NCBI GenBank assembly: GCA_035702665.1
Contig: DASSQD010000047.1
Span: 101-64,100, forward strand
Source: Burkholderiales bacterium
GTDB taxonomy: Bacteria > Pseudomonadota > Gammaproteobacteria > Burkholderiales > SG8-39
Reading direction: 5' to 3'
Length of the DNA stretch: 64,000 nt
Shown here: piece after piece, positions 1-64,000 of the stretch
How the letters are laid out: each line of letters starts with the position of its first letter
How positions within the stretch are numbered: the stretch's first letter is position 1
Position numbers and translations under genes: made by a program
Notes under the pieces: generated by a model
Seen by the model: only the letters and a program-made list of their open reading frames with translations
Told to the model about the DNA's origin: nothing
Database searches by the model: none

Positions 1-2502
1 GTTCGGAACCGTCACATCCGCGTTCAGCGTCACCCCGTCGAAGGTTCCCGTGGCCCCGGCAGCCAGCACGAGTTGCGCCCCGGCGCTGCCGATCGTGCCG
101 TTCAGAATCCTGCCGTTCTGCCCCAGCTGCACATTGCCCGTGGTCGCCGTCGGCGCAAAGGTCGCTCCGGTGTTGTCCAGCGTCCCCTGCGTGATGACCA
201 CCGTGCCCCCGGCGCCGTTGAGCCCCGCCAGCGAAGCCGTGGTGAAGGTCCCCTCCAGGTTCAGCGTCCCGCCGCCGCTGGCCAGCAGCGTCCCCGTGTT
301 GTTCCAGTTCGTCGGCGCGATCGTCAGCACCGAGCCCGCGCCCGTGGCGCTCAGCGTCCCGCTGTTGCTCAGCGTCCCGTTGCCGTTGATCGCGACCGTC
401 TTGCCCGCATCCGAGCTGATCGTCCCCTGGTTGGCGATCGTCGTCCCGCTGCTGACGCCGACGGTGCCGCTCTGGCCGCCCGCGCCGCTGTGCACCGTCA
501 CCTGGGTTCCGATCGTCAGCGTCTGGTTGGCGTTCAGATTCGAATTCAGGGAGTCGGCCGTGCTCGTGCCGCCGAAGATCACCTCGCCGCTGCCCCCCAG
601 CGTCTGCGAGGCCCCGATGAAGTCAAGCTGCGATACGTTCCCCGTGCTCGCCAGCGTGATCCTGTGACCGTTGGCCAGCGTCAGCCCGTTCACCACGTCC
701 AGCAGCGTGTTGTTCGGAACCGTCACATCCGCGTTCAGCGTCAATGCGCTGAACACCGAGGTCGTGTTTGCGCCGATCGTGATGCCGCCCGCTCCCGCGG
801 ACAGCGTGCCGCCGTTCAATGCGATCGTGGCTCCGCTGATCGTGGTCGCGCCACCCGCGTTGAGCGCGAGGTCGAGCGCGTTTCCCGCCGCGGTGGACTC
901 GATCGTCGCGCCGCTGTGGATATCGATATTGCCGGCCGCCTGGAGGGTCAAGCTCGCCGCGGCGCCCGTCGTCTTGTTGATGGTCACGGCCCCGCCCGCG
1001 TCGGCGCTGCCGGACACTGTGATGTTTCCGGCTTCGGCGCCCGACGTCCCGGTCGTGACCGTGACGCTGGTCCCGCCGTTCAGCGCGCTCTGGATTTGCG
1101 CCGCCTGGACATTCGCGCCGGTGGCGATTGCGTCGAAGGTCGCCGTGGTCGCGTTGACGCCGGCGTTGGCGTTGTTGGAGATCGTCAGGTTGAACGGATC
1201 GAGCAGCCACCGACCCGCCGTGCCGGCAGTCGCGCCGGCGTCAACCGACCCGCCGGCATCGAGGACATTGTGGCTCGAGGTCTCGACGAACCCGCCGTTC
1301 CCGCCCCGCGCTCCGCCTCTGGCGCTGATGTTGCCGTAGAAACGCGTAACGTCGTCCGACCAGACGACGACCTTGCCGCCGTCGCCGTTCACCGTCGCAT
1401 CCGCCTTGATGGTCGCGTCGGGGCCGATATAGGTCGCCGACGCGTTCTGCACCGCAGCGTTCGCACCGTGGGCGTCGCCGCCCACCAGCACCGTGCCGCC
1501 GCCCGCGCTGCCGGAGGCGTCGACGGTCGCGTGCTCCGTCAGTCCGACGAAGTGGCCGAGCAGCTTGATATCGCCGCCCTTGCCGTCGGCGCCCGTCGCC
1601 GCGACGCTGCCCGAAGCGAGCAGCGTGCCCTGCTCGGCCTGGACCGTGACGCTGCCGCCGGAATCGCCGCTCGCCGAGATCGAGCTCCCCGCATCCAGCG
1701 TGACGTCCTTGCTCGCCTTGAGGAAGATGCGCCCGTCCTCGCCGCGCACCACCTGGTCGGCGTTGATGACGCCGCCGTTGCGGAGCGTCGCCGCGTAGAT
1801 GCCGATCTGTCCGCTCTTCGCGACGATCTGGCCGAGGTTCACCACGGCGTTGTCGCTCGCGGTGATCTCGACGCGCACCCCCGGAGTGCTGGTGTCGAGG
1901 ATCTTCACCGACTGCCCCGCGGCGAGGATGACGTCGCCCTGCGGGCTGGTGATGATGCCGCTGTTGTTCACCCCGGATCCGACGAGGTAGACGCTGCCGC
2001 CCGTAGGCGTGGTGATCGTCCCGCGGTTCTCCACCGCGCCCGCCGCGGCGTTCGCCTGGAAATTCAGCCGCCCCGCGAGGAAGTCCTGGTTGCTGATATT
2101 CAGCGTCGACGCCACCAGGCCCGGCACGTCGATCCTCGCGCCTTCTCCGACGAGTATGCCCGAGGGGTTGATGAGGAAGACGCGGCCGTTGGAAGTGAGC
2201 GTCCCCAGCAGTACCGAGGGGTCGGGACCGACTACCCGGTTGAGGACGGCGGAGGTGCTGCTCTGCTGGATGAACCGCGTGGTCTCGCCCGCGGCGATCG
2301 AGAAGCCCTGCCAGTTGATGATGGCGCCGGGGCTGTTGGTGATGTTGAGCGTCGTCCCCTGCTGGGCGATGGAGACCTGCCCGTTGACGACCTGCGGACC
2401 GACCGGATTGGCCTTGGCGGCCGGAACGCACAGCGACAGCACGAGCGCGCAGAGCAGCTTGCGCTGGAATGGACGACCCGCGTCGCTGGTTGCGCGCAGC
2501 AC
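1..2502 (-). CDS. TpsA / filamentous-haemagglutinin-family exoprotein (N-terminal part; runs off window edge)
   Basis: Not in the ORF track (no stop in window). Manual reverse translation from GTG 2502, after GGGAGGGG: signal peptide ...LLCALVLSLCVPAAKA, then TPS domain NPVGPQVVNG...AIINWQGFSI...VLNRV...SNGRVFLINPSG, then G/T/N/S/L-rich beta-helix-like sequence. Adjacent to TpsB. Confidence 0.92.
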   Translation of the reverse strand, partial: MLRATSDAGRPFQRKLLCALVLSLCVPAAKANPVGPQVVNGQVSIAQQGTTLNITNSPGAIINWQGFSIAAGETTRFIQQSSTSAVLNRVVGPDPSVLLGTLTSNGRVFLINPSGILVGEGARIDVPGLVASTLNISNQDFLAGRLNFQANAAAGAVENRGTITTPTGGSVYLVGSGVNNSGIITSPQGDVILAAGQSVKILDTSTPGVRVEITASDNAVVNLGQIVAKSGQIGIYAATLRNGGVINADQVVRGEDGRIFLKASKDVTLDAGSSISASGDSGGSVTVQAEQGTLLASGSVAATGADGKGGDIKLLGHFVGLTEHATVDASGSAGGGTVLVGGDAHGANAAVQNASATYIGPDATIKADATVNGDGGKVVVWSDDVTRFYGNISARGGARGGNGGFVETSSHNVLDAGGSVDAGATAGTAGRWLLDPFNLTISNNANAGVNATTATFDAIATGANVQAAQIQSALNGGTSVTVTTGTSGAEAGNITVSGSADAGGAVTINKTTGAAASLTLQAAGNIDIHSGATIESTAAGNALDLALNAGGATTISGATIALNGGTLSAGAGGITIGANTTSVFSALTLNADVTVPNNTLLDVVNGLTLANGHRITLASTGNVSQLDFIGASQTLGGSGEVIFGGTSTADSLNSNLNANQTLTIGTQVTVHSGAGGQSGTVGVSSGTTIANQGTISSDAGKTVAINGNGTLSNSGTLSATGAGSVLTIAPTNWNNTGTLLASGGGTLNLEGTFTTASLAGLNGAGGTVVITQGTLDNTGATFAPTATTGNVQLGQNGRILNGTIGSAGAQLVLAAGATGTFDGVTLNADVTVPN
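712..743. repeat. 32-bp exact direct repeat within tpsA (second copy at 1-32; period 711 nt = 237 aa)
   Basis: GTTCGGAACCGTCACATCCGCGTTCAGCGTCA at 1-32 and 712-743, same frame (TLNADVTVPN). Confidence 0.85.
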
Positions 2503-2599
2503 TCTTGGCCCCTCCCGCCAGAGAAGCAGTGTATCAGCGCCGCGGAAACCGCGACGGTGAACTACTTGGCGGGGAAAAAGTGACATACGGCACCGTTTC

Positions 2600-4228
2600 C
2601 TAGAACCCGTAGTAGAGCGCGACGTGGCCGCGGGTGTCGCCCCGGCTTTCGCTCGCCGCCCCGCGCAGCACCCACGCGACATCGAAGCGCAGGCTGAGAG
2701 TTCTCTCGATGTTCCAACGCAAGCCTACGCCGGCGCTCGCAATGATCGCCTTCAGCGGATCGGTCTGCCCGGCGAGCAGATGGTTCTCCGCCCAGCCGTA
2801 GTCGTAGAACACCAGGGCGCGAAGCGGGCCCTCGCCCAGATGAAGCGGCCTGGAAATGTTCGGTGTGTAGACCTCGACGTTGCCGACGTAGCCGTGGTCG
2901 CGCGCGATCTCGCGCTCGAGGAAGCCCCGCACCGCCGTGGCGCCGGCGATGCTGAACTGCTCGCCGGACACCAGGGCGTCGCGGGTAAGCTGGGCGGCGA
3001 GCGCCGCGCGCAACAGCCAATCGCCGGCGAACGCCCGGGACTGGCTCGCGCCGATGCGCGCGAGCGAGTAATGTGCGCTCGCGCCCGGCTCGCCCGGCTC
3101 GTCGCTCGGCCGTGCGGCGCTGAAATCCGCGTCGCTGCCGTTCTTGCCGCCGGGAATATTGTGCGCATAGCCCAGGCTGATGTCGCTGACCCGGCCCGGC
3201 GTCGACCAGTTGCCGTAATACGTAAGGCTCGCCGGCCTGACCGTGACGCTCGCCCCCGTCGGGCCGCAGCCGGCCGAGCCGAAGACCCCCAGCGTGCAGG
3301 CGTTCTGGTACTGCCGCTCGTCGAGCCCGTACACGATGCGATGCGAGTATTCGCCGTGGCGCGCGAGCAGCTGGTTGTAGCGCAGGCCGTAGACGTCGCC
3401 CTTGCCCGAGAACGCCAGCGGGCCGAAGGTCGTCTGGGTCACGCCGGCGTCGACATCGGAGTACGCGGCGAAGACGTCGATCGAGTCGCCGAGCGCGTAC
3501 AGCGGCACGCGATAGCTGGCGCTGTAGATCTTCACCTGGCTTACCCGGTCGGAGGTGATGAAGTTGAGGGTGGCGACGTGGTCGCGATCCCAGAGGTTCG
3601 CGTGCTGCACGCCCACCCCGAAGCGGTAGTCCCCGGTCTGCTGGTTGCCGGTGTTGTCCAGGGTGACGAAGGGCTTGAGCGGCCTGGAATCGGCCACGCC
3701 GACGCGCGCCTCGACCTCGCCTTCCTTCTCGCCGAGGCGCAGGACGACGTCGGCCTGCTTCGCCGGATTCTCGTTCGCCAGCTGCACGTTGGCGGAGATG
3801 TCGGCGGCCCGCGGCGACACGCCTTCCTTGAGCGCGGGAAGGCTCGCGCGGATGTTGGCATCCGAGAACGACTTGTTGCCTTCGACGACGACGCGGCTGA
3901 TGCGCGATTCGAGCACGTTCAGCCGCACCGAGCCCTTGCCGAGTTCCTGCTCGGGCACGGTGACCGACACGGCGCTGTATCCCGCGGAGCGGTAGCGCAG
4001 CTCGAGGGCCTCGAGCGCGCGCTGCACGTCGCCGTACTCGCGGCGCTTGCCGGTGAAGGGCTTGAGGACCTCATCGATGTCGGCGGCCGGCAACAGCGTG
4101 TTGCCGACGACCTCGAAGCGGTCGATGTCGAAGCGCTCGGTCTCCGCCTGAGCGTGGGCAAGCAGCGGCACCGCGGCCAATACCGCGCATCCGATCCATC
4201 GCCGCAAGCCGGACGAAGGAACCGCCAC
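2600..4228 (-). CDS. TpsB (ShlB/FhaC/HecB family) outer-membrane secretion/activation protein
   Basis: Signal peptide, POTRA domains (FEVVGNTLL...YRSAGY...VPEQEL), LDNTG motif, VRGF loop-6 motif, C-terminal Phe. Confidence 0.93.
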   Translation of the reverse strand: MAVPSSGLRRWIGCAVLAAVPLLAHAQAETERFDIDRFEVVGNTLLPAADIDEVLKPFTGKRREYGDVQRALEALELRYRSAGYSAVSVTVPEQELGKGSVRLNVLESRISRVVVEGNKSFSDANIRASLPALKEGVSPRAADISANVQLANENPAKQADVVLRLGEKEGEVEARVGVADSRPLKPFVTLDNTGNQQTGDYRFGVGVQHANLWDRDHVATLNFITSDRVSQVKIYSASYRVPLYALGDSIDVFAAYSDVDAGVTQTTFGPLAFSGKGDVYGLRYNQLLARHGEYSHRIVYGLDERQYQNACTLGVFGSAGCGPTGASVTVRPASLTYYGNWSTPGRVSDISLGYAHNIPGGKNGSDADFSAARPSDEPGEPGASAHYSLARIGASQSRAFAGDWLLRAALAAQLTRDALVSGEQFSIAGATAVRGFLEREIARDHGYVGNVEVYTPNISRPLHLGEGPLRALVFYDYGWAENHLLAGQTDPLKAIIASAGVGLRWNIERTLSLRFDVAWVLRGAASESRGDTRGHVALYYGF

Positions 4229-4339
4229 CTCCCCTCCCTGAGATCAAGGCCCTGGGACCTTCCGGGCCCTAGTGAAAAGACAGCGTGAGGCGCGCTTCTA
4301 TTCCCGCCCGATTCTAGCGCAGTTTCCGCCCCGGCCTGG

Positions 4340-5995
4340 CTACATAGGTTTCGACGAGTACACGATCTTCCCGCCGACCATGGTCATCAGCGGTTTGATG
4401 TCCTTGATCTGCGCTACGGGCACCGAGAGGTAGTCGCGATCGAGAACGAGGAGGTCGGCGTACTTGCCGGGCTGGATCGAGCCGAGATTGTTCTCCTGGA
4501 AGATGAAGAGCGCGTTGCTGCGCGTGTGCGCGATCAGTGCCTGCTCGCGGCTGACGGTCTGGCGGTTCACCTTGCGCCCGCCGATCATGCGCCCGGTCAC
4601 GGCGAAGGAAAGCGTGTAGAACGGATTGGACGGGGTCACCGCGGTAGCGTCCGAGCCCAGGCCCCAGACGATGCCGCTGTCCTGCACGCGCTTGAACGGC
4701 GGCATGTCCCAGGCGCGATCGCCGTGCACCGCGTGCATCAGCGCGCCCTGGATGAGCGGGCGGCTGTGAAGCCCGGCGTACAGGCCCAGGCGCTTCATGC
4801 GCTCGAGCTGCGCGTCGGTGACCTGGTCGAGATGCGACAGTACCCAGCGCAGGCCCTTGATCGGCTCGACCTTGTTCACGGCCTCCATCTCCGTCAGGTA
4901 GGCGTCGATCGCGTTCTCCATCTCGACGTGCGCGTTGAGGAACATGCCGCTCTCGGCAACCGCGTTCAGGATGCGCCGCACCTGGCGCATGTCGTCGGGC
5001 TTCACCACGAAGTCGTTGCGCAGCAGCTGGGTGGTCGCGGGCAGATAGACCGACTCGCCCCAGCCGATATTGTCGAAGGTGTCGCTCCCCTGGAAGGGCG
5101 TCGCCTGCTGGATCTCGGTGAGCACCTTGTCGACCTCCACAGGCGTCGCCGGCTGCCTGATGGTGGTCCAGAAAGCGCGCGCGTTCAGCTCGCCGCGATC
5201 GGCGAGCGTGCGGTACGCCTCGTAGTGCCGCGCGTCGACTCCGCGCCCGCCGGCGTCGTACCAGGCGGTGATGCCCATCGCGTTCAGCCCGGAGACGAAC
5301 TTGCGCACGTTCGCGACCCATTGCTCCTTGTCGGGCAGCGGCATCTTGGCGGCGATGAAGGCGACGCCGCCCGCGCCGCTCACCACGCCGGTGGGCCGGC
5401 CCGTGGAGTCCTTCTCGATCGCGCCGCCGCGCGGGTCGGCCGTCGCCGCGTCTATGCCCGCCGCCTTCAGGGCGGCGCCGTTCAGGTAGCTGCGGATGTA
5501 GACCGCCTGGAGCACGACCGGGTTGTCCGGCGCGATGCGGTCGAGCTCTTCGAGCGAGAAGCCGCGCGGCTCGTCGGTGAACTGGTCCTCTGACCAGCCG
5601 CCGAGCGTTGCGATCCATTCTCCGGGTCGCGCGCCGCGCACGCGCTCGGCGAGCAGAGCGAGCGCCCTCGCGTGCGAGGTCACGCCGTCCAAGCGCAGCT
5701 CGTCGTGCTCGGGGGCGCGGATGAAGTGCGCATGGTTGTCGATCAGCCCCGGGATTACCGTCCGCGTCTTCAGGTCGATCACCCTGGTTCCGGGCCCCTG
5801 GTGCTCGAGCACGTCCGCGTTCTTGCCGACCGCGATGATGCGCTCTCCGCGGATCGCGACGCCCTGTGCGAAGCTGAAGCGCTGATCGACCGTGACGATC
5901 CTGCCGTTGAGCAGAATGGTGTCGGCGCGCTCTGCCGCAAAGGCGCCCTGGAGCGCCGCGACGGCGAAGAACGCGGCGCAGATGGATCTCCTCAT
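4340..5995 (-). CDS. Exported amidohydrolase (amidohydrolase_3 / YtcJ-like)
   Basis: Start MRRSICAAFF overlaps the upstream stop (ATGA); VIPGLIDNHAH metal motif; C-terminal GSIQPGKYADLLVLDRD. Confidence 0.88.
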   Translation of the reverse strand: MRRSICAAFFAVAALQGAFAAERADTILLNGRIVTVDQRFSFAQGVAIRGERIIAVGKNADVLEHQGPGTRVIDLKTRTVIPGLIDNHAHFIRAPEHDELRLDGVTSHARALALLAERVRGARPGEWIATLGGWSEDQFTDEPRGFSLEELDRIAPDNPVVLQAVYIRSYLNGAALKAAGIDAATADPRGGAIEKDSTGRPTGVVSGAGGVAFIAAKMPLPDKEQWVANVRKFVSGLNAMGITAWYDAGGRGVDARHYEAYRTLADRGELNARAFWTTIRQPATPVEVDKVLTEIQQATPFQGSDTFDNIGWGESVYLPATTQLLRNDFVVKPDDMRQVRRILNAVAESGMFLNAHVEMENAIDAYLTEMEAVNKVEPIKGLRWVLSHLDQVTDAQLERMKRLGLYAGLHSRPLIQGALMHAVHGDRAWDMPPFKRVQDSGIVWGLGSDATAVTPSNPFYTLSFAVTGRMIGGRKVNRQTVSREQALIAHTRSNALFIFQENNLGSIQPGKYADLLVLDRDYLSVPVAQIKDIKPLMTMVGGKIVYSSKPM

Positions 5996-8373
5996 TGGGC
6001 TCTCTCCTCGCGCCGCATGATAACTCGGCGAGCCGCGCGGATGGCGCGCCAGACGCGCTCGGGCGTCGCGGGCAGCTCGATATGCTCCACGCCCAGCTCG
6101 GCGAGCGCGTCGACGATCGCGTTGGCGACCGCGGCGAGCGCCGGGGTCGTGCCGCCCTCGCCGCCGGCGCGTATTCCCAGCGGGTGGGCCGGCGACGGGA
6201 CTTCGCTCAGCTCCGTGGCGAAGTCGGGGAAGTGGTCCGCGCGCGGCATGGCGTAGTCCATGAAGGAGCCCGACAGCATCTGGCCGCTCTGCGGATCGTA
6301 GCGGCACTCCTCGAGCAGGGCCTGGCCCGCGCCCTGCGCGAAGCCGCCGTGCGTCTGGCCGTGGAGGATGAGCGGGTTGACCGCGCGGCCGACGTCGTCG
6401 ACCGCCGCGAGGCGCTCTATCCTCACGACCCCGGTCTCCGGATCGACCTCGACTTCGCATACTTGGCAGCCGTAGGGAAAAGCGGCGACGCGCAGGGTCT
6501 CAGTGTGCGCCGCCGCGAGCGGCTGCGCCGCGGCGACCTCGAAGATCCCGATCGAGCGGTCGGTGCCCTTCACCGAGAAGCGCCCGCCGTCGAACTCGAT
6601 GTCCGCGGGCGCGACCTCGAGGAGCCCCGCGGCGATCGCCTTCCCCTGCTCGAGGATGCCCTCGGACGCCTTCCCGAGAACGATGCTTGCGTAGCGCATC
6701 GAGCGGCCCGAGTGCGAACCGCCGCCTTCGGACACGATGTCGGTGTCGCCCTGAGTCAGCATCACGCTCTCGAAGGGCACCCCCAGCCACTCGACGAGCA
6801 GCTGCGCGAAGCTCGTCTCGTGGCCCTGTCCGCTCGAGAGCGTGCCGATGACGGCGTCGACGCGGCCCTCGGGCCGGACCGTGATCTCCGCGCGCTCGGT
6901 GGGAAACCCCGACGTCACCTCGACATAATTGGCGACTCCGATGCCGCGCAACATTCCCCGCCGGCGCGCCTCGGCGCGGCGCGCCTCGAATCCGCTCCAG
7001 TCGCCCAATGCGAGTGCGGACCTCATCGCTCTTGCGTACGCCCCGCTGTCGTAGACGAGGCCGAAGGCGTTGCGGAACGGCATCGCCGATTCCGGGACGA
7101 GGTTGCGCGCCCGCAGCTCGACGCGGTCCACGCCCAGCTTGCGCGCCGCGAGATCGATCAGGCGCTCGATGACGAAGATCGCTTCGGGACGGCCCGCGCT
7201 GCGGTACGGCGTCGTCGGCGGCGTGTTGGAAAGCACGGCGCGTGCGCGAACGTGGGCCGCGGCGAAGCGATAAACGCTCGTGATGATGGACGCCCCCTTC
7301 GACAGCGGCACGTGCGAAGCCGAGTGCGCGCCGGCGTTGCTCAGATTGGCGGCGCGGAACGCCAGGAAATTCCCCTGCGCGTCGAGCGCGAGCGCCGCCT
7401 CGACGGTCAGGTCCCGGCCCTGGTAATCGGTGAGGAAGGCCTCGCTCCGCTCGCAGGTCCATTTCACCGGGCGGCCCAGGCGCTTCGATGCCCACGCGAC
7501 CAACGCAAACTCGGGAAAGAAGCTGTTTTTCGTTCCGAAGTTGCCGCCGGTGTCGCGGGCGACGACCCGAACCGCGCCCTCTTCGACGCCGAGCATGGCC
7601 GCGAGCTCGCGCTTCTGGCGCACTACCCCGCCCGAGCCGGCGTAGAGCGTGTAGCGCTTCGCCGCCGTATCGTAGGACCCGAGCGCGGCGCGCGGCTCCA
7701 TCGGCACGCCGGTGACGCGCTGCACGCGCGTCCGCAGCCGCACGACGTGCGCGGCGCGCGCGAGCGCGGTCTCGGTCGCCTGCGCGTCGCCCAGGTCCGC
7801 GTCTATGGTCACGTTCGAGTCGCGCCCCTCCCACAAAAGCGGCGCGCCCGCTGCCGCCGCGTCGGTCGCAAGCACCGCTGCGGCGAGCGGGTCGTAGTCG
7901 ACGAGGACCCGCTCCGCCGCGTCGCGAGCTGCCGCAAGCGATTCCGCGATGACCATGGCGACCGCCTCGCCGACGAAGCGCGCCCTGTCCGCGGGCAGCG
8001 GATAGTGCGGCGCGATGAATATCGCAGAACCGTCCCGGTTGTGCAGCGCGATGTCGGGCGGGGCCGCGGAGAATGGACGATGCGGGATCGGCTTCAGTCC
8101 GTCCCCGAGGTAGTCCGCGCCAGTGAGCACCGAGAGGACTCCCGGCGCGGCGAGCGCCTCGCTGGCATCGATTGCCGCGATGCGCGCGTGCGCGTGCGGC
8201 GAGCGCACCATGACCGCGTACGCTTGACCGGGGAGATCGAGGTCGTCGCTGAACCTCCCCTGGCCGGTGAGCAGGCGCGCATCCTCCTTGCGCGGGACCG
8301 GAGCTCCGATGCCCGCAAATTGCTTCTCCGATCGAGACAAGGCGGCTTCTTCTGTTTTGAACCGCGGTATCAT
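5992..8373 (-). CDS. Xanthine dehydrogenase/CoxL-family molybdopterin-binding large subunit
   Basis: RKEDARLLTG, VRSPHAHA, MEPR, GGNFG, PYRSAGRPEA, GQGHET, GGEGG motifs; start uncertain (ATG 8373 or TTG 8340). Confidence 0.9.
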   Translation of the reverse strand: MIPRFKTEEAALSRSEKQFAGIGAPVPRKEDARLLTGQGRFSDDLDLPGQAYAVMVRSPHAHARIAAIDASEALAAPGVLSVLTGADYLGDGLKPIPHRPFSAAPPDIALHNRDGSAIFIAPHYPLPADRARFVGEAVAMVIAESLAAARDAAERVLVDYDPLAAAVLATDAAAAGAPLLWEGRDSNVTIDADLGDAQATETALARAAHVVRLRTRVQRVTGVPMEPRAALGSYDTAAKRYTLYAGSGGVVRQKRELAAMLGVEEGAVRVVARDTGGNFGTKNSFFPEFALVAWASKRLGRPVKWTCERSEAFLTDYQGRDLTVEAALALDAQGNFLAFRAANLSNAGAHSASHVPLSKGASIITSVYRFAAAHVRARAVLSNTPPTTPYRSAGRPEAIFVIERLIDLAARKLGVDRVELRARNLVPESAMPFRNAFGLVYDSGAYARAMRSALALGDWSGFEARRAEARRRGMLRGIGVANYVEVTSGFPTERAEITVRPEGRVDAVIGTLSSGQGHETSFAQLLVEWLGVPFESVMLTQGDTDIVSEGGGSHSGRSMRYASIVLGKASEGILEQGKAIAAGLLEVAPADIEFDGGRFSVKGTDRSIGIFEVAAAQPLAAAHTETLRVAAFPYGCQVCEVEVDPETGVVRIERLAAVDDVGRAVNPLILHGQTHGGFAQGAGQALLEECRYDPQSGQMLSGSFMDYAMPRADHFPDFATELSEVPSPAHPLGIRAGGEGGTTPALAAVANAIVDALAELGVEHIELPATPERVWRAIRAARRVIMRREERAQ

Positions 8374-8402
8374 GGCACGGTCCGCTCGCCACCCGTCAAG
8401 CC

Positions 8403-9368
8403 ATGGTCTCGTTCCCCGGAATCGCCGCCTGCGTCCTGTGCGTCGCGTTCTCGCCCCTTCTCGCCGCACAGGACTATCCGTCGAAGCCCGTCCACGTCTA
8501 CGTTCCCTCCAGCCCGGGCGGCGCCTCCGACATCGCCGCGCGCCTCCTGAGCCCCCGGCTCGCCGAGATGCTCGGCCAGCCCTTCGTGGTGGAGAACCGC
8601 GTCACTTCCGGGGGGATCGTGGGCACCACGCAGCTCGCGAAGGCGCAGGCCGACGGCTACGCCATCATGGTGACCTTCGACACCTTCGCCTCCAACCCGC
8701 ACCTCTACAAGGAGCTGCCGTACGACGTGGTGAAGGACTTCGCGCCGATCATGCTGGTTGCGCGCTATCCGCAGATCCTGGTCGTGCATCCGAGCCTCGG
8801 AGTGAGGACCGTTCCGGAGCTCGTCGCCTACGCCAAGGAAAATCCGGGGAAGCTGAACTACGGTTCGGCCGGTCCCGCGTCCTCCAGCCGCCTCGCGTTC
8901 GAGCTGTTCAAGGACGCCGCAGGCATCCAGGCGGCCGCGGTCAACTACAAGGGAGGAGGCCCGGCGATCAACGATCTCGTCGCCGGCACGGTCCAAGTCA
9001 TGCTGATCCAGGCCGGCGGGACGATTGGACAGAGCGTGAAATCGGGGAAGCTCGTCGGCCTTGCCACGAGCGGCCGGCAGCGCTCGCCGCATTTCCCCGA
9101 GCTGCCGACGATCGCCGACTTCTACCCGGGCTTCGAGACGACGTCGTGGGTGGGAGCCATCGCACCCGCCGGGACGCCGCACGCGATCGTGGAGAAACTC
9201 AACGCCGCGCTGGCGAGGATCCTCGCCGAGCCGGACACGAAGGCCAGGTTCGACTTGCAGAGCGCCGAGATCGCAGCGAGCACCCCGGAGCAGTTCGGCG
9301 ATTTCATCAAGTCCGAATCGGCAAAGTGGGGCAAGGTCATCCGCGAGAAGCACATCCATATCGACTGA
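8403..9368 (+). CDS. Bug/TctC tripartite tricarboxylate transporter substrate-binding protein
   Basis: YPSKPV, PGGASD, VVENR, DGY, YKGGGPA, ~320 aa. Confidence 0.93.
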   Translation: MVSFPGIAACVLCVAFSPLLAAQDYPSKPVHVYVPSSPGGASDIAARLLSPRLAEMLGQPFVVENRVTSGGIVGTTQLAKAQADGYAIMVTFDTFASNPHLYKELPYDVVKDFAPIMLVARYPQILVVHPSLGVRTVPELVAYAKENPGKLNYGSAGPASSSRLAFELFKDAAGIQAAAVNYKGGGPAINDLVAGTVQVMLIQAGGTIGQSVKSGKLVGLATSGRQRSPHFPELPTIADFYPGFETTSWVGAIAPAGTPHAIVEKLNAALARILAEPDTKARFDLQSAEIAASTPEQFGDFIKSESAKWGKVIREKHIHID

Positions 9369-9378
9369 CCGTCTCCGG

Positions 9379-10194
9379 TCAGGTGCGCGCGCTCAAGCCC
9401 AGATCCTCGCCGATCGGCCTGCCGGGGTAGTGAAACGCGATCGGCCCATCGGGCTTCGCGTGCATGAACTGGTAAACGTAGGGGTCATTCGACTCGAGCA
9501 CTTCGTCGGGCGTACCCTCGCCCACGACCACGCCGTCGGCGATCACGTAAACGTGGTCGACCAGCTTCACCGCCTCGCTTACGTCGTAGCTTACGACGAT
9601 CGAGGTCGCGCCGAGCGCGTCGTTCAGCTGCCGGATGAGATTGGCGATGACGTTGATCGAGATCGGATCGAGCCCGCCGAAGGGCTCGTCGTACATGGCG
9701 AGCTTCGGGTCGGCGGCGATGGCGCGCGCCAGCGCGACGCGGCGCGACATGCCCCCCGACAGGTCGTTGGGCATGAGCGCGTGCGTGCCGCGCAAGCCCA
9801 CCGCCTGAAGCTTCATCAGCACGATCCGCCGCAGCACGCTCTCGGGGAGCTCGCCGTGGTGCTCGCGCATCGGGAAGGCGATGTTCTCGTACACGCTCAT
9901 GTCCGTGAACAGGCCGCCCGCCTGGAACATCATCCCCATCTTGCGGCGCAGCGCATAGAGGGCGCGCGTGCCGAGCTCGTGCACGTTCTGCCCGTCCACC
10001 CTGACCGTGCCGCGATCCGGCGTCGCCTGCCCGCCGATCAGGCGGAGCAGCGTCGACTTTCCCGAGCCGCTCGCGCCGAGAATCGCGACGACCTTGCCGC
10101 GCGGGATCTCCAGATTCAGCCCCTTGAGCAGCCTGCGCGGCCCGTACGAGAACTCGAGATTCGAGATTTCGACGAGGTTCTCTCGGAGCGCCAT
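9379..10194 (-). CDS. mlaF: ABC transporter ATP-binding protein, MlaF/Ttg2A family
   Basis: Walker A GASGSGKS, LSGGMSRRVALARA, YDEPFGGLDP, C-terminal PDGPIAFHYP typical of MlaF. Confidence 0.85.
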   Translation of the reverse strand: MALRENLVEISNLEFSYGPRRLLKGLNLEIPRGKVVAILGASGSGKSTLLRLIGGQATPDRGTVRVDGQNVHELGTRALYALRRKMGMMFQAGGLFTDMSVYENIAFPMREHHGELPESVLRRIVLMKLQAVGLRGTHALMPNDLSGGMSRRVALARAIAADPKLAMYDEPFGGLDPISINVIANLIRQLNDALGATSIVVSYDVSEAVKLVDHVYVIADGVVVGEGTPDEVLESNDPYVYQFMHAKPDGPIAFHYPGRPIGEDLGLSART

Positions 10195-10201
10195 GTGGGC
10201 G

Positions 10202-11530
10202 CTACTCGCTCTGCAGCAGGGCCACGGTGCCCAGGCCGCCGTCGGCGCAGATGCTCACCACGGCGCGGCTCCCCTTCGGCATCGCCGCGAGCTCCGTCAC
10301 CGCCTGCGACAGGATGCGCGCGCCGGTCGCGCCGAAAGGATGGCCGAGTGCGACCGACCCGCCGTGCGGATTGAGCCGCTCCCAGGGAAAGCTGCCGAGG
10401 TCCGCGTCCACGCCTGCCTTGTGACGGCGGAAGTCTGCGCTCTGGAGCGCGGCGACGTTGCAAAGCACCTGCGCCGAGAAGGCCTCGTGGATCTCCCACA
10501 ACGCGACGTCGGTGTACATCAGTCTGTTGCGGGCGAGCATGCGCGGGATCGCGTAGGCCGGCGCCATCAGCAGGCCCTCGTGGAAGATGTCGACCGCTGC
10601 CACCTCCCAGTCGACGAGGCGCGCCCGCGGAATCGAGGCGGGAAGGCGCTTCATCCCCGCTCCGGTCGCCACCCATAGGCCCGCGGCGCCGTCGGTGAGC
10701 GGCGAGGAATTGCCCGCGGTGATCGTGCCCTTGCCGCTCTTGCGGTCGAACGCCGGCTGCAGCTTCGCCAGCTTCTCGAGGCTGGTATCGGCGCGGGGAA
10801 AGCCGTCGCGCCGCGTATCGCCGACCGGCACGATCAGGTCGTCGAAGAAACCCGCCTTCTGCCCCGCGGTCGCCTTCTCGTGGCTCGCGAGCGCGAGCCT
10901 GTCCTGGGGCTCTCGGGCGACGTTCCAGGTCCTGGCCATCTCCTCGCAGTGCTCGCCCATGCTCTTGCCGGTCGCGCGGTTTCTCACTTCGAGGACGTGC
11001 AGGTGAACGTCACGCGCCCTGAGCGTCCCGAGCGTCGCAAACCGCTGCGCCGCCGACCGCGCCTGGCCGAGCCGCCGCAGCCAGTCGGAAAGATTCTGCG
11101 AGAGTCCGATCTGCACGCGGCTCATGCACTCCACGCCGCCGACGAGCGCGAGCTCCTTGCCGCCGCGTCCGAGCATGCCGGCCGCCTCGAATGCCGCCAC
11201 CATGCTGGTCGAACAGGCGAGCACCGTGGAGAACGCAGGAATGGTCTGGTCGAGGCCCGCTTCGATCTGCACCTCGCGCGCGATGTTCGAGAAGTGGAGG
11301 TTGGGAATCACAGTGCCCCACACAACGAGATCCGGGCGGATGCCCTCGCGGACCGTTCCGGCGCCCGGCTGCGGAATCTGCCCCGGCGGCAGGGTCTCGA
11401 GTCGCGTCATCGCCCGCATCACCGGTACCGACAGCTCGATCGCGCCGAGCCGTGCGAACGGGCCGTCGACGCGCGCAAAGGGCGTACGCAGGCCTGCGGC
11501 GAGCCAGAGATCCGGGGAGTTGGAGTTCAA
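10202..11530 (-). CDS. Acetyl-CoA C-acyltransferase (thiolase, FadI/TFE-beta-like HEAF type)
   Basis: RTPF, catalytic ACSTS, NSSPLTDGA, EIHEAF, GHPFGATG, SICADGG; TTG start. Confidence 0.9.
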   Translation of the reverse strand: MNSNSPDLWLAAGLRTPFARVDGPFARLGAIELSVPVMRAMTRLETLPPGQIPQPGAGTVREGIRPDLVVWGTVIPNLHFSNIAREVQIEAGLDQTIPAFSTVLACSTSMVAAFEAAGMLGRGGKELALVGGVECMSRVQIGLSQNLSDWLRRLGQARSAAQRFATLGTLRARDVHLHVLEVRNRATGKSMGEHCEEMARTWNVAREPQDRLALASHEKATAGQKAGFFDDLIVPVGDTRRDGFPRADTSLEKLAKLQPAFDRKSGKGTITAGNSSPLTDGAAGLWVATGAGMKRLPASIPRARLVDWEVAAVDIFHEGLLMAPAYAIPRMLARNRLMYTDVALWEIHEAFSAQVLCNVAALQSADFRRHKAGVDADLGSFPWERLNPHGGSVALGHPFGATGARILSQAVTELAAMPKGSRAVVSICADGGLGTVALLQSE

Positions 11531-11633
11531 GTTGCCGATTGTAAGGCTTGTTGCGTCTTGCCGACCAACGCGTGCCCGGGAATCATCGGATGGGGCGCCG
11601 GTCTATACTGAACGACTTACGGAGGACAACTAA

Positions 11634-12197
11634 ATGGATCGTCGCGATTGGCTTAAAGGTCTGACTGGCCTGTCCCTTGCGGCATTCGCCCGGGCCGGAC
11701 TAGGGCAGAAGCCTGCACGAGGAGCCGTCAAAGTGGAAGACCTGCAGAAGAACTGGAAGACCCTGCTCGCCGACGGCGCGGACGTGGCGACGAGCATGGA
11801 GCCGCTCAAGCTCTCCGACGTCGAATGGAAGAAGAGGTTGTCGCCGGCAGCGTACACGGTGCTGCGCCACGAGGGTACCGAGCGCGCCGGAACGAGCCCG
11901 CTCGACCACGAGAAGCGTCCCGGCGTGTTCGTGTGCGCGGGATGCGGCCTGCCGCTCTTCTCCTCGGAGATGAAATTCGACAGCGGCACCGGCTGGCCGA
12001 GCTTCTTCACGACCATTCCCGGCGTGTTCGGAACCTCGGTCGACCGAAAGTTCTTCATGGAGCGCACCGAATACCACTGCGTGCGCTGCGGCGGGCATCA
12101 CGGTCACGTGTTCGACGACGGCCCGGAGCCCACGGGGCTGCGTTATTGCAACAACGGCGTCGCCCTGCGCTTCATTCCCAAGACGGGCAAAGCCTAG
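11634..12197 (+). CDS. msrB: Peptide-methionine (R)-S-oxide reductase with Tat signal peptide
   Basis: MDRRDWLK twin-arginine leader, GTER, CAGC/CVRC zinc motifs, KFDSGTGWPSF, GHVFDDGP, RYCNN; RBS GGAGG. Confidence 0.95.
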   Translation: MDRRDWLKGLTGLSLAAFARAGLGQKPARGAVKVEDLQKNWKTLLADGADVATSMEPLKLSDVEWKKRLSPAAYTVLRHEGTERAGTSPLDHEKRPGVFVCAGCGLPLFSSEMKFDSGTGWPSFFTTIPGVFGTSVDRKFFMERTEYHCVRCGGHHGHVFDDGPEPTGLRYCNNGVALRFIPKTGKA

Positions 12198-12210
12198 GCC
12201 GACCGGCTAG

Positions 12211-12245
12211 AAACAAAGCCGCGGATTCCCGCGGCTTTGTCTTTT
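12211..12245. terminator. Bidirectional intrinsic terminator
   Basis: ACAAAGCCGCGG-attc-CCGCGGCTTTGT then CTTTT, between convergent msrB and MHYT gene. Confidence 0.85.
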
Positions 12246-12261
12246 GGGGACCGCCTTCTTG

Positions 12262-12999
12262 CTACAGACCGGCGGTCAGCGTGCGCTGCGATTTCCAGGC
12301 GCCGTAGATCAGCAGCAGCGTGAGGATGACCGCGGTGACCCCGAACACGGAGTAGGCCATGTTCGCGGGCGAAAGCGAGATCCCTGCGCTCGCGATCGGC
12401 TCCTTGGTCGGTTCGAGCTTTAGCGCGTACATGCCGGTGTAGTGCATGCCGCACACCGCGACCCCCATGACGAAGGCGCTGCCGAAGCGCTGCAGGTTGC
12501 CGCGCAGGTTGAACGCGAGCCACAGCGCGACCGTCGCGGCCACGATGGCGATTGCGATCGAGGCGGCGAACAGCGTCGGGTCGTAGCTGAGCTTGGCCGG
12601 CATGATCATCGCCGCCATGCCGGTGTAGTGCATCAGCGCGACGCCCAGCCCGGTGAGCACTCCGCCCAGGGGCAGGTTGATCCATCCCCCGTCGCTACGG
12701 CCGACAATGAACAGGCCGATGGCCGGCGCGAGGATCGAGAGGACCAGCGAGGTCATCGTCAGGACCGGGTCATAGGCCACGGGGAAGCCGAGGTCGGCGG
12801 CGTTCATGCCGATGAAGTGCATCGACCAGATCGCGCCCCCGCCTACCGCCGCAGCCGCGCCGATGACCGAACTGATGATCGCTCCCCAGGTGCGCGCCTG
12901 CGGGATCGCAATGGCGAGCTGCAGCGCCGTGTAGGAACCGAACACCGAGATCACATACGACAGCGCGACCAGGAACGGCTCATATTGGATTGTGTTCAT
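12262..12999 (-). CDS. Stand-alone MHYT-domain integral membrane sensor
   Basis: IWSMHFIGM, MHYTGM twice; ~7 TM segments; no output domain; RBS GGAGG. Confidence 0.92.
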   Translation of the reverse strand: MNTIQYEPFLVALSYVISVFGSYTALQLAIAIPQARTWGAIISSVIGAAAAVGGGAIWSMHFIGMNAADLGFPVAYDPVLTMTSLVLSILAPAIGLFIVGRSDGGWINLPLGGVLTGLGVALMHYTGMAAMIMPAKLSYDPTLFAASIAIAIVAATVALWLAFNLRGNLQRFGSAFVMGVAVCGMHYTGMYALKLEPTKEPIASAGISLSPANMAYSVFGVTAVILTLLLIYGAWKSQRTLTAGL

Positions 13000-13089
13000 C
13001 TAAGCGCCTCCATTCACTCTGATTTTAAACAACACCTTATGTAGAATGGCTAAGACCACGCCTTGGATTGCGTGCCTAAAGCCAGGAAA

Positions 13090-13758
13090 TTATAGATCAT
13101 ATTCAATCTTGAAACTACACTGCCCGCTGCCTTTCGCTTTACAGGCAAGCCTCCCCACCCTGGTATTGGGGGTGAGGGGGCCTGCGTCGAGGAATCCCTG
13201 CATGAAGCCGCCGAGGAACGCACAACACGGGGCGGCGCTGGAGCAGAGTGGCCCCCCCGGGAGGTGCACCTCCGCTTCGGTCGCCTCTACCTTGGCGATC
13301 GCCTCGAGCGCAGGGACCAGCGTTCGCTTCAACGCGGTAGGCATCTTGAGCGGGCTGCCAAACGACCATTCCTTCTCGTAGTGGTAGGCGCCGATCTTCT
13401 TGCCCGCCTCGAACAGTTCATGCTCCCTGATATCCGCGCTGAAGGATTCGGCGTACGCCCGGACCAGCGCCGCGACGTCCGGGAATTTCTCCGCGATGTC
13501 CTTCACGGTCGGGGCTGACCCGGATTGGGCGCTGTCCACATCGAGCAGGCGGAACTCGGGGCTCAGGCTCTTGATCTCGGCCGCGAGCTTCTTGCCGTCG
13601 ACGTGGGGCACATCGATGCTAACCCTCACCAACTTGCCGCCCGACGCAGAGTCGACGAGCTGCTGCCCCTTCAAGGGGTAGCCCTTGCGGACGAGGAAGG
13701 CCGATATCCGCGCCAGAGCGCCGCTCTTGTCGGCGCCGCTTATAGTAATCGTCACCAT
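13090..13758 (-). CDS. ACT-like + V4R (4-vinyl reductase)-domain protein
   Basis: N-terminal ACT-like ITISGADKSGALARIS; C-terminal C..CCAFLGGFMQG...CKAKGSGQCSF matches the V4R Cys pattern. Confidence 0.7.
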   Translation of the reverse strand: MVTITISGADKSGALARISAFLVRKGYPLKGQQLVDSASGGKLVRVSIDVPHVDGKKLAAEIKSLSPEFRLLDVDSAQSGSAPTVKDIAEKFPDVAALVRAYAESFSADIREHELFEAGKKIGAYHYEKEWSFGSPLKMPTALKRTLVPALEAIAKVEATEAEVHLPGGPLCSSAAPCCAFLGGFMQGFLDAGPLTPNTRVGRLACKAKGSGQCSFKIEYDL

Positions 13759-13828
13759 CTCTTTCGCTCCGCTCGCAAATATGCAACTTTCGTGCCTTCC
13801 TGGCTAGGCCTTAAGCCGCAGACCGGGT

Positions 13829-13862
13829 GTAACGGCAGCAACCGGGCTTACAAGGCGTTACA
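13829..13862 (+). promoter_or_regulatory. Putative OmpR-family response-regulator direct repeats
   Basis: GTAAC/GCAAC/CTTAC/GTTAC at 9-10 bp spacing, including TTACA-N5-TTACA (13848-13862), upstream of the 13931 gene. Confidence 0.4.
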
Positions 13863-13930
13863 GAGGCGAGGTCAACACCTCGCACCTTGAGGTCGTTCTT
13901 CGGCTTGTATATCCGAGAAAGGAGCGAACC

Positions 13931-14299
13931 ATGAAAACCATCGGACTCTTCAGCATCGTCGCCGCCGTTGCGGTCGCTACGCCCGCTCTGGCTCACGAAG
14001 GCTGGTACAGGGGCGCGCACTTCTATCCGGGCCACCGCGTCGTCGTCGTGAGGCCTCCGGTCTACGCGCCGCGACCCGTGGTCGTGGTCCGGCCGATCTA
14101 CTATGCCCCGTACTACGTCGCGGCTCCGGTTTACTACGCGGCACCGGCGCCTGTGTATCGCGACTCGACCGCCGCCGCAACCGTCGGCGGCGCGATCGCC
14201 GGCGCGGCGATCGGCGCGATCGCCAGCAACGGCAGGCCCGGCGCGATCGCGGCGGGTACGGTAGTCGGAGCGGTCATCGGCAACGGCCTCGCCCGCTGA
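13931..14299 (+). CDS. Small exported Pro/Tyr/Val-rich protein with C-terminal glycine zipper
   Basis: RBS AAAGGAG, signal peptide ending PALA, PVYAP repeats, GGAIAGAAIG...GAVIG; own terminator. Confidence 0.85.
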   Translation: MKTIGLFSIVAAVAVATPALAHEGWYRGAHFYPGHRVVVVRPPVYAPRPVVVVRPIYYAPYYVAAPVYYAAPAPVYRDSTAAATVGGAIAGAAIGAIASNGRPGAIAAGTVVGAVIGNGLAR

Positions 14300-14317
14300 C
14301 GGCGGCTTGCCTCGGCG

Positions 14318-14345
14318 AAAAAGTCCGCCTCCGGGCGGACTTTTC
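14318..14345. terminator. Intrinsic terminator
   Basis: AAAAGTCCGCC-tccg-GGCGGACTTTT. Confidence 0.88.
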
Positions 14346-14387
14346 ATTTCCGGAAGGCTTCGACAGGCCGGCCCGTACAATGGCGCG

Positions 14388-15380
14388 ATGCGTTCGGAGC
14401 CGCCGTATTCAGGTCTCACCCCCGATACCGTGCTCGACGCGCTGGCGAGCGCCGGTTTCATAGGCGACGGGCGGCTTCTCGCGCTGAACAGCTACGAGAA
14501 CCGCGTCTATCAGGTCTGGCTCGAGGACGCGGAGAGCGCCAAGCCCTCGGTGGTCGCCAAGTTCTACCGCCCGGCACGCTGGAGCGAGGCCCAGATCCTC
14601 GAGGAGCACGCGTTCACCGCCGAGCTCGCCGAACGGGAGATCCCGGTAGTTGCGCCGCTCTCAAGCGCTGCGAAGACGCTCCACGAGCATCGCGGGTTCC
14701 GCTTCGCCGTCTATCCGCGCCGCGGGGGCCGCACGCCCGAGCTGGAGGATCCCGACACGCTCGAGTGGATGGGGCGCTTCATCGGACGAATTCACGCGGT
14801 GGGTGCCGTACGACCCTTTGCCGTGCGACCTGCGCTCGACATCGAGACCTTCGGCCGCGAGCCGCGTGACTGGCTGCTCGCGAGCGGCTTCGTTCCACCC
14901 GATCTGCTCGAAGCCTGGAGGAGCGCGGTCGACCTGGCGCTCGCGGGCGTCGCGCGCAGCTTCGAGCGCGCGGACGGCGTACGCTCGCTGCGCCTGCACG
15001 GGGATTGCCACGCCGGAAATGTGCTATGGACCGACGAGGGCCCCCACTTCGTCGACTTCGACGACTGCCGGACGGGGCCGGCGATCCAGGACCTGTGGAT
15101 GATGCTCTCCGGCGACCGCGCCTCGATGACGCGGCAGCTCGCCGATGTCCTCGCAGGCTACGAGGATTTCCACGACTTCGACCCGCGGGAGCTGCACCTG
15201 CTGGAGGCGTTGCGCACGCTACGCCTCATTCACTACTCGGCCTGGCTCGCGCGGCGCTGGGAAGATCCCGCGTTTCCCGCGGCGTTTCCCTGGTTCAACA
15301 CGCAGCGCTACTGGCAGGACAGGATTCTGGAGCTGAAAGAGCAGATCGCACTGATGCAGGAAGAGCCGCTCCGGGTATGA
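14388..15380 (+). CDS. srkA: Stress response serine/threonine kinase SrkA (RdoA/YihE)
   Basis: LNSYENRVY, KFYRPARW, LHGDCHAGN, VDFDD, AIQDLWM, DPAFPAAFPWF. Confidence 0.95.
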   Translation: MRSEPPYSGLTPDTVLDALASAGFIGDGRLLALNSYENRVYQVWLEDAESAKPSVVAKFYRPARWSEAQILEEHAFTAELAEREIPVVAPLSSAAKTLHEHRGFRFAVYPRRGGRTPELEDPDTLEWMGRFIGRIHAVGAVRPFAVRPALDIETFGREPRDWLLASGFVPPDLLEAWRSAVDLALAGVARSFERADGVRSLRLHGDCHAGNVLWTDEGPHFVDFDDCRTGPAIQDLWMMLSGDRASMTRQLADVLAGYEDFHDFDPRELHLLEALRTLRLIHYSAWLARRWEDPAFPAAFPWFNTQRYWQDRILELKEQIALMQEEPLRV

Positions 15381-16576
15381 GCGCTCCTGCGCGAGGCGGT
15401 GGCCTCACCGTCACCCTGGTGGTCGTATGCCAGGGCTTCAACATGCTGACGGTCGGCGGCATCGCGCTCTTCCTGCCGCTGATCCGCGAAGACCTCGGCA
15501 TGAGCTTCGCGCAGGCGGGGATGCTTTCGGCCGTTTCGACCTTCACTTACGCGCTCGGCCAGATTCCCGCAGGAGTGCTCGCCGACCGCTTCGGGCCGAA
15601 GCGCCTTTTCTTCCTCGGCATCCTCGGCTCGACGCTGCTGTCGTTCAACTTCGGAACGCTGCAGACCTACTCCGGCGCGCTCGCGAACCAAATCGCCTCG
15701 GGCGTGTTTCGCGCCCTCATTTTCGCGCCGGGGCTCGCGCTCGTCGCCTCCTGGTTCCCGTCGGACCGCAAGGCGACGGCGATGGGCGTGTACGTGATCG
15801 GCGGCGTTTCGGGGAACATCCTGCTCTCGCTCTTGGGACCGCTGCTCGCTGGCCGCTACGGCTGGCGCCCGACGTTCATGGGCTTTGCGCTGCTCGGAGC
15901 GCTCATGGCGTTCGTCTACCTTCTGCTGGGAAAGGAGAACCCGGCCAGGTCAAGGCACGCGGTCGGGGTGCTCGAGGTTTTCGAGCTTTTCCGCTATCCG
16001 ATCATGTGGGTTTGCGCCGGCATCCAGTTCATCCGCTTCGCCGTCACGACCTCGTTCAATTTCTGGCTGCCCTCGCTGCTGGTATCGGACCGCGGCCTGT
16101 CGCTCGAGGCCGCGGGCCTGATCACGGCCATGGGAGCCTTGCTCACGGCGGCTGCGAATCCCCTCGGAGGCTACGTTTCCGACCGCCTCAGGAATCCGCC
16201 ATTGGTGATCGGCGCGTCGCTCGCCGTGCTCGCATGCACGTCGGGCATGCTCGTGGTGGTCGACGCGATCCCCCTGCTCGTCCTAGTGATCGCGGTGAAC
16301 GCCGTGTTCCTGCAGTTCTACTTCGGGCCGCTGTTCGCCGTGCCGCTCGAGGTGCTGGGGTCGCGCGTCGCCGGAATGTCCGCCGGATTCTCCAACATGT
16401 TCGCCAACCTCGGTGCGCTGGTCTTCGCCTACGCGCTCGGGGTAGTGAAGGATACGTCGGGTGCGTTCAAATGGGGCTTCGTCGCGACAGCCGGTGTGTG
16501 CGTCGCCGGTGTGGCGCTGGCGGCGGTGCTCGCGCGCATGAAGACGCGCGCGCTCGACGACGGCGCGCGCCCTTAG
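15377..16576 (+). CDS. MFS transporter
   Basis: ATGA overlap with srkA; GVLADRFGPKR motif A, GYVSDRL; ~12 TM. Confidence 0.9.
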   Translation: MSAPARGGGLTVTLVVVCQGFNMLTVGGIALFLPLIREDLGMSFAQAGMLSAVSTFTYALGQIPAGVLADRFGPKRLFFLGILGSTLLSFNFGTLQTYSGALANQIASGVFRALIFAPGLALVASWFPSDRKATAMGVYVIGGVSGNILLSLLGPLLAGRYGWRPTFMGFALLGALMAFVYLLLGKENPARSRHAVGVLEVFELFRYPIMWVCAGIQFIRFAVTTSFNFWLPSLLVSDRGLSLEAAGLITAMGALLTAAANPLGGYVSDRLRNPPLVIGASLAVLACTSGMLVVVDAIPLLVLVIAVNAVFLQFYFGPLFAVPLEVLGSRVAGMSAGFSNMFANLGALVFAYALGVVKDTSGAFKWGFVATAGVCVAGVALAAVLARMKTRALDDGARP

Positions 16577-16589
16577 GACGCTGGCACCG

Positions 16590-17321
16590 TCACCACGGGT
16601 CGACCTTGACGATATCCAGCGGGTTTCCCGAGATCGCGTCGATCAAGACTGCGGCGTCGGTACGCGCCCGCAGCGGCAGAAACTTAACGGTCTCGGGAGA
16701 TCGCCCCGCCGAATCCAGATAGCTTCTGACGGCGCGCGGATCGCGCTCGAGGAGCATGTTCAAGTCCTTCGCGTGCCTGAGCGCGTTCTGCGCCTGCTGC
16801 GCATAGGGAACGTAGTACCGCGGATACAGCTGCACGTCCTTGCCTCCCAGAGCGGACATGAGAATCCCGAGCTGCTCCTTGGGATCGCGTGGCAGCACCG
16901 CGGCAATGTAGAGGGGACGCCCGAGCGGCAGTCGCCTGAACTCCGGATCCGTCGCCTTGGCCACATCCTGCGGATCGAGGTCCTTCGCGGTCACCAGAAC
17001 GAATCTGTCGACCACGTACGCGATATAGACCGGCCGCGCGACATAGACGACGTGAATCCCATAGGCCAGCGCCGCGGCCTGCAGCGCCGCGATGAACGCG
17101 AGGTCGAACTTCAAGCCCTTCTTGCCGGATTTGAAGACGATGAGCGTGATCAGGGGACCGAGCGTCACATCGACCCCGGCCAGGATCAAGGTGATCCCGC
17201 TGCCGCCGGCGAGCTCGAACAGCGGCCAGCGGTACCAGACGGTCACCATGAAGGCGAGCACCACGCCGACGATGGCGCAACTCAGCAGCAGATGGATTCC
17301 AGAGGCTTTCCAGCGAGACAT
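16590..17321 (-). CDS. TfpX/TfpZ (FimB-like) type IV pilin accessory protein
   Basis: MSRWKASGIHLLLS, VDVTLGPLITL, DLAFIAALQAAALAYG, ARPV. Confidence 0.85.
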   Translation of the reverse strand: MSRWKASGIHLLLSCAIVGVVLAFMVTVWYRWPLFELAGGSGITLILAGVDVTLGPLITLIVFKSGKKGLKFDLAFIAALQAAALAYGIHVVYVARPVYIAYVVDRFVLVTAKDLDPQDVAKATDPEFRRLPLGRPLYIAAVLPRDPKEQLGILMSALGGKDVQLYPRYYVPYAQQAQNALRHAKDLNMLLERDPRAVRSYLDSAGRSPETVKFLPLRARTDAAVLIDAISGNPLDIVKVDPW

Positions 17322-17386
17322 GTACGCTAGACCGCGACAGAACTCGGATGTTCCGCGCGGAGTATTCTTCCCGGACGGCGTTCAGC

Positions 17387-18184
17387 CTAGCTCGGATCGT
17401 CCGGACCTGCGACCGCGGCGCCTTCCACCCTGTGCCCGGCGAGGGACCGGGCGACGAACCCGGTGGCCTTCATCTCCTCGATGAAATCACGCACGTACAC
17501 GGCTCCGGCGTCCCGGCCTCTGGGCACGGCCATCGCCTGCTTGATCACCATGAAGCGCCCGGGCAGCATGCGCACGCCGGCGACGCGCGTCGCGTCGGCC
17601 TCGAGCTGCTGCCTGACGCCCGCCGCGACCTCGAGGTTCTCCCTGATCATCATGCTCACCACCTCGGGCGATGTCGGCGCGCGCACCAGCATCGCGCGCT
17701 TGATCTCACGGGTGAGGAAGAGGTCGTAGGCGCTGCCCTTGCCGACCGCAATCCTGATTCCCTCGCGATCGACCTCTGCGTTGCTGCGTATGCCCGATTC
17801 GGCGGGCACGAGGTACGAGCCCTCGATGACGACGTAGGGCGGCGACTGGATCATATCCCTCGCGCGCTGCGGATCGATCGCCACGTACGCTACGTCCCAG
17901 GCTCCGGTCTTCACGGCTTCGACGACCCGGCCCGCTGCGGCGTACGGGACGATCTCCAGCGGAACGCCCAGGCGCCTGGCGAGCTCGCGGGACAGATCGA
18001 CCGAGACGCCGCGCGCCTCCCCGGTCGCCGGATCCTTCGAGGCGAGGACCGGGTTGCCGAAGTTGATCGCGGCGCGCAGCTTGCCCGTCGGCGCGAGCTC
18101 CGCCACCGTCGCGGGCGACGGCTTCGGCGGCTCCGACGAGCACGCGGCGAGCGCCGCGGCAAGAAGGATCGCGATTCGCCGCAC
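17387..18184 (-). CDS. ABC transporter substrate-binding lipoprotein (family 3-like)
   Basis: Lipobox LAAC, LAPTGKLRAAINFGNP, GSAYDLFL. Confidence 0.85.
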   Translation of the reverse strand: MRRIAILLAAALAACSSEPPKPSPATVAELAPTGKLRAAINFGNPVLASKDPATGEARGVSVDLSRELARRLGVPLEIVPYAAAGRVVEAVKTGAWDVAYVAIDPQRARDMIQSPPYVVIEGSYLVPAESGIRSNAEVDREGIRIAVGKGSAYDLFLTREIKRAMLVRAPTSPEVVSMMIRENLEVAAGVRQQLEADATRVAGVRMLPGRFMVIKQAMAVPRGRDAGAVYVRDFIEEMKATGFVARSLAGHRVEGAAVAGPDDPS

Positions 18185-18188
18185 GGGC

Positions 18189-18776
18189 CTACAACGGCTT
18201 GATCTCGACTTTGCGGAACTTCACCACGCCCGCGCCGTACTGCAGCGCAATCGGGCCGCTCGCATGCTTGCTGTCGTCGACCTCGGCGGTCTTCACGCCG
18301 TTCAGCACGATGGTGAGCCGCGGCCCCTTGGCGGTGATCTCGTACGTGTTCCACTTGCCGCCCGCCTTGAGCACGGTCGAGGCCTTCGCGACGTACACGA
18401 TCGCGCCGGTGCCGTAGCTCGGATCCGGCCGCTTGTCGAAGATGTTGACCTCGTAAGCGTTCTTGGCGTTCACCGTTCCGCGGTCGCCGCAGCGTAGGAA
18501 AACGCCGCTGTTGGCGTCGTCGTCGACCCAGAATTCCGCGCGAACCTGGAAATCGGTGTAGGCGTTCTTGGACACGAGGTAACCCTGGCGCTTGGCGCCG
18601 CTGTCGGCCATGACTGTTCCGTCGGCGACCCTCCAATTGGCGTTGCCGATCGCGTTCCAGTTGTCGAGATTGGAGCCGTCGAAGAGCACGACCCATCCCG
18701 AGCCGGAAGACATCGACGAGCAGGCGCCCAGCGCGACCGCGAGCAGCCCGATGGCGAGCAAGGACAGGCGTTTCAT
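18189..18776 (-). CDS. DUF1080 / 3-keto-disaccharide hydrolase-family lipoprotein
   Basis: Lipobox LGAC, LFDGSNLDNW, NSGVFLR, YEVNI, WNTYEI, GPIALQ; RBS GGAGG. Confidence 0.88.
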   Translation of the reverse strand: MKRLSLLAIGLLAVALGACSSMSSGSGWVVLFDGSNLDNWNAIGNANWRVADGTVMADSGAKRQGYLVSKNAYTDFQVRAEFWVDDDANSGVFLRCGDRGTVNAKNAYEVNIFDKRPDPSYGTGAIVYVAKASTVLKAGGKWNTYEITAKGPRLTIVLNGVKTAEVDDSKHASGPIALQYGAGVVKFRKVEIKPL

Positions 18777-18855
18777 TGCGACCTCCTCCAAGAGGTGACG
18801 GCGAATACGGCGGGTTCGCGCATTCTGCACCGCTGCGCGGCGCTGTCAATCCCGC

Positions 18856-19809
18856 TCATTCCACGCGGATGTGCCGCTCCTTGATGACCTTGCCCCATTT
18901 CTCCGACTCTCGCCTGAGATGGGCGGCAAATTCCTCGGGAGAGCTGGCGACGATTTCGAAGCCCATCTGCTCGAAGAAGCGCGCCTGCTCCGGGGCGGTC
19001 AGCGTCTCCTTGATCCTCGCGTTGAGCAGCGACACGGTCGCCCCCGGCGTTCCCTTGGGCGCGAGAACGCCGTGCCAGGTCAGGAACTCGTATCCGGGCA
19101 ACCCCGCCTCGGCGATGGTCGGCACGTCGGGGAGCGCGGGGGAGCGCTTGGCGCCCGTCACCCCGAGGACGACGAGCTTGCCGGTCTTCACGTGGGGGAT
19201 CGCCTCGGAGATGTTCGGATACGTTATCCCGACCTCGCCGCCCAGGGCCGCGAGCAGCGAGGGGCCGCCTCCCTTGTACTGGACCGCGACGATGTCGACC
19301 TGTCCCAGGTAATTGAACAGCTCGCCTGCGAAATGGGGATTGGTGCCCGCGCCGGCGGCGGAGTAGTTGAGCGCGCCGGGCTTGGACTTGGCCAGCGCGA
19401 GCAGCTCGCGCACGGAGCGTGCCGGCAACGACGGGTTCACCACGAGCGTCGCCGGCGACGAGCACAGCCACGCCACGGGCAGGAAATCGGCGAAGGGATC
19501 GTACGGTACCTTGCTGTAGAGGTAGGTATTCGTGACGAAGGGAATGGTGTTGATCAGCAGCGTGTAGCCGTCCGGCCTGGCGTGCGCCACGACCTCCGTC
19601 CCGATGATGCCCGAAGCGCCGCTGCGGTTCTCGATCACCACCTGCTGCCCCAGGCGCTCGGAGAGCCTTGGCGTCAGCGCGCGCGCCACGACGTCGACAC
19701 TGCCGCCCGGCGGAAACGGTACGACGAGTCGCACCGGCCTTTCCGGATAGCTCTGCGCCTGGACGAACAGCGGAAGCGCGAAAACGAGAACCGACAAGAC
19801 TGTCCGCAT
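18856..19809 (-). CDS. Bug/TctC substrate-binding protein
   Basis: YPERPVRLVVPFPPGGSVD, PDGYTLL, YKGGGP. Confidence 0.93.
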   Translation of the reverse strand: MRTVLSVLVFALPLFVQAQSYPERPVRLVVPFPPGGSVDVVARALTPRLSERLGQQVVIENRSGASGIIGTEVVAHARPDGYTLLINTIPFVTNTYLYSKVPYDPFADFLPVAWLCSSPATLVVNPSLPARSVRELLALAKSKPGALNYSAAGAGTNPHFAGELFNYLGQVDIVAVQYKGGGPSLLAALGGEVGITYPNISEAIPHVKTGKLVVLGVTGAKRSPALPDVPTIAEAGLPGYEFLTWHGVLAPKGTPGATVSLLNARIKETLTAPEQARFFEQMGFEIVASSPEEFAAHLRRESEKWGKVIKERHIRVE

Positions 19810-19818
19810 TTCTTCTCC

Positions 19819-20205
19819 CTAGCGACGGAAAGTGTCGCAGTAGTCGGGCGGCCCCTGCCATTTCTGCTCCACGACCCGACCTTCGCGGAAGATCAGCGTG
19901 CGCTCGCAGCGCACCGGTTCGCCGCCGCCCGCCCCGAACGTCACGCCCGTGCCGATGCCCACGCCGCCGCCGCTGCTCATGCCGATGCCGATCGAGGGCG
20001 AAACCCTGCCGCGCGTGCCCACGCCCTCGGACACCCAGGTATAGACGTCGGCTCCGTCGGTGAGCTTGGTGCTGCGCGCGGGCGTGCCCCAGGCGCGGAC
20101 GACGTCGTCGTAGCTCGCGCCGTTCCAGCCGCTCTCCGGCGCGCCGGCCGGGCCGGACGCCGCGCAGCCGGCGAGCAGCAGAACGACAAGCGGAGCGAGC
20201 CTCAT
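19819..20205 (-). CDS. Hypothetical lipoprotein
   Basis: MRLAPLVVLLLAGC lipobox; W.G...DVVRAWG.P pattern; Gly-rich GIGIG segment; two further Cys. Confidence 0.75.
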   Translation of the reverse strand: MRLAPLVVLLLAGCAASGPAGAPESGWNGASYDDVVRAWGTPARSTKLTDGADVYTWVSEGVGTRGRVSPSIGIGMSSGGGVGIGTGVTFGAGGGEPVRCERTLIFREGRVVEQKWQGPPDYCDTFRR

Positions 20206-20284
20206 CGCCGGATGATACCCCCGGCGCGCTGACCGGGCACCCACGCTCTGTATACTTGCTTCGGACTACTACAGAAACCGGAGG

Positions 20285-21361
20285 ATGGAGATGAGGCGAA
20301 GCATTGGCGTTTTCGCGGCGGGCGCTCTTACCCTGTGGCTGAGTCTCTCGGCCGTGGCCGCAGACTACCCTGCGAAGGAAGGCGATTGGGTCGCGAAGGA
20401 CTTCCGCTTTCACACCGGCGAGGTCCTTCCGGAAGTGCGGCTCCACTACGCAACGGTCGGCGCGCCGGCCGGAGAGCCGGTGCTGATCCTACACGGTACG
20501 GGCGGCTCCTCGGCGAACATGCTCACCCGGGAGTTCGCGGGAGAGCTGTACGGCCCCGGGCAGCCGCTCGACGCGGCGCGCTATTTCATCGTCATCCCGG
20601 ACGCGCTCGGCACCGGAAAGTCGACGCGGCCTTCCGACGGCTTGCGCGCGCGCTTCCCGAAGTACAACTACGACGACATGGTGCTCGCACAGCATCGCCT
20701 CGTCACCGAGGGGCTGGGGATCAGGCATCTGCGGCTGGTGCTCGGCAACTCGATGGGCGGCATGCAGACTTGGATCTGGGGCGAAACGTATCCCGATTTC
20801 ATGGACGCGCTCGTGCCGATGGCTTCGCAGCCGGTGCAGATGCTCGGCCGCAACTGGATGATGCGGCGACTGCTCACGCAGTCCATCCGCCGCGACCCGG
20901 ACTGGAACGGCGGCAACTACACCGCGCAGCCGCGCGGCATCCAGCTCGCCCTCGTCGAGTTCGGCATCGCCACCTCGGGCGGAACGCGGGCCTACTACCG
21001 GGACGCGCCGACGCGCGAGAAGGCCGACGAGATCGTGATGCGGCGCCTCGCCCAGCCTTTCCGCGGCGACGCCAACGATCTCCTGTACCAGTGGGAGTCC
21101 TCCGAGGATTACAACCCCGCGCCGGGCCTCGAGCGCATCCGGGCGAGGCTCGTCGCGATCAACTCCGCCGACGACGAGCGCAATCCGCCCGAGCTCGGCA
21201 TCATGGAGCGCGAGATCAAGCGCGTGAAGGGCGGCCGCTACGTGGAGATACCAGCGGGCGAGCACACGCGCGGCCACGCCACGACGGGGAACGCGGCGCT
21301 GTGGAAGCAGCATATCGCCGAGTTGCTCAAGGACACGCCGCAAACCGGAGGACAACGATGA
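20285..21361 (+). CDS. Exported alpha/beta-fold hydrolase, homoserine O-acetyltransferase-like
   Basis: Signal peptide; LILHGTGG, GNSMGGM nucleophile elbow, NSADD, GH. Confidence 0.88.
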   Translation: MEMRRSIGVFAAGALTLWLSLSAVAADYPAKEGDWVAKDFRFHTGEVLPEVRLHYATVGAPAGEPVLILHGTGGSSANMLTREFAGELYGPGQPLDAARYFIVIPDALGTGKSTRPSDGLRARFPKYNYDDMVLAQHRLVTEGLGIRHLRLVLGNSMGGMQTWIWGETYPDFMDALVPMASQPVQMLGRNWMMRRLLTQSIRRDPDWNGGNYTAQPRGIQLALVEFGIATSGGTRAYYRDAPTREKADEIVMRRLAQPFRGDANDLLYQWESSEDYNPAPGLERIRARLVAINSADDERNPPELGIMEREIKRVKGGRYVEIPAGEHTRGHATTGNAALWKQHIAELLKDTPQTGGQR

Positions 21362-22314
21362 GACGCCTGGTCGCAGCACTGAGCGCAGCTTTCGCAGTGA
21401 GCTTGCCCGCGCACGGGCAGTACCCCGGCAAGCCGATCCGCTTCATCGTGCCTTTCGCCGCGGGCGGCACGTCCGACATCCTCGCGCGCGCCATCGCCCC
21501 GAGGCTCATCGAGGCGTGGGGACAGCCCGTGGTCGTGGAGAACCGCACCGGCGCCAACGGCAACGTCGGGGCGGACTACGTCGCCAAGTCGGCGCCCGAC
21601 GGCTACACGCTGCTGCTTTCGGACGTCGGCGCGCTCGCGATCAATCCGAGCGTGTACGAGAACATGACCTTCGACCCGGCCCGCGATTTCTCTCCCGTCG
21701 TGATGGTGTCGTACTCGCCGCACGTGCTGGCGGTGCATCCCTCGCTGCCGGTGAAGGACGTGAGGGAACTGATCGCCTACGCCAAGGCCAACCCGGGCAA
21801 ACTGAATTTCGCCAACTCCGGCACCGGCGGCGCGCCGCATCTGGCAGGGGTCGAGTTCGCGGCGCGCACCGGCGTGCAGTGGACCTACATTCCCTACAAG
21901 GGCGGTTCGGCCGCGGTGACCGACGTGATCGCGGGCAACGCCAACGTGCTGTTCAACGGCATGCTCGCCACCTATCCGTCGGTGAAGGCCGGACGCCTGC
22001 GCGGCCTCGCCGTGTCGAGCGCGCGGCGCGTTGCCTCCGCGCCCGAGCTCCCGACCGTGGCCGAGACGCTTCCGGGCTTCGAGACCGGCTCGTATCAGGG
22101 CGTGCTCGCGGCGGCCGGGACTCCCCGCGAGATCGTCGCCAAGCTCAACGCAGAGCTCGCGCGGATCCTGAACACGAGCGAGATGAAGGCGTTCCTCGCG
22201 CAGCAAGGCACCGAGGTGCGCACCGGCCCGCCGGAGACGCTCGGCGCGTTCATCGCGAGCGAGAAGGCGCGCTGGGCCAAGGTCGTAAAGGACAACGGCA
22301 TCAAGGCCGATTGA
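21358..22314 (+). CDS. Bug/TctC substrate-binding protein
   Basis: ATGA overlap; YPGKPIRFIVPFAAGGTSD, PDGYTLL, PYKGG. Confidence 0.93.
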   Translation: MRRLVAALSAAFAVSLPAHGQYPGKPIRFIVPFAAGGTSDILARAIAPRLIEAWGQPVVVENRTGANGNVGADYVAKSAPDGYTLLLSDVGALAINPSVYENMTFDPARDFSPVVMVSYSPHVLAVHPSLPVKDVRELIAYAKANPGKLNFANSGTGGAPHLAGVEFAARTGVQWTYIPYKGGSAAVTDVIAGNANVLFNGMLATYPSVKAGRLRGLAVSSARRVASAPELPTVAETLPGFETGSYQGVLAAAGTPREIVAKLNAELARILNTSEMKAFLAQQGTEVRTGPPETLGAFIASEKARWAKVVKDNGIKAD

Positions 22315-22322
22315 CACAAAAC

Positions 22323-22350
22323 AAAACGCCCCGGGGTCTCCGGGGCGTTT
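22323..22350. terminator. Bidirectional intrinsic terminator
   Basis: AAACGCCCCGG-ggtct-CCGGGGCGTTT; U-tract on the minus strand. Confidence 0.85.
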
Positions 22351-22368
22351 CGCGTAAGGCACGCCGGC

Positions 22369-22452
22369 CTAGCGGCGATCGGTCATCCCTGTGATGCGGA
22401 ATGATCCGCTGTTCGAGGCCTTTAAGCCGGTCCTGCCTGGATGGTCTCTCAC
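22369..22452 (-). CDS. Putative 27-aa small protein (MRDHPGRTGLKASNSGSFRITGMTDRR)
   Basis: AAAGGAGGTGATCC Shine-Dalgarno directly before GTG 22452; extended -10 TGcTAGAGT upstream; terminator immediately downstream. Confidence 0.55.
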   Translation of the reverse strand: MRDHPGRTGLKASNSGSFRITGMTDRR

Positions 22453-22497
22453 GGGATCACCTCCTTTCGAAGTTGGGAGCCGTTACTCTAGCACGCG

Positions 22498-22893
22498 CTA
22501 GGCGCCCGGCGCGGGCGCGCGCGGAAGGAAGATCCATAGAACGATGTAGACGGCGATGCCGAGCCCGGCGAGGAGCGCAAGAAGGACGAACGCGACGCGC
22601 AGGAAGACCGGGTCGACGTCGAGCCACTCCCCCAGGCCGCCGCATACCCCCGCGATCTTGCGGTCGGCCCTCGAGAGGCGAAGCCCGGCCGCGGATCCGT
22701 GCTGCCCTTCGCCGGCCTTCTCCGGAGCCATGATCCACAGCAGCACGTAGATCAACGCGCCGAGACCGCCGAAGAACAGCGACAGGAGGAAGAACAGCCG
22801 GAAGAATACCGGGTCGATCTCGAAGTACTCGCCGAGGCCGGCGCACACGCCGGCGATCTTCTTCTGTCCGGTCAGCCGGTGGAAAGCTCGCAT
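22498..22893 (-). CDS. Tandem PspC-domain membrane protein
   Basis: Two copies of KIAGVC.GLGE..D/EVDPVF.R...YxxLWI. Confidence 0.9.
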   Translation of the reverse strand: MRAFHRLTGQKKIAGVCAGLGEYFEIDPVFFRLFFLLSLFFGGLGALIYVLLWIMAPEKAGEGQHGSAAGLRLSRADRKIAGVCGGLGEWLDVDPVFLRVAFVLLALLAGLGIAVYIVLWIFLPRAPAPGA

Positions 22894-22901
22894 CTTCTCG
22901 C

Positions 22902-23996
22902 CTAGGCCCGCTTCGCGGGCGCTTCGGCCGAGACGCCGCGCTCGGTGCGGTTGCGGCCGGCCCTCTTTGCGGCGTAGAGCGCGCGGTCGGCGCGGGCGAT
23001 CCAGTCCACGTGGTCCGCGTCGTGAACCTCGAACTGCGCGACACCGAGGCTCGCGGTGGCGCGCACCCCCGTGTCGGGATGGAGAATGGCCGATTCGATG
23101 CGTGCGCGGATCCGCTCGGCGAGCAGCGTTGCTCCGTGGATGTCGGTTCCGGGAAGCACGACGCCGAATTCCTCCCCGCCATAGCGCCCGGGCACGTCGT
23201 GGAGGCGCAGCGCGCCACGCAGGATCCGCGCGATCGAGCGGATGACTGCGTCGCCCACGGGGTGGCCGTGGCGGTCGTTGATCACCTTGAAATGGTCGAT
23301 GTCGATCATCACGACCGACGAGGGGTGGCCGATGCGGCGGCAGCGCTGGAACTCGGCGGCGACGACGGCTTCCCAGTTCGTGCGGTTGAGAAGGCCGGAG
23401 AGCCCGTCCATGCTCGAGAGCGCGGCGAGCGTCTGGTTCTGCCCCCGCACCCTGCGTGCAAGGCGGTAGGTCGTGAGGCCGATCGCGAGCGGATAGAAGA
23501 CGAGCAGCGGCAGGGTGGCGATCCGTTCCATGAGCGTCGACTGCAGGTGCGGCGCGAAGCCCGGCGCCAGCGCGACGAGCGCCGCCGCCGCCGCCTGGAC
23601 CGCGAGGCAGCGCGCTAGGAAGCGCAGCCCGCCGACGCTGACCTTGTCCATCACCATCATCGAGAAGATCACGGCGGAGGGCGCGGCGCTGAAGCCGATC
23701 GCCGCGATCCACGCGCCGCCGCTCGCCGAGTCGAGCATCAGGTTGCGCCGCTCGGCGCGATAGGGATCGGCGCTGCGGCGGGCGATCCAGTACGCGAGAT
23801 GCGGCCAGGCGAGCGCATTCAGTGCCAGAGTCGCCCAGACGAGCGGGTGCGCGTCCTGCTCCCACAGCGCGCCGCCGACGCACACCGCGCCGAGCAAGAC
23901 GCCGAGCGGACGCACGCGGTACATGCGCTGCGCGAAGCGCAGCCCGTCCTCAGGCGTGCGTCCGGAAAATCCGCTTTGACCGGGGGTCGGATTCAT
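22902..23996 (-). CDS. MASE2-GGDEF diguanylate cyclase (AdrA/DgcC-like)
   Basis: N-terminal TM region (RMYRVR..G, WPHLAY, ERRNLMLDS); DIDHFK, RLHD I-site, GRYGGEEF. Confidence 0.9.
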   Translation of the reverse strand: MNPTPGQSGFSGRTPEDGLRFAQRMYRVRPLGVLLGAVCVGGALWEQDAHPLVWATLALNALAWPHLAYWIARRSADPYRAERRNLMLDSASGGAWIAAIGFSAAPSAVIFSMMVMDKVSVGGLRFLARCLAVQAAAAALVALAPGFAPHLQSTLMERIATLPLLVFYPLAIGLTTYRLARRVRGQNQTLAALSSMDGLSGLLNRTNWEAVVAAEFQRCRRIGHPSSVVMIDIDHFKVINDRHGHPVGDAVIRSIARILRGALRLHDVPGRYGGEEFGVVLPGTDIHGATLLAERIRARIESAILHPDTGVRATASLGVAQFEVHDADHVDWIARADRALYAAKRAGRNRTERGVSAEAPAKRA

Positions 23997-24148
23997 CCGC
24001 GGCGACTCGTTCCTGGGCGAGACTGTACGCCCGCCGCCGTGCGTCGACAATAAAGCACCCGGGCCGCCCTTGCCCGCGGGCCGGGACTGTCGGATGAGTG
24101 GAAAGGCAGCAACCACGGCGCGTCGATCGTGAAGGTGGAGCCGCTCGA

Positions 24149-25081
24149 CTAGGTCCCCGCCCGCTCCTCGATTTCATAGCCGGCCGCGATCCAGGCGTCC
24201 AGCCCGCCGTGCAGCGGGCGCACCTTGGTGTAGCCCAGGCCGATCAGCTTCTTTGCGACCTGTGCCGCCGAGGCTTCGTTGGGGCAGGTGCAGTAGAAGA
24301 CGACCTCGCGGTCCGCGGGCAGCTCCTCGAGGCGCTGCTCCACGTCATCGAGCGTCATCGTCAGCGCGCCGGGAATGAAGCGCCGGTCGAGTTCGCGTGA
24401 GCTTTGCGAGCGCACGTCCACTACCACCGGGCGCTTGCCCTGCTCTATCAGCGCGCGCAGTTCCTCGACGCCGATCCGCGCGATACGCAGCATCTTGTAG
24501 AAGCGCCGCCGCTCCCACCACTTGGCCGCGACGTACGCGGCGAGAAGGGCACCGATCGCCTCGATCGCCAGGGTCCCGAGGCCTTCGAGGCGCAGCATGA
24601 GGTCGTTGATCCCGGAGTGGAGCAGCATCCCCGCGGCGATCGCCGAGCCTGCCCAGATCGCTACGCCAAGCCCGTTCAGGAGGAGGAACGACGGCCAGCC
24701 GAGCCGCATCGCGCCCGCGAGCGGCGGCGCGATGGTCGAGAGGCCCGGGATGAACTTGGACAGCACCAGCGTCAGCCCGCCCCAGCGCTCGAAGCGGACT
24801 TCGGTCTGGCGCACGCAGGAATCGGGGGAGAGCGACATGCGGCACAGCAGCGCCATCACGCGCCGCCCGTAGCGCCTGCCCGCGAGATACCAGACGAGGT
24901 CGCCGATCATGCAGGCGAGGAAAGCGGCGCCGAAGATCGCCCACGCCGAAAGCTCCCCCTGCACCGCCAGCGCGCCGGCGACGATCAGCGTCGGTATCGC
25001 GGGAATCGGCAGCCCGACCTGCTCCAGCAGCACGTTCGCGAAGATCAGCGCGAGACCGTATTGCGTGATCAAGTGGGTCAT
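24149..25081 (-). CDS. DedA (VTT) + rhodanese-domain membrane protein
   Basis: EQVGLPIP, GD..WY..GRRYG, KFIPG; rhodanese VVDVR...YCTCPNE...LHGGLDAW. Confidence 0.92.
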   Translation of the reverse strand: MTHLITQYGLALIFANVLLEQVGLPIPAIPTLIVAGALAVQGELSAWAIFGAAFLACMIGDLVWYLAGRRYGRRVMALLCRMSLSPDSCVRQTEVRFERWGGLTLVLSKFIPGLSTIAPPLAGAMRLGWPSFLLLNGLGVAIWAGSAIAAGMLLHSGINDLMLRLEGLGTLAIEAIGALLAAYVAAKWWERRRFYKMLRIARIGVEELRALIEQGKRPVVVDVRSQSSRELDRRFIPGALTMTLDDVEQRLEELPADREVVFYCTCPNEASAAQVAKKLIGLGYTKVRPLHGGLDAWIAAGYEIEERAGT

Positions 25082-25181
25082 ATCAGGACCTTGCCGGAAA
25101 GCAAAACGCCCCGGGGGTCTCCCGGGTTATCCGAGCAGCTCTTGCCGTGTTCTCGGCCGTGGCCGCGTGCGGCGCCCTCGC

Positions 25182-26423
25182 CTAGCCAAGCGGTCCCAAA
25201 AACGGCTCTCCCAAGAACGTATCGCTCCGTCCCTCCACCGTTTCCGGCCATGTCGCATTGTCGATCTTCGGCCGCTGTGACGCGGGCCGCGGCTTTCCGT
25301 CCCACCCGACTTGCTCCATGTAGTAATAGAGCTGGAATGCGTAGCCGTCGGGGTCGATGGCGAAGGCGCAGTAGTCGACACCGGGGAAGAGGTCGGGCGG
25401 CAGGTATTTGATCGCGACACCGTTGGCCTTGAGGAAGGCGATGGCGTCCTTCAGCTGCTGGTAGCTCCCGAGCTGCAGCCCGAAGGACATGAGGGTGCTG
25501 TCGGGCTTCAGGCCCAGCTCGTCGCGCAGCGCGATCGGGTAGAGCGCGACGGAGTGGTGCTCGGTGTTGGCGCGCAGGAAGACACAGCGGTGTGATTTGT
25601 ACTTGACTTCCTCGGTGACGGCGAACCCGAGGTCGTCGCGGTAGAACGCGAGCATCGCTTCCGTGTTCTCTGCGAAGAGGCGCACCGGCCCGATCTTCGC
25701 GATCTTGAACGGCCGCGCAAGCAGGATGCCGCCGACGTCGTACTTCTCCTCGCCGCCCGCGTCGAGCGCGCGGGTGCCCTTCTCGATGGGAATGCCGTCC
25801 GCGGTCGCTTTCGCCACCTCGGCGTACTCGGACAGGTGCGGCAGCCGCGGCGGCTTGGAGTAGCGCACGCCGTACATGTCGCGCGGCTTCGAGTACCCGT
25901 CCCAGCCGATCTGCTCGATGCCGTAATACAGCTCGTTGGTATGGCCGTCGGGGTCTGGCGGATAGAAGTGCCAGTTCGACCCCGGGAGGTCTCTGCCCGC
26001 GCGGCGGATCGGCTTGCCGCGCTTCGTGAACCAGTCGAAAGCGTCGGAGACTTCCTGCAGCGACCCGACCTGCCAAGTGATCTGGTTGATCGTGCCGCTT
26101 GGCGTGCGCGCGTGCGGATTGACGACTTCGAGCAACCTGCGCGGGAAGAAGACGAACGAGTGGTGGTCGGTGCCGTGTCGCGAGAAATAGCCCACCGTCG
26201 GGCCGACCTTGTCGCGCTGATCCTCGGGCACGCGCTCCCGGAAATCGATCGGATCGGAGACGCGGAAGCCGAGGAGCTTGCAGTAGAAATCCTTGCTGCG
26301 CTCCGGGTCGACCACGTTCACGCCGAAATGCCCGAGGCGCCGGATGCGGAACGGCCGCTGCAGCTTCACGCCCCCGACGGTGAATTCCTCGGTAGCCTGC
26401 GGAACACGCTCGGGCTTGTTCAT
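25182..26423 (-). CDS. VOC/glyoxalase-superfamily protein (extradiol dioxygenase-like)
   Basis: IRRLGHFG, LGFRVSD, DHHS, DPDGHTNELYY; second module EHHS...DPDG. Confidence 0.85.
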   Translation of the reverse strand: MNKPERVPQATEEFTVGGVKLQRPFRIRRLGHFGVNVVDPERSKDFYCKLLGFRVSDPIDFRERVPEDQRDKVGPTVGYFSRHGTDHHSFVFFPRRLLEVVNPHARTPSGTINQITWQVGSLQEVSDAFDWFTKRGKPIRRAGRDLPGSNWHFYPPDPDGHTNELYYGIEQIGWDGYSKPRDMYGVRYSKPPRLPHLSEYAEVAKATADGIPIEKGTRALDAGGEEKYDVGGILLARPFKIAKIGPVRLFAENTEAMLAFYRDDLGFAVTEEVKYKSHRCVFLRANTEHHSVALYPIALRDELGLKPDSTLMSFGLQLGSYQQLKDAIAFLKANGVAIKYLPPDLFPGVDYCAFAIDPDGYAFQLYYYMEQVGWDGKPRPASQRPKIDNATWPETVEGRSDTFLGEPFLGPLG

Positions 26424-26594
26424 TGCTCTCTCCGTGCTGGTCGAGGCATTGTACGCCCGAGATCGTGTCAGGTTTTCCCGGACAAGCCGGTCGGGTTTCT
26501 CCCGAGTTGACCCGCGCCTGCCGCCCTCGCATGATGTCCCCTCGCCTGTTCCTCGGGAGGGAACGGGTCGCAGCAATCCATACAGGGAGAAATC

Positions 26595-27860
26595 ATGACT
26601 GCACGTCGCAGCATTGCCTGCGCGCTTGGCGCCGTCGCGCTTGCCGCGCTTCACACCACAGCCGTAGCCGACTCCGACCAGGACCGCGAGCGTGACCGGA
26701 GCAAAGACAGGACGGTCACCGTCGACTGCGCCTCGGGCGACACTGTCGCCCGGGCGCTCACGCGCGGCGACGACCGCAAGTCGCTGACGATCCTCGTCAG
26801 CGGGACCTGCGCCGAGAACATCGTCATCAACCGCAGCGACGTCAAGCTGGCGGCCGCGGCCCCGGGCGCCACCGTCGTCGGCGCCGACGCCACGCTCGAC
26901 GTGATCCGCGTCACCGGCAGCCGCGTGACCATCGACGGCATCGCAGTGACGGGCGGCCGCAACGGCATTCTCGCCGACGGTGCGGCTGGGCTGATCGTGC
27001 AGAACGGGCTCGTCCAGGGCACCGGCCGCACCGGCATCGTCTACGGACATGGAGCGAGCGGGGTCGTGGACGCGGTGACGGTGGCGGGCAACGCGCGCGA
27101 CGGAATCGCGATCGACTCGGCGAGCGCCGCCGTCGTCAATTCGATCGTGACGCAGAACACGCGCCACGGGATAGGCGTGTTCAACAGCGGCTCCGGGCGC
27201 ATCGGCCTGGACAACCTCAACCTTCCCGGAGGAAACACGGTCAGCGCCAACGGCGCCAACGGGATCAACGTCAACTTCGGCTCGGGCGCCTTGATCGCGA
27301 TGAACGCCATCACGGGGAACGGCACCATCACCGCGCCGGGCAACCCGCAGAACGGCATCGGCGTCAACAGCGCGAGCGCCGACCTGATCGGCGGAAACAC
27401 CATCTCCGGAAATACCGGTCAGGGTGTCAACCTGCGCGCAAGCTCGCTGGTGGTCGGCGACACCTCGTTCGGCTTCAGCACCGTCAACACGATCACCGGC
27501 AACGGCAGCCCCGCGGCGACGGGAGGCATCTTCGCTTTTCTGGGATCCGCGATCAACATGCAGAATGCGGTGATCAGCGGCAACAACGGCTTCGGAATCG
27601 TGCTTTCACTGCGCTCGGAAGCCCAGATCGCCTCGACTACGATCCAGAACAACGTCCCGTCCGGCACCGGCAACGGCGACGGCATACGGCTCGCGTTCGG
27701 TTCGGGTTTGTTCGCCGCCACCCCGGTCGGCAATGTATCGGGCAATTCCGGGTTCGGAATCAACTGCACCGACGGCGAGTCGAGCGTCGTGAACACCGGC
27801 AACCTGGGCATCGGGACGAACGGGCTCGGAGGGGTCTCCCTCAGCTGCACCGGGTTCTGA
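26595..27860 (+). CDS. Exported right-handed parallel beta-helix repeat protein
   Basis: Signal peptide, VDC..G.T...AL, SGTC.ENIVI, many N..GN...GI repeats; RBS AGGGAG. Confidence 0.85.
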   Translation: MTARRSIACALGAVALAALHTTAVADSDQDRERDRSKDRTVTVDCASGDTVARALTRGDDRKSLTILVSGTCAENIVINRSDVKLAAAAPGATVVGADATLDVIRVTGSRVTIDGIAVTGGRNGILADGAAGLIVQNGLVQGTGRTGIVYGHGASGVVDAVTVAGNARDGIAIDSASAAVVNSIVTQNTRHGIGVFNSGSGRIGLDNLNLPGGNTVSANGANGINVNFGSGALIAMNAITGNGTITAPGNPQNGIGVNSASADLIGGNTISGNTGQGVNLRASSLVVGDTSFGFSTVNTITGNGSPAATGGIFAFLGSAINMQNAVISGNNGFGIVLSLRSEAQIASTTIQNNVPSGTGNGDGIRLAFGSGLFAATPVGNVSGNSGFGINCTDGESSVVNTGNLGIGTNGLGGVSLSCTGF

Positions 27861-27915
27861 ATGTCTTCCCGGTCGCGCCCCGCTCCCCGGGGCGCGACCG
27901 GGATGCAACGCTGGC

Positions 27916-28503
27916 TTACGGCTTCCGTCCGAACAGTCCGACGAGCCCGGCCGAGCCCTTGGCGTGTCCCTGAAGCTTCGCGAGGAGCTCGTCGCGCGTC
28001 AAGCCCGGAGGCAGCGCCTTCGGATCGAGGTCGGTCGCGATCAGCGTTAACGTGTAGTGGTGCAAGCCCGTCGCCGGGGGCGTGCACGGCCCTTGGTAAT
28101 TGCTGAATCCATTGGTGCCTTTGCCGCCGACGTACTTGTCGCTGAGCTTGCTCACCTCGCCCTCGGCGAATCCGGTGACGCTCGCGGGAATGCCGTAGGC
28201 GACCCAGTGAATCACCCCCAGCCCCGCGCGGCCCTCGGGATCGACCATCACGAGCGCGTAGCTCCTCGTCCCCGCCGGCGGGTTCGAGAAGGTCAGCGGC
28301 GGCGACACGTTCTCGCCGATGCAGTTCGGGTTCTTGGGGTTGTTTCCGGCGTTCTTCTTCTCGAGCATCGTGCCGTCCTTGAACGCGGACGACGTGAGCG
28401 AGAACACGTTCTCCCCCGTCGAGGGCGGGCCCATCATCGAGCAGGCGCCGAGTGCGAGCGACGCGATCGCGCCGCTGCAGGCGAGGTGGAGTTTCATGGA
28501 CAT
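27916..28503 (-). CDS. YbhB/YbcL (PEBP/RKIP-like) lipoprotein
   Basis: Lipobox LGAC, GENVSPPL, MVDPEG, HWVAYGIP, YQGPCTP, HHY. Confidence 0.92.
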   Translation of the reverse strand: MSMKLHLACSGAIASLALGACSMMGPPSTGENVFSLTSSAFKDGTMLEKKNAGNNPKNPNCIGENVSPPLTFSNPPAGTRSYALVMVDPEGRAGLGVIHWVAYGIPASVTGFAEGEVSKLSDKYVGGKGTNGFSNYQGPCTPPATGLHHYTLTLIATDLDPKALPPGLTRDELLAKLQGHAKGSAGLVGLFGRKP

Positions 28504-28569
28504 CGAAGGTCTCCTCAGGTTGGGATTGTGCAGCGCATTGTACGCCGCCAGTAGTGGGCGAGCCTGTGG

Positions 28570-28598
28570 TTGAAAAGTCCCCGGTACAGGTATAGCGT
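28570..28598 (+). promoter_or_regulatory. Putative sigma70 promoter
   Basis: TTGAAA-17 nt-TAGCGT, ~50 nt upstream of the 28647 start. Confidence 0.4.
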
Positions 28599-28646
28599 GA
28601 CTCGCTCCACTTCGAAAACCACCGCCGTTCTTCCGGGGAGATCAAT

Positions 28647-30413
28647 ATGGTTTTCATTTCACGTTGTTTGCGATTGGCTTGCGTCGCCCTCGCAGCGTCC
28701 GTCGTCGCGCTGCCCGCGTGGGCCGACGACGACAGGGACTGCAAGCACGGCGGGTCGCTACGACTCGTCAACGGCAGGATCCATACGATGGACGCGAGGG
28801 ACCAGATCGTGTCCTCGGTGCTCATCAAGAACGGCAAGTTCGCCGCCGTGGGTCACGGGCGCGGCAACGACGACGGTGATTGCGCGCGGACGATCGATCT
28901 GCGCGGACGCACCGCAGTGCCGGGGATCATCGACAGCCACAATCACATCATCCTGCTCGGCCTTCGTCCCGGGCGCGACGCGCGCCTGGAAAACGCCAAC
29001 TCGATCGGCGAGGCGCTCGCGACGCTGGCCGCGCGCGCTGCGGAAGTCCAGCCCGGCGAATGGGTGACGTCGGTCGGCGGCTTCAGCCGCAACCAGTTCT
29101 TCCGCGCTCCCCAGCCGGTCCGCTTCCCGACGCTCGCCGAGCTGACGGCGGCAGTGCCCAATCACCCGGTGTTCATCATGGAAGGCTTCAGCGGCCCGGG
29201 AGCGACGAACGCGCTCGGCAGGGCGTTCCTAATGGCGAACGGCGTCCCCGTCGGAGCCGACGGGTTCGTCGACGGCGGCGCGTTCGGCGTCGCCACGCCC
29301 TGCACCACGGCGCTCTTCCTCCTGCGCCAGATGCAGACGCCCGACTCGAAGCTGCAGGGTCTCAGGGACGCGATGCGCTACGCCGCGGGAATCGGCGTCA
29401 CCACGCACCTCGACCAGGGCGGCTTCCCGTTCATCGTCCCGGGGGTGGGCGACGCGAGCGACGGCGCCGCGGACTTCGACCGCTACCGCGCGCACGACTC
29501 GGTGCGCGCCCTCTACCAGCGGGGCGAGTTGACCAACCGCATCTGGGTCAATTTCCTGCACGTCGAGGAGGATCTCAATACTCCCGAGCTTCAGGCCAGG
29601 CTGCTCAACAGCTGGAACGACTTCGGCAACAACATGCTGCGGACGCTCGGCATCGGCGAGTTCACCGCGAGCGCGTTCATCGCGCCCGGGACCCCCGCGT
29701 GGTTCAACGGCACGCGGCTCGTCGCGCAGGCGCAATGGCGCAACGAGAACCATTCGCTCAACTTCCCGGTATTCGCCCTCCCGGGATTGCCGCTCGACTG
29801 GAAAGTGATCATCGACGGCTGGCAGCAGGTGAACAACGAGATGGTCGCGGCGGGCAACCCCGACGGCATTACGAAATTGCGCTGGGTGCTCGCGCATGTG
29901 CCCGTGATCACGCCCGACTACCTCCAGAAGCTGAAGAACCTCGGCGGCGGCGTGAACGTCCTGGGCGGCTGGCGCTGGCTCACCGGAGACTCGATCAACA
30001 ACGGCCCGCCGTTCCGCGACATCCTGGCGAGCGGCATACCGGTCGGCATGAGCTCGGACGGCATGCAGATCTCGACCATGAGCCCGTGGATCAACCTGTA
30101 CTACGTGGTCACCGGCAAGAACGCGCGCGGCGATCTCATCAACGCGGGGCAGACGCTGGGCCGCAACGACGCGATGCGGCTCTATACCGCCGCCAACGGC
30201 TGGTTCCTCCGGGCCGAGGACAAGCTCGGCACCATCGAGGATGGAAAGCTCGCGGACCTCGTCGTGCTGAGCGCCGATTATTTCAACGAGCGCATGGTGC
30301 CCGACGAAAACATCAAGGATCTGCGCTCGGTCCTCACCGTCGTCGGCGGCAAGGTGATGTACGACGATCTCGACGGCAGATCGAGGGACTACTGGAAGGC
30401 AGGATTCCCTTGA
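28647..30413 (+). CDS. Exported amidohydrolase (amidohydrolase_3 family)
   Basis: Signal peptide; NGRIHTMD, PGIIDSHNH, LAH, GTIEDGKLADLVVLS. Confidence 0.88.
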   Translation: MVFISRCLRLACVALAASVVALPAWADDDRDCKHGGSLRLVNGRIHTMDARDQIVSSVLIKNGKFAAVGHGRGNDDGDCARTIDLRGRTAVPGIIDSHNHIILLGLRPGRDARLENANSIGEALATLAARAAEVQPGEWVTSVGGFSRNQFFRAPQPVRFPTLAELTAAVPNHPVFIMEGFSGPGATNALGRAFLMANGVPVGADGFVDGGAFGVATPCTTALFLLRQMQTPDSKLQGLRDAMRYAAGIGVTTHLDQGGFPFIVPGVGDASDGAADFDRYRAHDSVRALYQRGELTNRIWVNFLHVEEDLNTPELQARLLNSWNDFGNNMLRTLGIGEFTASAFIAPGTPAWFNGTRLVAQAQWRNENHSLNFPVFALPGLPLDWKVIIDGWQQVNNEMVAAGNPDGITKLRWVLAHVPVITPDYLQKLKNLGGGVNVLGGWRWLTGDSINNGPPFRDILASGIPVGMSSDGMQISTMSPWINLYYVVTGKNARGDLINAGQTLGRNDAMRLYTAANGWFLRAEDKLGTIEDGKLADLVVLSADYFNERMVPDENIKDLRSVLTVVGGKVMYDDLDGRSRDYWKAGFP

Positions 30414-30432
30414 GCGGGGTGATCGCGGGCTT

Positions 30433-30750
30433 CTAGGACCCGCCCGGGAGCCGCGCGCGCAAGTCGCGCAGCTGCTCCTCCAGGTCGCGCACGCGCTCGA
30501 GCAGCGCGACCGCGAGCGCGAGCCCCTGCGGGTCGAGGTCGAAATCCTTGCGCAGCCGCGACGCGCTGCGCGCGACGATCAGCCGGTCCGAGCTGAAGGT
30601 CCACTCGCGCGCGTCGGGATCGGCAGGCGCGATCGCCCCGAAGTCGACCAGGACGCGCAGCTCCGATTCCGACAGGCCCGACAGCTCGCACAGCTCCGCG
30701 AGCGTGAGCTCGTAGCGCTCGTGCAGCCAGCGGCCTTGCTCGATGCTCAT
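30433..30750 (-). CDS. cbpM: Chaperone modulator CbpM
   Basis: LTLAELCELSG...RLRKDFDLD..GLALAVALLER; overlaps the cbpA stop. Confidence 0.9.
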   Translation of the reverse strand: MSIEQGRWLHERYELTLAELCELSGLSESELRVLVDFGAIAPADPDAREWTFSSDRLIVARSASRLRKDFDLDPQGLALAVALLERVRDLEEQLRDLRARLPGGS

Positions 30751-31679
30751 TTCACCGCTTCCTCGCCGAAATGGCCGCGGGGATTGAAGGCCGAGGCGCC
30801 GGCGAGCTCCCGGTAGAGTTCCCGCTCGCGCTCGCTCGCGGCGCCCGGCACGACGATCTGGACGATCGCGAACAGGTCGCCCTCTCCCGCATGCGGCTTG
30901 GGGAGCCCGCGCCCGGCGAGGCGGAGCTGCTGGCCCGCGCGCGTACCTGACGGGACCTTGAGCTGGACCGATCCCCCGAGCGTCGGCACATGGACGGAGG
31001 TGCCGAGCACCGCTTCCCAGGGCGCGAGCGGCAAATCGAGGAACAAGTCATGGCCGCTCACGCGGAACAGCGGGTGCGCGCGCAGCGCGATGTTGAGATA
31101 CAGGTCGCCGTCGCGCCCGCCGTTCAGGCCTTTGCCGCCTTTGCCCGCGAGGCGCAGGCGCTGCCCTTCGGTCGCGCCCTTGGGGATGCGCGCCTTGAAG
31201 GAGCGCTGCGCCCGATGCGGGAACCCGCGCTCGTCGTAGTCGGGCACGGCGAGATCGAGCGTGACTTCGGTTCCCCGGTAAGCCTCCTCCAGGCTGATGT
31301 TCGCGGTGACCTCGTAATCCTGTCCCGGCATGCGCGCGGTGCGGCCCTGCGTGCGTCCGCCGAATGCGGAGAACAGATCGCCGAGGTCGAGGTCTTCGAA
31401 CGAGAAAGTTCCGTTGCCGAACTGTTTCTCCCAGCCGGGAGGCGGGCGGAAATCCTGCCCGGCGCGGTGGGAGCCCAGCTGATCGTAAGCCGCGCGCTTC
31501 TGGGGATCCTTCAGCGTTTCGTAGGCTTCGGCGACCTCCTTGAATCTCTCCTCGGCATCGGGCTCCTTCGAGACGTCGGGATGATATTTACGCGCGAGCT
31601 TGCGGTAGGCGGTCTTGATCTCCTCGGGGCTCGCGCTCCGCGCGACACCCATCACGGCATAATAGTCCTTGTACTTCAT
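30747..31679 (-). CDS. cbpA: Curved DNA-binding DnaJ-class chaperone CbpA
   Basis: MKYKDYY, J-domain HPD, no zinc finger, DnaJ_C (PLAPWEA.LG); followed by cbpM. Confidence 0.92.
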   Translation of the reverse strand: MKYKDYYAVMGVARSASPEEIKTAYRKLARKYHPDVSKEPDAEERFKEVAEAYETLKDPQKRAAYDQLGSHRAGQDFRPPPGWEKQFGNGTFSFEDLDLGDLFSAFGGRTQGRTARMPGQDYEVTANISLEEAYRGTEVTLDLAVPDYDERGFPHRAQRSFKARIPKGATEGQRLRLAGKGGKGLNGGRDGDLYLNIALRAHPLFRVSGHDLFLDLPLAPWEAVLGTSVHVPTLGGSVQLKVPSGTRAGQQLRLAGRGLPKPHAGEGDLFAIVQIVVPGAASERERELYRELAGASAFNPRGHFGEEAVK

Positions 31680-31730
31680 CGTGCGGCATTGTATCCCCGG
31701 TCCCGGGATCGGGAGGCAAGGCACCTTCGT

Positions 31731-31744
31731 TTGATCCGGATCAA
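31731..31744. promoter_or_regulatory. FNR/ANR/FixK-type binding site
   Basis: Perfect TTGAT-CCGG-ATCAA between divergent cbpA and usp. Confidence 0.8.
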
Positions 31745-31794
31745 GGGCGCGAAGTCCCGGCCGACGTATCTTGGAGCCAGCGAAAGGAGCGATC

Positions 31795-32241
31795 ATGCTA
31801 TTCAGACACATCCTGATTCCCACCGACGGTTCGCACGTCGCGACGAAGGCGGTCAAGGCCGGGATCGCTTTCGCGAAGGAGGTCGGCGCCAAAGTCACCG
31901 GCTACTGCGCCGTCGAGCCGATCTATTCGCAGATCTACGGCGAGGGCTACATGTTCGCCGGAAATTCGATCGCGTCTCAGGAGAAGAAGGCCCGCCGGAT
32001 CGCCGAACGGCACGTCGCCGCCGTCGGCAAGCTGGCCAAGGCGTCGGGCGTCCCCTTCCAGGGACACGTTTCCAAGGCGGAGTCGCCCTACCTCGGCATC
32101 ATCGCCGCCGCCAGGCAAAAGCGCTGCGACGTGATCTTCATGGCCTCGAACAGCCGCCGGGGCATCGCCCGTCTGGTCATGGGCAGCGTGACTCAGAAGG
32201 TGCTGACGCACACGCGGACTCCGGTGCTCGTCTACCGCTAG
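31795..32241 (+). CDS. Universal stress protein
   Basis: FRHILIPTDGS, CDVIFMAS, MGSVTQKVL, PVLV; RBS AAAGGAG. Confidence 0.95.
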   Translation: MLFRHILIPTDGSHVATKAVKAGIAFAKEVGAKVTGYCAVEPIYSQIYGEGYMFAGNSIASQEKKARRIAERHVAAVGKLAKASGVPFQGHVSKAESPYLGIIAAARQKRCDVIFMASNSRRGIARLVMGSVTQKVLTHTRTPVLVYR

Positions 32242-32309
32242 AGGCAGCGCCCGCGCGGGGGCCATCACCGTCGCCCGCGCTTGAAGTAACATGCGGGTCG
32301 GTTCCCGCC

Positions 32310-33263
32310 ATGACCAGGCTGCTCATTCTGCTGACCTTGCCGGAAAAAATCAGAATGCAGTACTACAACGGCCTGCGCGACGCCTTCCCCGGGCTCGCGA
32401 TCGACCTCGTCGACCATCACTCGAAGGTCGATCCCTTCATCGGCTCCGCCGACATCCTCCTCACCTTCGGCGCCCACATGGCCGACCACGTGCTCGAGAA
32501 GGGCGCGAGCCTCAGATGGATCCAGGCCCTGGGCACCGGCGTCGACGGCATCGTCGACCGGCCCGCTCTCCGCTCCGGCGTGCTCGTCACCAACATGCAC
32601 GGCCTGCACGGCGACTCGGTGCCCGAAGCGGCGATCCTGCTGATGCTCGCCCTCGCGCGCGACCTGCCGCGCGCGATGCGCAACCGCAACGCGCGCAAGT
32701 GGGAGCGCTACCCCTCGCAGCTGCTTAAGGGGAAGACCGTGGGCATTTTCGGGGTGGGCGCGATCGCCAGGTCGCTCGCCCCGAAGTGCAAGTCGTTCGG
32801 CATGACGGTCGTCGGGATCAGCTCCGCGCCGCGAACCATGGAAGGCTTCGACCGTATGGTCCGCCGCGACGCGCTCGAGCAGGCTGCGCCGGATCTGGAC
32901 TTCCTGGTGCTGCTCACGCCGTACACCGCCGAGACGCACGGGATCGTCGGCGCGAGGGTCCTCGCCGCGATGAAGCCCTCGGCGTTCCTCGTGAACCTCG
33001 CGCGCGGCGGCATCGTCGACGAGGACGCGCTGCTGCTCGCGCTGCGGGAAAGGCGGCTTGCGGGCGCGGCGCTCGACGTGTTCGCGCAGGAACCGCTGCC
33101 CGAAGACCACCCTTTCTGGAGCCTGGACAACGTCATCGTCACGCCGCACCTCGGCGGCTTCCACGACCAGTACGCCGAGCAGGCGCTGCCGACGGTGGTG
33201 GAGAACTTCAGGAAGTTCCTCGCAGGAGACACGGCCGGCATGATCAACGTGGTAAAACGCTAG
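32310..33263 (+). CDS. D-2-hydroxyacid dehydrogenase family protein
   Basis: GIFGVGAIA Rossmann motif, NLARGGIVDE, LDVF..EPL, TPH.GG. Confidence 0.92.
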   Translation: MTRLLILLTLPEKIRMQYYNGLRDAFPGLAIDLVDHHSKVDPFIGSADILLTFGAHMADHVLEKGASLRWIQALGTGVDGIVDRPALRSGVLVTNMHGLHGDSVPEAAILLMLALARDLPRAMRNRNARKWERYPSQLLKGKTVGIFGVGAIARSLAPKCKSFGMTVVGISSAPRTMEGFDRMVRRDALEQAAPDLDFLVLLTPYTAETHGIVGARVLAAMKPSAFLVNLARGGIVDEDALLLALRERRLAGAALDVFAQEPLPEDHPFWSLDNVIVTPHLGGFHDQYAEQALPTVVENFRKFLAGDTAGMINVVKR

Positions 33264-33265
33264 AT

Positions 33266-34462
33266 ATGGCGACGAACGAGCGCATCAACCATCCGATCTC
33301 CACGCCCGAGCTCGAGCGCCGCTGGTCCGAGGCGCGCGCGGCGATGGCCGAGCACCGCATCGACGCGCTCGTCATGCAGTCGAACAACGACTGGATGGGC
33401 GGCTACGTCAAATGGTTCACCGACGTCCCGGCGACCAACGGCTACCCGGTCACGGTGATCTTTCCCAAGGACGAGCGCATGACCGTCATCGGCCAGGGGC
33501 CGATGGGCGTGGTGCGCGAGTTCGGCCCGCAGGACGACCCCGTGCGCCGCGGCACCGCGCGCTTCATCGGCATGCCCTCGTACGCGTCCTGTCCGTATAC
33601 GGCCGACTACGACGCCGGGCTGGCGGAGAAGGCGCTGGAGAAGTATTCGGGCGGGACGATCGGGCTCCTCGGGCGCGCGGCGATGTCCTTCGCGCTCGGC
33701 GACCACCTGCGGCGCAAGCTCGCGCGCGCGAAATTCACCGACGCCTCCGACTGGATCGACGGCATCAAGGCGGTGAAGAGCCCCGAGGAGCTGGAACGAA
33801 TCCGCAAGACCGCGCTGCTGCAGGACGCGGCGATGGAGGAGACCTTCGCCGCGATCGAGCCGGGCATGCGCGAGCTGGAGGTCGCGGCGGTCGCCGAGCA
33901 CGTCGGCCATCGGCACGGCAGCGAGCAGGGCCTGTTCCTCACGGGCTCGGGACCGGTCGGCACCGCCGCCGTGTTCGCCAACCGCTACCAGCAGAATCGG
34001 GTGCTGCGCGAGGGCGACCAGTTCACCATCCTCATCGAGAACAACGGGCCGGGCGGCTTCTACACCGAGCTCGGCCGCACCTGCGTGCTCGGGCGCGCTT
34101 CGCAGGAGATGAAGGACGAGTTCGCCTTCGTGCTCGAGGCGCAGAAATTCACCCTGGCGCGCCTCGTGCCCGGGGCGAAAGCGAGCGAGATCTTCGCCGA
34201 GTACAACGACTTCATGAAGAAGAACAAGCGCCCCGAGGAGAAGCGCCTGCACTCCCACGGCCAGGGCTACGACATGGTCGAACGGCCGCTGGTGAGGCAC
34301 GACGAAACGATGGTGATCGAGAAGAACATGAACATGGTGTGCCACCCGACCTACGTCACCCAGCGCACCTACAGCTGGTGCTGCGACAACTTCCTGATCG
34401 GCGAGAGCGGGGTCGCCGAAAGGCTGCACAAATTTCCGCAGAAAATCGTCGAACTAGGATAG
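33266..34462 (+). CDS. M24 (Xaa-Pro peptidase/creatinase) family protein
   Basis: Creatinase-N region (ELERR...IDALV), VKSPEE, GFYTELGRT, HSHGQG. Confidence 0.85.
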   Translation: MATNERINHPISTPELERRWSEARAAMAEHRIDALVMQSNNDWMGGYVKWFTDVPATNGYPVTVIFPKDERMTVIGQGPMGVVREFGPQDDPVRRGTARFIGMPSYASCPYTADYDAGLAEKALEKYSGGTIGLLGRAAMSFALGDHLRRKLARAKFTDASDWIDGIKAVKSPEELERIRKTALLQDAAMEETFAAIEPGMRELEVAAVAEHVGHRHGSEQGLFLTGSGPVGTAAVFANRYQQNRVLREGDQFTILIENNGPGGFYTELGRTCVLGRASQEMKDEFAFVLEAQKFTLARLVPGAKASEIFAEYNDFMKKNKRPEEKRLHSHGQGYDMVERPLVRHDETMVIEKNMNMVCHPTYVTQRTYSWCCDNFLIGESGVAERLHKFPQKIVELG

Positions 34463-34473
34463 AGGAGGAAAAA

Positions 34474-35442
34474 ATGAAAGCAATCGTGCGCGTCCTTGCC
34501 GCCGCGGTATCGTGCGCCGTCCTGGGGCACGCGGCCGCCCAGGAATTCCCGAACCGTCCGGTGCACTGGATCCTGTCGCAGCCGCCGGGCTCCTCGCCCG
34601 ACATCAGCGCGCGGCTCGTCGCCGACGGGCTTTCCAAAGCTTGGAACCAGCAGGTCGTCGTCGACAACCGCCCCGGCGGGCAGAACGTGATCGGCGCGGT
34701 GGCCGCGGCGAAGTCTCCCGGCGACGGCTACAACTACTACTTCGCCACCACCGCGGCGCTCGTCAGCAATCCCCTCACCTTCAAGTCGCTGGCCTACAAC
34801 CCCGAGCACGATTTCGTTCCGGTGGCGATGATCGGCAAATCGCCGATGGTGATCGCGGTGAACAACGCGGTGCCGGCGAAGACGATCGCCGAGCTGGTCG
34901 CGCTCGACAAGAAGGATCCCGGCAAGCTCGCCGCCGCGAACGAGGGCACCAAGACCTTCGGCGGCATGATGAGCCAGCTCCTGAACGTCGCAACGGGCAT
35001 GCGCCTGCTGCAGGTGCCGTACAACGGCGTCGCGCCGGCGCTGCAGGACACCGTCGTCGGCCGGACGCAGGTGGTGCTGGTGAGCTCGGCGGCCATGAGC
35101 CCCTACCTCAAGCGCGGCGACCTGCGCGCGATCGCAGTCACGGCCAGCAGGCGCGTCACCGGCCTCGAGAGCGTGCCTACGATGGCCGAGAGCTATCCGG
35201 GCTTCGAGTACGTCGGCTGGTTCGCGCTGGTCGCTCCCGCGGGCACACCCGAGAGCATCGTGCGCAAGGTCAACGCAGACGTCAACGCGGTGCTCGCCAA
35301 GGAAGACATCCAGAAGCGCCTGCTCGACCTGGGCGCGATCAACGAGGGGCCGGGGACGCCCGAGCAGCTCGCGCAATTCCTCAAGGACGAGCGCGTACGC
35401 TGGGCGAAGCTGGTGAAGGACATCAACCTGCAGCCCGAGTGA
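34474..35442 (+). CDS. Bug/TctC substrate-binding protein
   Basis: FPNRPV, PPGSSPD, DNRPGG, DGY, VPYNG; RBS GAGGAGG. Confidence 0.92.
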   Translation: MKAIVRVLAAAVSCAVLGHAAAQEFPNRPVHWILSQPPGSSPDISARLVADGLSKAWNQQVVVDNRPGGQNVIGAVAAAKSPGDGYNYYFATTAALVSNPLTFKSLAYNPEHDFVPVAMIGKSPMVIAVNNAVPAKTIAELVALDKKDPGKLAAANEGTKTFGGMMSQLLNVATGMRLLQVPYNGVAPALQDTVVGRTQVVLVSSAAMSPYLKRGDLRAIAVTASRRVTGLESVPTMAESYPGFEYVGWFALVAPAGTPESIVRKVNADVNAVLAKEDIQKRLLDLGAINEGPGTPEQLAQFLKDERVRWAKLVKDINLQPE

Positions 35443-36440
35443 CGCGACCGCCGCGCGCCCGGCTGGCCGGACCGGTTGTCGCGGCAGCGCTGCTCCTCGC
35501 CGCCTCGTCGTGCGCGCACCGGGCGACACCGCGGCCCGGAGATACGGTGACGCTCCGGGTCGCCCACGTCGTCAATCCGCACCTTCCGCGCATGAATCCC
35601 GGGCAGATCGGCGCCATGCTCAGGGCGGCGCGGCGCGGCGCATTGGAGAACTTCGGCGTGAACGTGGAATTCACGGAACCCGAGGAGCTGTCGCTGAAGG
35701 ATTTGTTCGACCGCGCCACGCCGAGGCAGAGGCGCGAATGGAACGGGCTCAGCTACGACTTCAAGAACGGCAAAGGGGACCGGACGCGGCTCGTCCGGGG
35801 ATACGCCGCGGCGCTGCGCAGCGACGAAAACAGCCTCGACGGTCTGATCGCCTACGCGCAGCCGTATCTCCTCGCCCCCGTGCGCGAGCGCACCTACCAG
35901 GGACTCGCGGAGGCGGTGACCGCGACGCTCGTCGCGCGCCTGGAGGAGCTCAAGTCCCAGAGGCTTCCCGACGGGAGCGGGCTGATCGACGGCTCGCCCG
36001 ACAACGAAGTCCTCTACTGGGTGTTCATCGGCAAGCTCTCGTTTCCGTACGACGTCGTCATCACCAATCAGCTGATCGCGAGCGCGGAGTATGTCGGGTC
36101 CTCGGTGCACACCGCGATCCGCGGCGGCATCACCAACGGCATCACCACGAGCAACCCGTCCTCGCCGTACGGGACGACGGCGATCGTGAGCACCTATCCC
36201 CTGATCGGCGAGGACGGCGCGGTGCGAAGCTTGAGGGGCGGCGAGAGCTATTCGGAGGCGGACAGCGCCCGGTTCGCAGGATTCCTGCTGGTCCACGAGA
36301 TCGGCCACCAGCTCTTCGATTTCGGGCACCCTTACGGCAGACGGATGTGCGTGATGGATCCGCCCGAGCTGCTCCGCTTCCGGGATTGGGTGGGGCAGCT
36401 GTCGTCCAAGGACTGTCCGGCTCGGGCGATGAAGCCATGA
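35439..36440 (+). CDS. Putative lipoprotein zinc metallopeptidase (metzincin-like)
   Basis: GTGA overlap; lipobox-like LAASSC; C-terminal HEIGHQLFDFGH...CVM. Confidence 0.65.
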   Translation: MTRPPRARLAGPVVAAALLLAASSCAHRATPRPGDTVTLRVAHVVNPHLPRMNPGQIGAMLRAARRGALENFGVNVEFTEPEELSLKDLFDRATPRQRREWNGLSYDFKNGKGDRTRLVRGYAAALRSDENSLDGLIAYAQPYLLAPVRERTYQGLAEAVTATLVARLEELKSQRLPDGSGLIDGSPDNEVLYWVFIGKLSFPYDVVITNQLIASAEYVGSSVHTAIRGGITNGITTSNPSSPYGTTAIVSTYPLIGEDGAVRSLRGGESYSEADSARFAGFLLVHEIGHQLFDFGHPYGRRMCVMDPPELLRFRDWVGQLSSKDCPARAMKP

Positions 36441-36961
36441 CCCGGAGAGTCGTCACCGGACACGACGCGAGCGGCCGCGCCGTGGTGCTTTTCGACGGCG
36501 AATCGCCGCACCGCTTCGTCCTCGAGAAAGCCGGAGGCCTCGAACTCACCGAAATCTGGGAGACGCGCTCCTCGCCCGCCGACAATTCCGGCGCGGGTGA
36601 CGCCGGCGACCACGAGCGGCGCATCGAGCCGGTCGGCGGCGGCAGCGTATTCCGCATCATCGTCTACCCTCCCGACAGCGCGCGGCTGAGGACGCTCGAT
36701 CCCGATCGTTTCTTCCACGCGATGGGCGCGCAGGCGGCGAGCGCCGCCACGCGCAGGCACCCGGGCATGCACAAGACCGACACCGTCGACTACTGCGTGG
36801 TGCTCTCCGGGGAGATCTGGGCGGTGCTCGATGAAGGCGAGGTACTGCTGCGCGCGGGCGACGTGCTGGTGCAGCGCGGCACGAACCACGCCTGGAGCAA
36901 CCGCACTGAGAAGCCGTGCGCGATTGCGTTCGTACTGATCGCCGCGAGACCCGCGCCATGA
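36437..36961 (+). CDS. Cupin-domain protein
   Basis: RRVVTGHD, MHKTDTVDY, GDVLVQRGTNHAW. Confidence 0.9.
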   Translation: MTRRVVTGHDASGRAVVLFDGESPHRFVLEKAGGLELTEIWETRSSPADNSGAGDAGDHERRIEPVGGGSVFRIIVYPPDSARLRTLDPDRFFHAMGAQAASAATRRHPGMHKTDTVDYCVVLSGEIWAVLDEGEVLLRAGDVLVQRGTNHAWSNRTEKPCAIAFVLIAARPAP

Positions 36962-38658
36962 AGCGCCGGATGATCCTCGACAAGGACGTCGCCGTGCCCA
37001 TGCGCGACGGCGCGGTGCTGCGCGCGAACGTCTTCCGCCCCGACACGCCGGGAACGTTTCCGGTGCTGATGACGCTCGGGCCCTACGGCAAGGACGTGCA
37101 CCTGTCGCAGTTCATGCCCGAGGCCTGGGAAGCGCTGCAACGGCGGCACCCCGAGATTCTCAGGACCTCGTCGTGCAAATATCTCGTATTCGAGACGCCC
37201 GACCCGGAGATGTGGATACCGCACGGCTACGCCGTCGTGAAGGTCGATTCGCGCGGCTCGGGCAAGTCGCCGGGCCGGCTCGACGTGAACTCGCCCGCCG
37301 AGTTCCGGGATTTCTACGATGCGATCGAATGGGCGGCAGCCCGGCCTTGGTCGAGCGGCAAGGTCGGGCTGCTCGGCATCTCTTACTACGCCGCCGGGCA
37401 ATGGATGATCGCGGCGGAACGCCCGCCGCACCTCGCCGCGATGCTCCCCTGGCAGGGAACGTACGACTTCTACCGCGACCGCACGCGCCAGGGCGGGATC
37501 CTCGGCGCGGGCTTCCTGCAACGCTGGTGGAACCGCAGCGTGCTGCGCAACCAGCACGGCAACCCCGACACCCCGCTCCTCGACATCGACACCGGCCTGC
37601 GCAACACCGGCCCCGAAAGCCTGTCACCGGAACAGCTCGCGGCAAACCGCGAGGACTACATCGGAAACCTGCTCGCGCGCCCGCTGAGCGGACCCTGGTA
37701 CGAGGAGCGCAGCGCGAAGCTCGACCGCATCACGATCCCGGCGCTCGTCGTCGCCAACTGGGGCGGGCTCGGCCTGCACCTGCGCGGCACGATCCTGGGG
37801 TACCTCGGCATCGCCTCGCGCGAGAAATGGCTGAAGGTCCAGTCGGGGTCCTACTTCTTCACCTTCCTGCTACCGCAGAACGTCGCGCTGCAGCGAAGAT
37901 TCTTCGACCGCTATCTCAAGGGCGTCGAGAACGGCTGGGAGAAGGAACCAAGAGTTGAGGTCGAAGTACGGGCGGTCAACGACACGGTGAAGCGCACGGT
38001 GCGCGACGCGCACTGGCCGCTCTCCGGAACGAAGTGGACGCGGCTGTATCTCGATGCGTCCAGCCTCGCCCTCACCTCTTGCGCTCCGCCCAAGCCAGCC
38101 AGCACGAGCTATGCCGCCATTGGCGAAGGCGTGACCTTCAGCACCGCACCGCTCGAGCGGACGCTCGAATTCGCCGGACCGATCAAGGCGAAGCTCTTCG
38201 TATCGTCCGCCACCGACGACATGGACGTCTTCGCGACACTGCGCGCCTTCGATCCGGCGGGGAAGGAAGCCACCTTCTTCTCGGCCGTCGAGCCGAAGGC
38301 GCCAATCTCGCAAGGCTGGCTGCGCGTATCGCAGCGCAAGCTCGACCCGAAGCGCTCGACCGATTGGCAGCCCTGGCACACGCACGATGAAGCGCAGAAG
38401 TTCAAGCCCGGCGAGGTCGTCGAGGTCGACCTCGAGATCTGGCCGGGAAGCGCGTCGCTCCCCGCCGGCTGGCGGCTCGCGCTCACCCTCCAGGGCAAGG
38501 ATTTCGAGCGGCCGGGCGAGACCGGCCCGCAGCGAGGGTCGGGCTGGTTCCTGCACGACGACCCGCGCGACCGGCCGCCCGCGAGCTTCGGCGGCACGCA
38601 TACGGTATACAGTGGCGGCGGGCACGAGGCCTACCTGCTCCTGCCGGAGAGCCTGTGA
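36958..38658 (+). CDS. CocE/NonD family hydrolase (peptidase S15)
   Basis: VPMRDG, PYGK, VDSRGSG, GISYYA nucleophile, PepX_C-like C-terminus. Confidence 0.92.
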   Translation: MKRRMILDKDVAVPMRDGAVLRANVFRPDTPGTFPVLMTLGPYGKDVHLSQFMPEAWEALQRRHPEILRTSSCKYLVFETPDPEMWIPHGYAVVKVDSRGSGKSPGRLDVNSPAEFRDFYDAIEWAAARPWSSGKVGLLGISYYAAGQWMIAAERPPHLAAMLPWQGTYDFYRDRTRQGGILGAGFLQRWWNRSVLRNQHGNPDTPLLDIDTGLRNTGPESLSPEQLAANREDYIGNLLARPLSGPWYEERSAKLDRITIPALVVANWGGLGLHLRGTILGYLGIASREKWLKVQSGSYFFTFLLPQNVALQRRFFDRYLKGVENGWEKEPRVEVEVRAVNDTVKRTVRDAHWPLSGTKWTRLYLDASSLALTSCAPPKPASTSYAAIGEGVTFSTAPLERTLEFAGPIKAKLFVSSATDDMDVFATLRAFDPAGKEATFFSAVEPKAPISQGWLRVSQRKLDPKRSTDWQPWHTHDEAQKFKPGEVVEVDLEIWPGSASLPAGWRLALTLQGKDFERPGETGPQRGSGWFLHDDPRDRPPASFGGTHTVYSGGGHEAYLLLPESL

Positions 38659-39050
38659 AGAAACTAGCCCATCTACTTCAATGCTTATTGATGGGCATCA
38701 CGGTTAGTTCATGTGCAGCGCGTTTCGCAACTCTTCGCCTTGTGGGGACCAACGAGATCGATTCAACTCTTGAAAAGGGTCAGCAAGTCGTGGGCGAGGC
38801 CTGTGGCTATTCAATTGTGTATGTTCCGGTTCGTGCTGCCAGTGTGGAGAAGGCGATTGAAAACGCACTTCAGAAAGAGAACGGCGACCTTCTCTTGGAT
38901 GTCCGCGCTACCCAGACGTTTTGGGGGATTCCCTTGGTCTTTCCCGCCTTGTATCTCAATGAGTGTTACCAAGTAAGCGGTACGGTCGCGTACGTCAAAC
39001 CGAAGACGGATCGACCCTCCTCCCTTGAAAACAAAGACAGCCAGAAGTAG
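38655..39050 (+). CDS. TRL-like family lipoprotein (lower GC)
   Basis: Lipobox-like VSSC; GEAC..SI.......ASVEKAIENAL; AT-richer codon usage. Confidence 0.7.
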   Translation: MKKLAHLLQCLLMGITVSSCAARFATLRLVGTNEIDSTLEKGQQVVGEACGYSIVYVPVRAASVEKAIENALQKENGDLLLDVRATQTFWGIPLVFPALYLNECYQVSGTVAYVKPKTDRPSSLENKDSQK

Positions 39051-39522
39051 ATGGCTGATCAGGACGGCTTCGGCACTGATGTGTTGTCTTCTTACATCGT
39101 GCTTCGGCAGCTACAACTACGGATTGATTGGAGTCGCGACTACGAGAAACATCGAACTCTCAGGGGAAACGGGCGCCCGAGTGCGTGGTGAAGCCTGCCG
39201 CTCCAGGATCTTTGTCGTTCCGACCGGGCTCATTACCATTAGAGAAGCTATCGAAGATGCCTTGAGAAAAGGCAATGGAGATTTCCTTCGTGATGCGGTC
39301 ATAGAATTTGAAGACTTGGGGATCCCTTTCGTGTACGAACGAGAGTGCTGGTTTGCTGAAGGGACAATTCTCAAGCTTCAACACCCCGAGGCGGTGGGAC
39401 CTAGCGCGGCGACGCCTCAAAGAACCGATACACAGCGTGATACCCCCGCACCTGGTGAGGATGTGGTCAACTGCTTTTCGGGCGGAGAGCGAAGGTGGGT
39501 ACGCAGTTCGAAATGCGACTAG
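39025..39522 (+). CDS. TRL-like family lipoprotein (lower GC), paralogue of the upstream gene
   Basis: Lipobox LTSC; GEACRSRI...TIREAIEDAL..GNGD.L.D...EC; start uncertain. Confidence 0.68.
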   Translation: MKTKTARSRWLIRTASALMCCLLTSCFGSYNYGLIGVATTRNIELSGETGARVRGEACRSRIFVVPTGLITIREAIEDALRKGNGDFLRDAVIEFEDLGIPFVYERECWFAEGTILKLQHPEAVGPSAATPQRTDTQRDTPAPGEDVVNCFSGGERRWVRSSKCD

Positions 39523-39601
39523 TAGGAGCAAGCATTGCTACCTAACCCCACTTGGAGCATGTGGGCGTTGAACGCCCTATGTCCATGAAGCAGGAGAACC
39601 C

Positions 39602-41248
39602 ATGATCACAGGCGCGCAAGCGGTCGTCGATTGCCTCAAGCGCGAGGGCATCGACCACGTGTTCGGCATCCCGGGCACGATGAACCTGCCGATCCTCGAC
39701 GTGCTGCGCGCGACGCCCGAGGTCCGCTTCGTCCTCACCCGCCACGAGCAGGGCGCCGCGTTCATGGCCTACGGCTACGCGCGCTCGCTGCATCGGCCCG
39801 CGGTCGTCACGGCCACCGAGGGGCCGGGCGTCACGAACCTGGTGACGGGCATCGGCGCCGCGTGGAAGGGCTACGTCCCGGTCATCAGCATCAGCGGCGC
39901 GCAGGACCTGTTCGTGCGCGAGAAGGATGCGAGCCAGGACATCGACCAGGTGACCCTGCATCGCTCGATCACGAAGTGGGCCTACTCGGTCCCCTCGGTC
40001 GGCAAGATCCAGGAAGCGGTGCGGCGCGCGTTCCGCGTCGCCCTGGCCGAGCCGCTCGGTCCGGTGCACATCGACGTCTCGCGGGACATCCTCCTGCAGC
40101 AGACCGAGCCCGAGGTGATCCCGCCGGAGGCGTACCGGCCTGCCTCGCGGCCGGCTTGCGCAGCGCACGAGCTCGACCGCGCCGCCGCGCTGATCGCAAA
40201 CGCCGAGCGGCCCATCCTGCTCGCCGGCGGCGGCGTGCTGCGCGAAGGCGCGCTCGCGGCGTTGCAGCGACTCGCCGAGTCGACCGGAATCCCGGTCGCG
40301 ACGCTCCAATACCACCCGGACGCGTTTCCGACGAGCCACGCGCTCTCTCTCGGACCGCTCGGCCGCAACGGTTATTCGAGCGCGAACCGCGCAATGCCCG
40401 AGGCCGACGTCGTCGTCGCCCTGGGCGCGCACATCGACACGTTCTCGACGAACTTCAAATACGGAATCATCAGCAAGCACGCGAAGCTCATCCATCACAG
40501 CCCGGTGGCGACGGATATCGGCGTGGTTTTTCCGGTGACGCAGGCGGTCGCCGGGTCCACGGCGAGCTTCATCGAAGGACTCACCGAGCGCCTCGGCCGG
40601 GCCAAGAAGAAATGGCAATGGGCGGACGTCGCCAGGCTGCGCTCAGACTGGGACGCCGAGCGCAAGAAGCTGCTCGATCGCAGGCGCACGCCCATCCTGC
40701 CGCCGGTCGCCGCGGCAGCGGTGCGCGAGGCTTTGCCTGAGGACGGCATCGTGATCGTCGACGCGGGCAACGCCGGCAAGCACATGCGCGTCTTCATGGA
40801 CACGTTCCGGCCCGACACCTATATGTATACCGATGATTGGGGATCGGTCGGCGCGGCCTTCCCGATCGCGATGGGGGCGAAGCTCGCGCGGCCGAAGCAG
40901 CCCGTGGTCGCCGCGATCGGCGACATGGGCATGATGTGCAACCTCGGCGAGCTGGAGACCGCGGTACGAGAGCGCATCCCGGTGGTGTGCGTCGTGTTCA
41001 ACGACCTCGGCCTCGGCAACGAGCGCGCCTTCCAGAAGGAGCTCTACGGCGGCCGTACCTTCGCGGTGGACTACGGTGACGTCGACTTCGCCGCGCTCGC
41101 GCGCGTGTTCGGGGCCTTCGGCGAGCGCGTGACCGAGCCATCCGAAGTTCTGCCCGCGGTAAAGCGGGCGCTCGACAGCGGCCGTCCCGCGGTCGTCGAC
41201 GTCGTGATCGACAAGGACACTCACGCCGCGGTGGTGCACAAGGCCTAG
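39602..41248 (+). CDS. ThDP-dependent enzyme (acetolactate synthase/Xsc-like family)
   Basis: FGIPG, RHEQGAAFMA, GPGVTN, GPLG.NG, ThDP motif GDMG...N; RBS AGGAG. Confidence 0.9.
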   Translation: MITGAQAVVDCLKREGIDHVFGIPGTMNLPILDVLRATPEVRFVLTRHEQGAAFMAYGYARSLHRPAVVTATEGPGVTNLVTGIGAAWKGYVPVISISGAQDLFVREKDASQDIDQVTLHRSITKWAYSVPSVGKIQEAVRRAFRVALAEPLGPVHIDVSRDILLQQTEPEVIPPEAYRPASRPACAAHELDRAAALIANAERPILLAGGGVLREGALAALQRLAESTGIPVATLQYHPDAFPTSHALSLGPLGRNGYSSANRAMPEADVVVALGAHIDTFSTNFKYGIISKHAKLIHHSPVATDIGVVFPVTQAVAGSTASFIEGLTERLGRAKKKWQWADVARLRSDWDAERKKLLDRRRTPILPPVAAAAVREALPEDGIVIVDAGNAGKHMRVFMDTFRPDTYMYTDDWGSVGAAFPIAMGAKLARPKQPVVAAIGDMGMMCNLGELETAVRERIPVVCVVFNDLGLGNERAFQKELYGGRTFAVDYGDVDFAALARVFGAFGERVTEPSEVLPAVKRALDSGRPAVVDVVIDKDTHAAVVHKA

Positions 41249-42162
41249 GTTTTGCCTCCTCCGGCGACCATCCGCCGGAAATGCGCTTCCATCCGCGCCG
41301 CATCCGGCTTGACGCCGGTGAAGAGCTCGAACGCTTCGACCGCCTGCCACACCGCCATTCCGCCGCCGTCCAGAGTGCGGCAACCCCGCTCGCGGGCGGC
41401 GCGCAGCAGCTCCGTCTCGAGCGGGACATAGACGACCTCGGCGAGCCACATTTCCGGTCGAAGCAAGGACGGATCGAAAGGGAGCCCCGGGTGGCCCGCC
41501 ATTCCCGTGGGAGTGGCGTGGACCACGCCGTCCGCCCGTTTTGCTATGGGTGCGATCTGCGTGGCGGAAGCGAGAACCCGGCCCGGGAACCGCTTGGACA
41601 TTCTTTGAGTCAGCGCCTTTGCCCGTTCATCGTCGCGGTCGACGATGAACAGGCGCTCGGTTCCCGAAGCGAGGAGCGCATACGCCACGGCCGCCCCTGC
41701 GCCGCCGGCGCCGATCAGGACCACGGTCTGCTTCGAGACATCCGCGAGCTTCTCGCGAAACGGAATCAGGAACCCAGCGCAATCGGTGTTGAACCCCTTG
41801 CGCCTGCCGTTTCGAAATACCACGGTGTTCACCGCATCGATCGCCAGGGCGTCGTCGGAGAGCTCGCTGAGCAGCGGCAGCACCGCCTGCTTGCACGGGT
41901 ACGTAATGTTGAGGCCGTCGAATCCCATCCCTTCCGCCGATTCGATGAGGCGTGGCAGGTCGGCGACCTTGCGCCCGTCTTGGGCGAGATCGATCAGCTC
42001 GTAGTGCAGCGTGAACCCGCAATGCCGCGCCTCCGCCTCATGCAGCGCGGGAGAACGCGATCCTTGAATTCCCTCGCCGATCAGGCCGACCAGGAACTTG
42101 GTCTTCTCGCGGCTCGGGGCCGGAGCGCTGACGCCTCCGTTCTGGCCTTCCGTCTGCGTCAT
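41245..42162 (-). CDS. Shikimate/quinate dehydrogenase (AroE superfamily, catabolic type)
   Basis: GLIG...SRSPALH, GLNITYPCKQ, AVNTV, NTD, GAGGAG, ATPTGM, YVPLET, DGGGM..Q. Confidence 0.93.
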   Translation of the reverse strand: MTQTEGQNGGVSAPAPSREKTKFLVGLIGEGIQGSRSPALHEAEARHCGFTLHYELIDLAQDGRKVADLPRLIESAEGMGFDGLNITYPCKQAVLPLLSELSDDALAIDAVNTVVFRNGRRKGFNTDCAGFLIPFREKLADVSKQTVVLIGAGGAGAAVAYALLASGTERLFIVDRDDERAKALTQRMSKRFPGRVLASATQIAPIAKRADGVVHATPTGMAGHPGLPFDPSLLRPEMWLAEVVYVPLETELLRAARERGCRTLDGGGMAVWQAVEAFELFTGVKPDAARMEAHFRRMVAGGGKT

Positions 42163-42178
42163 TCGCTCTTCGGCTCGA

Positions 42179-43072
42179 TCAGGAACGATGCGGTGCGGGT
42201 ATGGTAAGCCCTGGCGGAGTGCCGGTCACGTTCAGGGTCAGCGCGCGATCGCCGGACGCGTTCAGGAAATTGTCGGTCGCTCTGAGGGCCAGCTTGACGT
42301 ACTCCTCGACACCCAGGAGCTTCGATAGAAAGGCCCGGGGGATCTCCAGCGCGCACGGGATCGTCGGCGGGAGACGCGCCAGGATCTCGCGAACGGGAAG
42401 ACCGCCTTCCCCGGGAAACAGTCGTGCAAAGCGCGCGGCGTGGATGACCTCTTCCTTTGTCGCAGGCGCCTGCGCGGGCGCATCGCAGACCTGGGCGTAG
42501 CGGAACCACTCGCGCGGCAGCTTCCCGAGGTCCTCGAGGCTCGAGCCGGAGCGCGCGAAATGCAGCGTATCGACGAGCACGCCCGCGTTGGGCTGACCCG
42601 CCGCGCGCAGCATGCTGGCCGCCGCGGCAAGGTCCGGGGTTTCCGTCCACGACACGAACTCGAGATCGATCCCCAGACCCAACGGCCGGGCGAGCTCGCA
42701 CAGCGCACAGAAGCGCTCGAGGGCGCGGGCGCGGTCGGGGTCCGGGAGCTGCGTCAGAACGTGGGAAGCTCCGAGCTCGGCGCCGGCTTCGAGGATGGGC
42801 GCATAGCTACGTGCGTCCCTGTCCGGCCCCATCCGCGCGAGCTCGATGTCCAGAACGGCGACCCCGCTGTCGGCCAGCCGCGCCTTGGTCTCCGCCATCA
42901 ACACGCGATCCTCGGCGAGCGCGTAGAGCGGCTCGTCCGGCGTCACCCGGTTCAGGCGCAGCCCGACGTACTTGTAGCCCGCTCGCGCCGCGACTTCGAC
43001 CAGCCGCGGAGGAGAAAGCGACAGCGCGGTGAGGTGAGCGAGCGAGAACTCGCAGGGACGTTCGCGATTCAC
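42179..43072 (-). CDS. Sugar-phosphate isomerase/epimerase TIM-barrel protein (AP endonuclease 2 / IolE-like fold)
   Basis: GTGA overlap with upstream ThDP gene; SLAHLT, LEF, VD.LH, QVCD, R.FPGEG, LEIP. Confidence 0.88.
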   Translation of the reverse strand: MNRERPCEFSLAHLTALSLSPPRLVEVAARAGYKYVGLRLNRVTPDEPLYALAEDRVLMAETKARLADSGVAVLDIELARMGPDRDARSYAPILEAGAELGASHVLTQLPDPDRARALERFCALCELARPLGLGIDLEFVSWTETPDLAAAASMLRAAGQPNAGVLVDTLHFARSGSSLEDLGKLPREWFRYAQVCDAPAQAPATKEEVIHAARFARLFPGEGGLPVREILARLPPTIPCALEIPRAFLSKLLGVEEYVKLALRATDNFLNASGDRALTLNVTGTPPGLTIPAPHRS

Positions 43073-44838
43073 TTGGCCGTCGCGGTGCCCACGTGGTGAA
43101 CCTTCCTGCCGGGCGTGTAGATGTCCATGATGTTCCAGTGCCCCGCGGTCGGAACCGGCTCGTTTTGCATCACCACGTCGATCACGCACGGCCGGCCGGA
43201 CCGGATCGCCCGCTCCAGCGCCGGCTTGAACTCCCGGGCGCTCCGGATCTTCACCCCTTCGATGCCGTAAGCCTGCGCGATCGCCGCGTAGTCGGGCGAG
43301 TAGGGCTTGCCGCTCTTCTCGAAGACCGTGCCGTAGGTCGTGCCGAAATGCGCCTTCTCGAGTCCCGCGATGGTCCCGAAAGCGCAGTTGTTCATGATGA
43401 CCCAGACGACCGCGATGTCCTCCTCGAACGCCGTCGCGAGCAACGACGGGTTCTGGCCGAAGCCCCCGTCGCCGACGAGAGCGACCACTGTGCGGTGGGG
43501 GCACGCGAGCTTCGCGCCGAGCGCCGCGGGCGCGCCGAACCCCATCGTGGCGTAGCCGCCGGGCGTGAGGATGCCGCCCGGCTCGTAGACGGGGAACTGC
43601 TGTCCGACGCCGTTCTTGTTCCAGCCGACGTCGGTGGTGATGAGCGCGTTGCGCGGCAGCGCCTCGCGCACGTCGGCGAGGATCCGCTCCGGGCGCATGG
43701 GGTAGTCGTCGCTCTGCGCGTGCGCGCGGTTGCCCGCGAGGAAGAGCGCGCGCGCCGCGGCGATCTCGCCCTGGCGCTCCGGTCGCCGGATCCCTTCAGG
43801 GAGCAACGAGCGGGCAACGCGGTTGAGCGCCGTCAGCGCCTGCTTCAGGTCGGCGACGGCGCCGATCTCGACCGGGAAGTTGCGCCCGATCTCGGCCGGG
43901 TCGATATCGATGTGCATCAGCCGCGTCGGCGGGAAGTTGAACGTGTACTCGGGCTCCCAGGAGCTGCAGTCGGCCTCGGAGAAGCGCGTTCCCAGGCCCA
44001 GGATCCAGTCGGCGGCGCGGCATTGGTCGTTGATGAATCGTGTGCCCCAGAAGCCCGTCATACCGAGCACGAACGGGTGGTCGTCCGGCAGCGCGCCCTT
44101 GCCCATCAAGGTGTGCGCGACCGGTATCTGCAGGTGGTCGACGAGCTCGCGGAGCCCGGCTGCGGCGTCGGCGAGCAGCACGCCGCCGCCGACGTAGAGC
44201 AGCGGGCGGTTGGCCGCGACGAGCCTGCGCACGATTTCGGCCGCAGTGTCTTCATCCAGCGCGGGCTTCCGCAGGGTCTTCACGTTGGCCGCCAGGCGCT
44301 CGAACAGGGCGACATCGACTTCGTTGGAAAAGACGTCCATGGGCACGTCGACGAGCACGGGGCCCGGCCTGCCGCTTTCGGCGAGCGCGAACGCCTTCTC
44401 GATGACTTCCGGGAAGAGATCCGGGCGGTCCACCCGCCAGGCGCGCTTCACGAAGGGCCTGTAGATCTCGAACTGCGATGCGTCCGCGTGGAGGTTCACC
44501 TCCTGGTGCGGATGCTTGCCGTGATAGTGGGTGGGCACGTCTCCGGCGATGACGACCATCGGCACCGAGTCGAGGGAGGCGTTCGCCACGCCCGTTGCGG
44601 CGTTCGTCAGACCGGGACCGAGATGCGAGAGCACCACCGCGGCCCGCTTCTTCGCCCTGGCGTAGCCGTCGGCCATGTGGGCCGCGATCTGCTCGTGCCG
44701 CACTCCGACGAACCGGACCTTGCTTCGGGACATTTCGGCGAGCACCGCGATATTGGTGTGCCCGCACAGGCCGAAGACGTGCTCGACGCCGCGGGATTCC
44801 AGGTACCTCACCAGTTGGCGGGCGACGAGTTCCTTCAT
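43069..44838 (-). CDS. ThDP-dependent enzyme (GLCGHT type)
   Basis: VFGLCGHTN, RHEQIAAH, GPGLTN, HPHQEVN, TDVG, GDGG...NN; RBS GGAGG. Confidence 0.92.
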   Translation of the reverse strand: MKELVARQLVRYLESRGVEHVFGLCGHTNIAVLAEMSRSKVRFVGVRHEQIAAHMADGYARAKKRAAVVLSHLGPGLTNAATGVANASLDSVPMVVIAGDVPTHYHGKHPHQEVNLHADASQFEIYRPFVKRAWRVDRPDLFPEVIEKAFALAESGRPGPVLVDVPMDVFSNEVDVALFERLAANVKTLRKPALDEDTAAEIVRRLVAANRPLLYVGGGVLLADAAAGLRELVDHLQIPVAHTLMGKGALPDDHPFVLGMTGFWGTRFINDQCRAADWILGLGTRFSEADCSSWEPEYTFNFPPTRLMHIDIDPAEIGRNFPVEIGAVADLKQALTALNRVARSLLPEGIRRPERQGEIAAARALFLAGNRAHAQSDDYPMRPERILADVREALPRNALITTDVGWNKNGVGQQFPVYEPGGILTPGGYATMGFGAPAALGAKLACPHRTVVALVGDGGFGQNPSLLATAFEEDIAVVWVIMNNCAFGTIAGLEKAHFGTTYGTVFEKSGKPYSPDYAAIAQAYGIEGVKIRSAREFKPALERAIRSGRPCVIDVVMQNEPVPTAGHWNIMDIYTPGRKVHHVGTATAK

Positions 44839-44851
44839 CGGCGCCTCCGGC

Positions 44852-46285
44852 TCACGCCGCCACCGGCGCGGCGTCGGACTCGAGCGCGGCGTCGTAGAAC
44901 TCGCCGAAAAGCTCCTCATCCGGCGGACGGTCCTCGGGAATGGGGACCGATACCCAGGTGGTGTTGAGGTAGTGCTTGAGATGCACGTTCTCGGAAACGA
45001 CGTTTCCGCCCCACGTGCCGCAGCCCAGGCTGGAGGTCATCGGCATGCCGTTGTTGAAGGCGCCGGCGTTCGCCTTCGACTGAGGCTGGCGCACCATGAT
45101 GCGGCTCACGGGAGCCGCCAGGGCGAGGCGGTGAATGTGCTCCGGGTCGAACGAGTAGATGCCGCAGGAATGCCCCTTGCCGCCGACCTCGAAGATGGCG
45201 CGCATCATCTCCAGCGCCTGGTCGAAGCCGCTGTACCGGTATACCGCGAGGAGCGTCGTGAGCTTCTCGCTCGAGAAAGGATGCTGACTGCCGATCGCGT
45301 CGCCGGGGACGACGATGAACTTGCGATCCGGGGGGATGGCGAAGCCCGCGGCCGCCGCGAGCTTCTGGGGCGCGACCGCCACGGTATCCGGAAGGCGGTG
45401 GCCATCCCCGTCCCACATGACGCGGCGAAGCGCCGCCTTTTCCGACTCGGAGGCGAGGTAGCCGCCCTCGCGCTGCAATTGCGCGACGAACCGGTCGAAG
45501 ATGCCCGCCTCGATGAGCAGGTTGCCGTCGGCGGAGCAGCCCGAACCGAAGTCCGAGGTCTTGCTCAGCCGGGTGTTGCGCGCCGCTTCCTCGATGTCCG
45601 CGGTCTCGTCGATGATCATCGTCGAGTTGCCCGCGCCCACGCCGTAGGCGGGCGTGCCCGAGCTGTAGGCGGCGCGCACCATCGCCTGACCTCCCGTAGC
45701 GAGGACGAGGTCCGCCCTCGCCATGAGCGCCTGCGACATCGGAATGTTCACGCGGGTCAGGCACTGCAGCATGTCGGGCGGCGCTCCCGCGCGCTCGAGC
45801 GCCTCGCGCATCAGCCTCACGGTCTCGAACGACGTCTTTCTCGAGCGCGGGTGCGGCGAGAATATGACGACATCGCGCGCCTTGATCGCGTAGATCGCGT
45901 TTCCCGCGGGGGTCAGATCGGGGTTCGTGGTGGGCACGATGCAGGCAACGATGCCCGCCGGCTTGCCGTACTTCACGAGCCCCTTCTCGGGCAGCTGCTC
46001 GATGATCCCTACGCTCCTTTGGCGCAGGGCGTCCCGCAGCACGCCGCGGATCTTCAGGCGCTTTCCCATGCGGCTCTCGGCGTCGCCCAGCCCGCTTTCG
46101 GAGATTCCCATTTCGACCAGCCGCGAGAACGTCCGCTTGTTCGCAACGGCCCAGGCGACCGCGCGGCACAAACGATCGACGTCTTCCTGGGTGAATTTTT
46201 CGGCGGCGGCCAGCGCTCTCCCCGCGCGGACGAAGGCCTCGTCGAGTTCCTGCCGCTGCTCGTCAGTGAGTCGCTTGTCGACCAT
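44852..46285 (-). CDS. CoA-acylating aldehyde dehydrogenase (SauS/AdhE-ALDH/EutE-like)
   Basis: PTTNP, SPHPR, ATGG.AMV.AAYSSGTPAYGVGAGN, catalytic GCS, EKL, GHS, LGCGTWGGN. Confidence 0.9.
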   Translation of the reverse strand: MVDKRLTDEQRQELDEAFVRAGRALAAAEKFTQEDVDRLCRAVAWAVANKRTFSRLVEMGISESGLGDAESRMGKRLKIRGVLRDALRQRSVGIIEQLPEKGLVKYGKPAGIVACIVPTTNPDLTPAGNAIYAIKARDVVIFSPHPRSRKTSFETVRLMREALERAGAPPDMLQCLTRVNIPMSQALMARADLVLATGGQAMVRAAYSSGTPAYGVGAGNSTMIIDETADIEEAARNTRLSKTSDFGSGCSADGNLLIEAGIFDRFVAQLQREGGYLASESEKAALRRVMWDGDGHRLPDTVAVAPQKLAAAAGFAIPPDRKFIVVPGDAIGSQHPFSSEKLTTLLAVYRYSGFDQALEMMRAIFEVGGKGHSCGIYSFDPEHIHRLALAAPVSRIMVRQPQSKANAGAFNNGMPMTSSLGCGTWGGNVVSENVHLKHYLNTTWVSVPIPEDRPPDEELFGEFYDAALESDAAPVAA

Positions 46286-46421
46286 GAGTGGAAACTCTCC
46301 CGGCAAAAACCCACCCCGCTCACCCAACGCACCGCAGCACGAGGTGTGCTCTCCGCCGAACGAAATCCGTCGGCGACAAAATGGTAGGTGCGCGCGTATC
46401 CTTGCGTCCATCGCCTGCGGG

Positions 46422-46443
46422 CGCTAGTGCGCGATAATCGGCC
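46422..46443. promoter_or_regulatory. Putative operator for the PcaR/PobR-type IclR regulator (copy 1)
   Basis: CGCTAGTGCGCGATAATCGGCC; CGATAATCG core resembles PcaU/PobR boxes; near-identical inverted copy at 47327-47348. Confidence 0.65.
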
Positions 46444-46481
46444 AGTGGGGAGCGCCTTTCGCGCGCTTTTTGGGAGGAGCC

Positions 46482-47249
46482 ATGGGAAAGAAACCGGCGC
46501 TGGACAAGCGCGACTGGATTGCCGGCCTTGAAAAGGGCCTGCGCATCATCGAGTCGTTCAACGACACCCATCCGCGGCTGACGCCCTCCACCGCGGCGTG
46601 GCGGACGGGGATCACGCGCACGGCAGCGCGCCGCTACCTGCGCACGCTGCACCACCTCGGCTACGTGGAGAGCAACGGCCAGATGTTCTGGCTGACCCCG
46701 CGCGTGCTCAGGCTGGGGTGGTCGTACTGCGATTCCGCGAAAGTTCCGCGCGCGGTGCAGCCCTTCCTCCAGCAAATCAGCGCCGAGCTCGACGGCGCCA
46801 GCTATTTCGCCGTGCTCGACGAGGACGACGTCGTATGCGTGGCGCGCGACGGCTCCACGCGCGTCCACAACGGTTTCGTCATAGGCGCACGCGTCTCCGC
46901 GAACATCTCGTCGGCGGGAATCGCGCTGCTGTCCTGCCTTCCTGCCCGCGAGGTGGACCGTTGGCTCGCCGGCCGCACGTTCATGCCTTATACGCCCTAC
47001 ACCGTCACGACCCACGACGGCGTGCGCGAGCTCATCAACGCCGCCCGCCGCAAGGGGTACGCACTCCTCGAGCAGCAGCTCGAGCGCAAGGTACGCGGCA
47101 TCGGCGTTCCGATCCGGACGCGCAACGCCGGAGTGGTCGGCGCGATCGGCATCAGCCTGGCGATGGAGAAAGAAACCACGGAGCACGCGGTGGCCCGGGC
47201 CCTGCCCCTCCTTCAGGAAGCCGAGTACTCGCTGCGCACCCTGCTCTAA
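46482..47249 (+). CDS. IclR-family regulator, PcaR/PcaU/PobR subfamily
   Basis: WIAGLEKGL.IIESF, TRTAARRYL.TL..LGY, LTPRVLRLG; RBS GGAGGAG. Confidence 0.92.
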   Translation: MGKKPALDKRDWIAGLEKGLRIIESFNDTHPRLTPSTAAWRTGITRTAARRYLRTLHHLGYVESNGQMFWLTPRVLRLGWSYCDSAKVPRAVQPFLQQISAELDGASYFAVLDEDDVVCVARDGSTRVHNGFVIGARVSANISSAGIALLSCLPAREVDRWLAGRTFMPYTPYTVTTHDGVRELINAARRKGYALLEQQLERKVRGIGVPIRTRNAGVVGAIGISLAMEKETTEHAVARALPLLQEAEYSLRTLL

Positions 47250-47326
47250 GGGTCCTCGCGCACTGCCGGACGCCGCGCCGCAGCGCCGGCACCCGTTCCG
47301 AAAGCGGGCGTTTATCGACCGATCTT

Positions 47327-47348
47327 GGGCGATTAACGCGCACTAGCG
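47327..47348. promoter_or_regulatory. Putative IclR operator (copy 2) upstream of the porin-TRAP operon
   Basis: Reverse complement CGCTAGTGCGCGTTAATCGCCC matches copy 1 at 20/22. Confidence 0.65.
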
Positions 47349-47438
47349 TGCTTGCGCCCATTTGGTTCCGTGGTCCCTCTAAATACCATCCGCAGTGCTC
47401 GTCGCGATTGAAAACGAGCCAACAAAGGAGGGAGCACC

Positions 47439-48596
47439 ATGAAAAGAAGCAAGATCGCGCTGGCGCTCGGCGCGCTGGCATTCACGTCGGCCGGCGTTGC
47501 CCACGCGCAGACGCTGAGCATCAGCAAGGACGGGGCCACGCTGACGGTATACGGCGACGTGGACTACTACCTGAGCTACATGACCAGCAGCTCGGGCAGC
47601 AAGTTGATCGCGCTGCAGGACGGCGCATACCTGCGCACCCGGCTGGGGTTCAAGGGCGACAAGGACCTGGGGAGCGGCTACGCCGTGAAGTTCAACGCCG
47701 AGCAGGGCCTGAACGAGACCAACGGCGCGCAGGCCGACGCGACGCGTCTCTTCGACCGCCAGCTCTGGGCGGGGGTCGCGACTCCGTTTGGCGAATTCCG
47801 CTTCGGCCGGCAGAACACGGCGATCTTCTACCGCGGCGGATACATCGACTTCACCGCGCGGACCCTGGGCTCGGTCGTGAACAATTTCGGCACGCCTTCC
47901 CGCTACGACAGCGACATCGCCTATATCTCGCCGCGCTGGGCGGGGTTCCTCGCGGAGGCGCACTATTCGATCCAGGGATCCCAGCCGCAGCACACCACCA
48001 ACCAGGCGGTGTACCAGGGAGCGCTGGACTACGAGCATGGACCCTTCCGCATCGGCTACGCGGGAATCGCGGGCAAGCCGCCCGAGGGCTCCGTGGTGGA
48101 CAAGACCGTGTCCTACAACACCTTCTACGGCAACTGGGATTACGGCAAGGGCAAGGTCTACCTCGTGTATATCCGGTCGAACAACCAGAGCACGACCGCG
48201 GGCACCGTTGGAACGCTCAACAATGGCGGCAACCCGCTCGGGACCACGGGCGCGCTGGTGACCGGCACCGACCCCGGGGCAAACACCTACTACAACATCT
48301 CCCAGGTGTCCGCCGACTACTGGATCCATCCGAAAGTGCGCATCGGCGCCCTCTACGGCAAGATCAAGGACGCCACCAACGACGTCAAGAACGCCGACGG
48401 ATGGGGCGTCGGCGCCTACTGGGACGTCACCAAGGAACTCATGGTCTACGGTCTCGGGAATTCGATCTCCAACGATCCCGGAGCGGGGTTCCGTCCGTCG
48501 GGCTCGGCCGGCCTGACCAAGACCTTCACGACGGCGGCCGACGTCAACGGCCAGCGGATCCGCATGGCCGCGGTCGGCATGGTGTACAAGTTCTGA
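47439..48596 (+). CDS. Gram-negative porin (Burkholderiales type)
   Basis: Signal peptide, TVYG.VD, RLGFKG.KDLG.G, LFDRQ.W.G, FGE.RFGRQ, C-terminal Phe. Confidence 0.93.
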   Translation: MKRSKIALALGALAFTSAGVAHAQTLSISKDGATLTVYGDVDYYLSYMTSSSGSKLIALQDGAYLRTRLGFKGDKDLGSGYAVKFNAEQGLNETNGAQADATRLFDRQLWAGVATPFGEFRFGRQNTAIFYRGGYIDFTARTLGSVVNNFGTPSRYDSDIAYISPRWAGFLAEAHYSIQGSQPQHTTNQAVYQGALDYEHGPFRIGYAGIAGKPPEGSVVDKTVSYNTFYGNWDYGKGKVYLVYIRSNNQSTTAGTVGTLNNGGNPLGTTGALVTGTDPGANTYYNISQVSADYWIHPKVRIGALYGKIKDATNDVKNADGWGVGAYWDVTKELMVYGLGNSISNDPGAGFRPSGSAGLTKTFTTAADVNGQRIRMAAVGMVYKF

Positions 48597-48723
48597 GCTT
48601 GTGAGCCGAGGGCCCGGGCGTCGGTGCGCGAAGCGGCCGACGGCCCGGTTCCGGCAGGTCCTTGGCCAGCGCGAGTCGAATGGCGGCGGGAGGCAGCTCG
48701 CAGACGGCGAGTACACTCTTTTC

Positions 48724-49314
48724 ATGAACCGAATCGTTGACGGCTTCTGTCGCGCGGTGGAGGTCTTGATCGCGGCGTTTCTGGCCGTGATGGTCGTCAT
48801 GGTGTTCGGCAATGTCGTCCTGCGCTACGGATTCAACTCCGGCATCATCGTTTCGGAAGAAGTCTCGCGCTGGCTGTTCCTGTGGGTGACCTTCCTCGGC
48901 GCGGTCGTCGCGCTCAAGGAACACGGTCACCTCGGCACCGATGCATTGATCTCTCGCCTGCCGGTCCTGGGCAAGAGGATCTGCCTCGTCCTCGGGCATC
49001 TGCTGATGCTGTACGCCACGTGGCTCGTGTTCTCCGGCGCCCTGGCGCAAGTGCGCATCAACCTCGACGTGGAAGCGCCGGTGACGGGAGCCTCGATGGC
49101 TTTCGTGTACGGCACGGGCGTCGCGTTCGCCGTGCTCGCGGCGCCGCTGCTGCTGCGCGACCTGTGGCGCATCCTCGCCGGGAAGCTTTCAGAGGCCGAC
49201 ATGGTGATGGTGAGGGGAACCGAAGAGAAGGGCGAGGTCGACGCTCTGCAATCCAAGCCGGCCGAAGAGAAGACCGCAGATTCGGATTCTCGCGCCCGCC
49301 AGGAACCGAAATGA
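48724..49314 (+). CDS. dctQ: TRAP transporter small permease
   Basis: NVVLRYGFNSG..VSEEVSR.LF.W..FLGA; 4 TM. Confidence 0.9.
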   Translation: MNRIVDGFCRAVEVLIAAFLAVMVVMVFGNVVLRYGFNSGIIVSEEVSRWLFLWVTFLGAVVALKEHGHLGTDALISRLPVLGKRICLVLGHLLMLYATWLVFSGALAQVRINLDVEAPVTGASMAFVYGTGVAFAVLAAPLLLRDLWRILAGKLSEADMVMVRGTEEKGEVDALQSKPAEEKTADSDSRARQEPK

Positions 49315-50591
49315 CCATCCTCGTCTTTCTCGGCTCCCTGCTCGGCGCCATGGCGCTCGGGATCCCGATCGCTTATGCGCTGCTGGTGAGCGGCATGGCG
49401 CTGATGTGGCATCTGCACCTATTCGACGCCCAGATCCTGGCGCAGAACCTGATCGAGGGCGCCAACAGCTTCCCGCTGCTGGCAGTGCCGTTCTTCCTGC
49501 TGGCCGGCGAGATCATGAACGTCGGCGGCCTGTCCAAGCGCATCGTCAATCTGGCCCTGGCGCTGGTCGGCCACGTCAGGGGCGGCCTCGGCTACGTGAC
49601 GATCATTGCCGCTTGCCTGCTCGCGTCCTTGTCGGGCTCCGCGGTCGCCGACGCCGCGGCGCTCACCGCGCTCCTGCTGCCGATGATGGTCAAAGCGGGC
49701 CACGACAAGGCCAGCTCCGCCGGCTTGATCGCGGCCGGCGGCATCATCGCGCCTATCATCCCCCCGTCGATCGGCTTCGTGATCTTCGGCGTCGCCGCCA
49801 ATGTATCGATCACCAAGCTGTTCCTGGCCGGCATCGTCCCGGGCCTGCTGATCGGCGGCGCACTCTGGGCAACCTGGTGGTGGATCAGCCGGCGCGAGCG
49901 CATCCCGGTGCCGCCGCGCAAGTCGCTCGCCGAGGTGATGCGGGCGCTGCGCGAATCCGCCTGGGCGATGGTGCTGCCGCTGATCATCCTCGTCGGCCTG
50001 CGCTTCGGCGTGTTCACGCCCACGGAAGCGGCGGTGGTCGCGGCGGTGTACGCGCTGTTCGTCGCCACGGTGGTCTACCGCGAGCTCAAGTTCTCCGACG
50101 CCTACAGGGTATTCGTGGGCGCGGCCAAGACCACCGCGGTCATCATGTTCCTGGTCGCGGCGGCGCTGGTCTCGTCCTGGCTCATCACCGTGGCGCAGAT
50201 TCCTCAGCAGGTGATCGCGCTGCTCGAGCCTTTCATGGGCAACCAGATGCTGCTGATGATCGCAATCATGGTGCTGGTGATGGCGGTGGGCACGGCGATG
50301 GACATGACGCCGACCATCCTGATCCTGACCCCGGTGCTGATGCCGGTGGTCAAGGCCGCGGGCATCGACCCTGTGTATTTCGGCGTGCTGTTCATCATCA
50401 ACAACGCCATCGGCCTCATCACGCCGCCGGTGGGCACCGTGCTCAACACCGTGGCCGGCGTCGGCCGCATCAAGATGGACCTGGTCACGCGCGGCATGCT
50501 GCCGTTCATGTGGGCGGAGTTCGCGATGATGTTTCTGATGGTGCTGTTTCCGCAGCTCGTCACCGTGCCGGCCAGGTGGTTCACGGGCTGA
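49311..50591 (+). CDS. dctM: TRAP transporter large permease
   Basis: LAVPFF.LAGEIM..GG, SGSAVAD, IIPPS, TPTEA, ITPPVG. Confidence 0.95.
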   Translation: MTILVFLGSLLGAMALGIPIAYALLVSGMALMWHLHLFDAQILAQNLIEGANSFPLLAVPFFLLAGEIMNVGGLSKRIVNLALALVGHVRGGLGYVTIIAACLLASLSGSAVADAAALTALLLPMMVKAGHDKASSAGLIAAGGIIAPIIPPSIGFVIFGVAANVSITKLFLAGIVPGLLIGGALWATWWWISRRERIPVPPRKSLAEVMRALRESAWAMVLPLIILVGLRFGVFTPTEAAVVAAVYALFVATVVYRELKFSDAYRVFVGAAKTTAVIMFLVAAALVSSWLITVAQIPQQVIALLEPFMGNQMLLMIAIMVLVMAVGTAMDMTPTILILTPVLMPVVKAAGIDPVYFGVLFIINNAIGLITPPVGTVLNTVAGVGRIKMDLVTRGMLPFMWAEFAMMFLMVLFPQLVTVPARWFTG

Positions 50592-50603
50592 GAGGAGAAC
50601 AAG

Positions 50604-51608
50604 ATGAAAAAGCGTTCCGCATTCACTGCCTGTCTTGCGGCATTGCTCGCGTGGGTCCCCGTTCATGCGCAGGAGCCGCGCACGATCCGCTTCGGCCACC
50701 TCAACAACCCCGATCACCCGATCAGCCTCGGGGTGAAGCGCTTCGCCGAGCTGGTGGCGGCCAGGAGCGGCGGCAAGCTGGTGGTGCAGGAGTTCCCGGC
50801 CAGCGCGCTCGGCAACGAGCTGCAGCAGCAATCGGCGCTGCAGGGCGGCATCCAGGAAATGACGGCGCCTGCGCCGTCCTCGCTTGCGGGCATCGTGAAG
50901 GAGTTCGGTCTGCTGGACTTTCCCTTTGTCGTGAGCACCCCGCAGCAGGCCGATGCCCTGACCGACGGCCAGGTGGGCAAGCTCCTCTTCGCCAAGCTGC
51001 CGGAGAAGGGCCTTGTCGGGCTCGCGTTCTGGGACCTGGGATTCCGCAACGTCACCAACAGCAAACGCCCGATTGCCCGAGTGGAGGACTTCGAGGGCCT
51101 CAAGCTGCGCGTGATCCCCAACCCGGTGTTCCTGGAGACCTTCAAGACCTTCAAGGCGAACCCGGTGCCGATGCCCTTCGCCGAGCTCTATTCGGCCCTC
51201 GAGACTCGCGCAGTGGACGGGCAGGAAAATCCGTTCGCGGTGATCCTTTCGAACAAGATATTCGAGGTGCAGAAGTTCCTGAGCGTCACCAACCACGTCT
51301 ACACCGCCAATACCATCCTGGTCAGCAAGGTCTTCTGGGACCGCTGCTCGCCTGCCGAGCAGAAGCTTCTGCAGGAGGCGGCGCTCGAGGCGCGCGATTA
51401 CGAGCGCAAGCTCAGCCGCGAGGCGGCGCAGAAGGCGCTCGGAGAGCTCAAGGCCAAGGGCATGCAGGTGAACGAGGTCGCGCCCGCGGAGATCGCGCGC
51501 ATGCGCGAGATGGTCAGGCCCGTCTACGACAAGTTCACCGCCGCATACGACCCCGCGGTGGTGAAGGCGTTCCGCGCCGAGCTCGACAGAATCCGGGCGC
51601 AGAACTAG
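50604..51608 (+). CDS. dctP: TRAP substrate-binding protein (copy 1)
   Basis: Signal peptide, GFRNVTN, GLKLRV, VDGQENP. Confidence 0.93.
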   Translation: MKKRSAFTACLAALLAWVPVHAQEPRTIRFGHLNNPDHPISLGVKRFAELVAARSGGKLVVQEFPASALGNELQQQSALQGGIQEMTAPAPSSLAGIVKEFGLLDFPFVVSTPQQADALTDGQVGKLLFAKLPEKGLVGLAFWDLGFRNVTNSKRPIARVEDFEGLKLRVIPNPVFLETFKTFKANPVPMPFAELYSALETRAVDGQENPFAVILSNKIFEVQKFLSVTNHVYTANTILVSKVFWDRCSPAEQKLLQEAALEARDYERKLSREAAQKALGELKAKGMQVNEVAPAEIARMREMVRPVYDKFTAAYDPAVVKAFRAELDRIRAQN

Positions 51609-51643
51609 ACGGGTTGAATTCTTTCCACTAAGAGGAGAAGCGT

Positions 51644-52633
51644 ATGAAACGGCAATCCGTGGTCATTGCATGCCTTGCGGCGCTGCTCGCGTGGGCGCCG
51701 GCGCAGGCGCAGGAGTTCAAGTTCGCGACGCAGAACCCCAAGGGTCATCCGCTCGTGACGGGAATGGAGAAATTCGCCGAGATCGTTGCCGCCAGGAGCG
51801 GCGGCAAGATGAAGGTCGATCTGTTCCCGGGCGGCGTGCTGGGCAGCGATCAGGCCAACGTTTCGGCGCTGCAGGGCGGAACGCTCGATATGGTGGTGCT
51901 GAACTCGGGCATCCTTGCCTCGCAAGTGAAGGAATTCGGGATCTACGACTTCCCCTTCATGTTCGCCAATTCGAAGGAGGCGGATGCGGTCGTCGACGGG
52001 CCCTTCGGCAAGATGATGCACGCGAAGCTCGAAGCCAAGGGAATCGTGGGCCTCGCCTATTGGGAACTGGGCTTTCGCGACATCACCAACAGCAGGCGCC
52101 CGATCAACAAGGTCGAGGACATCGCCGGCCTGAAGCTGCGGGTGATTCCCAACGCGATCAACGTCGACTGGGTCAAGGCGCTCGGCGCCAATCCGACGCC
52201 GCTGCCCTTCCCCGAGGTCTACGCGGCGCTCGACCAGAAAGCGATCGACGGACAGGAGAACCCGCCGACGGTCATCAGCGCCAACAAGTTCTACGAGGTG
52301 CAAAAGTACATCGTGCTGAGTCACCACCAGTACAACCCGCAATCATTGATCTTCAGCAAGAAGGTCTGGGACACGCTTAGCGCTGCGGACAGGAAGATCC
52401 TGGCCGATGCCGCGGTCGAAGCCTCCAAGTATCAGCGCCAGGTCGCGCGCGAGGCGGCGGGTACCGCCATGGAGAACCTGAAGAAGAACGGCATGCAGGT
52501 CACCGAGCTCTCGGCGGCCGAGCTCGCCAAGTTTCGCGACGCAATGAAACCCGTGATCGCGAAGCACTCGGAGGTCGTGGGCCCCGAGACCGTCGCCGCC
52601 ATGCAGGCCGAGCTCGCCAAGCTGCGCAAGTAG
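51644..52633 (+). CDS. dctP: TRAP substrate-binding protein (copy 2)
   Basis: Signal peptide, GFRDITN, GLKLRV, IDGQENP. Confidence 0.93.
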   Translation: MKRQSVVIACLAALLAWAPAQAQEFKFATQNPKGHPLVTGMEKFAEIVAARSGGKMKVDLFPGGVLGSDQANVSALQGGTLDMVVLNSGILASQVKEFGIYDFPFMFANSKEADAVVDGPFGKMMHAKLEAKGIVGLAYWELGFRDITNSRRPINKVEDIAGLKLRVIPNAINVDWVKALGANPTPLPFPEVYAALDQKAIDGQENPPTVISANKFYEVQKYIVLSHHQYNPQSLIFSKKVWDTLSAADRKILADAAVEASKYQRQVAREAAGTAMENLKKNGMQVTELSAAELAKFRDAMKPVIAKHSEVVGPETVAAMQAELAKLRK

Positions 52634-52777
52634 CCCCACCGCCGGAGGACTCATACCCCGCTGGTCTCCGTTCGGGACGGGACCAGCGAATCTGCACTGA
52701 CGGAAGCCTTCGCCGAAGCCGCAAAGACCGGCCGTGTCGTACACTTGCCGGACAACCGAGAAGCTGCGAGGGCCTCC

Positions 52778-53221
52778 ATGAAAGTCCTGGTACTGCACGG
52801 CATCAACCTCAACATGTTCGGCAAGAGGGATCCGGCCCAGTACGGGACCATCACCCTTGCCGAGATCGACGCGCGCCTCAAGGCGCTCGCGAGGGAGCTG
52901 GGCGTCGAGCTGGAGATCCTCCAGACGAACAGCGAGGCGGCCCTGTGCGAGCGCATCCACCGGGCCTACGACGAGCGGGTCGACGCGGTCCTGATCAACG
53001 CCGGCGCCTGGACGCACTACAGCTACGGCATCCGCGACGCGCTGGCGATCCTGAAAGCGCCGATCGTCGAGGTGCACATGTCGAACATCCACGCCCGCGA
53101 GGAATTCCGCCGCCATTCGGTCGTCGCGGCGATCGCGAAGGGGCAGATCTGCGGCTTCGGGGTCGACAGCTACCTGCTCGGGCTGCGCGCGGCCGTGTCG
53201 GCCGCTCACAGCGCCAAGTAG
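52778..53221 (+). CDS. aroQ: Type II 3-dehydroquinate dehydratase
   Basis: [45 protein letters not shown]. Confidence 0.95.
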
Positions 53222-53239
53222 CGCCCCACGGGACCCGCG

Positions 53240-54124
53240 ATGACCATCAGAGAACCCACCCCCGAACCCAACAACCCGCTCGGAATGGACGGCATCGAGT
53301 TCATCGAGTACGCGACCTCGCAGCCGCAGGCGCTCGGGTCGGTGCTTCAATCCATGGGCTTCGTCCCGGTCGCCCGGCACCGCTCGCGCGAGGTGACGCT
53401 GTACCGGCAGGGATCCATGAACCTCATCGTCAACGCCCATCCCGACGCGCTGCCCGGCATGAGCGCGCCCAAGGCCGCGCCGGAGCTGAAGGCGATCGCG
53501 CTGCGCGTGCGGGACGCCGGGTTCGCGTGGAAGCGGTCGCTCGACCTCGGCGCGTGGGAGATGCCGACGCGCGCCTCGGCGATGGAGCTGAACATCCCGG
53601 GTGTTCACGGGGTCGGCGACAGCCTGATCTACTTCGTCGACCGGTACCGGGATTTCTCGATCTACGACGTCGACTTCGTGCCCCTGCCCGGCGTGGAGGC
53701 GCGCCCGCTCGCGCTCGCGGGGCTGCACTACTTCGGCATCGTGCAGTCCATTCTCGGGGACCGCACCGCCGACTGGCTTCAGTTCTACGAGCAGCTGTTC
53801 GGCTTCACGGTCCTGCCCGAGGGCAAGTACTTCGGCGTCATGCCCAAAGGCACCCTGCTCGAGAGCCCCTGCCGGAAGTTCTACCTGCAGCTGGTCGAGC
53901 CGCCGCCCGGCGCCGAGGATATCCACTGGGAGGAGAGCCTCGTGCGCATCGGCCTGGGGGCCCCCGACGTGCGCGCCGCGACGCGCGTCCTCAAGGAGCG
54001 CGGCGTGGTCTTCATCGACCGAGGCTCGGTGCAGCCCAGCGAAAAAGGGGCGCTGACGCAGGTGTACCTCGGCAACGTGACGTTCGAGCTCGTCGTGAGC
54101 CATCTGAAGCCGGGCAAGCCGTGA
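53240..54124 (+). CDS. HppD-like (VOC) protein resembling the C-terminal half of QuiC1-type dehydratases
   Basis: NPLGMDGIEFIEYA, RHRSREV.LYRQG, ELNIPG..GVG.SLIYFVD; HppD iron His ligands not evident. Confidence 0.8.
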   Translation: MTIREPTPEPNNPLGMDGIEFIEYATSQPQALGSVLQSMGFVPVARHRSREVTLYRQGSMNLIVNAHPDALPGMSAPKAAPELKAIALRVRDAGFAWKRSLDLGAWEMPTRASAMELNIPGVHGVGDSLIYFVDRYRDFSIYDVDFVPLPGVEARPLALAGLHYFGIVQSILGDRTADWLQFYEQLFGFTVLPEGKYFGVMPKGTLLESPCRKFYLQLVEPPPGAEDIHWEESLVRIGLGAPDVRAATRVLKERGVVFIDRGSVQPSEKGALTQVYLGNVTFELVVSHLKPGKP

Positions 54125-55002
54125 ACCTCGAGAACTTCGGCATGGACACCATCACGCTGGCCGGCTCGCTGGAGGGGAAGCTGCGCGCGGTCCGCGAGGC
54201 CGGATTTGGACAGATCATGATTTCCGCTCACGACCTCGTCGAGCATCCTGGCGGGGAAGCCGCAGCGGCCTCGCTGGTGCGGCAGAGCGGGCTGCGAGTC
54301 ACCGGATTCCAGGTGCTGCGCGACTTCGAGGGCCTCTCCGGACACCTGCACGCCTACAAGATCGACATCGCCAAGGCCATGCTCGGCATGTGCCGCGAGC
54401 TGGGCTCCAAGCTGCTGCTGGTGTGCTCGTCGACTTCGGCGCACGCCACGGGCGACTCGGAGGTTCTCGCGCGCGACCTGCGCAAGCTCGCGATGCTCGC
54501 GGTACCCCTGGACATACGCATCGCTTACGAAGCGCTCTCCTGGGGAAAGCGCGTCAAGGAATTCCCGCAGGCCTCGGAGCTCGTCGGTGCGGCGGATTCC
54601 CCCAACCTCGGCCTCGCGCTCGATGCTTTCCACCTCCTCGCGACCAAGACCGAGCTCGACCAGCTCGATCTCGTCGATCCCCAGCAGGTGTTTCTAGTGC
54701 AGCTCTCGGATTTCATGTGGCGCGAGCTGCCCTCGATCGAGGAGCGGATCAACACCGCCAGGCACTTCCGCGTCTTTCCCGGAGAGGGGCTGCACGGCGC
54801 TCAGGTAGCCGAATTCGTCCAGAGGCTCGACGAGAAAGGCTACCGCGGAGACTACAGCTTCGAGGTATTCAACGACGACTACACCCAGCTGCCGCCCGCT
54901 GTCGTCGCCCTGCGCGCGCGGCAGTCCGCAAAGTGGATCACGGACCACGTGTCCCGCCGCAGCCTCCCCCTGCGCCGGCCCGGGCGCGAGGCGCGAGGCT
55001 AG
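54121..55002 (+). CDS. TIM-barrel 3-dehydroshikimate dehydratase-like protein (QuiC1 N-terminal-type domain)
   Basis: TITLAGSLEGKL, FQVLRDFEG, LLVCSS, YEALSWG, LDAFH, VQLSD, RHFRVFPGEG, SFEVFND. Confidence 0.85.
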   Translation: MNLENFGMDTITLAGSLEGKLRAVREAGFGQIMISAHDLVEHPGGEAAAASLVRQSGLRVTGFQVLRDFEGLSGHLHAYKIDIAKAMLGMCRELGSKLLLVCSSTSAHATGDSEVLARDLRKLAMLAVPLDIRIAYEALSWGKRVKEFPQASELVGAADSPNLGLALDAFHLLATKTELDQLDLVDPQQVFLVQLSDFMWRELPSIEERINTARHFRVFPGEGLHGAQVAEFVQRLDEKGYRGDYSFEVFNDDYTQLPPAVVALRARQSAKWITDHVSRRSLPLRRPGREARG

Positions 55003-55517
55003 AGCTCCTCGGCGTCGATCAGCACGAAGGCGATGCGGCAGCTCTCCTGTCCGCGATTGACCCAAGCGTGGCTGGTCCCGCGCTGCACCAGCACGTCGCC
55101 CGCCTCGAGGTGCACCTCCGAATCGTCGAGCAGCATGTCGATCTCGCCCGAGATCACCACGGCGTAGTCGACGCTCCTCGTACGATGCATGGTCGCGTGG
55201 CGGGGATCCGCGCGGCCGCCGGAAAGCCCCATCTCCTTCAGCATGGCCGCGTTGTCCACCGCGCCGGCTTCCGAAGCGGGAGGAAAGTCGACCACGCGGA
55301 AGACCGAGCCGCGCGGCGGCGGCGCGACGCCGATGTCGCGGTCGGCGCCGTCCTTGTTCCCCGAGTTGTCCGCAGGTGACCCGTCGGTCACCCAAAGCAG
55401 CGTCGAGGTCAGCCCGGTCGCTTTCCTCAGCTTCGCGTTGGGGGCCGCGCCGTCGATCAGCACGACCGCTTTTCCGGATGCGTCGTGGCCGGTGACCACT
55501 CGCCGCGTCGGCCGCAT
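54999..55517 (-). CDS. Cupin-domain protein
   Basis: RRVVTGHD, MHRTRSVDY, GDVLVQRGTSHAW. Confidence 0.9.
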   Translation of the reverse strand: MRPTRRVVTGHDASGKAVVLIDGAAPNAKLRKATGLTSTLLWVTDGSPADNSGNKDGADRDIGVAPPPRGSVFRVVDFPPASEAGAVDNAAMLKEMGLSGGRADPRHATMHRTRSVDYAVVISGEIDMLLDDSEVHLEAGDVLVQRGTSHAWVNRGQESCRIAFVLIDAEEL

Positions 55518-55524
55518 GCCCCGC

Positions 55525-56391
55525 TCAGGCGGCTATCGGACGGAAGCGGAATTCGGAGCCCGCGGGGTGCTGCCTCTCCGAGACGCCCCAGTGATCGGTG
55601 CGGTTGCCCGGCCACTTCCAGTCCTCGGGCGTGCCGACCTTGTACTTGGGACCAACGCGCTGGACCTCCGCCGTGTACTCGACAGCCGCGCCGAACGGCG
55701 CCAGGAAGTAGGCGAACACGTTGTTGCCGGGTCCGTGGCGTCCCGGCCCCCAGAACGTCTGGAAGCCCGCGTCCTTGAGCCTGCCGATGCCGCGCATCAC
55801 CGCGTCGATATCGGTCATCTCGAAGGCGATATGGTTGAGCAGCGAGTTGTCCGCCTTGGCGTAGGCGATCGCGTGATGCACGCGGTCGCAGCGCACGAAA
55901 TTCATGAAACCGGTGCGATCGGACAGCCGGAAGCCGAGCACGTCCACCGCGAAGCGCGTGCAGGCCTCGCGGTCGCGCGCGTTGAGCACGACGTGCGTCA
56001 CCTGCATCGGCCGGTCGCGGTCGGCGCGCAGTTTCTTCGCGCGTTTTTTCTCGGTGACGAAACGGAACACATGGCCTTCGGGCCCTTCGACGAGGCACCC
56101 CGAGCCTTCCCCAGGCTCGTCGAAGCTGCGGATGGGGCCGACCTTGGCGCCGGACGCCGCCGCGCGCTTGCGGATTTTTTCGATCTCCGGCCTGGAGCCG
56201 GAGAACGTCACCGCCGCGATGGCGGGCGCGTTCGCTCGTGCGACCGAGACCACGTACGGCAGATCCTCGGTGCCCCGCAGATACAGGGTACCGTTCCGCT
56301 CTCCGGCGTCGAGCAGTCCCCAGGTACCCTCGAGGAACCGCGCCGCCGCTTCACGATCGGTTACTTCGAGCTCAACGCTGCGCAGTCTCAT
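55525..56391 (-). CDS. VOC-family protein (catechol 2,3-dioxygenase-like)
   Basis: THVVLN, LGFRLSD, HHAIA, NHIAFE, WGPGRHGPGNN.F.YF, VEY. Confidence 0.88.
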   Translation of the reverse strand: MRLRSVELEVTDREAAARFLEGTWGLLDAGERNGTLYLRGTEDLPYVVSVARANAPAIAAVTFSGSRPEIEKIRKRAAASGAKVGPIRSFDEPGEGSGCLVEGPEGHVFRFVTEKKRAKKLRADRDRPMQVTHVVLNARDREACTRFAVDVLGFRLSDRTGFMNFVRCDRVHHAIAYAKADNSLLNHIAFEMTDIDAVMRGIGRLKDAGFQTFWGPGRHGPGNNVFAYFLAPFGAAVEYTAEVQRVGPKYKVGTPEDWKWPGNRTDHWGVSERQHPAGSEFRFRPIAA

Positions 56392-56564
56392 CTCGGCGCT
56401 TCTTGTCAACCGGAATCGTGCGCAGTGTAGGCAGAATTCGCACCTGCCGCAAGACGAGCGAGCGCCGCCGCGCCCCAAATCGATGCGCCGTCGGAAGCAT
56501 TCGCGCGTTGCAGCGCTGCCCACTGCGGAATCCGGCTACAATCCGAACGCGTTGAGAGGGGGCG

Positions 56565-59180
56565 ATGAAAAAAGGCCGGACCTTCGGGCCCGTCGAGGTC
56601 GATCACCGGAAATCCCTGTCGCTGCTGCGTGCGACCCTCGAGTCCACGGCCGACGGGGTGCTGGTCGTCGACAACCTCGGCAAGATCACCACCTTCAACC
56701 AGCAGTTCGCCGAGATGTGGCGCATTCCCGCGCAGGTCCTGTCTTCCGGAAACGACGGGGACGCCCTCGAGCACGTGCTCGACCAGCTCAAGGACCCCGA
56801 GCAGTTCCGCAAGAAGGTCGGCGAGCTCTACGCCCATCCCGGCCAGGAGAGCTTCGACACCATCGAGTTCAAGGACGGCCGAATTTTCGAGCGCTACTCC
56901 AGGCCGCAGCTCGTCGAGGGGCAGACGATCGGAAGAGTGTGGAGCTTCCGCGACGTCACCGAGCACCGACGCGCGCTCGAGCAGCTGCGCGAGAGCGAGG
57001 AGCGCTTCCGCCTCATCGCGGAGAACGTCGGCGACCTGGTCGCCCTGGTCGACACGCGCGGGCGCCGCATCTACAACAGCCCTTCGTACCGCACCCTGTT
57101 CGAGCACGACGAGATCAAGCCCGACACCGACTCCTTCAGGGAGATCCATCCGGGCGACCGCGAGCGCGTGAAGGCCGTCTTCCAGGATACGGTCAAGACC
57201 GGGATCGGGCGGCGCATCGAATTCCGCTTCCAGCTGAAGGACGGCAGCACCCGCCACGTCGAGTCGGAGGGCCGCGTCATCCGCGACAGCCGCGGCAAGG
57301 TGACGAAAGTGGTCGTGGTCGAGCGCGACATCTCCGAGCGCAAGCGCGCCGAGCAGCGCGAGAAGATGGAGCACGCGGTGACGCGCGTGCTCGCCGAATC
57401 GGAGACCTTGTCCGAGGCCATTCCCAGGATCGTCCAGACCATTTGCGAGACGCTCAGCTGGGACTGCGGGGCGCGCTGGAGCATGGACGAACGCAGGAAG
57501 ATGATCACCTGCGTCGAGGCCTGGAGCGTTCCCGGCAGGGCGGTGACCCAATTCATTTCCGAGGTCCGCAAGCTCACCTTCCAGCCCAGCAAGAAGGGGC
57601 TGGTCAGGCAGGTCTGGGTGAGCGGCACGCCGCACTGGATCCCGGACGTGAGCCGCGAGGAGGGTTTCGAGCGCGCCCAGCTGGCCGCCAAGGCGGGCCT
57701 GCACGGCGCGTTCGCCTTCCCCATCCTCGCCGGAAACGTGACGCTCGCGGTGCTCGAGTTCTTCTCGAGCGAGATCCGCAGCCCGGACCCGTCGCTGCTG
57801 CAGATGGTGCGCGTGATCGGCAGCCAGATCGGCCAGTTCATGGCGCGCAAGCAGGCCGAGGAGAACCTGCTGTATGTCGCGACCCACGACACGCTCACGG
57901 GACTGCCGAACCGCTACATGTTCAACCAGCGCTTCGCGCACGCTCTGCAGAATGCGCAGCGCTACAAGAAGAGCATGGCGCTCCTGTTCCTCGACCTCGA
58001 CCGCTTCAAATTCATCAACGACACTCTGGGCCACCCCTACGGCGACCGCCTGCTGCAGGAGGTCGCGGGACGGCTGCGCCTGTGCCTGCGCGAGAGCGAC
58101 ACCATCGCGCGCTTCGGCGGCGACGAGTTCGTCGCGCTGATCGAGGACTTCGCCGCGCCAGGCGACGTCGTGAGCGTCGCGCAGAAGATCCTGCACGCGC
58201 TGCGCTGGCCGTTCATGCTCGAGGGCGAGACCAGCCACATGAGCGCGAGCATCGGCATCAGCCTCTTCCCGAACGACGGCGAGGATCTGGCGAGCCTGCT
58301 CAAGAACGCCGACATCGCGATCTACCGCGCCAAGGAGCAGGGCAAGAACAACTACCTCTTCTACTCGGAGGAGATGAACCACCACCTGTCGGCGCGGATC
58401 GCCAAGGAGACGCGCCTCCAGGGCGCGCTCGAGCGGAACGAGTTCATCCTGCACTACGAGCCCAAGGTGGAGATCAACACGGGCCGGATCACCGGTATGG
58501 AGGCTCTCATACGCTGGCAGCACCCCGAGCTCGGGCTGCTGCCGCCGGTCGAGTTCATCGGGCACGCCGAGCACTCCGGTCTCATCGTGCCGATCGGCGC
58601 CTGGGTGCTGAGGACGGCATGCGCGCACAACCAGACGCTCCAGGGCCGGGCACCCTCGCCTCTCACCGTTTCGGTCAACCTGTCGGCGCGCCAGTTCGAG
58701 GACAAGCACCTGTTGCGCGAGATCGAGCGCGCGCTGGCCGAGAGCGCGCTCAAGCCCAACTGCCTGGAGCTCGAGCTCACCGAGAGCATGGTGATGCGCG
58801 ACATCCAGACCTCGAAGAAGATCCTCGACGGCATCAAGTCGATGGGGATACGCCTCGCGATCGACGATTTCGGAACGGGCTACTCGTCGCTCGTCTCGAT
58901 CAAGCGCTTCCCGTTCGATTGCATCAAAATCGACCGCTCGTTCATCAAGGATATCCCGCAGGACCCGGACGACGTCGCGATCACGCAGGCCATCATCGCC
59001 ATGGCGCACAGCCTGAGGCTCAAGGTGATCGCCGAAGGCGTGGAAACCCAGGAGCAGCTCGATTTCCTGACCGAGCACGGCTGCCACGAGTTCCAGGGGT
59101 ATTTCTTCCGCAGGCCGCAACCGGCGGAGGATTTTTCGAAGCTGCTGCGCGACAACGCCGCGGCGGCCGCCGCCGGCTGA
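56565..59180 (+). CDS. PAS-PAS-GAF-GGDEF-EAL c-di-GMP signalling protein
   Basis: Two PAS domains, GAF (AFAFPI), RESD + GGDEF, MEALIRW, ELTES, DDFGTGYSS, AEGVET. Confidence 0.93.
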   Translation: MKKGRTFGPVEVDHRKSLSLLRATLESTADGVLVVDNLGKITTFNQQFAEMWRIPAQVLSSGNDGDALEHVLDQLKDPEQFRKKVGELYAHPGQESFDTIEFKDGRIFERYSRPQLVEGQTIGRVWSFRDVTEHRRALEQLRESEERFRLIAENVGDLVALVDTRGRRIYNSPSYRTLFEHDEIKPDTDSFREIHPGDRERVKAVFQDTVKTGIGRRIEFRFQLKDGSTRHVESEGRVIRDSRGKVTKVVVVERDISERKRAEQREKMEHAVTRVLAESETLSEAIPRIVQTICETLSWDCGARWSMDERRKMITCVEAWSVPGRAVTQFISEVRKLTFQPSKKGLVRQVWVSGTPHWIPDVSREEGFERAQLAAKAGLHGAFAFPILAGNVTLAVLEFFSSEIRSPDPSLLQMVRVIGSQIGQFMARKQAEENLLYVATHDTLTGLPNRYMFNQRFAHALQNAQRYKKSMALLFLDLDRFKFINDTLGHPYGDRLLQEVAGRLRLCLRESDTIARFGGDEFVALIEDFAAPGDVVSVAQKILHALRWPFMLEGETSHMSASIGISLFPNDGEDLASLLKNADIAIYRAKEQGKNNYLFYSEEMNHHLSARIAKETRLQGALERNEFILHYEPKVEINTGRITGMEALIRWQHPELGLLPPVEFIGHAEHSGLIVPIGAWVLRTACAHNQTLQGRAPSPLTVSVNLSARQFEDKHLLREIERALAESALKPNCLELELTESMVMRDIQTSKKILDGIKSMGIRLAIDDFGTGYSSLVSIKRFPFDCIKIDRSFIKDIPQDPDDVAITQAIIAMAHSLRLKVIAEGVETQEQLDFLTEHGCHEFQGYFFRRPQPAEDFSKLLRDNAAAAAAG

Positions 59181-59184
59181 ACCT

Positions 59185-60135
59185 CTACTCCGGCTTGATC
59201 CCCGCGCCTACGAGTATCTTTCCGTACTTGGCGTAGTCGCGCCTCAGCAGCGCGGCGAACGCTTCGGGCGTCCCGCCGGTGATCTCGAGGCCGCCGTCGG
59301 CGAAGCGCTTGCGCACATCGGGCTGCTCGAGTACCCACTGGATATCCCGATTCAGCTTCTGCACGATGTCGCCGGGGGTCGCAGCGGGAACCATGACGCC
59401 GTGCCAGGTCACCAACTCGAAGTCGGGGATCGTCTCGGACAGCGTCGGCAGGTCGCCCAAGGGGCCCGAACCGCGCTTCGCGCTCGTGGTCGCGATCGCG
59501 CGCACGCGCCCCGCCCTCACCGGCCCTTGCGAGGTATTCACCAGATCGAACATCAGGTTGACCTCGCCCCCCATCACGGCGTTGAGCGCCGGCGCGTTGC
59601 CCTTGTACTGCACCATGATCATGTCGGCGCCGGCGTAGGATCGCAGCATCTCGCAGCCGACCTGCGGCAGTGCGCCGGAGGCGGCGCAGCTGACGCTGCC
59701 GGGCTTGGCGCGCGCCTGCGCGATCACCTCGGCCGCCGTGCTTGCGGAAAACGCGGGATTCGACAGCAGCACCATCCACGCGCTGTCGAGGTGGATCACC
59801 GGCGCGAGCTCCTTGAACGGATCGATGCTCGCCTTGAGGAAGTAGGGATTGGTGACGATCGCCGGGACGACGAACAACACGGTATAGCCGTCGGCCGGCG
59901 ACTTGGCCGCGGCCTCGTGCCCGACGTTGCCTCCCGCGCCGCCGCGGTTCTCTACGATCCCCGGTTGCCCGACGCGCTCGGCGAGCTTGCTCGACACGAT
60001 GCGCGTCACCACGTCGGCCGGCCCTCCCGGCGGAAACGGCACGATCCAGCGGATCGGCTTCGACGGCCAGTCGGTCTGCGCCTGCGCGACAGACGCGAAC
60101 ATCGCACAGGACACTGCCAGGATTGTCGCCTTCAT
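59185..60135 (-). CDS. Bug/TctC substrate-binding protein
   Basis: WPSKPIRWIVPFPPGGPAD, ADGYT, YKG. Confidence 0.93.
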   Translation of the reverse strand: MKATILAVSCAMFASVAQAQTDWPSKPIRWIVPFPPGGPADVVTRIVSSKLAERVGQPGIVENRGGAGGNVGHEAAAKSPADGYTVLFVVPAIVTNPYFLKASIDPFKELAPVIHLDSAWMVLLSNPAFSASTAAEVIAQARAKPGSVSCAASGALPQVGCEMLRSYAGADMIMVQYKGNAPALNAVMGGEVNLMFDLVNTSQGPVRAGRVRAIATTSAKRGSGPLGDLPTLSETIPDFELVTWHGVMVPAATPGDIVQKLNRDIQWVLEQPDVRKRFADGGLEITGGTPEAFAALLRRDYAKYGKILVGAGIKPE

Positions 60136-60187
60136 CGCCCCTCCGCGCTCGATCACGGAGGTATTGTAGCCGGGCGGCAACTCGCGC

Positions 60188-60739
60188 CTACTGCGATGGC
60201 GATGGCGGCGGGGGCGGCGGAGACCCGCCGGGCGGAGGCGGCGGCGCGTAGGAAGGAGAACGAGGCGGAGGTGGCGGTGGCATGTAGCTCGGGCGGGGCG
60301 GAGAAGCGAGCCGCCCTGACACCGGTACCCTGTGGCCCTTCGCGTACATGCATTGCACGTACGCGTTGTCGTAGCGCCGCTGAAGCGCGTAGGCCGAGCT
60401 CTCTCCGGTGCCCGATCCCACGGCGAAGCCGGTGAGAAGGCCAAATCCGGCTCCGATCGCGGCGCCGCCTCCGCCGCCGAATGCCGCGCCTAGGCCGGCA
60501 CCCACGGCGGTGCCGAACGCGGCGCCTTTCGCGGCGCCCGACCTCGCGACCTCCGAGGGCTCGACGCCGCCGATGTGGTCGTTGGCGAAATTGCGGCAGA
60601 ACCAGTCGTCGTCGCGGAACTGCTCGGCGGTCTTCGTCGTTCCCGGAAGTGCCATCACGCTGGGTCCGGGGGGAATGTTGACGCACGCCCCGACCAGGAG
60701 CGCCGCGCCCAACACCGCCGAGGCACGGAGAAGCTTCAT
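60188..60739 (-). CDS. Glycine-zipper lipoprotein with poly-Pro tail
   Basis: Lipobox VGAC; GPSVMALPG..K..EQF..DD..C; glycine zipper; QRRYD.AY.QCMYAKGH.VP; PPPPPP tail. Confidence 0.85.
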   Translation of the reverse strand: MKLLRASAVLGAALLVGACVNIPPGPSVMALPGTTKTAEQFRDDDWFCRNFANDHIGGVEPSEVARSGAAKGAAFGTAVGAGLGAAFGGGGGAAIGAGFGLLTGFAVGSGTGESSAYALQRRYDNAYVQCMYAKGHRVPVSGRLASPPRPSYMPPPPPPRSPSYAPPPPPGGSPPPPPPSPSQ

Positions 60740-60752
60740 CCGGACCGGACGA

Positions 60753-61154
60753 TCAGCCGCCCGGCGCCGTTTCGGGCGATGATTGCGGCCTCGCGTGCGG
60801 CGCCGCGGGTGGAGCCGCCCGAGGCGTCGCGTGCGGCGCAACCCGAAGCCACCCCGCCGGACACTCCTTGACGTACGGATAGTAGGTCTTGGACGCCTCG
60901 CAGTAGTACCAGTAGGCGGGCGCGCTCTGCGCGGGCGCGCTGCCCTGCTCGACATAGGTCGTCGGCGTGGGCGGCGAAACCACGACCGGATACGGCGGAT
61001 AGTAGTAGTAAGGCGGGTAGTACCAGGGATAGAAAGGAGCGCCCACGAACACGCCGAATCTCACTTGCGCGTGGCCCCAGGCGAGCGCGGGCGCGCTCGC
61101 CGCCGCGCCCAGAAGAACGGCAACCAACGTCAAGACCGCTTTCAGCCGGTTCAT
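60753..61154 (-). CDS. Small exported Pro/Tyr-rich protein
   Basis: Signal peptide, YPWYYPPYYYYPP, YWYYC...YYPYVKECP.GW..V; RBS GGAGAGG. Confidence 0.85.
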   Translation of the reverse strand: MNRLKAVLTLVAVLLGAAASAPALAWGHAQVRFGVFVGAPFYPWYYPPYYYYPPYPVVVSPPTPTTYVEQGSAPAQSAPAYWYYCEASKTYYPYVKECPAGWLRVAPHATPRAAPPAAPHARPQSSPETAPGG

Positions 61155-61211
61155 GATCGTCCTCTCCGTTTCATTCGACCGCCATCGTAGCAAAGGCGTT
61201 TCGATGCCGGA

Positions 61212-61236
61212 GTAACGATTTGTCACAAATTGTGAC
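61212..61236 (-). promoter_or_regulatory. Putative response-regulator repeats
   Basis: GTAAC/GTCAC/GTGAC at exact 10-bp period, including palindrome GTCACA-aat-TGTGAC. Confidence 0.5.
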
Positions 61237-61242
61237 CGCGAA

Positions 61243-62193
61243 TCAGTCGATCTTCGCTCCCGAGCGCTTCACGACCTCGGCCCATTTCGCCGAGTCCCGG
61301 CGTATGGTCTCGGCGAATTCCTCCGGCGTGCCGCCCGCGGGCTCGTCGCCGATCTGCGCGAAGCGCGCGAGAAACGCCGGGCTCGCGATCGCCTGGTTGA
61401 TCGCGGCGTTGAGCTTGAGCAGCACCGGCCTGGGCAAGCCGGCCGGGCCGATCACTCCGGTCCACGTCGCCGCTTCGTAGCCCGGCACGCCCGCCTCGGC
61501 GATGGTCGGCAGGTCGGGAAATCCCGCAGAGCGCTTCGCGCCGCTCACCGCGAGCGCCTTGATCTTGCCCGAGCGCGCGTACGGCGAGATCGAGTTGAGG
61601 CTCTCGAACATCAGCTGCACGTGCCCCGCGATCAGGTCGTTGATCGCCATCGCTCCGCCCTTGTACGGAACGTGAACGATGTCGGTCCCCGTCATGTACT
61701 TGAACAGCTCGCCGCCGACGTGCCCCGGCGAGCCGTTGCTCGAGGAGGCGTTCATCAGCTTGCCCGGATTCTTCTTCGCGTACGCGATCAGCTCCTTCAC
61801 CGAATTCACCGGCAGCGAGGGCGACACCGCGAGCAGCAGGTGCCCCTTCGCGACCAGGGCGATCGGCTGCAGGTCGCGCTCGATGTCGTAGGGGAGCTTC
61901 GCCACCATGTGGCGCGTGATCGCCATCGCGCCGATCGGCCCCATGCCGATGGTGTATCCGTCGGGCGCCGATTTCGCGACGAGATCGATGCCGATGGTGA
62001 GCGCGCCTCCCGGGCGATCCTCGACGACCACCGGCTGGCCGAGCGGCGCGGTCATCTCCGCGGCGAGCAGCCGCGCGACGGTGTCGGTGGCGCTCCCGGC
62101 CGCCTGCGGAACGATCAACCGGACGGGCCGCTCCGGATATTGCGCGACCGCAGTGCACGCAGACGCGGCAAGAAGCGCAAGGAAACTTCTCAT
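61243..62193 (-). CDS. Bug/TctC substrate-binding protein
   Basis: YPERPVRLIVPQAAGSATD, PDGYT, VPYKGG. Confidence 0.93.
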   Translation of the reverse strand: MRSFLALLAASACTAVAQYPERPVRLIVPQAAGSATDTVARLLAAEMTAPLGQPVVVEDRPGGALTIGIDLVAKSAPDGYTIGMGPIGAMAITRHMVAKLPYDIERDLQPIALVAKGHLLLAVSPSLPVNSVKELIAYAKKNPGKLMNASSSNGSPGHVGGELFKYMTGTDIVHVPYKGGAMAINDLIAGHVQLMFESLNSISPYARSGKIKALAVSGAKRSAGFPDLPTIAEAGVPGYEAATWTGVIGPAGLPRPVLLKLNAAINQAIASPAFLARFAQIGDEPAGGTPEEFAETIRRDSAKWAEVVKRSGAKID

Positions 62194-63170
62194 TCCGGCT
62201 TGATGCCGGCTGCAGCCGCGACCCTGGCCCATTTTCCCCCCTCCGATTTAATGAAAGCGGCGAACTCCTCGGGACTGCTGCCGACGGCTTCCGCGCCGTC
62301 GGCCGCGAGGCGCTTGCCCACGTCGGGGTCGCGCAGCGCGCGCACGATGGCGCCGTGGAGCCGCGCGACGATCTCGCGCGGCGTCCCCGCGGGCGCGAGC
62401 ACGCCGTACCACTGCGTCGAGTCGTAGCCCCGGACGCCGGCCTCGGCGACGGTGGGAACGTCGGGCAGGGCCTCGCTGCGCTTCGCGCTCGTCACCGCGA
62501 GCGCGCGCAGCTTGCCCGACTTGATGTGCGGCAGCGCCGTCAGCACGTTCGGCGCCATCACCAGCACCTGACCGGCGAGCAGGTCCACCACCCCCGGCGC
62601 CGTGCCCTTGTACGGGATGTGGACCATGTCGATGCCCGCCATGCTCTTCAGCAGCTCGATCGACATCTGCGGCGAGGTGCCGATCCCCGCGGAGGCGAAG
62701 TTGAGCTTGCCGGGATGCGCCTTCGCGTACGCGACCAGCTCGGCGACCGACTTCACCGGCAGCGAGGGATGAACCACCAGCACGTTGGGCAGCGTCGCCG
62801 CCTGGGTGATCGGGGCGAAGTCGCGCACCGGATCGTAGGGCACCTGCCTGTACATCACCGGATTGATCGCGAGCGTGCTCGCGGCCATCAGGATGGTGTA
62901 GCCGTCGGCCGGCGATTTCGCAGCGAGCTCGATGCCGATCATCTGGCCGGCGCCCGGCCGGTTGTCGACGACGAACTGCTGGCCGAGGCTTTCGGCGAGC
63001 TTGAGCGAGATCGCGCGCGCGATGATGTCGGTCCCGCCGCCGGCGGCCGAAGGCACGATGAAGCGCACCGGGTGCGACGGGTACTGTCCAGAAGCCGCAC
63101 TGGCGAGCGCCCAGAGCGCGAGCGCCGCTACGGCAGCTCGAGCTTTCTCGCCGTGACTACCTTTTGCCAT
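62190..63170 (-). CDS. Bug/TctC substrate-binding protein
   Basis: YPSHPVRFIVPSAAGGGTD, ADGYT, IPYKG; start uncertain. Confidence 0.92.
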   Translation of the reverse strand: MAKGSHGEKARAAVAALALWALASAASGQYPSHPVRFIVPSAAGGGTDIIARAISLKLAESLGQQFVVDNRPGAGQMIGIELAAKSPADGYTILMAASTLAINPVMYRQVPYDPVRDFAPITQAATLPNVLVVHPSLPVKSVAELVAYAKAHPGKLNFASAGIGTSPQMSIELLKSMAGIDMVHIPYKGTAPGVVDLLAGQVLVMAPNVLTALPHIKSGKLRALAVTSAKRSEALPDVPTVAEAGVRGYDSTQWYGVLAPAGTPREIVARLHGAIVRALRDPDVGKRLAADGAEAVGSSPEEFAAFIKSEGGKWARVAAAAGIKPE

Positions 63171-64000
63171 TTCTCGATCTCCGCAGACACGCGCTGTCGC
63201 ATCTCCTCGGGATTGCTCGCGCTCGGCGTGCCGCCCCACTCCGCGAATTTCTGCCCGATGTCCGGAAGCGCGAGCACCCGCCGCACCTCGCGGTTGAGCC
63301 GCTCGACCACGGGCCCCGGCAATCCCGCCGGTCCGGCGAGGCCGAGGAAGGAGCTTGCCTCGTAGCCCGGAACGCTGTCGGCGACCGTCGGCACGGCGGG
63401 CAGCGCGGGCGAGCGCGCGAGCGAGCTGACCGCGAGCGGCCTGAACTTGCCCGCCTGGATCTGCGGATAGGAATTCGTGAGCGCGTCGATCAGCAGCTCC
63501 ATGCGCCCGGAGAGAACCTCGGTCAGCGGCTCGGAGCCGCCCCGGAACGGCACGTGCTGCATGTCGATTCCCGCCATCGAGACGAACATCTCGCCGGCGA
63601 GGTGATAGAGCGTTCCCATGCCCGGCGAAGGATAGTTGACCTTGCCCGGGTTGTTCTTCACGTAGGCGATGAATTCGTCGAGGCTGCGGAAGCGGGAGTC
63701 CGAGCGCACCGAGAATACGAGCGGATAGGTGACGATGGTCGAGATGAACGAGAAGTCGCGCAGCGGATCGTACGGAAGCTTCTTCATCGTCGCCGCCTGC
63801 GTGACGAACGCGCCGCTCACGACGAGCAGCGTGTAGCCGTCGGGGGCAGACTTGGCGACGAACTCGTTGGCGATGATCGAGCCGGCGCCGGTGCGGTTCT
63901 CGGGAAGCGCCTGCTGCGAGAGGCCCTCGCTCATCTTCGCCGCGACGATCCGCCCCACGACGTCGACATTGCCGCCGGGCGGAAAGCCGACGATCAGGCG
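63128..64000 (-). CDS. Bug/TctC substrate-binding protein (5' end outside window)
   Basis: Frame open to the edge: RLIVGFPPGGNVDVVGRI, PDGYTLL, VPFRG. Confidence 0.92.
   Translation of the reverse strand, partial: RLIVGFPPGGNVDVVGRIVAAKMSEGLSQQALPENRTGAGSIIANEFVAKSAPDGYTLLVVSGAFVTQAATMKKLPYDPLRDFSFISTIVTYPLVFSVRSDSRFRSLDEFIAYVKNNPGKVNYPSPGMGTLYHLAGEMFVSMAGIDMQHVPFRGGSEPLTEVLSGRMELLIDALTNSYPQIQAGKFRPLAVSSLARSPALPAVPTVADSVPGYEASSFLGLAGPAGLPGPVVERLNREVRRVLALPDIGQKFAEWGGTPSASNPEEMRQRVSAEIEKWQKVVTARKLELP

Follow-up and report, generated by a model that had tools for sequence, protein, structure and literature searches.

A candidate oxygen-independent, non-aromatic route for quinate and shikimate via homocitryl-CoA at a locus with a ThDP enzyme of its own family

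Plants contain quinate and shikimate in abundance, and the textbook degradation of these acids requires aromatization and O2: the hydroaromatic pathway (QuiA/YdiB, AroQ/AroD, and QuiC1/QsuB/QuiC2) leads to protocatechuate and needs O2 for ring cleavage. Fermenters specialized on these acids were reportedly described decades ago, and Propionivibrio limicola is said to be a fermenter specialized in hydroaromatic compounds; such fermentation reportedly proceeds without aromatic intermediates. An assignment of genes to such fermenters was not found in the searchable literature. Cdh, the cyclohexane-1,2-dione hydrolase, uses ThDP to hydrolyze a cyclic 1,2-dione, which yields an oxo-acid. In myo-inositol catabolism (IolG, IolE, IolD, and IolA; PMC9430895), O2 is not needed for the opening of a cyclitol, which a dehydrogenase, a TIM-barrel dehydratase, and a ThDP ring hydrolase accomplish together. 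A pairing of an acylating aldehyde dehydrogenase (ALDH) with a ThDP enzyme is present in the SauS/Xsc systems of sulfoacetate metabolism.

The locus described here (41245..55002) is part of a window of 64,000 nucleotides, the whole stretch of DNA that was analyzed. All of its 13 genes are present in the order and orientation that an earlier note had read from this DNA: acylating ALDH, ThDP enzyme, TIM barrel, and shikimate dehydrogenase (SDH) in the left arm, and porin to QuiC-like barrel in the right arm (Table 1). The left arm is tightly spaced, with gaps of 13 bp (ALDH/ThDP), −4 bp (ThDP/TIM_L), and 16 bp (TIM_L/SDH). The IclR gene, whose best model is PcaR/PcaU/PobR, does lie between the two arms as claimed, but it is divergent from the left arm alone, whereas the right arm shares its direction. 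A sigma-70-like promoter was looked for and not found. For comparison, 80 related loci were collected and their neighbors scored within about 10 kb; IclR genes occur in 29–32 and TRAP genes in 35–39 of these. A second ThDP gene at 39602–41248 (GIPGT motif) and a VOC/cupin pair were rejected as pathway parts, as each recurs in 1/80 loci.

Table 1. Genes of the locus, with positions in the window
Feature	Position	Strand	Basis
Quinate/shikimate dehydrogenase (SDH)	41245..42162	-	NF009201 415 bits, above cut-off 235
TIM_L, metal-dependent TIM barrel	42179..43072	-	PF01261 (AP_endonuc_2)
ThDP-dependent enzyme, G-x-C-G-H-T, unnamed family	43069..44838	-	three TPP domains
CoA-acylating aldehyde dehydrogenase (ALDH)	44852..46285	-	SauS, AdhE, EutE models best
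IclR regulator, PcaR/PobR type	46479..47249	+	TIGR02431 235 bits, below cut-off 285
Outer-membrane porin	47439..48596	+	PF13609
TRAP transporter dctQ-dctM-dctP-dctP	48724..52633	+	PF04290, PF06808, PF03480 twice
Type II 3-dehydroquinate dehydratase AroQ	52772..53221	+	TIGR01088 above cut-off
HppD-like protein	53240..54124	+	PF14696; matches QuiC model positions 292-469
TIM_R, QuiC-like TIM barrel	54121..55002	+	E 7e-43 to 5HMQ

From gene families, gene order, linkage, and the swaps of alternative genes, we infer each substrate and product of a route that we regard as somewhat probable: the left arm would convert dehydroquinate—independently of O2 and without aromatic intermediates—via a diketone, homocitrate semialdehyde, and homocitryl-CoA to acetyl-CoA and 2-oxoglutarate. 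Both acids are likely taken up by the TRAP transporter. Quinate would enter via the dehydrogenase, which likely forms 3-dehydroquinate from quinate and 3-dehydroshikimate from shikimate; the latter acid would enter via dehydroshikimate, with AroQ—the only dehydroquinase found in the source genome, linking dehydroshikimate and dehydroquinate—acting as a hydratase. TIM_L would dehydrate 3-dehydroquinate to a 3,4-diketone, removing the 5-OH as in dehydroshikimate dehydratases and IolE, with a substrate unable to aromatize in that step. The ThDP enzyme would then open the diketone to homocitrate semialdehyde, the ALDH would oxidize this to homocitryl-CoA, and a lyase would split the thioester into the two end products. 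If the 3-dehydroquinate ring is opened at the C3–C4 bond, the skeleton of homocitrate results, which makes a homocitrate route likely. On chemical grounds, the β-hydroxyl of the diketone might also allow for loss of water to protocatechuate.

The conserved linkage of the ThDP enzyme to shikimate genes, on which the earlier note had staked its proposal, is borne out: an SDH, aroE, aroQ, or aroD gene lies within about 10 kb in 51/80 related loci, which exceeds chance at a background of 45 shikimate/quinate genes among the 3442 genes of the source genome (1.3%). This linkage spans phyla with varied gene orders—43/53 loci in Pseudomonadota, 2/3 in Actinomycetota, 3/10 in Bacillota, and 0/10 in Acidobacteriota, whose loci all (10/10) carry a PQQ dehydrogenase.

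The ThDP enzyme stays below the cut-offs of the models for IolD (TIGR04377, 255.8 bits vs 715), Xsc (NF005713, 303 vs 620), and AHAS (TIGR00118, 417 vs 538), and carries the loop GLCGHT rather than GYPGG. In a quick tree, calculated without Cdh and Xsc, it forms its own clade apart from the GYPGG protein of the source genome. Judged by its sequence, it is a family of its own and not IolD, Xsc, or AHAS. G22, C24, G25, H26, and T27 are invariant in 41 sequences; the histidine sits in an N-terminal G-x-x-G-H loop, as expected for IolD/Cdh-type dione hydrolases, and aligns by motif with that of GFGHGN-type IolD sequences (the IolD loop was also read as IFGHGN). Among the Foldseek matches listed, Cdh has the highest TM-score (0.86 vs 0.85 for AHAS), whereas AHAS and BbmA rank above Cdh by sequence, and, hence, the fold alone leaves the reaction unfixed. 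A ring-opening C–C hydrolase is the likely function.

For TIM_L, the nearest solved structures are Lmo2234—which we take to be QuiC2, the lmo2234 listing having given no confirmation—IolI, and QuiC1. A profile search places Lmo2234 (E 3e-22) before IolI (E 1e-18) and Foldseek places IolI first, so that TIM_L is equally close to this isomerase and to dehydratases. Residues E138, D168, H171, D197, R217, and E243 are invariant in 41 sequences, and TIM_L shares with dehydroshikimate dehydratases their metal, His, and Arg set. The likely function of TIM_L is that of a 3-dehydroquinate 4,5-dehydratase, with a ketol isomerase as the alternative. Proteins resembling TIM_L (39–46%) are also encoded in quinate clusters that lack a neighboring ThDP gene (L188, L191), and the TIM_L gene is missing from 32/80 loci. 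A ThuA-family gene is found in 15 of these 32 versus 1 of the 48 loci with TIM_L, a replacement that suggests a replaceable step; ThuA presumably acts on 3-keto compounds, for which no support was found in the open literature. PQQ- or Zn-type dehydrogenases are frequent in the loci that lack TIM_L (19/32 vs 9/48 with it). As a ketol isomerase, TIM_L would shift the C3 carbonyl to C4; the ketol would then be cleaved by the ThDP enzyme in the manner of phosphoketolase or Xsc, with elimination of the neighboring OH, and the same end products would be reached with no free diketone. The rank of IolI in both searches is consistent with this course, which would bypass the aromatization-prone diketone and place the aldehyde on the two-carbon arm, and the dehydrogenases of the TIM_L-less loci could then oxidize C4 directly. 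We nevertheless consider it unlikely, as the dehydratase-type active site of TIM_L, the exchange with ThuA, and the resemblance of the ThDP motif to dione hydrolases speak against it.

The ALDH matches SauS best (NF047625, 463 bits, below the cut-off of 600), followed by AdhE and EutE, and its best PDB matches are acetylating acetaldehyde and succinate-semialdehyde dehydrogenases. Together with a Cys motif (50/51 sequences) and a GH[ST] His motif (47/51)—in the roles that we presume for them—these acylating matches identify a CoA-acylating ALDH of the AdhE/EutE/SauS class, which likely converts the semialdehyde to homocitryl-CoA. Across the 80 loci, an acylating ALDH is present in 50 and a non-acylating ALDH in 15, never together; a CoA-transferase accompanies the latter in 10/15 loci and the former in 0/50. 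This strict alternation backs the aldehyde to acyl-CoA conversion that had been proposed for the left arm, and these swaps, along with the shikimate linkage, support the broader proposal that it opens a dehydroquinate- or dehydroshikimate-derived ring without O2.

A citryl-CoA-lyase-like (CCL) gene accompanies 42 loci and an HMG-CoA-lyase-like (HMGL) gene 16, with either in 57/80 and both in 1. This terminal C–C lyase is visible only through the relatives, outside the view of the earlier note. The CCL-like protein matches PRK06224 above its cut-off and citryl-CoA lyase 6HXP best in the PDB. A CitE-like gene adjoins two distant family members. CCL, HMGL, and CitE folds cleave a 3-hydroxyacyl-CoA into acetyl-CoA and a ketone, which presupposes a tertiary alcohol such as the one at C1 in dehydroquinate. 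In the source genome (95.6% complete), no CCL-like gene was found in the cluster or elsewhere, and the locus bears no linked CCL- or HMGL-type lyase that would complete a homocitryl-CoA route; an unlinked CitE-like gene or HMG-CoA lyase would have to supply the last step. The only HMG-CoA lyase gene is interrupted by an in-frame TAG and belongs to an operon of the leucine-degradation type. The CitE-like gene occurs in 13/24 genomes of the genus without the ThDP gene and is hence unsupported as a dedicated lyase. Close relatives carry a CCL gene, intact or part-deleted, between ALDH and ThDP gene; in those without a copy at the locus, none was found elsewhere (5/5, with one weak 27% match).

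By CIP reasoning from a (1R) descriptor, the dehydroquinate-derived product would be (R)-homocitryl-CoA. Characterized CCL cleaves (S)-citryl-CoA, which would mark a stereochemical mismatch with the predicted (R)-homocitryl-CoA. This mismatch, the lack of shikimate genes at the Acidobacteriota and most of the Bacillota loci, and the adjacency of both lyases in genome G352 would fit a non-aromatic opening of another skeleton: 3,4-dioxocyclohexanecarboxylate from reduced dehydroshikimate, a product retaining the 5-OH, or, in some lineages, another cyclitol acid. Such a substrate appears improbable to us, since ene-reductase, acyl-CoA dehydrogenase, hydratase, and keto-acid aldolase are absent from the neighbor clusters found in at least three loci, and the lyases require a pre-existing tertiary alcohol.

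The homocitryl-CoA route can be followed further in the genus Propionivibrio, whose genomes are kin and not independent counts. The ThDP gene is present in 23/54 genomes; those with it versus those without it carry TIM_L in 23/23 versus 1/31, an acylating ALDH orthologue in 21/23 versus 2/31, and a lyase in 19/23 versus 3/31 cases. Genome G315, which encodes a protein identical to P0153, named by NCBI as from Propionivibrio limicola, encodes the whole gene set: acylating ALDH, ThDP enzyme, and TIM_L together, a CCL-like gene adjoining aroE/aroQ, and, following a 2-oxoacid:ferredoxin oxidoreductase, an HMGL-like gene. It also has a TIM_R/HppD pair. Within this genome, no intradiol dioxygenase match was found, and the one LigB-family match is of a short generic type.

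In the right arm, TIM_R and the HppD-like protein are equivalents of the N-terminal dehydroshikimate-dehydratase domain and the C-terminal domain of QuiC1; instead of a fusion, two separate neighboring genes encode them, in the opposite order to the domains of QuiC1. TIM_R keeps 9/10 residues of the QuiC1 active-site set (R64, L97, E134, L136, D165, H168, Q191, S206, R210, and E239), with Ser206 to Ala as the sole change. A Glu134 to Lys change is seen in 12/22 sequences from ThDP-carrying genomes (including G315) versus 0/7 from genomes without the ThDP gene. In a survey of 301 genomes of the order, with four candidates scored per genome, the TIM_R/HppD pair was matched at ≥55% in 12 genomes in which the ThDP gene was not found, and was rejected as a component specific to the new route; it likely forms an ordinary protocatechuate branch. 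The claim that no pca/lig genes lie in the locus stands within its coordinates, but an extradiol-dioxygenase-like VOC gene (55525–56481, opposite strand; HpaD and catechol 2,3-dioxygenase models below cut-off) follows about 520 bp past its end, and a genome-wide look for pcaGH/ligAB, as the note had suggested, gave a split gallate/protocatechuate-dioxygenase-like pair as well as pobA-like and LigJ-like genes elsewhere. With the intact QuiC1-like pair, a parallel protocatechuate route probably runs, and "dioxygenase-free" hence applies to the left-arm route and not to the organism. That quinate and shikimate flux runs wholly through protocatechuate by two dehydratases and dioxygenases elsewhere, with ThDP enzyme and ALDH as passengers for an unrelated substrate as in a SauS/Xsc-like pairing, would accord with these genes, the TIM_R site, SauS as best ALDH model, and Lmo2234—presumably QuiC2—as nearest relative of TIM_L, yet is very unlikely in view of the cross-phylum linkage in varied gene orders, the presence of the set in G315 where a ring-cleavage route was not found, the skewed Glu134 to Lys change, the unmet SauS and Xsc cut-offs, and the lack of recurrent sulfonate genes nearby.

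Taken as a whole, we consider it fairly probable that these loci encode a widespread, undescribed O2-free and non-aromatic pathway from quinate and shikimate via homocitryl-CoA to acetyl-CoA and 2-oxoglutarate, with exchangeable modules at three of its steps, which would supply the missing fermentation genes of P. limicola. A description of it was not found in the open literature, as covered by titles and abstract starts with subscription journals mostly outside the scope; neither was a catabolic use of homocitryl-CoA. The cluster offers four named enzymes and a defined carbon path, with P. limicola, Azoarcus KH32C, and Geobacillus as cultured carriers. If true, both a "citryl-CoA lyase" subfamily and a large family labeled acetolactate synthase would gain a function, and homocitryl-CoA would become a catabolic intermediate.

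Compared with the known systems, the left arm would share its order of reactions with the myo-inositol pathway, and the ThDP Gly-His motif is common to both; however, the ThDP enzyme is only 27–29% identical to IolD (256/715 bits), IolB and IolC are absent, iolB, iolC, and iolE were not found as recurring neighbors in the 80 loci, the ALDH belongs to another class, and the end would be a citryl-CoA-type lyase. Cdh resembles the ThDP enzyme in fold, yet is 27% identical and ranks below AHAS by sequence, and the proposed substrate would bear a hydroxyl and a carboxylate in addition. SauS/Xsc share the pairing of enzymes, whereas the context here is quinate/shikimate and not sulfonates. With the hydroaromatic pathway, the entry genes are common and the right arm corresponds to a split QuiC1-like pair, but that pathway calls for neither an acyl-CoA lyase nor a ThDP enzyme or acylating ALDH. 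Citryl-CoA lyase and HMG-CoA/citramalyl-CoA lyases perform the retro-Claisen cleavage of a 3-hydroxyacyl-CoA that is proposed here—a last step that would correspond to the condensation of homocitrate synthase in reverse.

The cluster is real and conserved. Gene calls with domain and model matches recovered all 13 genes claimed by the earlier note, in the order stated. The left arm (acylating ALDH, ThDP enzyme, left TIM barrel TIM_L and shikimate dehydrogenase) lies on the minus strand, as closely packed as described, and diverges from the PcaR/PobR-like IclR gene; on the plus strand the latter is followed by the porin, dctQM, two dctP genes, aroQ, the HppD-like gene and the right TIM barrel TIM_R. 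No dehydroquinase other than this AroQ turned up in the window genome (3.67 Mb, 95.6% complete), so the gene may also serve aromatic amino acid biosynthesis. At the left edge, a second, unrelated ThDP gene (GIPGT motif) shares 4 bp with the shikimate dehydrogenase gene at the latter's stop, adjoins a CocE/NonD hydrolase gene and recurs in 1/80 related loci. A VOC extradiol-dioxygenase-like gene follows on the opposite strand 520 bp past the right end; together with a cupin gene it converges on the right arm, a pairing seen in only 1/80 related loci. Similar cupins flank the region on both sides (52% in the comparison with locus L018).

Coordinates of individual features in the window, its genome (G000) and related loci
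Feature	Location	Strand
Cupin, left flank	window 36482-36961	
GIPGT ThDP enzyme	window 39602-41248	+
aroQ	window 52772-53221	+
Cupin, right flank	window 54999-55517	-
VOC extradiol-dioxygenase-like gene	window 55525-56481	-
GICGHGNV ThDP paralogue	G000:C5:2832-4643	
HMG-CoA lyase with in-frame TAG	G000:C97:78888-79796	
TIM_R, Lys134 form (G315)	L173:8404-9306	
Tandem cluster L123	G352:C1:738000-760000	

The suggested neighborhood survey covered 80 loci with relatives of the ThDP enzyme: 79 from species-representative genomes—drawn from the best 80 of 619 confirmed stretches and thus biased toward close relatives—and one from another search. Genes were called and clustered with our own scripts; contig ends cut some loci, and 46 are full length. 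The co-occurrence looked for was found: 51/80 loci (31/46 full-length) carry a shikimate/quinate dehydrogenase (SDH), aroE, aroQ or aroD gene, versus 45 of the 3442 genes of the window genome. The linkage holds for 43/53 loci in Pseudomonadota, 2/3 in Actinomycetota, 3/10 in Bacillota, 3/4 in other MAGs and 0/10 in Acidobacteriota, which may use another cyclitol. All three Actinomycetota loci (L015, L016, L049) bear an ATP-citrate-lyase-like or succinyl-CoA-ligase-like two-gene pair beside the cluster. Locus L069 carries the cluster at 74% identity on a contig labelled Bathyarchaeia with Bacillota-like neighbors, and this contig may be mis-binned.

The window ThDP protein stays below three model cut-offs: that of AHAS with 417 of 538 bits, that of Xsc with 303 of 620 and that of IolD with 256 of 715. 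A quick tree with 30 rows, among them neither Cdh (cyclohexane-1,2-dione hydrolase) nor Xsc, places the 21 family members in one group (SH-aLRT 94), separate from two IolD sequences and from the other ThDP proteins of the genome; its deeper joins are unreliable owing to long branches. The motif G-x-C-G-H-T is invariant across 41 aligned members (L042 and L064 left out); IolD sequences read IFGHGN at this loop. A PDB sequence search returned AHAS and BbmA as best matches and Cdh at E 1e-55; the AlphaFold model (pLDDT 87) matches many ThDP enzymes about equally, and the lead of Cdh among the listed matches, by a TM-score of 0.01, is weak evidence. The family is patchy: 2/300 genomes of a class sample, 6/301 of the order and 7/31 of the genus. 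The genus commonly carries a paralogous GICGHGNV family, which scores 265 bits on IolD, is 38% identical to the window enzyme and adjoins prp/aconitase-type genes. In Noviherbaspirillum denitrificans (L041), two facing family members (73% and 53%) enclose TIM_R-like and HppD-like genes, and neither an ALDH nor a lyase gene lies close by.

The cluster probably encodes an undescribed oxygen-independent quinate/shikimate pathway, whose mechanism as a whole we infer as follows. C1 of 3-dehydroquinate is a tertiary hydroxy-acid, and a ring cut at C3–C4 would yield the homocitrate skeleton, with one arm of two carbons and one of three. TIM_L would remove the 5-hydroxyl of dehydroquinate, the ThDP enzyme would hydrolyze the resulting 3,4-diketone to homocitrate semialdehyde as IolD and Cdh do with their substrates, and the acylating ALDH, or an ALDH with a CoA-transferase, would yield homocitryl-CoA. 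Since homocitrate semialdehyde is an isomer of dehydroquinate (both C7H10O6), dehydration plus hydrolysis is redox-neutral. A lyase would then release acetyl-CoA and 2-oxoglutarate, and the citryl-CoA-lyase-like (CCL), HMG-CoA-lyase-like (HMGL) and CitE folds convert 3-hydroxyacyl-CoA to acetyl-CoA and a ketone. Shikimate would enter through hydration of dehydroshikimate by AroQ or AroD. The product is presumably (R), by CIP reasoning from the (1R) descriptor, which suits HMGL-type folds rather than canonical (S)-citryl-CoA lyase. We consider the net route quite likely and lean slightly toward dehydration as its first step. A residue comparison finds the metal, His and Arg positions of dehydroshikimate dehydratases conserved in TIM_L. 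This set speaks against an isomerase acting first toward the same products, a variant that appears improbable even though TIM_L lies about equally near Lmo2234 and IolI. The diketone could aromatize instead, and a further doubt is that quinate clusters lacking an adjacent ThDP gene (L188, L191) encode TIM_L-like proteins as well.

Gene content at the proposed steps varies among the 80 loci, most strikingly in three exchanges of one gene for another. CCL (430 bits on NF004864, cut-off 261; best PDB match 6HXP) occurs in 42, HMGL (over the NF004283 cut-off) in 16 and both in 1. In two distant loci, whose ThDP proteins are 43–44% identical, the ALDH is adjoined by a CitE-like gene. Acylating (50 loci) and non-acylating ALDHs (15) never occur together, and a family III CoA-transferase accompanies 10/15 of the latter versus 0/50 of the former. 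TIM_L is intact in 48/80 loci; a ThuA-family gene is present in 15/32 loci without it versus 1/48 with it, and a cupin in three Bacillota loci. The ThuA loci, usually with a PQQ dehydrogenase, include L012, L022, L032, L036, L045–L048, L053, L058, L073 and L084. L123 holds two tandem cluster copies, one with adjacent HMGL-like and CCL-like lyases, which may point to two stereoisomers or to redundancy. On the annotated plasmid of Azoarcus KH32C, HppD-like, TIM-barrel, CoA-transferase, citryl-CoA lyase, ThDP, SDH and aroD genes form a single run, with no ALDH within this stretch.

A genome search found no CCL-like gene in the window genome. Close relatives bear it intact between ALDH and ThDP genes (L020/L213) or as remnants: the first 34 codons (L072), a fused fragment (L021/L215) or the last 12 codons (L007). 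These differing breakpoints amid otherwise intact genes suggest repeated loss with a stand-in lyase. One candidate, CitE-like and not linked to the cluster, adjoins a CoA-transferase; it shares 50% identity with CitE from the two distant loci and is present in 6/7 genomes of the genus that carry the ThDP gene and in 13/24 that do not. Another is the HMG-CoA lyase of a leucine-degradation-type operon, whose in-frame TAG, with the gene intact in relatives, marks either a pseudogene or an assembly error. The route may be incomplete in this genome.

Propionivibrio limicola was described, by its paper's title, as a fermenter specialized in hydroaromatic compounds, reportedly forming acetate and propionate without aromatic intermediates. 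A family protein that NCBI assigns to this species (90% identical to a P. soli protein) is encoded exactly by genome G315. There, ALDH, ThDP and TIM_L genes lie at a contig end, two further TIM_L matches beside dctP genes, CCL adjoins aroE and aroQ, with sucAB-type genes alongside, and an HMGL-like gene sits behind a 2-oxoacid:ferredoxin oxidoreductase. Searches of G315 for intradiol and LigB-family dioxygenases gave no match and only one short generic protein, respectively. Among 54 genomes of the Propionivibrio genus—kin rather than independent samples, many of them fragmented MAGs—TIM_L occurs in 23/23 with the ThDP gene versus 1/31 without, ALDH orthologues in 21/23 versus 2/31, a lyase in 19/23 versus 3/31 and TIM_R in 17/23 versus 2/31.

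The check for pcaGH/ligAB gave a mixed answer for the window genome: no match to intradiol dioxygenases, and five to the LigB family, one of them a split pair over the cut-offs of the models for class III extradiol dioxygenases and for gallate dioxygenase. pobA-, LigJ-, LigU- and LigI-like genes are spread over other contigs. The HppD-like protein and TIM_R resemble a split QuiC1, and TIM_R keeps 9 of the ten QuiC1/QsuB active-site positions listed in PMC7442255, so that the organism is likely still able to form protocatechuate. Within the order, HppD-like/TIM_R pairs are common where the ThDP gene is absent (12 genomes, 55% or more), some adjoining pca- or pobA-looking genes. Glu134 of TIM_R, a dehydratase metal ligand, is Lys in 12/22 sequences from ThDP-carrying genomes (G315 and 11 other loci) versus 0/7 from genomes without. 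Mostly, His168 is then Asp and Glu239 Asp, Ala or Asn, with R64, D165, Q191 and R210 kept—possibly a metal-free or non-catalytic form. Judged by these residues, the restriction of Lys134 to ThDP-carrying genomes suggests alteration or loss of the aromatizing branch in organisms that use the new route.

We found no earlier description of the route in open-access full text; a paper in subscription journals is possible. The enzyme chemistries are of known kinds, and what is new is their assembly into a quinate route via homocitryl-CoA.
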